Of a DNA stretch of 64,000 nt, positions 1-64,000 are shown in pieces. The notes under the pieces were generated by a model. That model ran no database searches and was not told where the DNA came from. It worked only from the letters and a program-made list of their open reading frames with translations. The stretch covers positions 74,898,001 to 74,962,000 of the forward strand of contig NW_024704742.1 of NCBI RefSeq assembly GCF_018977255.1, in the 5' to 3' direction. Within the stretch, counting starts at the first letter, position 1, and the number at the start of each line of letters is the position of its first letter. This stretch comes from Callorhinchus milii (lineage: Eukaryota). Position numbers and translations under genes: made by a program.

Positions 1-3000
1 CTAGTTTAACCCAGGAAAAACCCACTTACTTCCCCCTGCAAGTGGGATATTTCTGGATGTCACGCTTATTTCATCATCCTTGGGATTTGAACCCTCTGGA
101 CCCAAGTCTGAGATTTGGACATTTTCTTTTATTTGATTTAGTCAAATATTTTGGAAATGCATCTTAGTGATTGATTAGGTTTGTTAATAAAATGATTTGG
201 GCATTTGACATGGCATCTTATTATGCTAAAACATCTCAAAGTGCTTCAGAGATTTCTGTAAAGTGTTGGGACTGTATTAGTCAGTTAAGGTATCAGGTAC
301 TTCACACACAGCATTGTCCCACAAACAACCATCAAGCAAATTACTTTGTTTAAACAGACCAGAACACTTTCAGAAACCCCCTTCTCTTTTCGAAAAATAC
401 CATGGAATCTTTAAAAACTGAATAGGTAAACGGGACCTCGATTTAAAGTCTCACCTGAAGGATGACTCCTCTGACAATGCAATGCTCTCCCCAGCCTAGA
501 CTGTGAACTCAAAGTTCAGACATGACTGCAACTATTGTACGTTGAAAGGAAGTTAAAGAATCCTGACACTTTACAGCAGAAAGCTGAACATGCTTCTGCC
601 AGCTCTCGATAAGAACAATCCATTTAACTTTTGTTTACTAATCTTTATGCATTTTTCTTTTCCAAATACTTTTTAATTCCCTTTTAAAAACTATTATGGA
701 TTCTCCTTAAATCACCATTTTTGGTGAGAAATTCCTACCAATCCTAAAACAACAGCAACAACAAACTGCATCAAATGCAAGGATTATTATTATTATTTAT
801 ATAGCACCTTTCACATAGGGAGGACTTCCCAATGCCCTGGAATCTTTCTAACCATTCTCTTTGGAGCTTTTTGGGAAGTTATGTCATCTTGTTACCAACT
901 CACAAATAGTGGAAATAAAGTAGTTGTTCTCTAGTTTAAAACCATCAATAATTTTGAACACGTTTATAAGGTTTTTTTCAACTCTGTAAAACAGTCTCAG
1001 TCTCTCTGGTTCCCTACTCATAAGTCTTTCTTTCTTGGTATCACCCCAATAAATGACTCCCTAGCTTTGACAACTTTCCTAAAGTGGGGCTCCTGGACAC
1101 AGTACTCCACCTGCAGCCTAACCAACGACTTGCACCGATTTAGCATTACTTTTGTTTGTATTCTATGCCTCTATTTCTGAAACTTAGCATCCAATTAGCT
1201 TTTTTTTAAAAAAACAGTTTTGTTAACTTACCCTCCCACTTTTAAAAATTTGTCTATGTTAACCCACGGAGCACTCTATCACTCCTTGTAAGATTTCATC
1301 CTTTTGTATACATTTGCTCTCAATCTTCTTCCCAAAATGTGCTACCTCACAGTTTTCTGCATTAAATGTCATCTGTCTTCCCAATTCACTAATCTCTCTA
1401 TTCTCCTGAAGTCACTTACAGGCCTCATCGCAGTTAGCCACACTCCCATAAAGCCGGAATGATGAATGATCACACTTAACATCTACTGATAATGATAAAC
1501 CTTAATTATTGTGCTCCTGTTTATTGCTTTGTGTTCTAATAAATATTACCTGAAATTGAATTAAATTAAATAATAATAATCCTTGCATTTGAAATAGTGT
1601 CTTATCATGTTGTTAAACATCTCAGAGTGCTTTGCAGGAGTTATTATAAGATGTATTGACTGCGTATTTGTAGGCGATCATGGTAACCAATTTGCACACA
1701 ACAATGTGCTGCAAACATCCATTAAATGAATGACCAATTTTATAAAGGGGATTGTTGCTCAATACAATAATCCTGGCCAAACCTTGCCCAGTAGTGGATT
1801 TCTTTGGCATTCCTTGCCCACCTGCTTAAGGGGTCCTTATCTGTCAACATGCATCACATTTGGATAATTGATTTTCAATGTTTGAGGAATTTTCTATTGA
1901 AATGACATATGCACTTCACATACAGTGGGGATTTTACTTTCCATACAAAGCACACAGGTACTACACTTCTCATTAAATCAGTATGAGATGTGCTTCTCAT
2001 CTGAAAGGCACTATATCAAATGCAAGGATTATTGCAGTATTATATTATGCAAATTTGTTTTTTTTACAGTAGTCACATTTTACGAGTATTAGATAATATA
2101 TTAGAAATAAAAATACTGAATTAAAAGTGAGCGATAAACTGGAGGAGTGAATTGTTCCTCAGTCAACTGACTGTTTGACTTCCAGCCAAGTTACATAAAT
2201 TCAAGCCCCAAAGTTTTTCAGTACTGTGACTCACTTGCTGGTTACATGTAATCAATTTTCAGTTGTGTTGTTGAGAGATTGCCAAGCGATCTGAGAACAT
2301 CTTACAACAGTGATTAAGTTCATGCATTTTCAATAAGGAACGGCACCAAAATTGGTGAAATTAGTCAAGGTTCATCCTTCAGGATGGAGAAGGGTACGTG
2401 ATGGAGAACAGCTTCCAGGAACAGAATATTTTGGAGCATTTGAGTGCAACTTCACAGCTTCATTACAAGAATATATGAGCAAGGAAACAACAACTTGCAT
2501 TAATAAAGGGCCCTTCACATAGGATAATGTCTCAAAGTGAATTACAGCAATTACTCAATTCATTAAAGATAAAACTTCACAAGTAATTACTGCCAAGTGT
2601 AATATCTACAAGATGCCAAGGGCAAGATTCTACAAACAGTCAGGAGGTGATTGACCAACTAGTCTAGTTAATTGTTGACAGGACATCTGCGCTGAGCAAG
2701 GAAGAAATAGGTTCAAATGATAGCACTGTCACCTCTGGGCCAGAAAGCTATGAGTTCAGGTCAGTACTGGAGGAAAATTGCATGGCTAGAGATATCTTTC
2801 TGATGAAACATTAAAGCAATGTTGCATGAATATTAAAGATGACACTTTGACATGGGAGTTTCTCCCAGATGCTCTGTCAACAATTTTTAACCAGATTAGT
2901 TGGTCATTCACCTCCTGACTGTTTGTAGAATCTTGCAATTGGCATCTTGTAGACATTACACTTGGCAGTAATCACTTGTGAAGTACTTTGAAGTGTTATA

Positions 3001-4864
3001 AAATTGTAACACGTTTTATCTTTAATTAATTGAGTAAGTAGGGAAATTAAATAAGGAATAACACTTTATTTCAGTTAGTAATCAATGACATAACCTTAGA
3101 ATTAGAGCTCAGGTGCTGAATAGATAGTCCAGAAAAAATATCTTTATACAAAACATTCTGAGAATATGGAACACATTACCTAGATAAACCATAGACACAG
3201 AGTATTGAGGAGATATAATTTGGTAAATAATGGTTTGGAGAAAAGCTATGGAAATAGTATTGGAGACTTGCCACAGATTAATGCTAAAACAGTCCTTACA
3301 CATGGATTTTGGACACCTGTTCACATACTCCTATCTAATGTGGCTAAATGTGACTGTGGTGTAAATCACCCAGTACATGCTGTGCTTGAATCTTCAAAGT
3401 TTTAGATGGAGTAAACCTAAACAAACATGCCCTATTTATAATAGTCAACTGATGGGTAAAACTGTATGCCAAGACTATCACTTGTCAAAGGCTCTTTTCT
3501 GCCTTCCTGTTAAGATACTATACACATCAGACAGTTACTGGGTGGTAAATTACCACCTGGTAATAGAGAATTATTACTTTGTTTTTCTGAGCACCACAAT
3601 TTAATCTCTTGCTTGATAACCATTTTCAAGAACCCTCTAATGGCCATACTACATATTAACGCAATATACAATTTCAATAATTTCACCACAAAAAAATAAA
3701 TAGGACCAATAATTGTATTGTTATTATTAAGCTAACCTAATTTATTAGGGTCCTTTAAGTTATTTCACAGAAGCTGGGAAAGTCTTACCTCCCATACAAC
3801 TTTTTTTCCCCTTTTTTGGCTCAATAGGAAAAAAGGCAAACGGAAAAGCACTTAATGCAATCTTCCTCAATGTCCCAAAGGTTGTGAACACAAACAGAGC
3901 AAATGGAGTAGAACATTTGCTGAGGACCACAGGTCAGCTAGATGGCAAATGACTCTTGGGCAATATTTAAGTGCACTGTAATAATAACACTGTGATAGAA
4001 GATTAACTATCCCAAATTATTCTATGCAAATATCTGTGAGGTCTCAACCTGATACTAAGGTCCTTTCCTTGCAGTATTCCTTGTCTTTCATGCAGAAATC
4101 TATTCTGAGTTGAGACAATATTTCTGAGCTCCCAGTGGCTGATAGGATTAAATGTGTCTGTACAAAATGTACTCTTGTTAAGGGTGACTCCAGCTACATC
4201 CTCTTGTGCCAATTAAACACAATCATAAATATCATTTGATTTGATTCCTGAGAGCACGTATTGTTATTGTGTGTTTGAATTATTGGAGGAACTTTTCAGA
4301 TGATAGCCTTTACTCAAAAGCTTTCCAACCTTCAGTAATTTATCAGCATGTCACATCCATCTGTCCTACAACAGGATTGTGACTCACACCTGACTCATTA
4401 GTAGCCAGGCAGCAACCTCCAACCTATTTCCTGTGAGAAGCATCTGTTAGTCTCCCCTAAAAGATTAGAGGAGCTACTATAAACCAGAGTGTGCACTGCA
4501 ACAGGATGAGGCCAATGAATGGATTCAGTGTGCTTGACAGAAGAATGCCTCTAGGATACATACTAGTTACTCATCGAACTGAATGATAAAACATGTTCAC
4601 ACCTTGACTTACAGAATATCAGCCTCTCTTAAGTTGTACAGAAACTATGATAGAACATGTGAATCAACTGACAATCAACAACAACAACTTGCACTTATGT
4701 AGCACCCACTACCCAAGGTAGTGTCTCAGAGCGGCTACAGTGAAATGTAGATTTCACTACTTTTTAAAAAAAAAATGTGTTCCTTTTTAAATGTAGATGT
4801 TACGTGAAGGAACTACATTTGTTTATGCATTTTTTGTTTTGCATTTAGTTACATTGTAACTAAC

Positions 4865-5560
4865 TATCCTTTCTACCCCACATCCATGCCATGATCCACT
4901 CTGCTTTCCTCCACCTCCGCAACATCGCCCGGCTTCGCCACTGTTTCACATTGGAGGCTACCAAGACCCTCGTACACACATTCATAACATCCAGCTTGAC
5001 TATGAAAACTTCCTGCTTGTTCGCCTCCGCAACTCCTCACTCCAAAGGCTGCAGATCATCCAGAACTCTGCAGCCTGTGTCCTCTCCCGCACCAGGCTCT
5101 GTGACCCTATCACCCCCATCCTTAACTGACTCCACTGGCTTCCCAACACATAGAAGATATAGTTCAAGATGCTGGTCCTCAGTTTCAAAGCCCTCCACGG
5201 TCTTGCTCCCCCCTACTTCTGTAACCTTCTAACCCCCTACCAACCTGCCCGCAACTTCCATTCAGTGGGCTCTGGCTGCTTCACGTCCCCTGCCTCGCCC
5301 GCCCCACCACTGGCAGGCGAGCCTTCAGCCACTCTGCCCCCACAATCTGGAACTCCATTCCACAATCCCTCTGCCTCGCCCCCTCTGTTGCTTCCTTCAA
5401 GACCCGACTCAAGTCCCTCCTCTTCGACCGTGTCTTCGATCACACCCCTACCCTCCAGCCTACCTGATCCCGAACCCCAGGTCAGAAATACTGATTGTCC
5501 AGCGCCTTGGGACATCCTCCCAATGTGAAAGGCGCTATACACATATGATTTTGTTGTTGT
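4865..5560 (+). mobile_element. L2 LINE 3' fragment
   Basis: SAFLHLRNIARLRH..TLVHTFITS..FKALHGLAPPY; tail agcgccttgggacatcctcccaatgtgaaaggcgctata..ttgttgttg. Confidence 0.9.
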
Positions 5561-7099
5561 AACTAGGCAGGAATATCAATGAAATTCAAAATCTTTTTGA
5601 TGATTGTTTTCTTATTAGGTTTGACATGGAAATTGGCAGTGTAGGTCACAAATGCACAAACATTACCTAGGCAGGTATTTTGCCCTTAAACCTGGACAAC
5701 AGTCTGCCTCTTCAGATGGATGTTAAAGATTTCATGGCACTATTTGAAAAGAGGAGTTTTTTTCCTCAGTGTCCTAACCAACAATTCCCCAGATAAAACA
5801 TTTCATGGCTGCTGGGACATGGAATAGGGACATTGCTGTACACAAAATATACTACCTTCCTATCAAATGGAAGTATTATTATTACATGGACCAGTTGTAA
5901 GGATCTTATTAGAAATGTTAAGCCATTAGGTTTGCCAACACACCATGCAACAATCGTTTTATAAAGGGAATTTAGGAAGGAAAGTGTCATAGCAACGGTA
6001 GTGTAATAGCACAGATGGATTGCTGTTTTCCGTGAGTGGTAAAAGGCTTAGGGTCCTGAAATACAGTAACTGTACACTTTCTATTAATTGATGTGTGTAC
6101 TACTTGTAGGATTGGTCAATTCACAATTGATTAAATGTACGAGTGGCAATGCAAATGAACTCTGGGGTCTGGGTGCTCCAAACATTGGTGAATGTTATTA
6201 GGAGCCTGTCATTCATTCCACTTTGAAAAGATTGGAATGTTTCCAAGCATGCAGAATGTGAGAAGGTCCTTTAAAGAAGAAATCATGATACATTTTGGAC
6301 TTATGTTTTCAAGAATTGCTCCAACAATATAGCTTCAAAAATAATGAATCTGCAAATTGTTTCAAATACAGTTAAGGCTAGAAGTTTACAGACCTATTTG
6401 ATATGCTCTTGCCGACATATGTAAAGGCAACTGCAGATCAGTGGTTAGAGCACTCGCCTTGCAAACGAGAGACCTGGGGTTCAGTTTACTTACTTCACAC
6501 TCTTCTGTTCACCTAGCAGTAAGTAGGAACCTGGTTGTTAGTCAATTGGCAGATCACTTTTCTGGGTGTACTAATTTATTTTTTAAAAAATAATAATTTG
6601 GTCACTTAATCCACGACTGTTTGTGGGACACTGCTGTGTACGATTGGCTGCGGCGTTTCCCCCACAAAATATATAGTCAATTCACTTTACATTATATTTT
6701 GTGAAGCACTTTAAGAGGTCTCGAAGACATGATAAGGCGCTTTATCAAATGCAAGGATTAGTATTATAGAACACCGCACATGTGCATCCCAACATAAATC
6801 ACCCTCCACTCTCCTCGTCCTCCCTCCCAAGGGTGAAACACCAACGTCATCACGCACAGCAGCGGGGCGGGAGGGGGCTGAGAGAGGAAAGTGTGGCACC
6901 TGATCACGTGGTTAGCGCGTGGGTGGGGAATACCTGATCACCTGGAGAGTGAAGAGACCCATCACTGTGTATTATGAATGTAGCTGGAGCACAGCCTCAT
7001 GGCTATAATAGCAGTGCTGTACTCACTTGCCTGCTTTCAGGTTTTCCCCAACTGACAGCTGTGTAAAGTATAAGGCAACACATATCTCCCTTTATAACT

Positions 7100-7420
7100 G
7101 GAGTCCTGTAGCTCAGTGGTTAGAGCACTCGCTTTGCAAGTGAGAGACCTGAGTTCAATTCCAGGCAGGTCAGGGCGAAACCTTGGGCAAGTTTCCTTAC
7201 TCCACACGCCTAATAATAATCCCTCCAAAACCAAAAACAATAATAAATTGGTCATTTTCAATCTACGACTGTTTGTGGGACATTGCTGTGCGCAATTGGC
7301 TGCCGCGTTCGCCCACAAATATACAGTCAATTCACTTTACAGTGTGTTCTGTGAAGCGCTTTGGGACGTCCTCCCGACGTGAAAAGCGCTATATCAAATG
7401 CAAGGATTATTATTATTATT
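7100..7420 (+). mobile_element. Full-length young tRNA(Ala)-derived SINE with L2-type tail
   Basis: GGAGTCCTGTAGCTCAGTGGTTAGAGC (A box), TGC anticodon loop, GTTCAATTCC (B box), conserved body, L2-like tail and (ATT)n. Confidence 0.95.
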
Positions 7421-7455
7421 AATATTATTATTAACTGAGACAATTAAGTGGACTC

Positions 7456-7720
7456 TTAACAAACCCTCTTAAATAACTCATCAATTTGATCTGTGCAGTC
7501 ATTGCCTTCTGCATACTCAGAGAATTTGCCCATTTCCTGTAATATTGTCCCAGACCAGCAATGGGAAGCCCAAACATTTTATAATTACATGAGTTTATAC
7601 AATGTCTCAGAATAAATAACAATCACATTGAACATGGCCACGCTGAAGCCATCTCCAAGCATTCTGAAGGCAATGACTGCACAGGCCAAATTGATGAATT
7701 ATTTAAGAGGAGGATGTTAA
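7456..7720. mobile_element. MITE-like element with about 55 bp inverted termini bounded by TTAA; reverse partial copy at about 8310-8422
   Basis: ttaacaaaccctcttaaataactcatcaatttgatctgtgcagtcattgccttc pairs with gaaggcaatgactgcacaggccaaattgatgaattatttaagaggaggatgttaa. Confidence 0.6.
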
Positions 7721-8467
7721 TAATATTATACTTAATAATAATTAAATGGACCCTTAAATAATTCACCCATTTGTATCATCTCCCACTGCAAGAAAAATCA
7801 AATCAAATCAGGGAAGGCAACAGGAACATTCAAATAAAACATTTACAGATAATAAAACAGGATGAAAAGTACATGAAAATGATTGAAAATAAAAATTTAC
7901 AGTTTGAAACCTTGTCTTAATATCACCACCAGTTCAGTACTTGTGTATTTGTTATGTGCAAGTCATATAAAATCTGACTTATACATAACTTTACTTATAT
8001 CATATATGATACGACTTATGCAAGTTTGACGTAACTCATACTTTGCATAGTATGGGACGCCCTCCGGCGTGGAGGATGCTACATAATTCCAAGTTGTTGT
8101 TTATATGATTTATGTGAGGTTTACTGTAGTTGCTGAATTCAACTCTTCAAAGAGTCGGTACAGACACAATGGGCCGAATGGCCTCCTTCTGTGCTGTATA
8201 ATTCTATGATTCGATGAACGTTGAGTTTTCTCATTGTTCCAGGAAGTCAGGGAGTTGAAAATGGTCATGTATAATGTATATGTTTCTTGTTCTGAGACAT
8301 TTTATATTTGTGTAATTATAAAATATTTTGATTTCCCAATGCTGGTCTGGGACAATATTACAAGCAATGGGCAAATTCTCTGAGCCTGCTGAAGGCAATG
8401 ACTGCACAGGTCAGATTGATGAACATGACTGTTAACTCATAGAAGACTCTGCAGATATGTTTCTGTT

Positions 8468-8737
8468 ATAATAATAATAATCCTTGCATTTAATATAGCG
8501 CTTTTCACGTCTTCTAGACTTCCCAAAGCGCTTCACAGAATATACTGTAAAGTGAATTGACTGTATATTTGTGGGCGAACGTGGCAGTCAATTGCGCACA
8601 GCAGTGTCCCACAAACAGTCGTAGATTAAAAATGATCAATTTATTATTGTTTTGTTTTTTTGGAGGGATTATTATTAGGCATGTGAAGTAAGGAAACTTG
8701 CCTAAGGTTTCGCCCTGCCTGGAATTGAATTCAGGTC
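8468..8737 (-). mobile_element. SINE copy missing most of the tRNA head
   Basis: Reverse complement of the family body. Confidence 0.9.
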
Positions 8738-9894
8738 AATTCTGCGGCATTCTACCAACAGTCTTAAATCTGGACTAAGTGACTGCTGGTACGATAGGAC
8801 TCCTTCAAAATACACTGAAAAACGTGCCTCTTTGACTGTGCCTTCAGCCACTTCCTACTACTGCCCCTTTACTCTCTCTCATTCTGCTCAGGCTTCCAGT
8901 GCACCTCTGTAAAGTGCTTTGAGTTGTTGAACTACGTGAAGGTGCTATATAAGTTTTTGTTGCATGCTGCTCTGATAGAAGCTGATCATATAGAAGCATT
9001 AATTTCCGAACAAATCTAATTTCTTATCCCTGAAATAAATAATTTGAATGATTTGCTAATATCCACTACAAGAACAAATTGCATTTGTATAACCGCCTTT
9101 CATATCAGAAGGCTATCCCAAGGCAGTCGAGGGTTTGCACCTGAGCTGGGATTGGATTTGGAAGGAGTGGGGGCCAATGGAGGTGGGTGGAGGTGGGGGT
9201 AGGAAGATGACCGAAGGTTAAAGAGTACTTTGAAGGAGGGAGAAAAAAGGAGCAAGGCCAAGGGATTCTGGGATGGAGTTCTACTAATACCAGAACTTCA
9301 CACAAGTCTTAACTAAAATGATTATGTGAGCTCTTCATATAAAAATTCATTGGTTGTTAAACAAGTTACACACTTGTGACAGGAAGCTATAATCCTGACC
9401 ATCTAACTCTAAAGGCCATCTCCTTTGACAACAGCTACACAACACCACTCTATTCAGTGTAAGACTGTGTTCCTGTAAGTAATACCAGCCTTGTATTCTG
9501 TCCTCTCCTTCCTATGATGTGGTATATATGATTCAGAGAACCTGGGACATGTACAAACTAAATGAATCCTATGTTTGTTCAAGAACAACCCATGGAATAC
9601 TTCAATAATTATTTTTAACGTATTTTGAAATAATTTTTGAAATTGTCAGCAATAGATGTGATGATAATAACATGGATATAAGCTTTTTCAGAAATGTAAG
9701 CATTTAATATAGAGAAGAAAGTTGTCATAGGTCCATCCATTCCATGGACAGTTTGCCAAAATATAAATAATGCACAGGATTATTAATCTTGATTAAGTGT
9801 TTTTAATTAACAGTTAACATTTCAGTTAAATGACACACAATGATTGTTATTTACTAACAACATTTAAACTATGTTTAAAAAAAAAGCTACAAAC

Positions 9895-10022
9895 CTTTCA
9901 GACCATCTTTCCGGGAGAAACTCATCAGGATGATCAAAATAATCAGGATCCCTATGGACAGCAAAGGCTATGAACATCACTGAATACCCTTTTGGAATTA
10001 TGTAACCACAGAGTGTAGTGTC
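9895..10022 (-). CDS. CYP16A1: CYP16-like coding exon 9 (PERW meander); gene continues toward or beyond the window start
   Basis: cttcttttcgcag|...AG|GTTTGT, 128 nt, phase 0 to 2; DTTLCGYIIPKGYSVMFIAFAVHRDPDYFDHPDEFLPERWSE. Confidence 0.95.
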
Positions 10023-11901
10023 CTGCGAAAAGAAGACCAGACTTACAATCTAGTTTGGTCAAAGAGTGACTTTTAAATTCATATGTTCATCTCTACAAAT
10101 CAGTATAGCTACAACACTGAAGTAACAAAGTTATTTTTCTTATTCTTCCAATATGAACAATATATGTATCAGCCTGGCACAGTTGGTAGCATTATCGCCT
10201 CAAATAATAATCCTTGCATTTGTTATAGCACCTTATAAGTCTTCGAGACATCTCAAAGTGCTTCACAGAATACACTTTAAAATGTTGTGTGGGCGAAACG
10301 CGGCAGCCAATCCCACAAACAGTTGTGGATTGAGTGACCAATTTATTATTATTGTTGTGATTTCAAGGTTGTGGTGCTGCAGGTGCCCAGCATCATCAGC
10401 ATTATCCTTCAGGTTACTTGTTAAACCAAGGTCCAGTCTGCCTGTTTAAGTGCATGTGAAAGATCCCATGGCACTATTCTCCAACAGTCCCCAGTTAAAT
10501 GGGGTCATTCACTTCATGGATGTCTGTGGGATATTGTTGTGCACAAATTGGCTTCCATGTTCACCCACAACACACACACAGTCAATGCACTACATGTCAG
10601 TGGCTGTTTTGTGCAAAGCAACTGACATCATCAGCAACCTGACAACTCAACAGTCAGTCATTATTTCTCACTTGCTTATAACACAACACATTTGCCCATG
10701 AAAGTGATTGCAGTTCACAATATATCCTCTGAAGCGCTTTGGGACATCCTCCTGACATGTAGAGCACTATACCAAATATAAGTATTATTTATTATATATT
10801 TATAGCACGGCCTCTGAGTTAATGGACCCAAACGACTGGGTTTGATAGGCCAAATGACCTGTGGTGTAACGTTTTATGAGTCAATGTTTATTTTCAAATG
10901 CAATTTTCCAGCAGGTAATTAGCACTGTGACAGCAAAATATATATGGGAAAACGGTGAGTAAGAACACAGCTCTCTCCTCAATGGGACCTGCCATAAAAA
11001 ATCATCCCATTCATCCTGATGAATGAAACAGTAATCCTCAACATCATTTTACAAGACAGCTTTTACTGGTGTTTACTAAGCTGACTTTTTTTCTCTCTGT
11101 ATCTTTCTCTTTGGCTCAGTCCCTGGCCCTCAATTTTCTCCTCAAGCTAATTAACAGACACAGATGGTGCATATTCCTCCTGGGAGTAAAATTGTAACAT
11201 TCTGCCAATTACTACCTGCAGATTCTCCTGCCTCTTGAAATACCACTATCAGTGGAAATACATACATAGATATGTGTAAAATATAATCTAGTAGTGAATA
11301 CCCACATCTCACCAGTTCTGGCCAGGCTCCACTGGCTCCCCATTGCCAAACGGATCGACTTCAAGATCCGCACACTTGTATTCAAATCTTTTCACTCTCT
11401 AGCACCTCCCTACCTCTCCGACCTCTGCTCGACTGGCACCGGCCTCCTGCTCATCCCTCGCACCCTCCACCCCACCATCGGAGGTCGCGCTTTCTGCCAC
11501 TATGCCCCAACACTCTGGAACACTAGGAATCCTGTAGCTCAGTGGTTAGAGCACTCGCTTTGCAAGCGAGAGACCCGAGTTCAATTCCAGGCAGGGCGAA
11601 ACCTTGGGCAAGTTTCCTTACTCCACACGCCTAATAATAATCCCTCCAACTTCTCACCAGCTGACCGAGTATCCACATGGCCAAAGATCCTAACAACCAT
11701 TATGCTCCAGAACGCTCAGACTAAGTCTCCTGCCAAGGAGAGATCCATCTTTGTTAACAAATATTAGCCAAATGTACTGGAAAATGTAAGAAACACATTG
11801 TGCAAATTTATACACTTCTTATTGATCTGATACAAGTAATCTGTATTCACCCTCAATTCAAGAAGGTTTGTGAGTCTGCTTGATTTAAATTAAAAAAATA
11901 C

Positions 11902-12012
11902 CTGTTTTGCGATTCTCCGTCCACCAATAAAAGAGGGCCAAAGTCTCTGGACCTCCAGCAGCACATTGTTCAGATAGTCTTCACTTTCTTGTGCACATTT
12001 ATGAATATGGAT
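11902..12012 (-). CDS. CYP16A1: CYP16-like coding exon 8 (K-helix ExxR)
   Basis: ccctactcag|...CAG|GTATTT, 111 nt, phase 0 to 0; IHIHKCAQESEDYLNNVLLEVQRLWPSFIGGRRIAKQ containing EVQR. Confidence 0.93.
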
Positions 12013-12339
12013 CTGAGTAGGGATAAAGTATGAGCAAATAGCAGCATCTTTCTACATTGTAAATAAATCAATGGGTGGAGCATGCATCTTTATTATTTAA
12101 CTATGAATGGTTTTAAGCATTGCATATAAAAAATTAGCATTCATATTTCCATCCCATATTGCTCTTAGTTCCAACTTTACATTATGTGGGAAATGTACTC
12201 GCATTGTGAGCATGGGATTTTAATATTACCGTTGGATCCAATTTAGAAATGATATAGAAACCACATGAATCACCAACCAGATGAATTCACACCAACAGTA
12301 GAACGGTCACGGTATAAGCAAAAGATTGCATCAAAAACC

Positions 12340-13050
12340 TTAATTTATGTAGCATATATCATGTAAGATAACATCCTTGACTGCTTCACAATTTTGAGCA
12401 AGAAAACATAGGTGAAGAGGTAGGTTTTTAGGCAGGATTTTAAAGCATAGAGAGGTGGAGGGAGGGAGTTCCAGAGTTTAGAGGACTAGTTGGTGAAAGC
12501 TCAGCCATTGATGCAAGCTTGAAAGGGACAGGGGACATCTAGAGGGCATGAGTTAGCTGAGCAGGAGTGAGCAGTAGTGTAGAAGATCACAGAGACAGGG
12601 AGATGCAAAATCATGAAGGGGATTATGAGCACCTTGAAGTCAATCCCTTGTGAGCTAGTGCAGCCTGGCAAGGATTGGGGCGATGGGAAAGTGAAGTTTG
12701 GTGTGGGTGAGGAATTTTGCTTCAGCTTTAGAACAGTGGAACGTCAAGGAGTGTATTTGGGAAGTTGAATTGGAAGATAAAGGCAAGAATGAGGGTTTTT
12801 AGCTGTGTTAGGTGTGAGGTAGGGGTGAAGGTGGACAATGTGGCAAAGATGAAGAAAAACAGTCTTGGCTTAGTAAGCTGGAGTGTGCATCTTTGGATGG
12901 TGATGCTGTAAGTGCCGAGATGTGGAGGTACTGATGGGAACCATTCAGGAGAGCCTCGGTCTTGTTGATGTTCAACTGAAGAAACTTAGCTCTCATCTTG
13001 GACTTGATGTCTGTCAGACATCAGTGAGTTTGATAGAGAGGCCAGGAAGG
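12340..13050 (-). mobile_element. Old L2 relic followed by a CR1 3' tail (about 13055-13260, minus strand)
   Basis: MRAKFLQLNINKTEALL; agaatcatagaatcctacagcacagaaggaggccatttggccc is the reverse-strand CR1 tail. Confidence 0.75.
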
Positions 13051-15109
13051 AGGAGAATCATAGAATCCTACAGCACAGAAGGAGGCCATTTGGCCCATCG
13101 TGTCTGTGCCAACTCTTTGAAAAGAGCTATCCAATTCAATCCCACTCTCCCGCGCTCTCCTCATAGCCCTGCAAACTTGTCCGCCCCAAATAATTATATA
13201 CTTCTCCCTTAAAAGTTAACTGAAAAGTTGTTATCGAATCGGCTGCCATCACCCATTCAGGCAGAGAAGGGCAGAGTGTCGGACTGCCTTGCTATAAAAT
13301 TTAAGATGGACTATAATTGTGAATAATTCCTAAAATCAGTCTTAATTGATTATTTTTAAGCACTGTGGAAAACTTATTTCCAAATTAAGTTTCTGTATGA
13401 TATTACATTTTAAGACAAAATGGTCCAATTGGCTAAGACTTGTTGAAATTTTGAGCCTCTGGAGAGCAAAGAGAAATGAAATTGCATACATTTTGCTTAT
13501 AGAGAGCAAATGTTTAGAAATTAGTTCACTTAACTTACACTATACGTAAGCTGAGTCCACATCATTATACGTTTTGTAGCTACCCCCACCCCCAACCAGA
13601 ATCTATAATTTGTACTGAGTCTGATGCTGTTTCTCAATTATCAGCCCCTAAAACAGATGATCTGAAAAAATCCCAAACTGTAACTGGAGGATTGAAGGGT
13701 TAAATTCTAATTAATCTTAGTCTATAAAGTACTACAAATAGACACTTGTCACAAAATCAGGGCCATGTTTTACACTAGAAATCAGAGCTTCAGAGCATCA
13801 CCATCTCACCACCAACTTCATTGCCATCTTCTGCTCCTCTATGACCTGGTATAAACTGACTTGTTATGTTGTATTCCTGCTGGTTAGTTTTAATTAGACA
13901 TTTGAATGGATGCTGATTGATTCTGCAGACAATCGGGGGATTGGTGTTCTTGTGCTCTGCTTCCTGCCAAGAGTGGGGGAAAGTCTAATTGATGATCGTT
14001 TGATTCTGATCCTAATTAAATTGCTTACATTTCTAGATTGACACTGTCTGGCTGATTGCTCTGAGGGGTTAGATGAGTTATTATTTTATTCATATAGCCG
14101 TTGTACTTTTTAATCCGTCAACAAGCACATGCATATTGATCTGCCGTGACTTTGACTTCTGTATTTCACAAAAAAAAATTAAAATTTGGTCACTCATTCC
14201 ACAAATTATATTTTTATGTGTGGAATCTTTAATGTCCACCTGATCATGCAGGTAACCTGGAATTCTTTATGACCTCATCTAAAATATTGTAAAACAAAGA
14301 TTGAGGAACAAAGTTTTAAGTAAGTCATCTGCATTGGTACATTAGGTCTTAGAGAGGGTGGCATTGGTGCCTGTTGAAGACATCGGGGAATGAAGGCACC
14401 AGTTTCCAGCATCAAAATCAGAGCATCTAACACTCTGTAGCTTCTATTTTAAGGCTATGAGGATTTCAACCCCCACTCTTCTGATCCAGAAGCAAGTGTG
14501 CTACCAACTGAGCCAAACAATCCGTTAGTTCCTGCAATTATGGTACTCAGGCTATTTGCCTTTCCTAGGGTTTCCTTTCCTGATTTGGCACGTGATCAAA
14601 TCTCAGAATCTTACAGGACAGAAATAGGCCCCTTGGTCTGTCAATTTTAAACTGGTGTTTTTCTCCACATGAACTATCCAATCTAATCCTGCTCGCTTAC
14701 TCACTCTCCATGCCCTTTCATTTTTTTCAAGCAACTATTAATTCCCTTTTAGAACAATAATAGGTGAACTTTGAGTCAACAACAGTTCACATTCCAACTA
14801 CCCTTGGTAGAAAGAATGTTTTTCTAACCTTGCCTTTAATTCTTTTTAAACTTTAAGTTTTGCCCTCTCATTACCAACTAGCAAAAGTAATTTATTACTA
14901 TTTTCCCTATAATAACCCTTCATTATCCTTTAAGAACTCTACCAAGTCTGTTCCAGTTCACAAAGCCTCTACAAATTCTTGCAGTTTGGTTTAACCATCA
15001 TTTCACCTTTCATCCGGACTCTGGCCAAATCTACTTTTCTTCACCTTTGCAACATTGCCCAATTCTATCACTTATCCCCAATGCAACTGAAACACTCATC
15101 ACCCATCCA

Positions 15110-17030
15110 ATAACAACTTGCACTTATATAGCACCCTCCAGTGTAGGGTCTCAGGGCGCTTAACAGTGGCGGAACCTGACTCCAAGCCGGGGGGGTGGTG
15201 GTGCGGGAGGTGGCCATAAGCTCAGTCGAAGAGGAAGGTTTTCAGGCGGGACTTGAAAAAGACAGAGGGATTGAGGGAGAGTGTTCCAGAGTTTCAGGGC
15301 ATAGTGGCTGAAAGGGCGACCTCCAATGGTGTGGCAGAGGGTGCGAGGGGCAAGCAGGAGGTTAGTGCCAGTTGAGCGGAGGCGCCGGGTGGTGGATAGG
15401 GGAGTGAGGAGGTCAGAGAGGTAGGGAGGTGCCAGAGAGTGAAGGGATTTGAACAAATGTGAGGATCTTGAAGTCGATCTGTTGGGTGATAAGGAGCCAA
15501 TGGAGCCTGGCCAGAACTGGTGAGATGTGGGTACGGAGTTTGGTTCGGGTCAGTAGGCAGGTGGCAGAATTCTGAATGAGCTGGAATTTTTGAATGGTGG
15601 AGCTGGGGAGACCGGCGAGGAGTGAGTTGGAGTAATCCAGGCGGGAGGTGACAAACCATTGGGGGTAAGGTACGGTCGGAGGCGGGCAATGTGGTGGAGG
15701 TGGAAGAAAGCGGTCCTGGTCAGGGACCAGATGTGGGGGAGGAAGGATAGTTTGGGGTCAACCGGATGCCGAGGTTGTACACTGGTTCGGTTATTCTGAG
15801 GGAGAGCCCAGGGATGTTGAGGAGTTGGGTAATGGGGAGACAGTGGAGTGAAGACGTTGACGGGAGCCAAGCAGTATGGCTTTCGTCTTTTCCATGTTCA
15901 GCTGCAGGAAATTTACACTCATCCAGGCCCTGATGTATGCCAGACAAGCTGATAGAACATCAGTGGACCTGGAGTTGGTACTGTAGGAGGTAAAGTAGAT
16001 TTGTGTGTCATCCACAAACATGTGTAAGGTTACCCCATATCTGGGGATGACATCACCCAGAGGGAGCATATAGATCATGAAAAGAAGGGGGCCAAGGATG
16101 GAGCCCTGGGGTACCCCGCAGGTGACCAGCCGGGGGCGTGAGGAGAAACCATTTGCCGAGATGAAATGGAGGCAGTTGGTTAAGTAGGACTTGAACCATG
16201 TGTGTGCAGTCCCACTAAGGTAGATGAGGGAGGAGAGGCGATGGAGGAAGATGATGTGGTAGACTGTTTCAAACGTGGCAGAGAGATCCAGGAGGATGAG
16301 AAGGCAGAGGGAGCCCTGGTCACAGATAGAGAGAATGTCATTTGTGACTTAGACAAGTGTGGTCTCTGTGTTGCAGGCAGAGCGAAAACCAGACTACAGG
16401 GGCTCGAAAAGAGAGTGGAGGGAGAGGTGTGACTGAAGTTGACCTGCAACAATGTGTTCCAGGATTTTGGAAGGACTTCAAGGAAGGGTAAATTGGAGTT
16501 GGGAGAGGGGGAGGGATAAACTAGAGGATATTGAGGGAGAGAAAGGAGGGATGGTAGAGGGTGAGGTGCTCAAAGAAGGAGAAACAACCAGAGGAATAGG
16601 GGGATAGACAAAGGGAAGCTTGGGAGCTGAGGGCCACCCCGCCGCCATGTTGGTTGGGGCGGGGGTTATGGTGAAGAGTGTAGCCAGGAGGGGAGGCTTC
16701 AATGAGGGGGACGGGGTCACTGGGGGAGAGCCAGGTTTCTGTAAGCCTAAGAATATAAATGTGCACATCCAGGATGAGGGCATGGATAGCAAGGGCTTTA
16801 TTGGAGAGGGAGTGGACATTTTGGAGGGAAATGCGGATAGATTTGCTGGTAGGGGGGAGGTGTTGAGGAGAGTGGTAGAGAGAGGATTTGGGATCGTGGG
16901 GGGGAAGCGACCATGGAGTTTGAGGAGCAGGCAATGTTGGGCAGGGTATGGATGAGGGAGGGGGAAGGGGTGTTTACCTTTTGGAGGCGGTTGCTGCGGA
17001 AAGAGTGAGGCAGAGAAATAAAAGGCAGAG
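15110..17030 (-). mobile_element. L2 LINE relic with internal deletions (endonuclease start, RT, 3' tail)
   Basis: ISLQNVHSLSNKA..LTETWL..GGGVAL; GVPQGSILGPLLFMIYMLPLG..DDTQIY..FLQLNMEKT; LHWLL..IDFKIL; tail ..tatataagtgcaagttgtt. Confidence 0.92.
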
Positions 17031-17442
17031 GAACAGAGGAACTGATGGGGAACAATCAATCAGATTTAGATCTTTCAGAAATTGCCAGAAGCTCACAGGT
17101 GCATGCAGTTTAATGTGAATTAACATAAAATAATTGGTGTGGAAACAAAGAAGCAACTTGAATTATTATAGTGCCTTATCACATAAAATTTCTCAAAACA
17201 CTTCACAGGTAATTACTGTTGAACATAGTGACTATTCCTCTATTAGGGCGAATAAGAGAAACCTACTATTCTCCAAGCCGGGGGAAAAGAAGAGGTAAAT
17301 CTGTTTAAAATTTTAAATGCCTCTATAAAATTTCTAGCTTATCTAATCATATTTTTTCTGGGGATCATTCTCATTGTTGTGCTCATTGCTCTACCTCTAA
17401 GGCAGACCCCTTCTGTTGCAGTGACCAGAACTGCATGCATTA

Positions 17443-17880
17443 CAACAGCAACAAGATTCCATTTATAGAGCGCCTTTCATGTCGGGAGGACATCCCAAGG
17501 CGCTGGACAGTTGGGTCAGGACCCGAGCAGGGGGGAAATGGTCAGGATGAGGGGAGGGAAGGGAGGGAGCGAGGAGGGGTAGAGAGTTGAGAGGGGAGCT
17601 GAAGGCTCGGTCAAAGAGAAAGGTCTTGAGACCGGCCTTGAAGGAGGAAAGGGAAGAGGCGGCGAAGGCACTGGGGGATGGAGTTCCAGAGCCTCGGGGC
17701 TGAGAGGCTGAAGGCCCGGCCACCGATGGTAGGGCGGTTGGGGCGGGGGATGTGGAGCAGACCGGAGCCAGAGGAACGGAGGGTACGGGCGGGTAGGTAG
17801 GGGGATAATAGGTCAGAGAGGTAGGAGGGAGCAAGGCTGTGAATGGCCTTGTAGGTGAGGATGAGGATCTTGAATTCGAT
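17443..17880 (-). mobile_element. Young L2 LINE 3' fragment
   Basis: Near-identical reverse complement of about 59145-59590. Confidence 0.92.
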
Positions 17881-18491
17881 TAGTCTAGGTGCAGCCTTAC
17901 CAGAGCACTATATAGCTCACGAGTACAACATCTTAGCCCAGCTGATTTGGTAATGTAGCCTAGCATCCTGTTTGCCTTATTTTTGGTGTTTCAACAGCTT
18001 TGACAGAAGTGGTTAGATTATAAAGCAGAGTCCATAAAGGGAATCAGAGAGATGGAGAAAAAGGAGAAATATTAAAAGGTATATGGGGAGCGACCAGTAC
18101 AGTGGAATTAGATTTGGTGGCTCTTGTGGAGAATGTGGACTTGATGGGCTGAATTGATTGTAATGTTATAGGAATCTGTGAAATGATCCGGTTGCTCAAC
18201 AGAAAAGAACAGTGGGGTGGCATGAATTTTTTCCTGCACTTAGACATTATAAATTTAGTAGTCGAAAATTTATGATTGCAAAGTATGTTTTTGGTAATAC
18301 TCTTGAACTGTTTAATGCTCAGTAAATTATTTCCATGTTTTCGATACGAATCAATTTAAAGCAAATTTCACAATGAAAAACATACAATAAAGCTTTGCAT
18401 AAATCTCCATGGAGCAATTTGTATAGTGACATGCTATGTGCAAAATCCCATAAGCCTAAATTCAAAATATTCCATTTACATTGTACATGAA

Positions 18492-18790
18492 AGGAGTCCT
18501 GTAGCTCAGTGGTTAGAGCTCTTGTCTCAAAAGCGAGAGACCTGGGTTTGATTCCCGGCAAAGCGAATTTGGGCAAATTTTCTTATTACACACGCCTGAT
18601 GACAATCCCTCAAGAAAAAAAACCAGTAAGTCTCTCAATCCACGACTGTTTGTTGGAGACTGCTGTGCAAATGGCTGTCGCGTTTCGCCCGCAAAATATA
18701 CAGTCAATTCACTTTATAATATATTCTGTGAAGCACTTTGAGATGTCTAGAAGTCGTAAAAAGTGCTATATCAAATGCAAGGATTATTAG
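18492..18790 (+). mobile_element. SINE, more diverged copy
   Basis: Same head and tail. Confidence 0.9.
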
Positions 18791-18865
18791 TAGTCGTAGT
18801 AGTATTATAAAAGCGGATTTGCTGCAAGATCCACTCGATTAGAAAAAATAGTTTCTTGGAACACT

Positions 18866-18882
18866 GTGGCCCCCTGCTGGTG
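18866..18882 (-). promoter_or_regulatory. Candidate CTCF site
   Basis: CACCAGCAGGGGGCCAC matches the core CCASYAGRKGGC. Confidence 0.45.
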
Positions 18883-19089
18883 AGAACCCAATACTCTACG
18901 CTGCAACATCAAAATTCTTACAATTTCCAGAGATCGATTGTTTTAAGGCCATCAAATTCTGGACTGTCTGGAGATGTTTTTTCAAGAAAATTTTCTTCGA
19001 AAAATAGACATCAAGGAAGATGTTTGCTATCTCAATAAATAAAAATGGCAAGGCTTTTCAAATCTCTTTCCAACTATGGTTACTGTAAA

Positions 19090-19580
19090 TGACGGTGCTG
19101 GACCAGGAGAAGTTGTTGGCAAATATGAAGTGGAGATGTTGGGATAGGAAAGAATGAAGGCTGCCAAGGACAGAACTATCAAAGTGGAGCTGAGAGGAAA
19201 GGCAGTGGAAAAGAATAGAGTGATTGACAGTGTATAAGGAAGCAGAGAGGTAAAGAAAGGCAAGGAGGCAGATCTAGTCCTGGTCACAAATGGAGAGAAT
19301 ATAATTTGTGACTTTGACCGGGGAAGTCTTAGTACTCTGGGCAGTGTGGAAGCCAGACCGGAAGGGTTCATGCAGGGAGCGCATAGAAAGGAAAGAGCAA
19401 AGCTGGGATGCAACAACCCATTCCAGTACCCATTCCAGAGGGAAGGAAGGTTGGAGATGGGATGACAGTTAAGGAACAGGGATGGGTGATGGGAAGTTTA
19501 TTGATGATGGGGTGATGACAGGTGTTTTGAAGGGGATGGGAAGTGTGCTGGTGGACAAAGAAAGTCCGGGAGCAAGAGGT
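19090..19580 (-). mobile_element. Old L2 RT relic
   Basis: Degenerate SGFHTA.ST.T..VKVTNYIL and LLYLSA segments. Confidence 0.7.
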
Positions 19581-19714
19581 CAAGGATTAAAAGGATTATT
19601 ATTACTATCCAGCCTTACACTGCTGGGTGCAAATGCCTGCCACATTTCGCCCACAAATATACAGTTAATTCACTTTACAGTATATTCTATGAAGCGCTTT
19701 AAGACATCTAGAAG

Positions 19715-20033
19715 ATAATAATAATAATCCTTGCATTTGATATAGCGCTTTTCACATCGGGAGGACGTCCCAAAGCGCTTCACAGAAGACACTGTAAAGT
19801 GAATTGACTGCATATTTGTGGGCGAACGCGGCAGCCAATTGCGCACAGCAATGTCCCACAAGCAGTCGTAGATTGAAAATGACCAATTTATTATTGTTTT
19901 TGGTTTTGGAGGGATTATTATTAGGCTCTGTGTGGAGTAAGGAAACTTGCCCAAGGTTTCGCCCTCTGCCTGGAATTGAACTCCGGTCTCTCACTTGCAA
20001 AGCGAGTGCTCTAACCTCTGAGCTACAGGACTC
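19715..20033 (-). mobile_element. Full-length young SINE, same family
   Basis: Near-identical reverse complement of 7100-7420. Confidence 0.95.
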
Positions 20034-20464
20034 CACGACTCAATTGCAAGATGTAATTGTACTTTTGTTTTACAGACCCCCCACACCATTCTTCTCATGG
20101 TATTTGAAGATGTTCTTCAAATTTTCCAGGTCTTCAATCTGGGCATCAAATTCTTGCAGAAAAGTAGATATGAACATTTCTGAGGTCACACTCTGTAGAG
20201 TCTCCTGAAGAAGTGGAATCTTCACTGACAGTACTGCAAGCAGCACTTTAGTGATTAGGGTCCATTGGGAGGGTCGGTGAAGGATATTTGTGTTTGTTAG
20301 CCTGAATGTTTTTAATATGTGAAAAGCCATATATCAAATGCAAGGATTATTATTATAAACAGATCACTTTGATCAGTAATAATTCACCAGTAATGAATGC
20401 GACATTCTGATCAGTCTAGTTCAGTCTTTAATTAACATTAAAATCATGAGGAGAGATGGTGTAC

Positions 20465-20609
20465 CTGGTTTGATCCAGCCAGTGCGAGGGTGAAAGAGGT
20501 CAGCAGGGAAGCCAGTGCCTTTGGAATCAGTGCCGAAATAAACAGGAGAAGGTGTTGTGTTGCACTGGTGTTTTCCGGGAAGGGTATGTTCTTTATTTTA
20601 TTGACAAAC
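20465..20609 (-). CDS. CYP16A1: CYP16-like coding exon 7 (I-helix)
   Basis: tttaaacag|...CAG|GTACAC, 145 nt, phase 2 to 0; FVNKIKNIPFPENTSATQHLLLFISALIPKALASLLTSFTLALAGSNQ. Confidence 0.9.
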
Positions 20610-22019
20610 CTGTTTAAATTGAAACAAGTTTGTACACATTTGCCAATTAGCTTTAATTTTAATCTTGTTAAAAACAATTCTAAAACTTATGCTTCAGTTC
20701 ATACTGCACCTTTGAGGTGCATGTGGGGCAGACAATAAGAATTATTGTTGACCTCAGGAGCAGTGCTGTAGACAGCTCCTACACTACAAAATACATTGGG
20801 CCCACTCCCCTTTGTTCATCAAATGGTCTTGGGACTGGAGGGAACTTTCAATGACTATTTAATGTTATTCAAGAAGTAGATTCTGATTTAGTGTTCTACC
20901 ACATTCACACACTGAAATCAGACACTTCTCTTTTACTGGTCTCAATTTGATGTGATTTCAAGTGGGCAAATATAAATTGGGCTTCCTGCTCCACATTGCT
21001 TTATTGGTGGAACTTTTGTTGCCATAAGAGAATCAAAGGCCCTTAAAAAGATATAAAAGGTCAATTAAATATAACAAATACATCCCCCACTTCCTTTAAT
21101 CAACAGCTATTACTGAGGAGTCTGCTGAACAGATTAGTGTAAACTGATGAAAGATATGTTAATGACAGTGATTGTGCTAACTGATAAGTACACAATGAAT
21201 ACTCAGTACATTAAATGGTCGGAGCAAAACTGAAACAGGGCGAGGGTTGTATTGGTTTGAGAGCAAACTCATATTCTGCCCTTGTTCATAAAGGAACACC
21301 GGATGGGTGAAAAAGATGTCACGTACAAAGTTCAGACTACCATTACTGCAACATTGCTAAATTAATATGTTGAACCACATTATGGATCTTAAGGATCCAA
21401 ATGTAGTACTATCCCATCACAGGATTACATTGCAAGATACAGAATCACATCTGTGTGCACTGCTACAGTTTCCATGTTATAGGCTTTTCTCTTAACATGA
21501 AAGTACATATTTGGGATCTGATTTTTTGGTTAACCTCTTCACGTTTACTTCAAAGTCTCAATCTCTGAACTGTAAAACAGAATAATGTGTTATACTGAGA
21601 AATTAAGGTTGATTGGCACAGTTAACGAGAACAGAAAAGGAACAGTTTGAAAGGTACAAAATGTTCTCTTAGTCTCCAAGTACAATTATGTAGCTTGGCT
21701 AAGATGGTAACACTCTCGCCTCTGGATCACTGGTGCTTTGGATGGTTACAAATCCTACATCAGGCTTGAGCTCACGGTCAAGGGTCAAACTCTTGTGCAG
21801 TGCCAGGCAAGTGTACATTTGGAGGTTCTGTTTTTGAATGAGACTTAAACCAAGGTCTCATCTGCCTGTTCATCAGTTAGACATTCAAAACAGAAAGCCA
21901 TGTAAATACATGGCCAAATCTTGGACTTCAAAATAGAAGGGAATTTCTCCCGGTGTCTGACCACCTATCCCCTAGATAAGTTGGTCATTCATCTTAAGGC
22001 TATTTATGGGACTTTGACC

Positions 22020-22930
22020 CTTATTTATGGGAAAGGCAGCAGATCTGGACAGCATTAATGCTGAGTTCTTAAAAGCTGCTGGGGGAGGGGAGTAGAACAG
22101 TAAGGATCTTATAGATCAAAGTGAGAAACCCCCAACTCGCCTTGGAGCTGCCATCCTAGCACTGGTCAACAGGACTCTCTCTGAGGGACGCACCCCGACA
22201 GTGTTCCAGAGTGCAATTCTGGTTTCTATCTAGAAGAAGGGTGACTATAGCGAGACCAATAACTATAGAGGGATATCACTAATCTCAGTGGCTCGTAAAC
22301 TGGTGCTTCGGGTGGTCACTGCATGTGAATCATACCCACTGGACCCTTGTGGCTTAATCAGGAAGGAACATGAACGTTCTGTTCTTGTGAGAAATGTGCA
22401 GGACAGGTTGTGGCTCTGTATGAGACTGCAGAACGTTGCAAGGTTAAAGAGAAACCCACCTAGGTTATGTTGACAGAATTGTACAAGGCTTTCAATCTAG
22501 TATTTCATGAAGCCCTCATGATGAAACTGAAAGTCATGTAAATACATGGCCAATTCTTGGATTTTATTGGAATGTGTATTCCAGCTCCCAGATCTGTGTA
22601 AAGATTGATGGTGGACTTACTGAGCCCATCACTATTGAAAGAGCCCATTGTCACCCACCCTATTTGATGTATTCATTAACAACAACAGCTTGCACTTATA
22701 TAGCCCCCTCCATGCAGGGTAGCGTCTCAGAGCAATGTTGGATGGCATTGAGGGTGATGGACTTGCTGTATCTGTCTCAGGCCTCTCTGATAGGATTGCG
22801 GCGCTCACGTTTGTGGACAATGTTGTGCTGCTGGTGGTCTCACCTGGGGACCTTATGTGCTGCACTAATCATCTTGAACACTGAGCAACCCAATGGGTCA
22901 TGGTGGTGGGTGACCCCAATTGGATTTGGA
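22020..22930 (+). mobile_element. Degenerate non-LTR retrotransposon RT (not L2/CR1)
   Basis: AEFLKAA..PPTRLGAAILALVNRTLSEG..KKGDYSETNNYRGISLISVARKL..QVVALYE..KAF..HEAL..KL..PLSPTLFDVFIN, broken by stops and frameshifts. Confidence 0.8.
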
Positions 22931-23314
22931 GAACTTCAGAGTGGCTGGCATGTTACAAGCTGTGCTGTGAAAATCAAATCCTCCCACCATTTTATCCTCA
23001 GCTGTATTGCACCAGTAAGCTGACAGGGAGTTCCTGGGACCTGCCACCCACCTAGTGAGGGCTCAAAAAAATGCTGGTCGTATTTCAAATGGCCGACTTG
23101 TGACTATCCTCGGCAGGTGGGGTGGGTGTTAAGCAGTGTCTCCGCAGAGCTGAAATGGCTCACGGAGTGAGGACCTGCTTTATGGCAACTGAGGAGCACC
23201 TAGAAATATGTTGGTGTTCATGCTGTCTCACCAGGGAGATTGAAGTAATGTCTTTCTGACAATAAAGAAAAATTAGAAACATGGGACATTATTATTGTTT
23301 TGTATAATGCTTAC

Positions 23315-23438
23315 CCATCTTCATCACTCTTAAGGCGTTCATTGATGATTTTTAATAGCTTTTCTTTAGCCTCTAGAGCCAGCGAAAATCCTGAAGTCCA
23401 CACAGGCACTTTCAGGTTGACAGGTGCAGAGATTAACC
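23315..23438 (-). CDS. CYP16A1: CYP16-like coding exon 6
   Basis: tttgattaacag|...|GTAAGC, 124 nt, phase 1 to 2; LISAPVNLKVPVWTSGFSLALEAKEKLLKIINERLKSDEDG (F/G helices). Confidence 0.9.
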
Positions 23439-24405
23439 CTGTTAATCAAAAAATAATATTAAGTGAACCAACCTGTTTGACACCAACTATTCAGGGTGAA
23501 TCAAAAGTCCTTCCACATAGGTCTATGTAAGATGTTCAAATTGCTGCCATGTAGATAAACGTTTACACATATAAACTGGGTGACAACAACTTTCACGAAT
23601 GAAATGAAATACACCTGTAATAGCTGCACACTCTCTACCAATGTTGTCTTAAAAACAAGTTTGTCTTACAGTGTTATGAAGAGGGACATCTGATTGTATA
23701 TTGAGAATAGTACAGAGAATCTGGAGGACTAGAACTGAAGGGTTTCTTTACCTTGATTTCTGCTTGTGATGGATTCGTTCTCAAATCTATGGAATTGAAT
23801 TATAATGTAAACTGGGAGGTGACTTTTAAATGTAATTTTAAAGTGAAGGCTATCCCAAAAATCTGATCAATCTTAGCCTGTAAGAACATTTTAATTAGAC
23901 AAAATTCTAAACTTTGTTTTTAATTTGGAAGGCATTTTTCTGCTATTTTTAGGAAGTACCAACTTAAAAATTAAGATGAAATTGAGAATTTTCCACAATT
24001 CTGTGGAATTGTGAAAATTAAGACAACATGGACTTGTCAGCTGAGATTTGGTGGAATCTTGATTGACTGTATTTTCTCACTTATTTTGTGCATGGTGGTT
24101 ATTAAATGTACCCTTCATATACTAGATCCATGGGAAAAAATTTACATGCATCTGTTTTTATTCTCTGTTACGTGGGTGTATAGTACTGACAAATATATTT
24201 TCAATTCTGTTGATTAACACAATACCCAACTTATGGTAATGAATTCCAACCCCTAAACAACCCTATAAGTGAAGAAATTCCTTGTAACCTTTCCCCTAAT
24301 TTTTCTGCTGAGTCAGTGCTCTTTGGCACTAATTCTACAATTAAAGGGCAAGGAGAGGAGGAGATTTGGGAACAATGTCACATCACACCCAACTTGAATG
24401 CTTAC

Positions 24406-24545
24406 CATGCCAATGTTGTGTTGTAAGCTGAATAATCTGTTTGGTGAGTGCTGCAGATTCCTCTGCGTCAACATTAAGAAAAAGTCCCAAGGACAGTTCT
24501 GTAGCCAAACGTTTGAACAGACGGTATATGGCAACAGGTTCACTA
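24406..24545 (-). CDS. CYP16A1: CYP16-like coding exon 5
   Basis: ttttctacag|...|GTAAGC, 140 nt, phase 2 to 1; SEPVAIYRLFKRLATELSLGLFLNVDAEESAALTKQIIQLTTQHWHG. Confidence 0.9.
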
Positions 24546-26319
24546 CTGTAGAAAATAAATTTGGAAAGAGGTCAGAATTCAACAATGACTACAATGTATT
24601 TAAATACCTTTGGTTCTATGACAGATTCAAATATCAATATTTTAGCGATATCTAAAATAAATGTTACACTTTATGTAGTCCCTTATGTCAAAATGCTTCA
24701 AAGTATGACACAAAATGAGTTAGTTTGAGGTGCAGAGGCTACTGTTAAACCAAGCAAATTTGGCAGCGAATCTTCAACCCCCACAAATAACATTGTTAAC
24801 AATCAGCTCAGATAAGCATGATGCAACAGAACATGTGATATGCTCAGATATTTAAATAATAATAATCCTTGCATCTGATGTAGCGCCTTATCACGTCTTC
24901 GAGACGTCTCAAAGCACTTCACAGAATATACTGTAAAGTGAAATGATTGTATATTTTGCGGGCGAAACGTGGTAGCCAATTGCACACAGCAGTGTCCCAC
25001 AAACAATCGTGGATTGAGTGACCAATTTATTATTATTATTATTATTTCTTTTGAAGGAATTATTAACCCTGGAATAGCGATCTGCCAATCGACTAACAAC
25101 CGGATTCCTACTTGCTAGGTAAACAAAGGTGTGTGGAGTAAGGAAACTTGCCCAAAGTTTTGCAACCTTGCCCAAATGTAGAACTAGTTTGACATGCTTC
25201 TGGTTTCTAGTAAATTTGACATAATTATTGGGTGCAAAATAAGTTTTTTTTTAAAAAAAATCTCATTTGGTATTTGATTTCTTTTTATTTTCATCATTGT
25301 TTCTGATGAATTTGGATGAGCTAGAAATATTGGGCAGAATGCTAAAATACCTTCCTGTTCTTCAGAGTATTTCTCTGGATCCTTAATTTTCATCTGAGCA
25401 GACAGATTGGATCTCAGTGCAAAACTCACACTCAAATATATCACTACCAATGCTGCAGTGCCTCACCACTGAACTGGAGTGTCAGTCTAAATTATAAACT
25501 CAACTTCTGATGTTAGATCTTCCTGAAGACCTTCCCCCTCTCCCTGGCTCGGCCTTGGTATCCACCATTGTTAAGGGCTCTGAGATGCCACCCGGAGTGG
25601 AGGGCGCTATATAAGTGTAAGTTGTTGTTGTTAGATATGGACTTGAAAAAGTGCACCTCAGCAAAGTAATAGCTCTACAGCTATCTTGTTGTCACTACTT
25701 CATAGTGTAAACTGTCAGCTCAGCAGAGAACAACACATACGTTGCTAACTTGTGAGATCTCAGTTCCAAAGCGATCTTGAGTCAAAGCCAGTCCTCATGA
25801 CGTAGCAAGTCTTAGCAAGTCCTCATGATGTACTTTGTGGTCCAGAATGCAGATTATACCTCTTAACACCTTGCTTTTGAGGCAATGAGATGACAATAAT
25901 GCTATTGGTTTCAACCCCACAAACTCAATTTTCAGACCTTGAGGCCAACTGAGACATTCTGAGTCTCAAATAAAAGAGAAAACCCAGATTTCACAAAAAG
26001 GAAGATTCAGTATGTCAATCAATTTATTGAACCCATCCAGTGTCAACTCTGATTCTTAAATCATTCCTCTCCATGTATTATGAACAGTTCTCCCAAAGAC
26101 ATACCACTCTTTTTAATCATTACAGCAGACAAACCCATTCCATGTAGTTTTTACATAGTTGAATGGTATTTATTCAAATTGAATTTACAAAGCAGCAAAA
26201 TGGAGTTTCATTTGCAATATTTGCCAACTGAGTGTGGTGTGATAAATATGATGAAGTGTTTCACAGCAAATGCTAGATAATCAAAATCCACCAGGATTTT
26301 ATTTGTTTTATTACTGCTT

Positions 26320-27300
26320 CTCTTCAATATCTACTTGGTGACATCATCTGCAGATATGGAGTCAACTTCTACATGTATGCAAATGACACCCAACTCTATC
26401 CCTCTGCCTCCACCCTCGACTCCAGGACCACTGCTGTACTGACAGAATGAGATGAGAGCTAACTTTTTCCAGTTGAATGTCAACAAGACCGAGGCTTTCC
26501 TGATTGGCTCCCGTCAGCGCCTCCACACCTCAAACGCTGACAGCATCACCATCCAAGGATGCACACTCCACCTCACTGAGCCAGTCATCTTGGCATCTTG
26601 TTTGATCCTCGACTGTCCTTTCTACCCCACATCTGTGCCATGACCCACTCTGCCTTCCCCCACCTCAGCAACATCGCCCGGCTCCCCCACTGATTCTCCC
26701 ATCATCCATGCACTCATAAGATCCAGGCTCAACTATACCAACTCCCTGCTTGTTGGCCTTTGCAGCTCTTCCCTGCACAAGCAGCAGATCATTCAGAATG
26801 CTGCAGCTCATGTCCTCTCCTGCACCAGGCTCCGTGACCCTATCACCCCCACCCTCGTCCAGATCCACTGGTTCCCATCCCCCAGAAGATAGAGTTCAAA
26901 ATCCTCCTCCTCGCCTTCAAAGCTCTCCACAGCCTTGCTCCTTCCTATTTCTGTGGCCTGCTAACTCCATATCGACCTGTCTGCTCCATCTGCTCAGCAA
27001 GCTCCATGTCCTCCGCCCAGCCCACCATTGGCAGTCAGGCCTTCAGCCTCTCTGCCTCCACCCTTTGGAAGTCCATCCCCCATCCCGTTGCCTCGCTCCC
27101 TCCCTTGCCTCCTTTCAAGGCACATCTCAAGATCCTCTTCTTCGACTGCACCTTCAGTAACCTTCCTACCTCTACCCTCCCTGCCCTCCACTTCACCTGA
27201 TCCCAAACCCCTGCTTGAGTCCAAATCCCTGACTGTCCAGCGTTTACCTGGGACGTCTTCCTGACATGAAAGGCATTATACAATATAATTTGCTGTTATT
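26320..27300 (+). mobile_element. L2 LINE RT-to-tail relic
   Basis: GVNFYMYANDTQLY..ANFFQLNVNKTEAFLIG; L2 tail. Confidence 0.88.
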
Positions 27301-28242
27301 GAATGTTGCTTGCTTGGGATTTGCAATTCATTAGATTCAAAATTCATCAGACTCAATTTTGGTATCCATCTTATTTGCAGGCATAATTTGCATCCAGTTC
27401 ATGAAAGTAAAAAATATTAGAAATTAGACCCAATGCTTCACTCATGCACACTGACTAAACAATACAGCTGTAAAGATAAGGGCTTGCCATAAATTTCGTA
27501 GTGCTACATCTTGAGCTACAGGCTTTAATTTTATTCATAAGCCTTGTGGATTTCAGGATTCACACATTAGCTTACCAGCTTTGCTGTGGCTCGTACATGT
27601 ACTCACAAAAGCAGTTTCAAAATCGATGAGGGCCGGCAGACAGAATGCTGAATAAATTATTCAGTTACAGCAATTAATATTGATACATTGTGTAAGGAAG
27701 ATGGCTTTTCTGTTCCTCAAATACCATTCGTCATGTATGAGTTACAGCAACAAATGTCAGCATTATATACATCTAGAGAGCATCAGTTTTGAAGCACAAG
27801 CTTGTCCTTAACCAATGTCCATACAACTGTACCCAGTGCAGGATACTGATCCAGAGTGTACACCTCAGGACCACTAGTTGTACTATTTTTTTTAAAGAAA
27901 TCATCATAAACATCCTTTTTTTTGGTAAAAAGAAAATTTTAACTATTTCAGGCACAGCGACGGTGTTTACCAATAAAGCAACTTGTATTTTTTTAGTATC
28001 TGACTTGCTATTCTGAGGTTCTGTTGCAAAATGAATCCAAGTTTTCACCAGGTTTACCCTCTATCAAAATTTTCCTCTTCAATTGTATCCTGCTTTTATG
28101 ACATAAAAAATAGACTTGAAAAAAACCTGAAACTATCTGGGTTTTTATTTTGGAGATTACAAAACACCCTTTAATGGCCTTTATGTGCATTCCAGTGTTA
28201 AGCTCTTTATACCAGTTTTAGGTCAAGGATTTACTTTCTTAC

Positions 28243-28278
28243 CTCAGCGCGAGGTCCCTCAGATTCCTCTCACATACC
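28243..28278 (-). CDS. CYP16A1: CYP16-like coding exon 4 (36-nt micro-exon)
   Basis: ttttacctccag|...|GTAAGA, phase 2 to 2; VCERNLRDLAL. Confidence 0.8.
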
Positions 28279-28412
28279 CTGGAGGTAAAATAAACCATTT
28301 GAGAATATATATATATATACACACACACATATATACACAATAATAATCCTTGCATTTGATATAGCACCTTATCATGTCTTTGACACGTCTCAAAGCGCTT
28401 CACAGGAATATG

Positions 28413-28731
28413 TGGAGTCCTGTAGCTCAGTGGTTAGAGCACTCGCTTTGCAAGCGAGAGACCTGAGTTCAATTCCAGGCAGGGCGAAACCTTGGGCAAG
28501 TTTCCTTACTCCACACAGAGCCTAATAATAATCCCTCCAAAAAAACAAAACAATAATAAATTGGTCATTTTCAATCCATGACTGTTTGTGGGACATTGCT
28601 GTGCGCTATTGGCTGTCGCGTTCGCCCACAAATATACAGTCAATTCACTTTACAGTGTGTTCTGTGAAGCGCTTTGGGACGTCCTCCCGACGTGAAAAGC
28701 GCTATATCAAATGCAAGGATTATTATTATTA
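28413..28731 (+). mobile_element. Full-length young SINE nested in an older minus-strand copy (28340-28412 and 28732-28875)
   Basis: The flanks join into a continuous reverse-strand SINE body. Confidence 0.92.
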
Positions 28732-29829
28732 TACAATAAAGTGGATTGACTGTGTATTTTGTGGGCAAAACACAGCAGCCAATTGTGCACAGCAGTGTCC
28801 CACAAACCATCGTGGAGTGAGTGACCAAATTATTATTTTTTATTTTTACCACCCCGGGAATTATTACCCCTGGAATAATATGTAACAGAATTTTAAAAAA
28901 TCAAAGAAAAATAATATACTTCAATAAATCTCGCAATATTTAAATATCAAAATACATTATGAATTTATTGTAACTCCTCCTTTAACCCATAGAGATTCAA
29001 TGAGGTGATTAACAACAACAACTTCCATTTATATATTACCCTCATGCAGGGTAGCATCCCAGAGCACTTGACAGTGATGGAGCATCACAATTAATGAATT
29101 ACCAAATTAACAATGAACTTAAATAAAAATTAAATTAACAATTAACAAATTAACCACTGGATTCCATCCAATTCATGAATTTGAAACTCTAAGAAGCAGT
29201 ACAGTATCATTGACTGCACTTGCAATTTGAATAAAATTCAGGATAACAACAGGGAAAGACTTAAGAATGATCAACTCTTTCAGAAATTGGTGAAATTGCT
29301 CTCACCTGCACAAGTTGCAGACAATCAGAAATCTGCAGCCTATCTCCCGTACAAGGCTCTGCAAAACTTACACCCACATCCTTGCTCAGCTCCACTGGTT
29401 CCCCAGTCCTCAGCGGATCAAATTCAAGAACTTCATGCTCACATTTAAATTCTTTTTGCCCACGTTCTCATCCACCCTACCTCTGAAACCACCTTCAACC
29501 TTATTAACCCTGCCATTCCCTTTATTCGGCAAACATTGGCCCACTCCATTCAGCCACTTGTCACCCGCTCTCAGAACTCCAACCACCAACTTGCTATCTC
29601 TCCTCTTTCAAGTACGCCTCAAAATGTACTTCTTTAACCACCCTTTTGCCATCTTTCCTCCCCTCACCACTCAGAATCATCCAGAATTGTCGATCTCTTT
29701 GGGATATCCTCCTGACGTGAGCTCTATACAAGTATAATGTTTATTGTATTGTATCTGACTCAATTGTACTAACAGTGAGAGAGTGGTCTTTCGAAATGGA
29801 CAAAAAAATAATAAAATTTGATCTCCACT

Positions 29830-30585
29830 AACACCTGCTCTCCTTCCCCCCGCACCATTCCATGCCAGTGTAGGAGATACAACACCTGCCCATTCACCTC
29901 CTCTGATACCACTGTCCAGGACCACAAACACTGCTTTCGGGTGAAACAGTGATTTACAAGTACTTCCACGAAAGCAGTTTACTGTATTCACTACTCACAA
30001 TGTGGTCTCCTCTACATCAGGGAGACCAAGCACAGATTGGTTGATCGCTTTGCCAAACACCTCCATTCTGTCCGCAAATGCAATCCAGAGCCTCTGGTTG
30101 CTTGCCACTTTAATTCTCCTTCCCTCTCTGACCTCTCTGTCCATGGCCTCCTACGCAATTCCAATAAAGCACAACGCAAGCTCGAGGAACAGCACTTAAT
30201 CTACATTTTAGTTACTTTGCAGCCCTCTAGCATTGATTTTAACTACTTCAGACCTTAACTACAGCTCACATCTTCTATAACCATTCACACATACTCTGGG
30301 TCGCAGATATATCTTTTCTTTCTCTAATCTCCCACTCTTGCTTTCTTTTGTCTTGCACCATCAACACCTCTGTGATCTTATCATCTCCTGTTCTCTATCT
30401 AATTTTTTCCCTTGTCTTTCTGCCCGCCCCCACACCCCGGCCTTTTCTGTTTGTCCTTATAAAATGCTCCCTTCCAACATCCCCCAGTTCTGATGAAAGG
30501 TCATTGACGTGAAACGTTAACTCACTTTCCTCTCTCCGTAGATGCTGCCAGACCTACTGAGGGTTCCCAGCAACTTCTGCTTTTA
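29830..30585 (+). mobile_element. Penelope-like retroelement 3' relic (GIY-YIG endonuclease C-terminus plus 3' region)
   Basis: Translates to CGLLYIRETKHRLVDRFAKHLHSVRK..VACHFNS..RKLEEQHLIYIL.TLQP..IDF, typical of the Penelope GIY-YIG domain. Confidence 0.85.
30486..30522 (+). ncRNA. Minimal type-I hammerhead ribozyme motif in the Penelope 3' region
   Basis: AGTT-CTGATGA-A-AGGTC-ATT-GACGT-GAAAC-GTT-AACT: both core boxes present, helix I AGUU/AACU, helix II with one mismatch, palindromic ACGU helix III. Confidence 0.7.
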
Positions 30586-30592
30586 TACTATA

Positions 30593-31301
30593 CTTGCTGT
30601 ACCCATTGCAGCTTCGCTTGCTACCAAAGGATCCAATATGGAATGTAAATTGACACACGCACATAGACCCACAGAGAGACATTTCACCTTTATCTAAACT
30701 CATCGGGAGAACTCCAGTGGGGTGAGCGGGGGGGGGCGGGGGAGACTCTGTGGGGGGGAAACTCCAGTGGGTTGGGGGAAATCCAGTGTGGGGGGGGGGA
30801 AACTCCAGTGGGGGTGGGGGAAACTCCAGTGGGGGGACTCAGCACTTTAAAAATGTAATTTTGTTGTTGTTGCCGTGGCTTAGCTTCGTCTGTGTTCTTT
30901 ATTTCGTCCCCACGGCTTGGCTACGTGCGTGCTCTGTGATGCAGGATGCCACAGTGCCACAGCCATCAGGTGTAACTACAATGCGTGTGTACATATGTAC
31001 ATTCTCTGTGTCGCCACAGCACCATGGCCATCCAGCATGGCCACCAGAAATAACTGCAGTGCGTGTGTACGTACATACACACAGCGCCACAATGACTTGG
31101 CAGCCACCAGGTGTAACTGCAGTAAAAAATACACATCCAAAAATAACTCATGAAAAATAGGAGATAACCAAAATCAAATATGCGCATGTACTCCTAGATG
31201 CAAGACCTTTCCGATGAGGTATAAATAATGTCTCTACGTCAACGGGTTATTGAGATCCTTCCTGAAGCACAGACAGACATTGTCGTTTTATTAGTATAAG
31301 A
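30593..31301 (-). mobile_element. Non-autonomous Helitron-like element
   Basis: Minus strand starts a|TCTTATACTAATAAAA..TGTCTGTCTGT and ends with a GCAAGC-GAA-GCTGC hairpin then ..GGGTACAGCAAG|t (CTAG-like terminus, A|T target); internal tandem repeats. Confidence 0.65.
30703..30840. repeat. G-rich tandem repeat (GGGGGAAACTCCAGTG) inside the Helitron
   Basis: About 5 visible degenerate units. Confidence 0.85.
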
Positions 31302-31495
31302 TAGAAGAAGATAGAGGATAGAAGATAAATGCAATTTGTTGTTGTCAATTTATTCAGCAGTGTATATCAACAACAAAAAAACTCAGAGCAGATTAATGTG
31401 AACAGTGGAGATATGTTGTTTTCTACAGGAGCTCAATAAGATACCATAAAAGTCACCATTAAATTTATGTGATTAATATCTACAGAAAATCCTAC

Positions 31496-31580
31496 CTGTT
31501 AATGTAATCTCCATACGCATCTAGTGATTTCTCTTTAAACAGCTGCATGAGTGATAATCTCAATAAATGAGCTTCTTCTC
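31496..31580 (-). CDS. CYP16A1: CYP16-like coding exon 3
   Basis: ctgttcag|...|GTAGGA, 85 nt, phase 1 to 2; GEEAHLLRLSLMQLFKEKSLDAYGDYINR (C-helix region). Confidence 0.85.
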
Positions 31581-32171
31581 CTGAACAGATGTGGAAATGA
31601 TTAATTGAGAAAATATTTAAAAAGCCACCACCATTAGAGAGATTTATAACAATACGTAAAACATGTCACAAACAACGGGCTTAAATCTCAATAAGTTTTA
31701 CAAACTGAATCAATAACCTTAATCAATTAAAGCTATTGTTATTATATCATGCAAACTAATAGGCAAACAGCATCTTTACTAATGTTTGTCAGTTTGCTCT
31801 TTCTGCTTAAATACTTTACAGTGCATTTTCTTTTAAAATTCAACAAGTTTTTGTTTTCAATTGTTTAAACATACATTTTGTGAAGTCATTGTACATTTTT
31901 GTAGTCGAGAAGTGTATTGGAATATTAGACTTGTTGGCATGGCTGTGCACACACTAGCATTGTTATGGGTTTAAAGTGGACACAATTTGTTTTGTCTGAA
32001 AACGTGGGTTCTGTTGTGCTGGATGGAGAAGAGAGGGTTACAGAGATGCTCTCTACCTTGACTAAAAGTTCTGTCACTGTCCTTGCCTTGCTTATTTCCC
32101 CACTGGAAGTGTCCTGTTTTCCTCTACTGGGGCAGCTTGTGGTAAGAAGGAACTTATTTTTCAAGTGATTC

Positions 32172-33515
32172 GACAACAACAACAACTTGGATTTATATAG
32201 CGCCCTCCACGCCGGACGGTGACTTAGAGCGCTTCACAGTAACAGATCCGGGGCTCCAAGCCAGTGGGAGGGGGAGGAAGGTGACCAAAGGCGCGATCGA
32301 AAGGAAAGGTCTTCAGCCGAGACCTGAAAATAAGAAGAGAGGGAGCAAGGCGAAGGGAGTGAGGAAGGGATTTCCTGAGCTTCGGGGCATAGTAGCTGAA
32401 GGCACGGCCGCCGAGGGTGGAGCGGAGGACTCGGGGGACAAGGAGGAGGCCAGACCCGGTGGAACGAAGGCAACGGCCACTGTTGTGAGGAGGAGGTCAG
32501 AGAGTTAGGGGCGTACAGAGGAGTGGAGGAATTTGAAGACAAGGGTGAGGATCTTGAAGTTGATCCTCTCTGGGACAAGCAGCCAATGCAGTCTGGGAAG
32601 GACTGGGGTAATCCAGGAGCGGAGTTTGATGCGGGTAAGAATGCGGGCGGCAGAGTTTTGTATGACCTGGATTTTATGGACGGTAGTGGTGGGGAAACTG
32701 GCAAAGAGGGCATTAGAATAGTCCAGCCGAGAGGTGACAAAGGCATGGACCAGGGTTTCAGTGGATTCATTAAGACGGGGTCCAGGTTACAACAACAACT
32801 TGCACTTAAAAAGCACCCATTACACAGGGTAGTGTCTCAGAGCGCTTAACAGTAGTGGAGCCTGATTCCAAGCGGGGTGGGGGTGTGGTGGGAGGTGACC
32901 GTAAGCACAGTCGAAAATAATAATAATAATCCTTGAATTTGATATAGCGCTTTTCACATCGGGAGGACGTCCCAAAGCGCTTCACAGAATACACTGTAAA
33001 GTGAATTGACTGTATATTTGTGGGCGAACTTGGCAGAATTGCGCAGAGCAATGTCCCACAAACAGTCATAGATTGAAAATGACCAATTTTTACTATTGTT
33101 TTGGTTTTTGGAGGGATTATTATTAGGCGTGTGGAGTAAGGAAACTTGCCCAAGGTTTCGCCCTGCCTGGAATTGAACTCAGGTCTCTCGCTTGCAAAGC
33201 AAGTGCTCTAACCACTGAGCTACAGGACTCCACAAAAGGAAGGTTTTCTGGCGGGACTTGAAAAAGGGGAGAGAGGGGGCAAGGGATTGATGGAGTGTTC
33301 CAGAGCTTCGGGGCACGGTGGCTGAATGTGCGACCCCCACTGATGGAGCAGAGGTCATGAGGGACAAGCAGGAGGCTGGTGCCAGTCGAGCAGAGGCACC
33401 ATTTGGTTTATTGGGGAGTGAGGAAGATCGGAGAGTTAGGGAGGTGCCATGGAGTGAAGGGATTTGAAAACGAGTGTGAGGATCTTGAAGTCGATCTGTT
33501 TGATGATGGAGAGCC
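32172..33515 (-). mobile_element. Two adjacent L2 3' fragments; the second is interrupted by a SINE at 32915-33232
   Basis: LHWL..RINFKIL motifs and two tails beginning at about 32172 and 32788. Confidence 0.85.
32915..33232 (-). mobile_element. Full-length young SINE
   Basis: Same family sequence. Confidence 0.95.
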
Positions 33516-34321
33516 AGTTACCTGGTATTTTTTCAGTCCAGCCAGAAGCCAAAGATCATTCCTCCTGATTTGAGGAAAAAATGCATTTCAGTCATCCGCT
33601 TGCCAAAAGCTGTGATTTGCGGTTCTCTTTTGCAGCTTACGAGATAAATATTTGATAGCAGTGGGCTTTGCAAATTCTCAAGTTTGGAAAAGATGCATAA
33701 AAGAGCATTGTTCAGTCTCTTTAGTCTAGATGTTTTGTGGAATATCAACCCAAACAAGAATTCTTCTACCTCTGAACACCTGCTGATATTTGCAGAGTCA
33801 TGAAGCAAACGCATATCAGGGCCAAACCCATCATACCTCTGTTTGGTTTGGCTATTTTTAAGCACAGTGATGGGTTTCCACATGAGTCAGACACCCGGCT
33901 GCTCCCAAGACTAAAGGTTATACGTTCAAGTGTTCTCGGAGCTGCCAACAAATATATGTCATTGTTTACTGGTAAATAAGAATAATATGGCCAGAACTTT
34001 AAAGTGCTCTTGTCAATCCTCACTGTTCTGACTTTACCTTTCAAAAATATTTACTAAAGTAGTGCATGTAAACTGGAAGGTAAGAGAAAGAAAGTATTAA
34101 TTTGGATCTAATCTTGGTTAGTTACCTGGTTAGTTTTGTGTGAGAGCTATTTCACTCCAAAGAGCTTTTGTGTGATTCATAATGACTTTGCACTTTCTAA
34201 AGATATCAAGCAGCACTAACAAAAATGATAATTGGATTTCAAATTCAGATCGTTCTTCAGTGATAGAAGAAATATCGTATGATATTATAATTTCAACACA
34301 GTCTACATAAGAACTTTACTA

Positions 34322-35123
34322 CAGTGAAACTCTGATAACTCACCTCTAGGATAAGTTCCATCAACCTCACATAACTCATCACTCATCAATATTCCAGCTG
34401 TTTAACTTAAGAAATGTTAATTATGATTTCTTGGATAACTTGTCACTCTGGATATAATGTGTTAAGTTTTCACACTTTTAAGACAGTGCTTCCATGTAAA
34501 ATACCTCTGATAACTCATCAATTGAAAAAGCAAATCCATAGTTGCAACAGGACTACTGGGCACTTTATACTTGGTTGCAACTGTGGATATGCAACTTATG
34601 ATTGTATGGCAAACAAAGATTATTCTGTGTCTGTGTCATTTTTGCTGTGCATTGTGTTATTAGCTTGCAATTGATGTATCCATACAGTTAATGTATACCA
34701 ATTACTGCAATTGTTTGCTCCTATTCAGTTTCTTGCATCGTATGAGTTAAATGTCTTAAAGATTTACGCAAGCATTTTAAATTTAAAAAAACTTAAATTT
34801 AGAAACTTCTTTCTCACACCAATTCAAATACCCACACACATGTTTGGTCGGGATAACAATATCTAATTTTATATTCAGTTAAATATCTTATGCCATGTAT
34901 TGGGTATTCAAATAAATAATACAGTATATATGCATTTTGAATGATAAAGTGTTTATTTATCAGTGGCTATGCCAATTATTAAATAAAGCACTGATATAGA
35001 GTAGCCCACATACACTATGGCTAATAGCAATGATACTTTGGATAACTCGTCAGCTCTGATAAGTCATAATTTAAGCTATCTCTCTTAGGGTAATGAGAGT
35101 TATCAGTTATCAGAATTTCACTG
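34322..35123. mobile_element. Non-autonomous Tc1/mariner-pogo (Tigger-like) DNA transposon
   Basis: TIRs CAGTGAAACTCTGATAACT and AGTTATCAGAATTTCACTG (18/19 match), TA on both flanks, internal GATAACT subrepeats, no transposase ORF. Confidence 0.8.
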
Positions 35124-36084
35124 TATTCTTTGGTACACAGTAAAATAACTAAAAAAAGTAACTAAAGTTCTAGGAAATACATAAAGTTCAAGAGAACAGA
35201 AATTTACAAATTTACAATTTATTGATACAATTTATGAGCAGCAATTAACACAAAAGAAACAGTTCACTGATGTAAGAAGAAAACTGAAGTGTAGAATCTA
35301 GGGTTCAGATTTAAGTTGGGGCTGAATACGATTGAATGAATATTGTGTAAAAGTACTAATAACCAAAATCAGTACAACTGTCTTTGTGTAAGCTGTTGAA
35401 GTATAATTCTTAAATAATTTCCATAAGTCAACATTAACACACTCTGCAGCCAATTTTTTGAGTTAAAGTTCAGTGCAAGAGCTTTCACCTTTATTGGATT
35501 CTTTGAAGAAATAATAGATAAACAAGCAAAACACAGTGCCTGTGCTATATATGGACTTCCAGAAGGCTTTTAATAAGGTGCTATACATGAGACTCACAAC
35601 TAAAATCTAGCTATATGGAGTCAAGGAAAAGATAGCAGAGTGGATTGAGATGGTGTGGGAGTTGGGATCCAGAATGCCATAATGTTTGTGAGGGAGTTTT
35701 GTAGGCGCTTGACTGAGGAGGAAAGGTCTTGTTTGGAGGAGGAGGGGTCCTGTGGGTGGGGCAGGAGTATGGATTACTCAAGAGCAGCAGAGAAGGAATG
35801 GCAGGGTGGTGGGGGGGGGGCAAATTCCTTTCGGGGCAGGAGACAATAGAGGGTTGGGTGGCAGGGAGAAGTTGAGGGAAATATTCCTGTGCTGGTGAGA
35901 GAAGAAGCTTATATTTGAGTTCAGTGGAATAATACTGAAAATACTTCATAATTTTAATTCAAAAATAGTTAGTAAACCAGTAAATAAAGATAGTAAACTT
36001 TAAGAATGTTTCTACTGAACAGGAAATCACAGACCAGTCACGTTAGCATTGTTTATGGGCAAGGCTTTTAGCACAACTAAATAA

Positions 36085-37190
36085 ACTAGTCACTTGGAGA
36101 AAGAGAATATAATTAAGAACAGCCAGCATGGACTTACAAAAATAGGTCATGCTTGACAAACCTTATCAAATTGTTTGAAGATGTAACCAGTAAAATAGAT
36201 GAGGGAAATGCGGTGGATGTAGCCTATCTGAATTTCCATAAGGCCTTTGATAAAGTGCCATATGAGAGGCTCATAACTAAAACAGGGGCATGTAGAAACA
36301 TAGGAAAAGTAGCAGAATGGATTAAAGAACAGTTAGGAAACCGAAAGCAAAAGGTAGGAGTTAAGGGCATCATCTCAGGATGGCAAGAAGTAGAAAGTGG
36401 TGTTCCATAGCGATCTGTGTTGGGACCGCTACTGTTCTAATATGCATATATCATCTGGATTCAGGTTTTGTAGGGTCAAAATTTGCTAATGACACCAACT
36501 TGGGCCTGAGGGTTGGTAAACAGTGAATCAGATTGCAAAAGAATGCAGGAAGACATAAACAGGCTAACAGAATGGGCAATTAGATGGCCAATTACGTTTA
36601 ATGTAGGAAAATTGCAAAGTAATTCACTTCGGCAGGAAAAATAAAGAAGCCGTCTATAATCCAGATGGTAGGAACCCAAGAGGAATAGAGGAGCAAAGAG
36701 ATTTGGAAATTCAGATCCATAACTCTCTAAAACTAGCTACACGGGTAGATAGGGCTATAAAAGGCCAATAGAGTCTTGAATGAGGACTCTATCCAGTGGA
36801 TAGAATACAAACGTGAGTAGGTGATTTTGAATTCATGCAAAACTTTATTTAGGCCACATTTGGAGTATTATGTCCAATTCTGCAGTCTCCACACTACAAG
36901 GATATAGCAGTGATGGAAAAAGTACAGCATAGATTTACTAGGATGATACCAGGGCTGGCAGGTAACTGATATCAGGATAGACTGAATAGGTTTGGCCTTT
37001 TTTTAAAACTAAAGAAGAAATCTTTGAGATGGGCCTAATGGAGGCATTTAAAATTATAAAAGAATTTGATAAGGTTAACATAAATAGGCTGTTTCCCTGG
37101 CTCGGGAAACCGTAACCAGGGGACACAAGCATAACACAGCGACTAGGGGATCTAAGATAATTTAGGAGGTATTTACTTCATGCAAAGATA
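36085..37190 (+). mobile_element. Older CR1 LINE ORF2 relic
   Basis: LTNLIKLFEDVTSKIDEGNAVDVAYLNFHKAFDKVP..SGVP with many stops. Confidence 0.9.
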
Positions 37191-38084
37191 GGGGTGCCAC
37201 CTCCTAGACTCAAAAATACTGGCCACAGACTCAAAAGGCACATCCTCGTTGACCCTCCACAATTCACTGGGCACCCTGCTACATAGCACTTCTCCTCTCA
37301 GGACTTTGACTTATTTCCTTGAGCACAGTACATTAAACCATGGGACCTTCAATGTGCAGCTTGAATAAATAGAATGTTAGACACCAGAACCATAATTTGA
37401 ATGCTCCAGACCCATCCTGTACACGCAATCTCACCTCACCTGAAAAAAAATGGCAATTACATTTTTCACTGGCACTGCTGAGATTGTGTAATTCGCAGCC
37501 TAAAGCAATGGTTGAATCAGATAGTGTATTTGCATTCAAGAGGAAGCTATATCTACACATCAGGGAAAGGAGAACAGAAGAGATTGGGAGGAGTAAGGAG
37601 TCGGTGGAGAATCATGTGGACTGTAAACAACAGGAATGGCCTATTTCCATGCCATACATTCTTTGTAAATCTTTGAACAGAGGGGGGGCATGTGGCACTC
37701 CACCCAAGCAAAGAACTTTGAATTACTTGAAATCAAGAAAAAACTTTGTAAGTAGGGAATTTAGAACAATATCGTTGGAGAATTGTGTACAAGGCTTATA
37801 GATATAGTTAGCAGGAAACGATTTAAGAAAATTATAACATAGCAAGTCTAAGTCTTTTCAGATTTTAGTTTGGAACCTTAAGTTTCTTGGCAACAATGTG
37901 GGATAAAGCGGTTAAACTGGTTTCCCACAGCTCAACCGAGAAATTGTTAACAATAATAATTTGATAATTCTTGCTTTTGATATAGTGCCTCATCACGTCT
38001 TCTAGACGTCTCAAAGCGCTTCACAGAATATACTGTGAAGTGAATTGACTGTATATTTTGTGAGCGAAACGCATCAGCCAATTG

Positions 38085-38600
38085 AAGGGAATGGACAGGT
38101 TGATATGGGGTCAACAGGTCAGAGGTAGGAAGGGGCAAGGCCATGGAGGGCCTTGAAGGCAAGGATTTTGAACTGTATCCTCTGAGGAATGGGGAGCCAC
38201 TGGAGCCAGGCGAGGGAGGGGGTAATGGGGTCACGGAGCCTGGTGCAGAAGAGGACACAAACTGCAGAGTTCTGGATGATCTGCAGCTTGTGGAGGGAAA
38301 AATGGGAAGGCCGACAAAAACACGGTGTTGGTGTAGTTGAGCCAGATGTGATGAATACATGGATGAGGGTTTCGGCGGCCTGAGGGGTGAGGCAGTGGTG
38401 GAGCCGGCCGATGTTGCGGAGCTGGGGGAAAGCAGAACGGTTTATAACACGGACATGGGGTAGAAAGGATAGTTGAGGGTCAAACAAAACCCCAAGGTTC
38501 CAGACTGGCTCAGTGAGGTGGAGTGTGCAGCCATGGATGGTGATTCTGTCAATGCCTGATGTGTGGAGATGCTGATGGGAGTCAATCAGGAGAACTTTGG
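38085..38600 (-). mobile_element. L2 LINE fragment
   Basis: FDPQLSFLPHVR..LRNIGRL..AAETLIHVFITS..FKALHGLAPSYL. Confidence 0.88.
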
Positions 38601-38737
38601 TCTTGGACTCAGGGACCTAGTATTGGATTCCAATGAGGATGATGAGATAAGTATTGAGACCACTGACAAGGTAAGATAAACAAATGTAGAGATCCCACAT
38701 GAGTTGAGCCAGAAACAATACAGTTTAAGTGTATCAC

Positions 38738-39046
38738 AATAATAATAATAATCCTTGCATTTGATATAGTACTTTTCACGTCTTCTAGACATCTCAAAGC
38801 GCTTCACAGAGTATACTGTAAATATTGACCGTATATTTGTGAGCGAAACGCGGCAGCCAGTTGCACACAGCAGTGTCCCACAAACAGTCATGGATTGAAA
38901 ATGACCAATTTTTTTATTGTTTTGGAGGGATTATTATCAGGCGTGAGGTGTAAGGAAACGTGCCCAAGGTTTCGCCCTGCCTGGAATTGAATCCAGGTGT
39001 CTCGCTTGCAAAGCGAGTGCTCTAACAACTGAGCTACAGGACTCCA
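38738..39046 (-). mobile_element. Full-length SINE
   Basis: Same family sequence. Confidence 0.93.
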
Positions 39047-39759
39047 CAATGGAGAAGACATGAGGTTACCAGTTACGCCATGGTATTCAGGGACTCATCA
39101 ATGTTTGTGGACAAGAAGATCTGCAAGGAAGATAACATAAATAAGGCTGTATATGGCAAAGATTGTGATATAAAAATAAGGTCAGATGAAATTATGAGGG
39201 AAAGTTAATCCAGTCGTAGCGACAGATTACATCATAGAAAGAAGATCTGAGAGTTAAGCAAGAAGCTGTGGGGCTGGTGAGGAGTTTTGAAGAGAATGGG
39301 GAATGGTGCTGGTGTCTGGGTTACTATCTGTATTATCCAGGAGTATGGATAAACGAGCAAGAGAGTCGCTTCAACAACTGGTTAGGGAGAGTGTGTGTGC
39401 AGAAGGGAATCAAGTTTGTGGATAACCCGGAAATATTTTGTAGCAAAGTGTCTATAGGAAAAATGTGTTCACCTAACTAAATGAGGAGCTACACTGTTGG
39501 TACAAACATAGAAGCAGCAATTGTGGTTCATTCAAACTAGATTTGGAAGGGGTGGGGGGGAAGCTTTGGTTGAAAAAGAGCTCTGGCATGCTGACTACCA
39601 GGAAGAGACAAGTAAAGTTGAAATTATTATAAAACAAAAAATACGGAAAATACCTAAAAGGGCAAGAATCCCCAAAAGCAACAGATAACAAGACTCGGAA
39701 ACTGATAGGAAAGTTAAAGGGGTAAAGGGTAACAATTAGATGCATAACTAAATGCTAGA

Positions 39760-40750
39760 AGTATCTGAAATAAAATGATAGAGTTTGGTGCCATCTGCAT
39801 ACGTATGGAAGTTAACCCCATGTCTGCAGACGATGTTACCAAGGGGGAGCATATAGATATTGAAAAGGAGGTGGCCAAAGATCGTGAAAGTTGAACTGAG
39901 AGGGGAGGCAGTGGAGGAGGATAGCATAGTCAACAGTGTTGAGAGTAGCAGAGAGGTCAAGAAGGATGAGGAGGCAAAATGTTGTTTGTGATCTTGACTA
40001 AGGCTGTTTCTGTACTATGGGCAGTGCGGAAACACAATTGAAGGGGTTTGTAAGGGAGTGGTGGGAGAGGAAGGAGCAAAGCTGGGAAGCAACAATTTGT
40101 TCGATGACCTTGGAAAGAAAGGGTTGGTTGGAGATGCTTCGGTAATTTGAGAGCAGGGATGGGTCCAGGGAGTTTTTTTTTGAGGAATAGGGGTGATGAT
40201 GGCTGTTTTTTAAGCGGGTAGGAATAGTGGTCGAGATTAAGCACAGGTTAATGTCTGTTAATGGAGAAGCAAGGAGGTGGAGCAGGGAGGTAAGGAGAGG
40301 GGTAGGGATAGGGGTCTAGGAAGTAGGTGGTGGGCTTCATTTTGGACATGGAGATGCGAGGAGAGGGAGACAGGATAGAAGGTGTGGAGGGAGGGAATAG
40401 GTTGGGGCTGTAGTGTGACAGGGAGGTGGAGAGGGGGTAGGGGTACGGAAGGCAGAAGTAGCAGCCAAGTGTATCCCCTCGATTTTGGTCTTGAGAAAGT
40501 CCGGCATCTCCTCGCGATTGGAGTTGGGGATGGCTAAGGCCAAGGAGATGGAGTAGAAGGACAATTTAGTGGAGTCGAGGGTGGAGCATTAGATTTTGAT
40601 GTGGTCCAGCCAGATCTGTCAATGGATCATTAGGTAGGATTTCAGCCAGGTGCCATGACCTAGGAATGACCAAGTTGGGTAGGCTGTTGGAGGAGAAAGC
40701 CCAGGAATTCAGATGATTCCATGGCAGCAGAGAGGGAGTTGGGGAGGGTA
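39760..40750 (-). mobile_element. Degenerate L2 ORF2 relic
   Basis: HSTETALVKITNNIL; LLFNIYMLPLGNIVCRHGVNFHTYADGTKLY. Confidence 0.85.
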
Positions 40751-41556
40751 ATTATTTACAATTTTTTTTCCAACCTGTAGTATACTTTAGGTATGCAAAC
40801 TTCAGAGTATGAGGGCTGAGCTAAAAGATATAGACTGGGAGGCATTACTCAAGCACAAATCAACTGAGGATCAATGGACATTGTTAAGGAATATTCTACA
40901 GTGCATGCAGGACAAGTTTATACCCAAGTGCAGCAGGGAAAAATAAACAAAAACACACTAAAATGTATCAATAGGAAAATAAGAAATAAAGAAAGGGAAG
41001 ATTTAATAAGCGGGAAAAAATAGAATCTAATTCATATTCATCATTCTAAAAAAAATTGACCAAAAGTTTTGCTGTTTATTAATCCATGCAGCATTTAATT
41101 TGGACAAATTTATTAACCAAATGTAGTTAAAACAAATCTTCAAGTACATACAATAATCATACTCTGATTATGGGATTATCATATCTGCAGTCTGAAGCAT
41201 TTTTCAATATTTAAGAAATAATTACCTTTTAGGATAGTGGGGGTAATGTTTTTCTAATAACTAGATTTTCACTTTATGCTCTACTGAGATCATATCCTGT
41301 GATTTCATAACTTTAATGTAGTTACACTGTTTTCTTCAAATAAATACTATAGGGAACATACCATTACAGAAGCAGATGGTGTCTCCAAACAGCTTACACA
41401 TAGAAGCAGTATAGGCCGTGTCAAAAACATTGACTTTTTCTGTAAAATAGTGACACATATGATGCTGTGGATACCCCAGAGTGATCATTCACCTTCAGTG
41501 TTCTTCAGACATATTTTACATTAATACTGTTTTTATTTACAACTGTTCTATCTTAC

Positions 41557-41634
41557 CATTTGTTGTTACTAGATTGGCACCATATAACTGATGTAAAACC
41601 GTAGAAGGATCCTTTGCAAATATTGACATTTTAT
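41557..41634 (-). CDS. CYP16A1: CYP16-like coding exon 2
   Basis: ttttgcag|...|GTAAGA, 78 nt, phase 1 to 1; DKMSIFAKDPSTVLHQLYGANLVTTNG. Confidence 0.85.
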
Positions 41635-42224
41635 CTGCAAAAGCAATTTGTTAGAACTCCAGATTAAAATGGATTAAATTATGCATATAGACATTCTAGC
41701 AAGTCATTCAAAAACACACAGTTCAGGGAAGCTTGTGTAGTTGCACAGAGTGACCTCATAGAATTGTCAATGAATTATGCCAAAACAATCATAGCATTTT
41801 ATATACATTACCCACTGAACACAATAACCTTGCTTCTGGTTACCTTTATACAAACACAATGCAAACATCTACCAAAAATAGGAACAATTAAAGACTCAAA
41901 AAATCATTATGGTACATCAAATACACATCATCAAGTAGATCATAACAATTGGTGCTGCTTAGTTCAACGCTGCATATAAATCCAGGTTGATAAATACTTT
42001 TCATGATGTATATATGGACCTTGCTTATTAGCGTAATGTGTTACTTCATATTGCAATGAGGTGCTCATTCTGTTATAGCGCTATATCCAATGCAAAGATT
42101 AATTTTAAATTATATTCATGACCTGATTTTCAGGCACATTTTCAGATGACACCAAGTTGGGAGGAGGTGGGTAGGTGGGGTGGGGGAAGACTGTGGAATC
42201 AAAGGAGGCAGCAAAGACATCTGT

Positions 42225-42560
42225 GTGTCAGCCTGGTCCAGTTGGAATCACTCTCGCCTCTGAGTCAAAAGGTTGTGGATTCAAGCCTATGTTGGGACTT
42301 TGAACTTGCATGCTACTCCAATACAATACTGAGAGTGCTACATGTAGAAAGAGAAGCAAGTTTCTCCGAGTGTCTTGTCAACATTTTACAAGTGAAAATT
42401 GGTTATTCACTTCATGGCTGTTTGTGGGACATTGCTGTGAGCAAAATTGACTGCTACGTTCACAACCAAAAATACACTGTCAATAAATTCGCAGAATATC
42501 CTGTGAAATGCTTTGAGATGGTTTCTTGACATGAAAGGTGCTATACCAAACGCAAGGAAA
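42225..42560 (+). mobile_element. Ancient Deu-domain (SacSINE/AmnSINE-like) SINE relic; similar relics at about 2700-2990, 10180-10790 and 21690-22015
   Basis: cactctcgcctctgagtca..aggttgtggattcaag head; the related relics carry aaaccaaggtc..tctgcctg..aaagatcccatggcactatt; recognised by eye. Confidence 0.6.
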
Positions 42561-42568
42561 AATCAGAA

Positions 42569-42601
<33 letters not shown>

Positions 42602-44200
42602 CACCTTCAGGATATAGACCAGTAGATTGATTCAAGAGATGGCAGATTAAATATCATACTTACAGTAAAGTATGAGCTAATAGATTTTTGGAGGAAGAAT
42701 AAGGAGACCAAATATGATAAATGGTAACATTTTGAAAGGATTTGGAGAGCAGAGAGAGTGGGTTAAAATATACAAATCCTTAAAGGTGAAAAAGCTGTGA
42801 AGAAAGCTAATGGGATCCTAGGTTTTATAAACAAGGGTATAGAATATAAAACAAAACAGTTGATGTTTAAATTGTACAAATTGTGAGTTAGACCAGAGTT
42901 AGAGTATTGTGCCTAGTTTTGGTCCCTCCACTTTAGGAAGGATGTCAAAGCTATAGAGAGGGTGCAGAGGAAAATGCAGGTAAATGGAACTGAAAGTATT
43001 GCTCTTAAAAGAGACAGCACAGATACTATGGGCCAATTGACCTTCTTCTGTGTTATACATTTATAATGATAAATAATAATCCTTACATTTGGTATGGAGT
43101 CTTTCACATCAGGAGGACATCTCAAAGAGCTTCACGGGATGCAATATAAAGTGTGCATGTAGTTGTTTCAGTTCATTGAACAGATTTTCATTTTTGAGAC
43201 TTACTTCAGGGAAGCCCAAAGAAATACTAAAATGATTCTCCATTTAATGAGTAAATACTGTATAAAGTAGCAACATTTATTTTCATCAGCCAGGCATCTA
43301 AATCCATTACGATGCTTAAAATTCTCCAAACTAAGCGTTGTGAGTTTTCCACATATGCATTTTTTCCATTAGCCTAGTATGCAGTGCACACTCTCACCCT
43401 GGACACACATTGCTAACCTAATCCAAATAATTTAGGGGCAAATTAGCAGGAGTCAAGCATTAAGAACCCCCAAATTAATAATAATAAAAATAATAATCCT
43501 TGGATTTCATTTTGCCCCTTATCGCGTCTCCGAGATGTCTCAAAGCACTTCACAGAATATACGGTAAAGTGAATTGACTGTGTTTTGCAGGAAAAATGCA
43601 GCAGCCATTTACACAGAGCAGTGTCCCAGAAACAGTTCTGGATTGAGAGGCCAAAATTTGTTAATTTATTTATTGTTTTGAAGGGATATTAACCCCAGAA
43701 AAGCCAACAACAACAACAATAGAGTTGCTACTTACTGCTGGGTAGACAAGGAAACTTGCCCAATGTTTCGTCCTGCCCGGGAATCGAACCCAGGTCCTCT
43801 CGCTTGCGAGGCGAGTGGTCAAATCAGTAAGTTATGGGACTCCATGCTACAGAGTACTGTGGTTATAAACAAACATTATAGGAAACAATACTTGAATAGA
43901 GAACAGAAAATCCTCTTGAAGCACCAATCAGAAATAATGCTTTCATGAGGCTGGGGATTTCAAAACTGAATGCAACAATAAGTAGATATTAATTAAAAAA
44001 ACAAAATCATTCAATTGTAGCAATAGTTCTGATACACTAAAGTTTGCATCTTACCCAATAGGAATCAAGGATTCTGTGAGCATCGTTCAATGATTCAATA
44101 AGAATTGTTTTCACCAGATAAGTATAATGATAGCTTGTGGGACATAATCTTACAATGTGGTACTTTTTGTCCACTCTAACTGCAAAATAAGTTTACTTAC

Positions 44201-44390
44201 CACACAACATTTCTTTCATCCCTTTCACAGAGCATACAAATACAGTTGGTTTGTTGAGGAGACGTGCTTGGAAAACTCTGCTCCCAGTGTTGTGGATTCG
44301 GCTAGTGCAAAAATTCACAGGATCCTTATAAAACTCCATTGATTTATCACTCATTAAAGCAAATCCTGAACTGCCAGGAATATGAGACAT
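44201..44390 (-). CDS. CYP16A1: CYP16/CYP120-like cytochrome P450, first coding exon (exon begins at acceptor 44418; ATG at 44390)
   Basis: Encodes MSHIPGSSGFALMSDKSMEFYKDPVNFCTSRIHNTGSRVFQARLLNKPTVFVCSVKGMKEMLC, a P450 N-terminal pattern. Acceptor cccttttcag; in-frame TAA/TGA upstream of the ATG; donor G|GTAAGT (phase 1). Family name is from recognition, not a database search. Confidence 0.9.
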
Positions 44391-45451
44391 CTTGCTTCAA
44401 GACTTCCTGGATTAAAATCTGAAAAGGGATCATTAAAAATAATAATTTATATTACACAACCATCACTCCCTATTGATTATTTTAATACCTTCCAATTGTG
44501 TAACGATGGATATAATATGTAATAAGGCATTCTGACCCATGTAACAGCTTTAAAAATATAGGATCATATTTAATAATCCTATCATTTGGTATAGTCACAT
44601 CGGGAGGACATCCCAAAGCGCTTCACAGGATTTACTGTGAAGTGACTGTGTATTTGTGGACGATACTTAAATAAAATCCATCTATTAAAATGTTTGTGTA
44701 TATAAGCTGTACATCTGTTCAGTTAATATCACTCACAAGATTGGGGGGATGGGGTGGGGGGAGAAATGCAGGTTTACATTCCACCAATTGTCTGTCACTA
44801 TGTAGCACTCAGATAATGAAGGAATAAACCAGCCAACATTTTTGCATGTTTTGAGTAGTAATGAGCTGCTCAAAGAATCACAAAAAAGTTTTAATAAAAA
44901 ACTATTTTTAAAATACAGAAGGATGACTGTATTTATGGTAGAATTGTAGTTTTAGAAAAACCAATTACCTTAAGTATTCTTCTAAAAAGGAGTCTCACTA
45001 ACTCAAATCTGATGTTAAAGTCAACTTGGATTTTCATTCCTGTATCTTTTAGCCTTAAAGCAATAAGAATATTCAAAGCTGACTTGGAGGGAATCATTTG
45101 GAGGAGTAATGTAATCAAATTGCATAGGGAAATGTGGTCATTTCCAGTGCTAATAAAAGGCTTACAGCACATGGTTTACAAGTGCTGCATTATCCAGCTT
45201 TTGGCATAGGGAGGAAGCTAGTGAAACAATAAAAAACTGGATTTCCATAAATGTTTATACAATGAGAAATAAAATTACAACAATGCGATTGCTTTGGGCG
45301 TCTAGATGTTAAATGCAGATGTGCAGAAAGCCAGAGCTGAACCCAAGTAGGATAAGCACTGTGACAACAACAAATATTCAACATGCAACAAATGATATCA
45401 AACTAATGTGGGGGGAGGGTATCCCACCCCACCTACACAAACACATGTATG

Positions 45452-45826
45452 CAGTGACTGAATCTCTCTGGTACTCTCACACACACAGTGACGGGCTCTC
45501 ACACACACAGTGTCGGGCTCTCACACACACAGTGTCGGGCTCTCACACACACACACAGTGACGGGCTCTCACACACACACACAGTGACGGCTCTCTCTCA
45601 CACACACAGTGACTGAGGCTCTCTCACACACACACAGTGACTGAGGCTCTCACACAGACAGTGGCTGAGGCTCTCGCACACACAGTGACTGAGGCTCTCT
45701 CACACACACACCGTGACTGAGGCTCTCTCACACACACACCGTGACTGAGGCTCTCTCACACACACACCGTGACTGAGGCTCTCACACACACCGTGACTGA
45801 GGCTCTCATACACACCGTGACTGAGG

Positions 45827-45857
<31 letters not shown>

Positions 45858-46090
45858 ACAGTGACTGAGGCTCTCTCACACACACAAAGTGACTGAGGCT
45901 CTCTCTCTCACACACACACACACAGTGACTGAGGCGCTCACTCACACACATACAGTGACTGAAGCTCTCACTCTCACACACAGTGACTGAGGCTGTCACT
46001 CACACACACACACAGTGACTGAGGCTCTCTCACACACACACACACAGTGACTGAGGCTCTCACTCACATACACACACACAGTGACTGAGG

Positions 46091-46130
<40 letters not shown>

Positions 46131-47014
46131 GACTGAGGCTCTCTCTCACACACACACACAGAGTGACTGAGGCTCTCACTCACACACAGTGACTGAGGCT
46201 CTCTCACACACACACACAGTGACTGAAGCTCTCACTCTCACACACAGTGACTGAGGCTCTCACACACACACACACACAGTGACTGAGGCTCTCTCTCACA
46301 CACACACAGTGACTGAGGCTCTCTCTCACACACACACACACAGTGACTGAGGCTCTCCCTCACACACACACACACACACACAGTGACTGAGGCTCTCTCA
46401 CACACACACAGTGACTGGGGCTCTCTCTCTCACACACACAGTGACTGAGGCTCTCTCTCACACACACAGTGACTGAGTCTCTCACACACACACAGTGACT
46501 GAGGCTCTCTCTCACACACACAGTGACTGAGGCTCTCACACACACACAGTGACTGAGGCTCTCTCACACACACACAGTGACTGAGGCTCTCTCACACACA
46601 CACGGTGACTGAGGCTCTCTCTCTCACACACACAGTGACTGAGGCTCTCTCACACACACACACAGTGACTGAGGCTCTCTCACACACACACAGTGACTGA
46701 GGCTCTCTCTCACACACACAGTGACTGAGGCTCTCTCACTCACAGTGACTGAGGCTCTCACTCACACACACACACAGTGACTGAGGCGCTCACTCACACA
46801 CACACAGTGACTGAGGCTCTCACTCACTCACACACACACACACACACAGTGACTGAGGCTCTCACTCACACACACACAGTGACTGAAGCTCTCACTCTCA
46901 CACACAGTGACTGAGGCTGTCACTCAGACACAGACACAGTGACTGAGGCTCTCTCACACACACACACACAGTGACTGAGGCTCTCACTCACATACACACA
47001 CACAGTGACTGAGG

Positions 47015-47047
<33 letters not shown>

Positions 47048-47826
47048 TGACTGAGGCTCTCTCTCACACACACACACAGCGTGACTGAGGCTCTCACTCA
47101 CACACAGTGACTGAGGCTCTCTCACACACACACACACAGTGACTGAAGCTCTCACTCTCACACACAGTGACTGAGGCTCTCACACACACCGTGACTGAGG
47201 CTCTCTCTCACACACACACACAGTGACTGAGGCTCTCTCACACACACACACACAGTGACTGAGGCTCTCTCTCACACACACACACACAGTGACTGAGGCT
47301 CTCTCACACACACACACAGTGACTGAGGCTCTCTCTCTCACACACACACAGTGACTGAGGCTCTCTCACACACACAGTGACTGAGGCTCTCTCACACACA
47401 CAGTGACTGAGGCTCTCTCACACACACACAGTGACTGAGGCTCTCTCACACACACACACAGTGACTGAGGCTCTCTCTCTCTCACACACACAGTGCCTGA
47501 GGCTCTCTCACACACACAGTGACTGAGGCTCTCTCACACACACACAGTGTCTGAGGCTCTCTCTCTCACACACACAGTGACTGAGGCTCTCTCACTCACA
47601 CACAGTGACTGAGGCTCTCACTCACACACACACAGTGACTGAGGCTCTCTCTCTCACACACACAGTGACTGAGGCTCTCTCTCTCACACACACAGTGACT
47701 GAGGCTCTCACTCACACACACACACAGTGACTGAAGCTCTCACTCTCACACACAGTGACTGAGGCTCTCACTCACACACACAGTGACTGAGGCTCTCACT
47801 CACACACACACACAGAGTGACTGAGG

Positions 47827-47857
<31 letters not shown>

Positions 47858-48490
47858 AGTGACTGAGGCTCTCTCTCTCACACACACACACAGTGACTGA
47901 GACTCTCTCTCTCACACACACACACACAGAGTGACTGAGGCTCTCACTCACACACAGTGACTGAGGCTCTCACTCACACACAGTGACTGAGGCTCTCACT
48001 CACACACAGTGACTGAGGCTCTCTCTCTCACACACACAGTGATTGAGGCTCTCTCACACACACACAGTGACTGAGGCTCTCACTCACACACACACACAGT
48101 GACTGAGGCTCTCTCACACACACACAGTGACTGAGGCTCTCTCTCTCACACACACAGTGACTGAGGCTCTCTCTCTCACACACACAGTGACTGAGGCTCT
48201 CACTCACACACACACACACAGTGACTGAGGCTCTCACTCATACACACACAGTGACTGAAGCTCTCTCTCACACACACAGTGACTGAGGCTCTCACTCATA
48301 CACACACAGTGACTGAAGCTCTCACTCTCACACACAATGACTGAGGCTCTCACTCACACACACACACACACAGTGACTGAGGCTCTCACACACACACACA
48401 CACACAGAGTGACTGAGGCTCTCACACACACACACACACACAGAGTGACTGAGGCTCTCACTCACACACACACACACACAGTGACTGAGG

Positions 48491-48526
<36 letters not shown>

Positions 48527-48630
48527 GACTGAGGCTCTCACTCACACACACACACACAGTGACTGAGGCTCTCACTCAGACACACACACAGTGACTGAGG
48601 CTCTCACTCACACACACACACAGTGACCGA
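45452..48630. repeat. About 3.2 kb compound minisatellite, unit GTGACTGAGGCTCT(CT/CA)n(CA)n of roughly 25-50 bp
   Basis: Directly visible tandem array with a near-constant GTGACTGAGGCTCTC core and variable CA tracts. Confidence 0.98.
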
Positions 48631-48661
48631 GTCTCTCTCACTCTCTCTCTCACCCACTCAC

Positions 48662-48960
48662 CACTGCTCTCTGCCGTCCGCCCCCCGCACTTCCCCCTCA
48701 ACAGTGGGTCAACGTGTCGGGTTGTCGCTGCCTCGGCCGAGCAATCCTGTGACACCTTCACCAGTGATGGAGCGCTGCGCTGAGCAGATGGCAGCTCTTC
48801 CGCATGTCCCTGACCGGGATGAGCATCACCTCGATGGCTCTCCTCGCCAGGTACCTCTCGCCTCCAGCACCCATTGGTCAGGGAAGTGATTGACAGCTGT
48901 CCAAGACCTACCTGTGGTGAGGATCCCAGCTCAGCCCTGCCATTTGCACCCCCGGCAAAA
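48662..48960. promoter_or_regulatory. CpG-rich promoter / putative non-coding first exon of the CYP gene
   Basis: Unique-sequence CpG-rich patch about 4 kb upstream of the first coding exon; GC box ccgccccc near 48678; minus-strand donors GTG|GTGAGT (exon end 48662) and CAG|GTAGGT (exon end 48912). The first coding exon starts at a splice acceptor, so an upstream exon is needed. Confidence 0.6.
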
Positions 48961-49724
48961 GACTCCGGATTCTGCAACGAGTTAACCTTTCTTTTTTTTC
49001 CCCCCAGCAATTGGAGCCGAGAGAAAATGATTTGCAACATTGCCTGGTTTTTAAATGTCAATGTAATGTATTCTTTTGAAGGTGTCAGCTTGGCTCACAG
49101 GGGCAATGCTGCCACTTCATGTGCAGCAGTGGATTTCGAATTGAAGTTGGTTTATGTTAGTTCTGGGTCAGAGGGTTGGGGTTCAGGCAAGTTGGACCTT
49201 AAGCTGATGTCCAGGTTGACATTTCGGGGCAGAACTGTCACACTCAAGTGGGATGTTAAACAGTGCTCTAAGATGCTATCCCGCATAAATACAGGTTGTT
49301 ATTGTTTGTTGTTCTTGTTTGGTTGGGTGTAACAGATCACATTACACTATTTGTAAAGACAAGAGAGTTTATACCATTGTCTGAACCACAACCCTCCAGA
49401 TCAGTCATTTACTTTATAGCTATTTATCAAATCTATTTCAACAAAGCTGTCACATTTACATAGAAAAAAACTGTAACAATGGTTGTCGTAAAGAGCATTG
49501 GAATTTTATTGCATTTAAGGTGCTACAACAGTGAAAACTCTTACTTTTTAATGTTGCCTGAATGGGAATTTTTGGACCAAACCAAGTGGAATTTACAAGA
49601 CACTAAATGCTGAAATAAATGACAACAACTTGCATTTATATCATGTCCCTCATGCAGGGTAACGTACCAGTGCATTTATAATACTTCATATAATAAACCT
49701 TCCATTTAATATAGCACTTTATCA

Positions 49725-50120
49725 TGTTGATGTGCCTCATTTCAGAGGAGGTAAGGAAGACCACCCATTATCACCCATCTTATTCGATGTGCTCATCAAT
49801 GACGTGTTTGATGGTATCAAGGGGGAAAGACTTGGTGTATCTGTTCCAAGCCTTTCTAACAGGATTGTTTGCTGGAATAGTATTGTGCTGCTGGTGGACT
49901 TACCTGGGGACCTGTTGTGCTGTACCCTTCATCTTGAACATTGGACCACCCAGTTGGAGATGATTGTGGATGCCCCCAAGTGCGGAATCTTGGTTCTGCA
50001 CTGCTCAAGAGAAGATATTAAGGGCAATGATTGAAAGATACATCAGTCCCAGTCCTTTTGTTTGGACACTGTCCTGAAGGACCTCCCAGAGAAGGGACGA
50101 AGGGCATTCTAGTCATGTTT
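49725..50120 (+). mobile_element. Second relic of the same unusual LINE family (RT C-terminal part), interrupted by a SINE at 50121
   Basis: PLSPILFDVLINDVFDGIKGERLGVSVPSL..IVLLVD.PGDL..LEHW..MIVDAPKCGILV; nucleotide similarity to about 22645-22920. Confidence 0.7.
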
Positions 50121-50440
50121 GTCCTGTAGCTCAGTGGTTAGAGCACTCGCTTTGCAAGTGAGAGACCTGGGTTCAATTCCAGGCAGAGGGCGAAACCTTG
50201 GGCAAGTTTCCTTACTCACACGCCCAATAATAATCCTCCAAAACTAAAAACAATAATTAAATTGGTCATTTTCAATCTACGACTGTTTGTGGGACATTGC
50301 TGTGCGCAATTGGCTGCCGCGTTCGCCCACACATATACAGTCAATTCACTTTACAGTGTGTTCTGTGAAGCGCTTTGGGACGTCCTCCCGACGTGAAATG
50401 CGCTATATCAAATGCAAGGATTATTATTATTATTATTATT
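50121..50440 (+). mobile_element. Full-length young SINE
   Basis: Same family sequence. Confidence 0.95.
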
Positions 50441-51109
50441 TGTTTCTCTTCAAGGACAACAAGGTATGTCATACATTTCCTGTGTGCAAACAGTCCTCCT
50501 TTATGGTTCTAATCTCTGGGGGATGCAGTTGAGAGGCTTGCCATAGCCATTTGCAAAATCTAGGATCAAGCAGTGAAGTGGATTGGTGGCAAACACATGA
50601 AGCAGCTGGAGGAAGGGTGGTAGAGACCTAGGACTCATTTAAGAAACATCTCACTTGCTGTAATGCAATACTGGGAGGGTCAAATGGGACATAGACTTTC
50701 TTCATCAAAATATTTGTATGATATAATGCAGGATTTTTTTCATAAACCTTATATTTTTTAATAATACTTTTATTAAATATTTATTGAATACCTTTCTCTG
50801 TAGTTGTTGCATGGTGCACTCAGTTGTGAATGTTGAATATCTCACATAGCTTTACCTTTTTTGATAATAACAATCCTTGCATTTGATATAACGCCTTATC
50901 ACATCTTCGAGACGTCTTAAAGCGCTTCACAAAATATATTGTAAAGTGAATTGACTGTATATTTTGTGGGTGAAACACAGCAGCAATTGTGCACAGACGT
51001 GTCCCACAAACAGCCGTGGATTGAGTGACCAAATTATTTTTATTTATTTTGAAGGAATTATTACTCCCAGAAAACTGATCCGTCAATCAACTAACAACCA
51101 GGTTCCTAC

Positions 51110-52110
51110 TAGGGGGGAACCAGTAGATGTAGTTTATTTAGATTTTAAAAAGGCTTTTGACAAAGTGCCACACAAAAGGTTATTGCACAAGGTTAAGGTC
51201 CACGGGATTAATGGGAACATATTAGCATGGATTGAAGAGTGGCTAACGGGTAGCAAACAGAGAGTACGGATAAACGGGTCATTCTCGAATTGGCAGGTTG
51301 TGACTAGTGGAGTGCCACAAGGATCAGTGCTTGGGCCTCAGCTATTTACAATTTACATCAATGATCTAGACGAGGACATTGAATGTAACGTATCTAAATT
51401 CGCGGATGACACTAAACTAGGTGGGAGAGTAAGCTCTGAGGATGATGCAAAAAGATTGCAACGAGATATAGATAGGCCTGGGGAGTGGGCGAGTAGGTGG
51501 CAGATGGAATTTAATGTGGGGAAGTGTGAAGTTATTCACCTAGGTAGAAAAAATAGAAAAAGATTATTTTCTAGAGGGGGAGAGATTAGATTGTGTTAGT
51601 GTTCAGAGGGATTTGGGTGTCCTTGTACACCAGTCTCAAAAAGTTAGTTTGCAGGTGCAGCAAGAGCTAAGAAGGCGAACGGCATGTTAGCGTTCATTGC
51701 AAAAGGTTTAGAGTACAAGAGTAGGGAAGTCTTGCTGCAACTGTATAGGGCCTTGGTGAGACCGCACCTAGAGTATTGTGTGCAGTTTTGGTCTCCTTAT
51801 TTAAGAAAGGACATACTTGCCCTGGAGGGGGTGCAGCGTAGATTCACTCGGTTAGTTCCTGGGATGAGGGGACTGACCTATGAGGATAGGCTGAATAAAC
51901 TAGGGCTATATTCTCTAGAGTACAGAAAAATTAGGGGAGATCTTATTGAAACATATAAGATTCTTAAGGGGCTGGATAAAGTAGACACTGAGGGTCTGTT
52001 TCCCCTGGTAGGAGAATCTATAACCAGGGGTCACAGTCTTAAAATTAAGGGTCAGCCTTTTAGAACAGAGTTGAGGAAACATTTCTTCACTTTATGGAAT
52101 TCACTACCCC
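51110..52110 (+). mobile_element. CR1 LINE ORF2 (RT) fragment, relatively young, inserted within a SINE
   Basis: VDVVYLDFKKAFDKVPH..SGVPQGSVLGP..KFADDTKLGG..LVRPHLEYCVQFWSP; frameshifted. Confidence 0.95.
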
Positions 52111-55100
52111 AGTGTTTCACCCTGCTGGGAATCAAACCCAGGTCCTCTCTCTTGCAAGGCGATTGGTCTAACCAGTACGCTACAGAACTCCTTATTCATA
52201 GTGCTCCATATTGAAGGTTGGCAGAGCCGGAATCATTCACTGAGAAGTGGGAGGAATATAACGTGAGTAGGATTGATTGCTCAGGGGATTGGGATTGCGC
52301 AATGTTCAGTGATTTGTCGTCTTTGTATTTGTGTGAGCGGATGGGAATTGAGGCCTATGGCTAATGTTTCTATGTTCACTTCTCCTTATGGGGCCATTGG
52401 CAGCTGGGGTTGTTTCTTACTGCAACTTTGGTGCTAAAGTTCCAAGCACTTCCAATTTAACAGCTGATTTCTCTTCATCAAAACACAAAAGAAAATCTCG
52501 TACAAACCTATATTTGCTCTCTAAGCAACCACACTGCCAAGAATAAATAAGAGGTATATAAAGACCCATTAGAAGAATCCCTGAAGGCAGTCACAGCAGT
52601 AACTGCAGGTTTGTTTACCATTTTAAGATGAACTTCCTTTCTTTATGACATTGTGCCCACATATCGCCTGCAAATATACAGTCAATTCACTTTACAGTAT
52701 ATTCTGTGAAGCGCTTTGAAACATCTAGAAGACATGAAAAGTGCTATATCAAATGCAAGGTTTATTATTATTGTGGCAATCCACGTTGAGTCATTTTTAT
52801 TACAATTTTTATTTTGGTAGTTATAAATCATAATAATTATAATAAATCATTTAAGTGAATATTGAAAACGCAAGTATAGCAAAGTGTAAGAAACAACAAC
52901 AAATTTATATACAGTAATGCCTTTCACGTCAAGAAAATAAAAGAAACTTAAACTGGAAGCTGTCTGAATGAAATTGTAAATCTAATCATTTCAGAAATAA
53001 TTTTCTAAAGAATGTGACATTTAAAGTCTGCCCTCTGCGTTGAGATTCGCACCACTGCAATGACCTGCTTTGAACTATATTCCAATCTACTGAGAATACA
53101 GCCCAAGTGAATGTTTGATTTAATTACACAGATTTACATAGAACATTATAGCACAGAAACAGACCATCTGGTTCATTACTCCATGCCAGTATTTACACTC
53201 CACACAAACCTCCACCCTTAGTGAAAACCTCTATGTCCCCTTCTCATTCCTTTATATATCAAGTTTCATTTGCATATTTTCCATTAAACATCAGGGCCTA
53301 AGAATTGTTTCCATTCAACATGATATTTGCGTTCTTCCTCGCCTCCATCGGATTGTGCACCAGGAAATTACATACCATTTCTTCCACATCACTGAACAGT
53401 TGATTACTGTGCCATTGAAATGATTCCCATGCACTGTTCATTGCAAAAGGAAGTGTCAGTTAATAAAATGCACCAAAAGGATAGTTAAACAAAGATGCCT
53501 CTTCAGTCAATAGGATGTGGCTATAATCACAACAAAATGTATTCCATGGACTGAAACACGACAAAGTTTTCTCATTTTTATTCACTGTTTATATTGCAAA
53601 AATGCCCTCGGCATGTTGGGTCAAGCCACATTTTGAGGTGTCATTCCTTATCTCTACAGTAACCATAGAGCTGCCTCATTCTGTTAGCTTGTTTAGTTTG
53701 GCCAGTACACCAAGTTCCTCAAGAGCTTTTCTTTTTTTGTCTTCAGTCACAGATATTTTCTTGGGAACATGGAGACTTGGTTTGTTGCCAAACCATAACG
53801 AGTTACGGCCAACATTCAATACATTTATTGAATTTTGCTTAAAACGTTTATCATAATTGTTCCTCAACAACATTACTGGACACAAGTTCAGTGTTTCAAC
53901 ACTAAATTCTGTTCTGAATTCATATCTTGCTGCATAAAACTCAACAGTTTTGTCCATATACTGGGATTGTCACATTCACTTGGCATTGACCAGCTATAAC
54001 GTTCCTCCATGTGGACTTTATGTTTATTTTGTGCCAAATGCAGCACGTGTTATCCAGGACACCAGGCTACAGAGGACTGTGGAATCAGAGGAGACAGCCA
54101 TGATGTTACCAAGAGAGCTTGCAAGGTATGCACTTGGACTGAACACTGACATCTGAAGTGCATTACAGATAAATGTAATGCACAGGCCGACCCAATTAGA
54201 ATGAGCCCTGCTTCTCTTGAATCTTCTGTGAACCTGCACAAAATCAGAAAGTGCAGCACATTCAGTTTTGGTCTGACTAGCATCTTCCCAGGTCCCAGGA
54301 GGGTGCAAGCATTTTATGCAGAGTTGCCCGGCTCACCACAAGGGGTTGCTGGTACCTGGTATCACCTCGTATCCTGGCCAAACATCCATCAAATAAAATT
54401 GTCATTCATTTCATGGCTGTTTGTGGAACATTGCATGTGCAAATTGGCCCTCGCATTCACATACAAATTACACAGAGACTACAATTTACAGTAAATCATG
54501 TGAAGTGCTTTGAGGCATCTGAATGATTTGATAAAGTGCTATGTACAATGCAAGAATTAATATTATTCCATATAGTGAGGGCTCAAACCTGTGCTTGTCA
54601 AATGTTGAACTACACCTAATGCAGCTGAAACCTTCATACATACATTCATCATCTCCTCAATGATTCCAATGCTGGTCTCCCCAGCTCCACCATTCATAAA
54701 ATCTAATTAATGAAAAGCAAGTTGTTGTTGAATGACCAACTAGTGATTCCTTGGGTGAGAAAATTGGGATCTTCTTGGGGCTGAGATGGCCCCAATTAAT
54801 TCAAAACCACCACCCCTATCTTCACCCACACTAAATCCCACACCCCCATCTTCCAGTCCTTCCCAGGCTCCATTGATTGCCTATTGCAGAATGCATCGAT
54901 TTCAAAATCCTCATACTCATATACTAACCACTTCATGACTGACCATGAAAAATTGGAATCAAGTTGTGAGTTTTCTTAGTCCACTCTGCCAAATCAGGCA
55001 GGGCCACTCCATTGCACTCAAAGATACTGCTGTGGCAGACCACCAGCCTGGCTCATCAACAGGATTTAGAGGGGTAGTCCAAGTAATGGAGGCAGATATT

Positions 55101-56799
55101 TTTCCAATGCAGCTCCTGTTAGCCCAGCAATCCAAAGCCCTAATGAGTAGGGCAATCCTAATTGGACAAATAGTAGGAAACTTGTACAGTACTTATACAA
55201 GATACAGAACCGTGCAATCTTCTCCAGTCTTAATTTCCAACCTTCACTTCTTTATTGAAATACCTGTTCTTCCAGGAGCCCCCACCAACACTTTACCTGT
55301 TATATAAATATGCTAAAGCCTATCCCTCCTTACTTACAAGCTTGCATGCTGCCACTGCTTCCACATCATCATGTTTGGTAGCTGAATATGCATATTGCAT
55401 AAACCTCCTGGTTAAGATAATGTCACAGGCTTTGGAATGCAGTGTGAGGACCTGCTCATAAAGTGATTGAATGGTGATTTAGAAATGATAGAGCAGGGAG
55501 ATGTGAGTACTTGAGTGGAGTGGGAACCATGAGTATAAAAATTAGAGTATGGGCTGGAGGGGGGTGAAATTATTATCAGTGCATCAATTCTCACATTGAT
55601 ATTTCTATCTGTCTCTATCTCTATGTATACATTGTGTGTGAAAGGAATGCAGAGAAGCACATGTGCTTCCATAACTCAGGCAGTCTAAGGCAATTCTAGT
55701 TAATACCTTATCACTGTTAAACATTCCTCTCGGACAAATCTCATGAACCATCCTTATATACCTGAGGTAGAACTAAAATCAAAGTGAGATATGAAGTTTG
55801 GATAATTCTGTTCTTTTCTAAAGCGAGGAAAGTTTTCCAGCTGATACAAGCACTATGCAACTTGACATTGTGCAGACACACATTGTGAATGAAAAAGGTT
55901 GGATTACAAGGCTTGCCAAACCTAAAAGGCCTAACCAACATCTTTAGTTGAAATTTATAGTGGCTTTTTATTTATTCTTTGAGAGTCTGAGTTTCTCCAC
56001 CATTGAGGCTTCTCAGGAACGCGAAGAGTAGATAAAAACATTTAGAAATGATCTTCCACACTGGTAGTAATGATTCACGATGAGAGATTTAGGAGCAGCC
56101 AGTAAATCTATTTGGGTTATGTTTGAAATAAGTGGGTAAAATACATCAGCAATCCGTTTTCTGTAAAAAGAGTAGTAATGTAAGAGTAGGGCAAAATTCC
56201 CTAAGGAAATGGTGACTACAACACAATTATAAAAATAGAATAAAACACAATGGAAAAATGAAAAGGAGAAGAACAGTCAAAGATGGAGGAACTTGACTGG
56301 GAAAAGCAAATCTGGATAAACTTAAGAGCGGAATTGGTCTAGAAAATCTTAGCTGTGCCCCCTCAGGTCACCTTTGTGCTGCCAACTGAGTCAGGCTAAC
56401 ACTTTACTACATATAGGAAGTACGAATAGGAGACAAGTATACTCCATGTGTACAACAACTTTTGAGGGAAAGGTAGATAATTATTTGGGGAGGACAAGTT
56501 TGCATGGCTGTGGGGAGAAAGCGGGGCAGTGGGTTTGAATTGGAAAACTCTTTTCAAAGAACCGGCACAGACACGATGGACCGAATGGCCTCCTTCTGTG
56601 CTGTTTAATTCTATGTGAATGGAATAAAACTTACCAAGGGGAAGCTGAAAGAGATCTTTAGATGCAAGAAGATTCATGGCTGACTATGTTTACACAATGT
56701 GAGATAGTAATAAAGAAGGCAAACAGGATGAGTTCAGTTCAAGTCCCCAGAAGGTATGTCTTAACCATACAGTGCTCAAGTTAGGCTGCTCAGGCTCTA

Positions 56800-57183
56800 T
56801 AATAAATAATGGTAATCCTTGAATTTGATATAGCACCTTATCATGTCTTCTAGACGTCTCAAAGCACTTCACAGGATATATTGGAAAGTGAATTGACTGT
56901 ATATTGTGTGGGAAAAACCCAGCAGCCAATTGTGCACAGCAGTGTCCCACAAATAGTTGTGGATTGGGTGTCCAAATTCGTCTTTATTATTTATTTATGA
57001 AAGGATTATTATCCCTGGAAAAGCAATCCGACAATTGACTAACAATCGGGTGCTCACTTACTGCTAGGTAAACAGAGGTGTGTGGAGTAAGGAAACTTGC
57101 CCAACATTTTGCCCTGCCTGGGAATTAAACATAGGTCCTCTCACTTGCGAGGTGAGTGCTCGAACCACTAAACAACAGGACTC
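56800..57183 (-). mobile_element. Older, longer SINE subfamily copy (also at 6437-6765 +, 24855-25175 -, 43480-43845 -, 50863-51110 -)
   Basis: Carries an extra internal segment ..cacacctctgtttacctagcagtaagt..gttagtcaattg.. that the young copies lack. Confidence 0.85.
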
Positions 57184-59099
57184 GAGGATCTGAGCAGCTG
57201 CCCTTTGTCGTGAAAGCATGAGGATGATCCCAGTCTGAGATTAAATGGCTGAGCAACCATTAGACAAGCTAAGGATCTTCAATCTTCGAAAGAGATGTCT
57301 TAGAGCTATAGATGTAAACAACTTTTAAAATGGGATTGAAAATGAAAACACAGAATAATATTTTCAGATGCAGCAAGACATAAGGGGACACAGTTTAATC
57401 ATTGCAACGGACATCTTTTAGACAAGAAACTTTTCTTTACCCAGAGGGTAATTAAGGACTGGAACAGGTTACCAAGAAACGTGGTTGAGAGCAAGACACT
57501 GAACTCATTTAGAAAAATAGCTTAATGCTGTGATGGAAAGACAGTAGGGTGGATATTGGAAGGATGAGATCAAATGGACCAAAGGTTATCTGAACCTCTT
57601 TTGTGGGGTGCACAAGATGTGACCCCACTTCCTTCAGGGCGCTATTGAATTGCAAGTCATTGTTGTGAGAGGGAATATCTATTAAATGGTAAAATTTTGT
57701 AAAAGAGTAGAAGCAATGGTTTTATTTTGGTTAAAGTCAGGTTTTAGACTCAACCATATAGATCACAGCAAACTCCAGAATATATTCCTGTTTAAAAGAT
57801 GAGATTCTCCTGTAGGCTCAGTCAGCTAACCATCTACCTGCTACTTAGTGTAGGATGCCATACAGGAGCAATGTCATTTCATAATTCACGCAGTTTCGTA
57901 ATTGTTTTGAAACCTGCAAACTACTTTGTTCTGAAACAATGACATTTCATTTGATAATTATTGATTAGTTTAACATCAGAACTGACACTTTTGACAGAAC
58001 AATTTACTCTGTAGGAATTTTTTAAAACTTTCAACTACCATCTTAGAAGTAACAGTGGCAGAAAAGTGTATTTTATTAGCCCAAACAGAAGGATCTGATA
58101 CAGATTTTACAGAATACAGGCGTTGATTTAAAACAGTCAAATCATCTGTTCTCCATGATTTGTAAACATTTCAAAAATGGCCATTGTTGGTGCACATGTA
58201 TAGAGTTATCGTTAATCAGAATAAACCCTTGCGGCAGAATAATCCCAGAATCCACTCTAAAATTAGAAATCACTGCAGCATTAGGCTTTTAATATTTAGA
58301 GACCTGTTTGATAGGTTATAGCAGGATTTGAAATGAATAAATCTAAATGTATTCTGGGCCACCTTCACTATCTATTCGACTATCCAATTAGATGACTTGC
58401 AAAAGAGGTCTCCAGAATAGAGGTCAACAGCAGACTTCATTTAACAAATGCCCACCCCCAGCTCGAGAGCCAACCCTGACTATCCAGGAGACCTCTTTCG
58501 CATGTCAGCTAATTGGATGTTACTATACACACACAGGCTACTGGAGTTTGCTGAGTCTAAGTGTTTAATAAAATGCAGGTCCACTGAACCTGACCGTGTA
58601 ATAGTGATATTAATATTACTTGCATGTGATATTGATCTTGCATAAGATGACCTTATCGGATTGTTGAAACGTCTCACAGTGCATCAAAGGGTTTTCCTGT
58701 AAAATGTAGTGACCGCGTTTTTTTGTAATATGATAAAAGCAATTTTCTTCTTACTGTTTGATTTTCAATGGAAAAACACCTTAACACCTGGGCACCTGAA
58801 CATCATATCCATAAAACATTTTTGTCAAAACAGCAGACTTTATTTCACAAATATCCAGATGAAATATAGTTATTCCTGGAAAATAGACTTGGTGTACTTG
58901 AAGACAATCCCATAAAACATGAGATGAGGCCAAGAGCATTTCCAACAATCAACATTTCTCTGCCTGTCTTACATTGTGTTGGAAAAAAACGTGAATCACT
59001 CTTAAGTTCTATCAAGCACATGTTTGTACTGTAAAAGATAGAATGGACATTGTACTCGATCCAATTCAGATTAATCCCAATTTCTTCTCCTATTCTTCT

Positions 59100-59590
59100 C
59101 AATCCCACCCTCGCTCGCCTCCACTGGCTCCCCATCCCCCAGAGGATCGATTTCAAGATCCTCATCCTCACCTACAAGGCCATTCACGGCCTTGCTCCCT
59201 CCTACCTCTCCGACCTACTATCCCCCTACCTACCTGCCCGTACCCTCCGTTCCTCTGGCTCCGGTCTCCTCCACATCCCCCGCCCCAACCACCCTACCAT
59301 CGGTGGCCGGGCCTTCAGCCTCTCAGCCCCGAGGCTCTGGAACTCTATCCCCCAGTGCCTTTGCCGCCTCCTCCCTTTCCTCCTTCAAGGCCAGTCTCAA
59401 GACCTTTCTCTTTGACCGTGCCTTCAGCTCCCCTCTCAACTCTCTACCCCCTCCTCGCTCCCTCCCTTCCCTCCCCTCACCCTGACCATTTACCCCCCAA
59501 TGCTCGGGTCCTGACCCAACTGTACAGCGCCTTGGGACATCCTCCCGACGTGAAAGGCGCTCTATAAATGGAATCTTGTTGTTGTTGTTG
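59100..59590 (+). mobile_element. Young L2 LINE 3' fragment
   Basis: LARLHWLPIPQRIDFKILILTYKAIHGLAPSYLSDLL..GGRAFSLSAPRLWNS; (GTT)n tail. Confidence 0.93.
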
Positions 59591-60044
59591 TAGTATTGGT
59601 GTTTAATGGACTATTACCACCCTATGGTTGTTATTCTGTTTGTGGATGTCCATGCTTTTTAGATAGTTACACAGCAATTACCACTCAAATAGGAAATGTT
59701 CAGTTTCCACTAAGAAGATGCCTTACTTACTGTGATCCTTTCTGGCAGTGGTCACCGTGGTAGCAGTGATGACTAAAGGAGAAAGTGAGCCCATACTCTT
59801 TTGCTTCTTCATAGTCTATCCTCAATTAAAGTAACGCAATATTATGACCCTGTTATTCCGGTGATCCTTTCCTAGATTGCTTATGTATTTCTACTTCAAT
59901 TTCCTTCCAACAATCCAGGGATCTGTAATAGACTTACACAAAGATTACTGCTCTCTTACTCATCTGTATTTCTAGCCAATCCTTTTTATGGTCTGTGATA
60001 GTCTCCTACAAGCAGACCCACTCCTAATTCCAGACTGTCTGTCT

Positions 60045-60163
60045 CACAGACTAGCCATCTCCCGTCCCCAGACTAGCCGACTCCCATCGCCAGATTAGCC
60101 ATTCCTGTTCCCAGACTAGCCATCTCCCATCCCCAGACTAGTCGTTCCCACTCCCAGACTAAC
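60045..60163. repeat. About 21-bp tandem repeat (CCCAGACTAGCCATCTCCCAT), about 6 units
   Basis: Directly visible. Confidence 0.85.
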
Positions 60164-63100
60164 ATACAACACTTCTGGCCATCCAATGTTCCCTCTTCAT
60201 TCCCCTGTTGACCAACAATCTCTCCCCTCTGCTGCACATTATCTTCTTTCAAAACTACCATAATCACTCACTGCCTCAAGAAACCCTCACTCACATTATG
60301 CTATCCAGGTATTGATGCTTCTCCAACTTGCTGCAGGTCTCCATTCTTTCCACCTTTGACCCAGGCTCTCTCTGCCGCCTTGTTTTCATGACCTCTCTGT
60401 TGCCTTTGACAATATCAACCACTCCATCCTTCTCCACCATCTCTCTTCCCCGATCCATCTCCATGAGTTTGTCCTTTTATGGTTCATCTATCCCACCATT
60501 TCCACTTTGTCTTTTTTAATGTATTCTTCTCCCATTACCAAAGAGTCACATGTCGTGTTCCTCAGGGCTCTATCCTCTGGATCACCATCTAAATCCTCTT
60601 CCTTGGAGACATCATTCGTAGGCACAGGATCCACTTCCACATGTATGCATAAGACACCCAACCCTATCTCTCTGCCATGATCAGTGCCATTATGCCAATT
60701 GTCTATTGGACATCAAGTTCTGGCTTAGTTCTACCTTTCTACAGCTAAATGTCAACATGATTGAGGCTCTCCTGCTTGGCTTCTGTCAGCGCTCCCTCCT
60801 ATCCCTCTCCTAGCTTAGTCTCCCACAATCTTTGTGAAGTTCCTTAAGATTTACTCTGTACATGCAAAACAAGTGTAAATTGTATTATTGTTAAAGTTTG
60901 AGTAATTTGTTTCCGATGTCTGGCATCAGATGTTAGTTCCCCAATCCCATTGCCTGTTTATCCCATTCTATTGCTATCTTATAGTTTTTATGGTTAAGAA
61001 CCCTATTGGAGATTGTAAGGATAGAGCATAGGGAAGACACTTTTGGAATTAGATGCATCCAGTACAAATAGTGTCATTCCATGAGAGTAGAAGATGGCCA
61101 CAAGATACAACTGAGAAGTTAAATTATTTGTATGTGAAGCAAAAGTGAAGTGACCTTAAGGAGGATACAATGTCTTTTTACCCCAAAATCCATTTGTATC
61201 AGGTAAGAGAGAAATATAACAAGAACAAGTAACAATGGCTGAATAACAAGGTCAGACGAACTGAGAAGCCAAATAAATATTTTAAAAGATACTTAACACC
61301 CACCTGATTGTACCACTGGCAATTTGAATTTCCAGCTCAGTGTGAGAGAGTGGGTGGAGGAGTTCATGTCCTCAACTCACATTTTTTGGACTTGTGCAAG
61401 GGTCCAGCCCCTGAGATGTTTCAGAAGAGACCAAGGTCATCACTGACTTCGTATTCACACCCCAATCATACTGGACTATATACTGGAGTCACCATTGAAA
61501 TCCCATTATACTTCAATTGAGCCCATGTTGTGAATCTCCTCTTTTTTGTAGTTAGGAAATGTACATGTGTGGGTGATGCTTTTATATTGCATTTAGAATT
61601 TTTTTAAAAAAAACAAATAATTTGGACAGGGAGTCAAATAAAAGGCATTGATGTCAACTTAAGGAATGTTGCAACACTGGGGAATTCTGTACTGTCAATC
61701 CCTCGTGACAAGCTAGCAACAAACAGTTCTTGGGAATTAAATCTATATTGTTATTTTCTTGAAGCCTCTGCATGTGAGCCTGCAGAGCCTGCACAAACCT
61801 CTCTTGAAAAACGTCAATAGATGTTAACTTGCTAATAATAATCCTTGCATTTGATACAGTGTCTTTCACATAGAGAGAACATTTCAAAGCTCCACAGGAT
61901 TTTCTGTAAAGTATAGTGACTATATTTTGCAGGTAAACACAGCTGACGATTTGCACACACCAACGTTATGTGCAAAACATGTACAGGTTGAACAGAAGAG
62001 ACCGAGGACCGAGCCCTGAGGAGCACCACAAGAGACGGTGCAGGGGCTGGGGGAGAAGCCATTTATGGAGACAGGACAGGATTTGGTTTATAATAATAAT
62101 CCTTGCATTTGACATAGCACCTTATCGCATCTTCAAGACGTCTCAAAGTACTTCACAGAATATACTGTAAACTGAATTGATTGTATATTTTGTGGGTAAA
62201 ATGTGACAGCCAATTAATTGTGCATGCACTTAACTTACAGCCCATGTCAACATCGATATAAACTTTGGCACACTTATGTTGACAGGTAATTATCCTCACT
62301 TGTGATACATGAATCAGTGAGTGAGGTAATGATTAGGTGAGTGATTACAGGTTAATGTGTGGGACATGTGAGTGTACATGGCATTTGTAAGGTTAGTTTG
62401 CACTATAAAGTAGTGTGATGTGCAAAGAAGAATTTAGAATGTGTGAAGGATTGCAGACCATTATTGCTCAATCAGAGCCATCAAAAGAAATGGAGGAAGC
62501 AGCTAAGTATTTGGCCAAGCTGGAAGTGCTATCCCAAAAAGATCAAGTGTTATGTATGGAACAGTGTACTCTTAAATAATAGTGTTTTAAGTTCAAATTA
62601 TCACATGGGTTCCAGAAAATGCTTCTAATTATAGCATTTTATATGAAATACATGTAAATAAATGTTTCTGCAATTTACAACCACCATTCATGTTTCTGTG
62701 TTGTTCAGTCATTTGTTGACAATGTTGACAAAATTCTCACGTTTCCCAGTATGTCAATATAAATGGCTAGGACTGGAACGTAATATGCCATGAAACTCTT
62801 TATTCTCTTATGCCACCTGTTTTTTTTGTGTAACAGGCTCCTCCTTGTTTCCCTTCCAGCTGTGTCCTTCTCCTCCCCTCATTGTGGCTGCAGGCTGCGG
62901 TATTGCAAGGTGCTAGCTGGGGGGGATTGTATTGTAGAGACAACAAACCATCCTGATAATGGTTTCATTCACATTAATCTTTACGAAATTTAAATGTAAA
63001 CAAAACAAACATAATAAAATCTTAGATGGAGTACAGAAGGATATGGTCTTCCACAAAAGATGGGGTCAACTTCCCCATGTATGTGGATGACAGCCAGATT

Positions 63101-64000
63101 TACTATTTCTCCTACAGCTGTGACCCTATGCTCTGTCCTCTTGCTTGTCAGACATCAAAGCTTGGGTGAGTGCCAACTTTGTGCAGCTGAATATTGATAA
63201 GACAGAATCCATCCTCCTTGGCTCCAGTCAAAGTCTCTCAGCTGTGACTCCAACCTCCCGGGTCTGTCCCTCAGATGTACTGAACCTGTGCGTAACCTCA
63301 GGTTCAATCCCCAGCTATCCTTCCTGACCAGGACCATTTCTCTTTACCTCCACCTCTGACCATATCTCACACCTAATGCAGCCGAAACCTTTATCCACAC
63401 ATTCATCACTTTCCATCTTCAATTGTCAAATGCTCTCCGCACCAAGCTCCTCAGCTGCTGCTAATAATCTTCTTCACTGATAGTTACACTTCCAATTTTT
63501 GCATCATATGCAAACTTAGAAATTGTGTGCAGTGTATATCCTGAAGAGCTTTGAGACAATTTCCTGACATAAAAAAAATTTTCACCAGTGATTAATGTGA
63601 AGTGCTTGGAGATGTTTTGATGTGATAAAGCCCTACATCAAATGCAAATATTCCCATGAGGATGATTTTTGGGGTCTGTAGGTGTCTGACACAAACCGAT
63701 CACCTTGGAGTGTATCCAAAACAGATTGGAGAGTTCCACATTTGCCATATATGCTTGGATATTTTCCCATGTATGGAAATGGAATGCACACACTCTCCCT
63801 GGAGGGATGCGTCCTACTTACCTAATTCTGGAGAGTATTAGGCACAGGTTGGCAAGAGCCAAGGACCCAGTTGGGTACTGCTGGAGTCTGACCAACTGAA
63901 ACCAGACAGCATTCTATTTCATGCTGAGCTGTGCTGCCCAGCAGGAAGATTCAGGATGTTCCTGCCATCCTCCTACTATAAACTTAAAACCATAACTGTG

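Follow-up and report, generated by a model that had tools for sequence, protein, structure and literature searches.

What kind of cytochrome P450 is encoded by the gene spread along the minus strand of this stretch of the Callorhinchus milii (elephant-shark) genome (64,000 nucleotides, hereafter the window), and is that gene intact? The original prediction joined nine GT-AG coding exons into 345 stop-free codons, and this structure held: every exon is flanked by AG and GT, the series begins with the ATG at 44390 and extends along the minus strand as far as 9895, the spliced 1037 nt contain no stop with either copy of exon 2, and the P450 motifs EVQR (11955) and PERW (9914) are present. The window nevertheless contains ten coding exons (Table 1), since exon 2 has a tandem duplicate that the nine-exon account overlooked. 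As also predicted, only two exons surface in the open reading frame list; in-frame ORFs (ATG, GTG, or TTG start, at least 60 aa, coding frame) contain exon 1 (65 aa) and exon 7 (77 aa) only, and a cut-off such as at least 60 aa would account for this if the list had one. The gene is not, however, hidden from annotation as had been suggested. Translations with exon 2a, with exon 2b, and with exon 2 skipped show 0 differences from the C. milii RefSeq proteins XP_007890111.2, XP_007890112.2, and XP_007890115.2, so the gene is already annotated.

Exon matches were well separated from chance, as the outgroup protein P0124 (45% identical) matched six exons at 45 to 73 bits versus 27.3 bits for the best of 50 shuffles. 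The ExxR and PERW motifs lie in the window, and the heme-cysteine motif is found only in the matching RefSeq proteins. Motif scans detected no heme-cysteine exon in positions 1 to 9894, where a relaxed tblastn search with the C-terminal 81 residues returned noise only; since the matching RefSeq models include this exon, the heme-cysteine exon(s) lie beyond the left end of the window. Stop-free exons, a spliced contig, and the RefSeq match bear out the claim of an intact, spliced gene. A pseudogene was ruled out, as the RefSeq models of the same sequence have the heme-cysteine exon and the gene is spliced. We conclude with high confidence that the locus is the intact elephant-shark ortholog of CYP16A1, a heme-thiolate P450 of 421 aa. 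The spliced contig also carries 183 nt 5′ of exon 1 that fall outside 31400–44480, the basis for the candidate non-coding first exon in Table 1. Among the 127 of 135 flanking ORFs scanned for neighboring genes, no Pfam match exceeded the cut-off.

Table 1. Features of the elephant-shark CYP16A1 locus (window coordinates)
Feature	Position	Strand	Remarks
Candidate non-coding first exon	48662..48844	-	GC-rich island; consensus donor G|GTGAGT adjoining satellite; position inferred
Exon 1 (first coding)	44201..44418	-	Residues 1–63; ATG 44390; spliced contig spans 44419–44201
Exon 2a	41557..41634	-	78 nt, phase 1-1; B′-helix/B-C loop; derived type, common to ray-finned fish
Exon 2b	41362..41439	-	78 nt, phase 1-1; 2a paralog 117 nt downstream; ancestral-like type; RefSeq X2
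Exon 3 (C helix region)	31496..31580	-	85 nt
Exon 4	28243..28278	-	36 nt
Exon 5 (E and F helices; invariant Tyr137)	24406..24545	-	140 nt
Exon 6 (F-G loop, G helix)	23315..23438	-	124 nt
Exon 7 (I helix; ALIPKA replaces AGHET-type motif; Pro247, Lys248, Ala249)	20465..20609	-	145 nt
Exon 8 (K helix, EVQR)	11902..12012	-	111 nt
Exon 9 (meander, PERW)	9895..10022	-	128 nt; then intron >9.8 kb

P450s are assigned to the same family at >40% identity and to the same subfamily at 55%. The encoded protein is 60.9% identical over 414 residues to the medaka protein P0046, and family identity, signature, and tree agree on the predicted CYP16 assignment; the naming link to OcuCYP16A1 is indirect, since it rests on the match of P0046 in length (438 aa) and mass (49.32 kDa), with a computed pI of 6.34 versus 6.76 listed. 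The phylogeny proposed alongside the original prediction, obtained as a quick maximum likelihood tree of 52 rows, resolved a separate CYP16 clade (36 rows) from CYP26-like, cyanobacterial-type, and plant-type relatives (SH-aLRT 100). The anticipated likeness to CYP120 and CYP26 does not extend to family identity, which was just 25 to 29%. CYP120A1 was 25% identical (threshold >40%). CYP26 hydroxylases were the nearest animal relatives among representative hits, with 26% identity to P0241 (whose nearest cluster of Atlas models is “cytochrome P450 26B1-like”, TM 0.95) and 29% to P0263, its sister in the tree, the I-helix pair here being Lys-Ala. The automatic label “putative cytochrome P450 120” on fish orthologs stems from CYP120A1. 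Placement in the CYP26 clan stood in part: CYP16 clustered with clan 26 in the tree of PMC8110760, though it is now put in a clan of its own, clan 16. Nor is CYP16 confined to vertebrates: sponges, cnidarians, molluscs, echinoderms, chelicerates, choanoflagellates, and a green alga also have relatives. No tetrapod name occurs among the 122 fish-level hits listed, 132 of 252 hits lying outside them.

CYP16A1 of medaka and fugu and CYP16D1 of Nematostella vectensis resemble the elephant-shark protein in being anchor-less orphans of ∼420 to 440 aa with near-identical I- and K-helix motifs. Comparison by eye with Nematostella CYP16D1, as given in an excerpt of the PMC8110760 supplement, found 19/21 I-helix and 18/21 K-helix residues identical and the same anchor-less start. 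The predicted orphan status agrees with the literature, in which CYP16 is described as a family of unknown function (PMC11184212) and in which we found no account of a CYP16 substrate, the missing anchor, the I-helix lysine, or the duplicated exon; the likeliest sources, Nelson et al. 2013 and Dermauw et al. 2020, lie outside the scope of that search and may mention the first two of these features.

The absent N-terminal membrane anchor was overlooked in the original prediction. The protein begins directly at a proline-glycine motif in exon 1, and no N-terminal 19-residue window rose above a hydropathy of 1.6 in any of the fish records listed (0 in 122/122) or the clan rows (0 in 35/35), as compared to 1.85 to 2.71 for four anchored control proteins. 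Supply of an anchor by an upstream exon was ruled out for the RNA-observed acceptor, as the 28-nt 5′ UTR of exon 1 contains two in-frame stops (TAA and TGA) 5′ of the ATG. The enzyme would be cytosolic or just peripherally membrane-bound.

The altered I helix likewise went unremarked in the original prediction. Pfam PF00067 matches the RefSeq isoforms (E 9e-41 and 3e-38), and an AlphaFold model (pLDDT 92.7) has the P450 fold, superposing on CYP120A1 (PDB 2ve3) with Z 41.9 and an rmsd of 2.6 Å over 398 residues; for the 2a isoform, a model that AlphaFold built from one sequence (pLDDT 38) was set aside. The I helix is broken at 242–244 in the model. PKA of the elephant-shark protein aligns to HET of CYP120A1, replacing the acid-alcohol pair by Lys-Ala, in a register that comes from a single sequence alignment with a two-residue gap alongside, such that Lys248 may instead face away from the heme. 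Lys248 is present in 35/35 clan rows, fixed to the same degree as ExxR and the heme Cys. In prokaryotes, one pattern for the same I helix gave 31 matches in species genomes and 0 confirmed, which does not in itself establish absence.

The original prediction raised the possibility of retinoid or terpenoid chemistry, i.e., an ordinary NADPH- and O2-dependent hydroxylase like CYP26 or CYP120A1, in which K248 would be structural. The best sequence and fold match is indeed retinoic-acid-bound CYP120A1 of Synechocystis (E 6e-25), the closest solved structure, and the clan 26 grouping noted above points the same way. However, CYP120A1 belongs to another clade at low identity and without a common I-helix catalytic pair: CYP120A1 and the CYP26-like rows retain HE[TN] (AGHET-type or AAHEN-type in the latter), whereas the CYP16 clade does not. 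The fold match to CYP90B1 is almost equal (Z 40.3), and we regard an ordinary hydroxylase as distinctly unlikely.

Loss of the acid-alcohol pair and of the anchor would also suit a CYP74-like hydroperoxide isomerase or lyase, converting fatty-acid hydroperoxides to oxylipins without O2 or a reductase, with the exon swap serving as an SRS-1 Phe/Leu toggle that alters the product. The pair is absent from CYP74 as it is here, a likeness by description rather than by direct sequence comparison, and position 87 changes between Phe and Thr with the alternative exons. Against this, we know of no role for an invariant lysine in CYP74 chemistry, and the heme loop is canonical, with Phe and RxCxG retained. 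The closest folds among those listed are CYP120A1, CYP90B1, and CYP725A4; CYP74 and CYP152 do not appear among the listed matches, which does not exclude them. PMC10813956 describes CYP74 as working without O2 or a partner and a single SRS-1 residue as flipping its product. On balance, this assignment appears unlikely. Still less probable is a non-oxygenase, a soluble heme-thiolate protein that binds ligands or acts reductively (e.g., on NO or peroxide), its distal lysine tuning the heme. Both proton-relay residues and the anchor are lost in a protein strongly conserved from sponges to fish, as such a role might allow, but the substrate-recognition loop has been duplicated and long kept, suggesting organic substrates.

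The I helix is reminiscent of CYP152 peroxygenases, which, according to PMC5818669, have a basic residue at the acid position beside a proline and no acid-alcohol pair. CYP152 Arg-Pro and Pro-Lys-Ala here are analogous, not the same, and no close sequence relation was seen. PMC5818669 also describes loss of the heme-loop Phe in CYP152, in contrast to CYP16. Seven residues before the heme Cys, Phe occurs in 96/122 fish records (Leu in 17, Gln in 4, motif missing in 5), and Phe or Tyr in 33/35 clan rows. Since peroxygenases lack this Phe, its retention favors reductase-driven chemistry over a pure peroxygenase.

Our preferred, though tentative, reading from sequence, model, and analogy is an anchor-less oxygenase with an anionic lipid gripped by Lys248 and a pocket retuned by exon choice. 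Invariant K248, following P247, would take the acid position of the broken I helix in place of the acid-alcohol proton relay and would most likely grip an anionic lipid (an acid of the fatty-acid or isoprenoid/retinoid type) by its carboxylate above the heme. The substrate itself may aid proton delivery or peroxide activation, like Arg242 in CYP152, and the oxidant may be either O2 with a soluble reductase or H2O2. A lysine-anchored anionic substrate, considered separately, comes close to an even chance. Soluble expression without engineering is expected, K248 offers an evident target for mutation, and a single panel can distinguish modes driven by peroxide, hydroperoxide, or a reductase.

Exons 2a and 2b are equal in length and phase and identical at 35/78 nt, and their peptides share 5/25 residues. 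Exon choice swaps 26 residues (e.g., Pro73/Tyr73 and Thr87/Phe87); exchange of the B′-helix/B-C loop would yield two enzymes with differing pockets. Exon 2b was found in 22/22 chondrichthyan species examined and 2a in 17/22, while ray-finned fish records have the 2a motif in 88/93 and the 2b motif in 0/93. The 2b type resembles the single invertebrate exon, and four metagenome loci of invertebrate type each have one 78-nt copy. Since ray-finned fish have 2a only and 2b is invertebrate-like, the duplication likely predates the split of cartilaginous and bony fish. A word-based search using the 2b region gave six candidates, all chondrichthyan, and was too insensitive to exclude 2b from bony vertebrates. 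More speculatively, and doubtful as a whole, CYP16 may be an ancient soluble class of eukaryotic P450 with a putative lysine-based center (peroxygenase or hydroperoxide-rearranging), spanning choanoflagellates and algae through fish; its substrate-recognition exon would have been duplicated in early jawed vertebrates to give two specificities in sharks, rays, and chimaeras, ray-finned fish keeping only the new copy.

Human CYP4F3A and CYP4F3B similarly arise from one P450 gene with paralogous alternative exons near the N terminus, and the swapped segments are of low identity in both cases (27% in CYP4F3, 20% here). That exon swap alters tissue and substrate; CYP4F3 is the sole similar P450 case we found in print, and its authors call it special among human P450s. 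CYP4F3 belongs to another clan, is of independent origin, and swaps residues 67–114 (A helix, beta1, B helix), as compared to the 26-residue loop here. Unlike CYP4F3, the present case, known from sequences and gene models, includes models with both exons or neither. The gene and isoform models were already in RefSeq, and the novelty is in their interpretation: 2a and 2b form a natural pocket-swapping experiment, apparently kept since before cartilaginous and bony fish diverged.

The duplication could instead be without effect on specificity, with one working copy per tissue or species and with forms having both or neither exon as splicing noise. The four exon-2 combinations are all in frame and all found among gene models, and ray-finned fish records show a single type, as expected for such neutrality. 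Conservation between chimaera and elasmobranchs, on the other hand, equals that of constitutive exons (2a 70%, 2b 75%, and remaining exons 70 to 79% identical), and each exon alone occurs in transcript-derived records; we consider an inconsequential duplication decidedly improbable. It is rather likely that the 2a and 2b isoforms are both functional and different, and one gene probably makes two enzymes by exon choice.

Exon 2a is supported by the E1-2a-E3 spliced contig, RefSeq X1, and UniRef V9KTV1. That contig (contig 9 of run X2) and V9KTV1 have 2a alone, 2b being omitted, and 2b alone is found in RefSeq X2 and three Logan-sourced records in a skate cluster. Runs X1–X3 were treated as RNA by guess; the DNA-like run X4 reads through both copies without splicing. 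RefSeq models with both exons make up 21/90 chondrichthyan records (13/22 species), and models with neither, part of them merely truncated, 18/90 (13/22 species), indicating that exon choice is not strictly exclusive. Among the marks of mutually exclusive tandem exons, homologous adjacency and use of each alone are thus seen here, and consistent avoidance of both or neither is not. In C. milii, 0/10 records have both exons, and one skip isoform is modeled. A C. milii E1-2b-E3 junction is not among the joints listed, which are dominated by repeats and leave 3404 more outside them, making this absence uninformative. Depth in run X2 was 3.23 in the bin containing 2b versus 0.05 in the bin below, a weak hint.

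The exon set of the Callorhinchus milii CYP16 gene comprised ten coding exons within the window, every intron being GT-AG. E1 matches a C. milii RefSeq protein at 100% identity, in keeping with elephant-shark DNA. Exons 2a and 2b are tandem copies, and splicing with either one alone gave 1037 nt, or 345 codons with 0 stops, bearing out the original prediction of nine GT-AG exons joined in frame. Translations containing 2a, 2b or neither copy (319 codons, likewise stop-free) matched XP_007890111.2, XP_007890112.2 and XP_007890115.2, respectively, with 0 differences. The P450 had been described as largely hidden from the ORF track; its coding exons are indeed intact, but the gene is already annotated in RefSeq, where all three models are labeled 'beta-amyrin 11-oxidase'. 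These models extend past E9 into the heme-cysteine motif. Motif scans and tblastn found no heme-cysteine exon in the window, placing it outside and making intron 9 longer than 9.8 kb. The exon 5 acceptor (24548-24543) is a tandem CAG-TAG, and a single-serine difference between two catshark models (P0015 and P0017) falls on this site, which suggests a conserved NAGNAG choice.

Coding exons of C. milii CYP16 in window positions, each placed by tblastn and splice-site inspection
Exon	Position	Strand	Remark
E1	44390-44201	minus	acceptor at 44418
E2a	41634-41557	minus	
E2b	41439-41362	minus	
E3	31580-31496	minus	
E4	28278-28243	minus	
E5	24545-24406	minus	
E6	23438-23315	minus	
E7	20609-20465	minus	
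E8	12012-11902	minus	
E9	10022-9895	minus	

Exons 2a and 2b are each 78 nt long, phase 1-1, lie 117 nt apart and share 35/78 bases and 5/25 residues. In the structural model, exon 2 covers residues 64-90 (a short strand, a helix at 75-81 and a loop to the long helix 90-104), the predicted B'-helix/B-C loop, substrate recognition site 1 in the usual P450 nomenclature. Use of 2a was evident in sequencing run X2 (presumed RNA), where one 629-nt contig aligned without mismatches in three pieces (44419-44201, 41634-41556 and 31579-31495), joining E1, 2a and E3 and leaving out 2b; run X4 gave an unspliced contig spanning 40833-42276. Among 90 listed chondrichthyan records (22 named species plus three Logan-sourced skate-cluster records), 29 used 2b alone and 22 used 2a alone, whereas 21 contained both copies and 18 lacked both, some of these 18 being truncated models. 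Exon 2b was found in 22/22 species and 2a in 17/22. None of the ten listed C. milii records carried both. Because the frame permits both copies together (371 codons, stop-free) and models with both exist, 2a and 2b are alternative paralogous cassette exons, short of strictly mutually exclusive. The two are as conserved between chimaera and elasmobranchs (70% for 2a, eight comparisons; 75% for 2b, nine comparisons) as the constitutive exons (70-79%); a duplication having no effect on specificity is decidedly improbable in our estimate. Of 93 ray-finned fish records, 88 carried the 2a motif and none the 2b motif, the exon being skipped or mis-modelled in five. All 68 parsed fish exon peptides scored nearer 2a, 19 of 27 outgroup peptides scored nearer 2b, and a peptide tree grouped the fish exon with 2a (UFBoot 96), a result given moderate weight because the alignment is short (25 residues). 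Four intron-containing metagenome loci had a single 78-nt exon at this position. The simplest history puts the duplication of exon 2 ahead of the separation of cartilaginous from bony fish (>400 million years ago), with 2a diverging thereafter and 2b lost or left non-annotated in ray-finned fish. The splicing design parallels that of CYP4F3A/B as described in PMC3022543, PMC9658179 and PMC12784423, the CYP16 case differing in clan and structural segment. No published account of these CYP16 features was found in a literature search that did not extend to Nelson 2013 or Dermauw 2020; the gene is a known, annotated orphan with a testable architecture apparently unremarked in the literature.

Phylogeny, identities and comparison with named members agreed with the predicted assignment to CYP16, and the locus is a member of that family. 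Nematostella CYP16D1 (PMC8110760 supplement), compared by eye, likewise has no anchor, beginning at the shared proline-glycine motif, and is identical to the C. milii protein at 19/21 I-helix and 18/21 K-helix residues. A medaka protein (P0046), 60.9% identical to the 2a isoform, equals OcuCYP16A1 in its listed length and mass (438 aa, 49.32 kDa). The protein is neither a CYP26 nor a CYP120: identities were only 26-29% to CYP26-like sequences and 25% to CYP120A1, and a quick 52-row ML tree set a 36-row clade apart (SH-aLRT 100). Ordinary retinoid hydroxylation is clearly unlikely as the activity of this protein. CYP16 is now assigned its own clan (PMC8110760). Mammals and zebrafish are described as having lost it, and according to PMC11184212 no function is known for it. 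Clade members named among 20 representatives looked up included, within animals, sponges, a hydrozoan, a snail, a sea urchin and a horseshoe crab and, outside animals, Mesostigma and two choanoflagellates; a priapulid relative was identified by another look-up. The Mesostigma and choanoflagellate records (P0149, P0152 and P0156) are of the same anchor-less, lysine-bearing type, which makes the clan older than animals. A Tachypleus model (P0275, 822 aa) has ~400 unrelated residues ahead of the P450 start and looks like a mis-joined gene model.

An N-terminal anchor is the norm in microsomal P450s. This anchor is missing from CYP16: exon 1 has two in-frame stops upstream of the ATG, and N-terminal 19-residue windows above a hydropathy of 1.6 occurred in 0/122 fish records (maximum 1.1) and 0/35 diverse clan sequences, four control P450s reaching 1.85-2.71. 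We infer a cytosolic or peripheral protein. The acid-alcohol pair, the proton relay of P450s according to PMC11842817, is also missing, HMMER placing Pro247-Lys248-Ala249 opposite His-Glu-Thr of CYP120A1, immediately after a two-residue insertion. In the AlphaFold model (pLDDT 92.7), the helix is broken at 242-244; its top structure matches were CYP120A1 (Z 41.9, rmsd 2.6 Å, 398 aligned) and CYP90B1 (Z 40.3). The [IV]PK[AG] motif was present in 119/122 fish records; two exceptions lack the region and one keeps the motif behind a neighbouring substitution. Lys248 occurred in 35/35 diverse sequences, as did Glu286, Arg289 and Cys364, and the heme motif is retained. We regard a non-oxygenase heme protein as very improbable. 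The favoured, still tentative reading is that Lys248 would hold an anionic lipid above the heme, that the bound substrate would aid activation of oxygen or peroxide, and that the 2a/2b choice would alter pocket residues, e.g., Pro/Tyr73 and Thr/Phe87. The working mode may resemble that of CYP152, in which a carboxylate-binding Arg-Pro replaces the pair (PMC5818669), although the C. milii protein fails CYP152 membership features. The heme-loop Phe, absent from peroxygenases, is present in 96/122 fish records, which counts against a pure peroxygenase. The protein may instead work like CYP74, which has partner-free chemistry and an SRS-1 toggle (PMC10813956); CYP74-like hydroperoxide rearrangement is, we judge, unlikely. 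At the Phe position, seven residues before the heme cysteine, four eel records (P0075, P0088, P0103 and P0116) have Gln and 17 fish records Leu, substitutions that could alter the heme potential.

The X2 contig continues 183 nt 5' of E1 without a match in the gene region aligned, and this segment is a non-coding first exon. A GC-rich island at 48640-49000 (59% GC, CpG observed/expected 0.6) contains a consensus minus-strand splice donor at 48662 and is likely the promoter, with a candidate for this first exon. Between this candidate and exon 1 sits a 3.1-kb satellite (45518-48639; ~104 copies of a CA-run-based 28-30 nt unit), probably within a 5' UTR intron. A 'putative cytochrome P450 120' appears as expressed in a salmon gill table. 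Reverse-transcriptase (Pfam RVT_1) fragments of LINE-type elements lie at 50955-51599 (plus strand) and 15791-16348 (minus strand), and ~30% of the window consists of sequence that recurs elsewhere in it.
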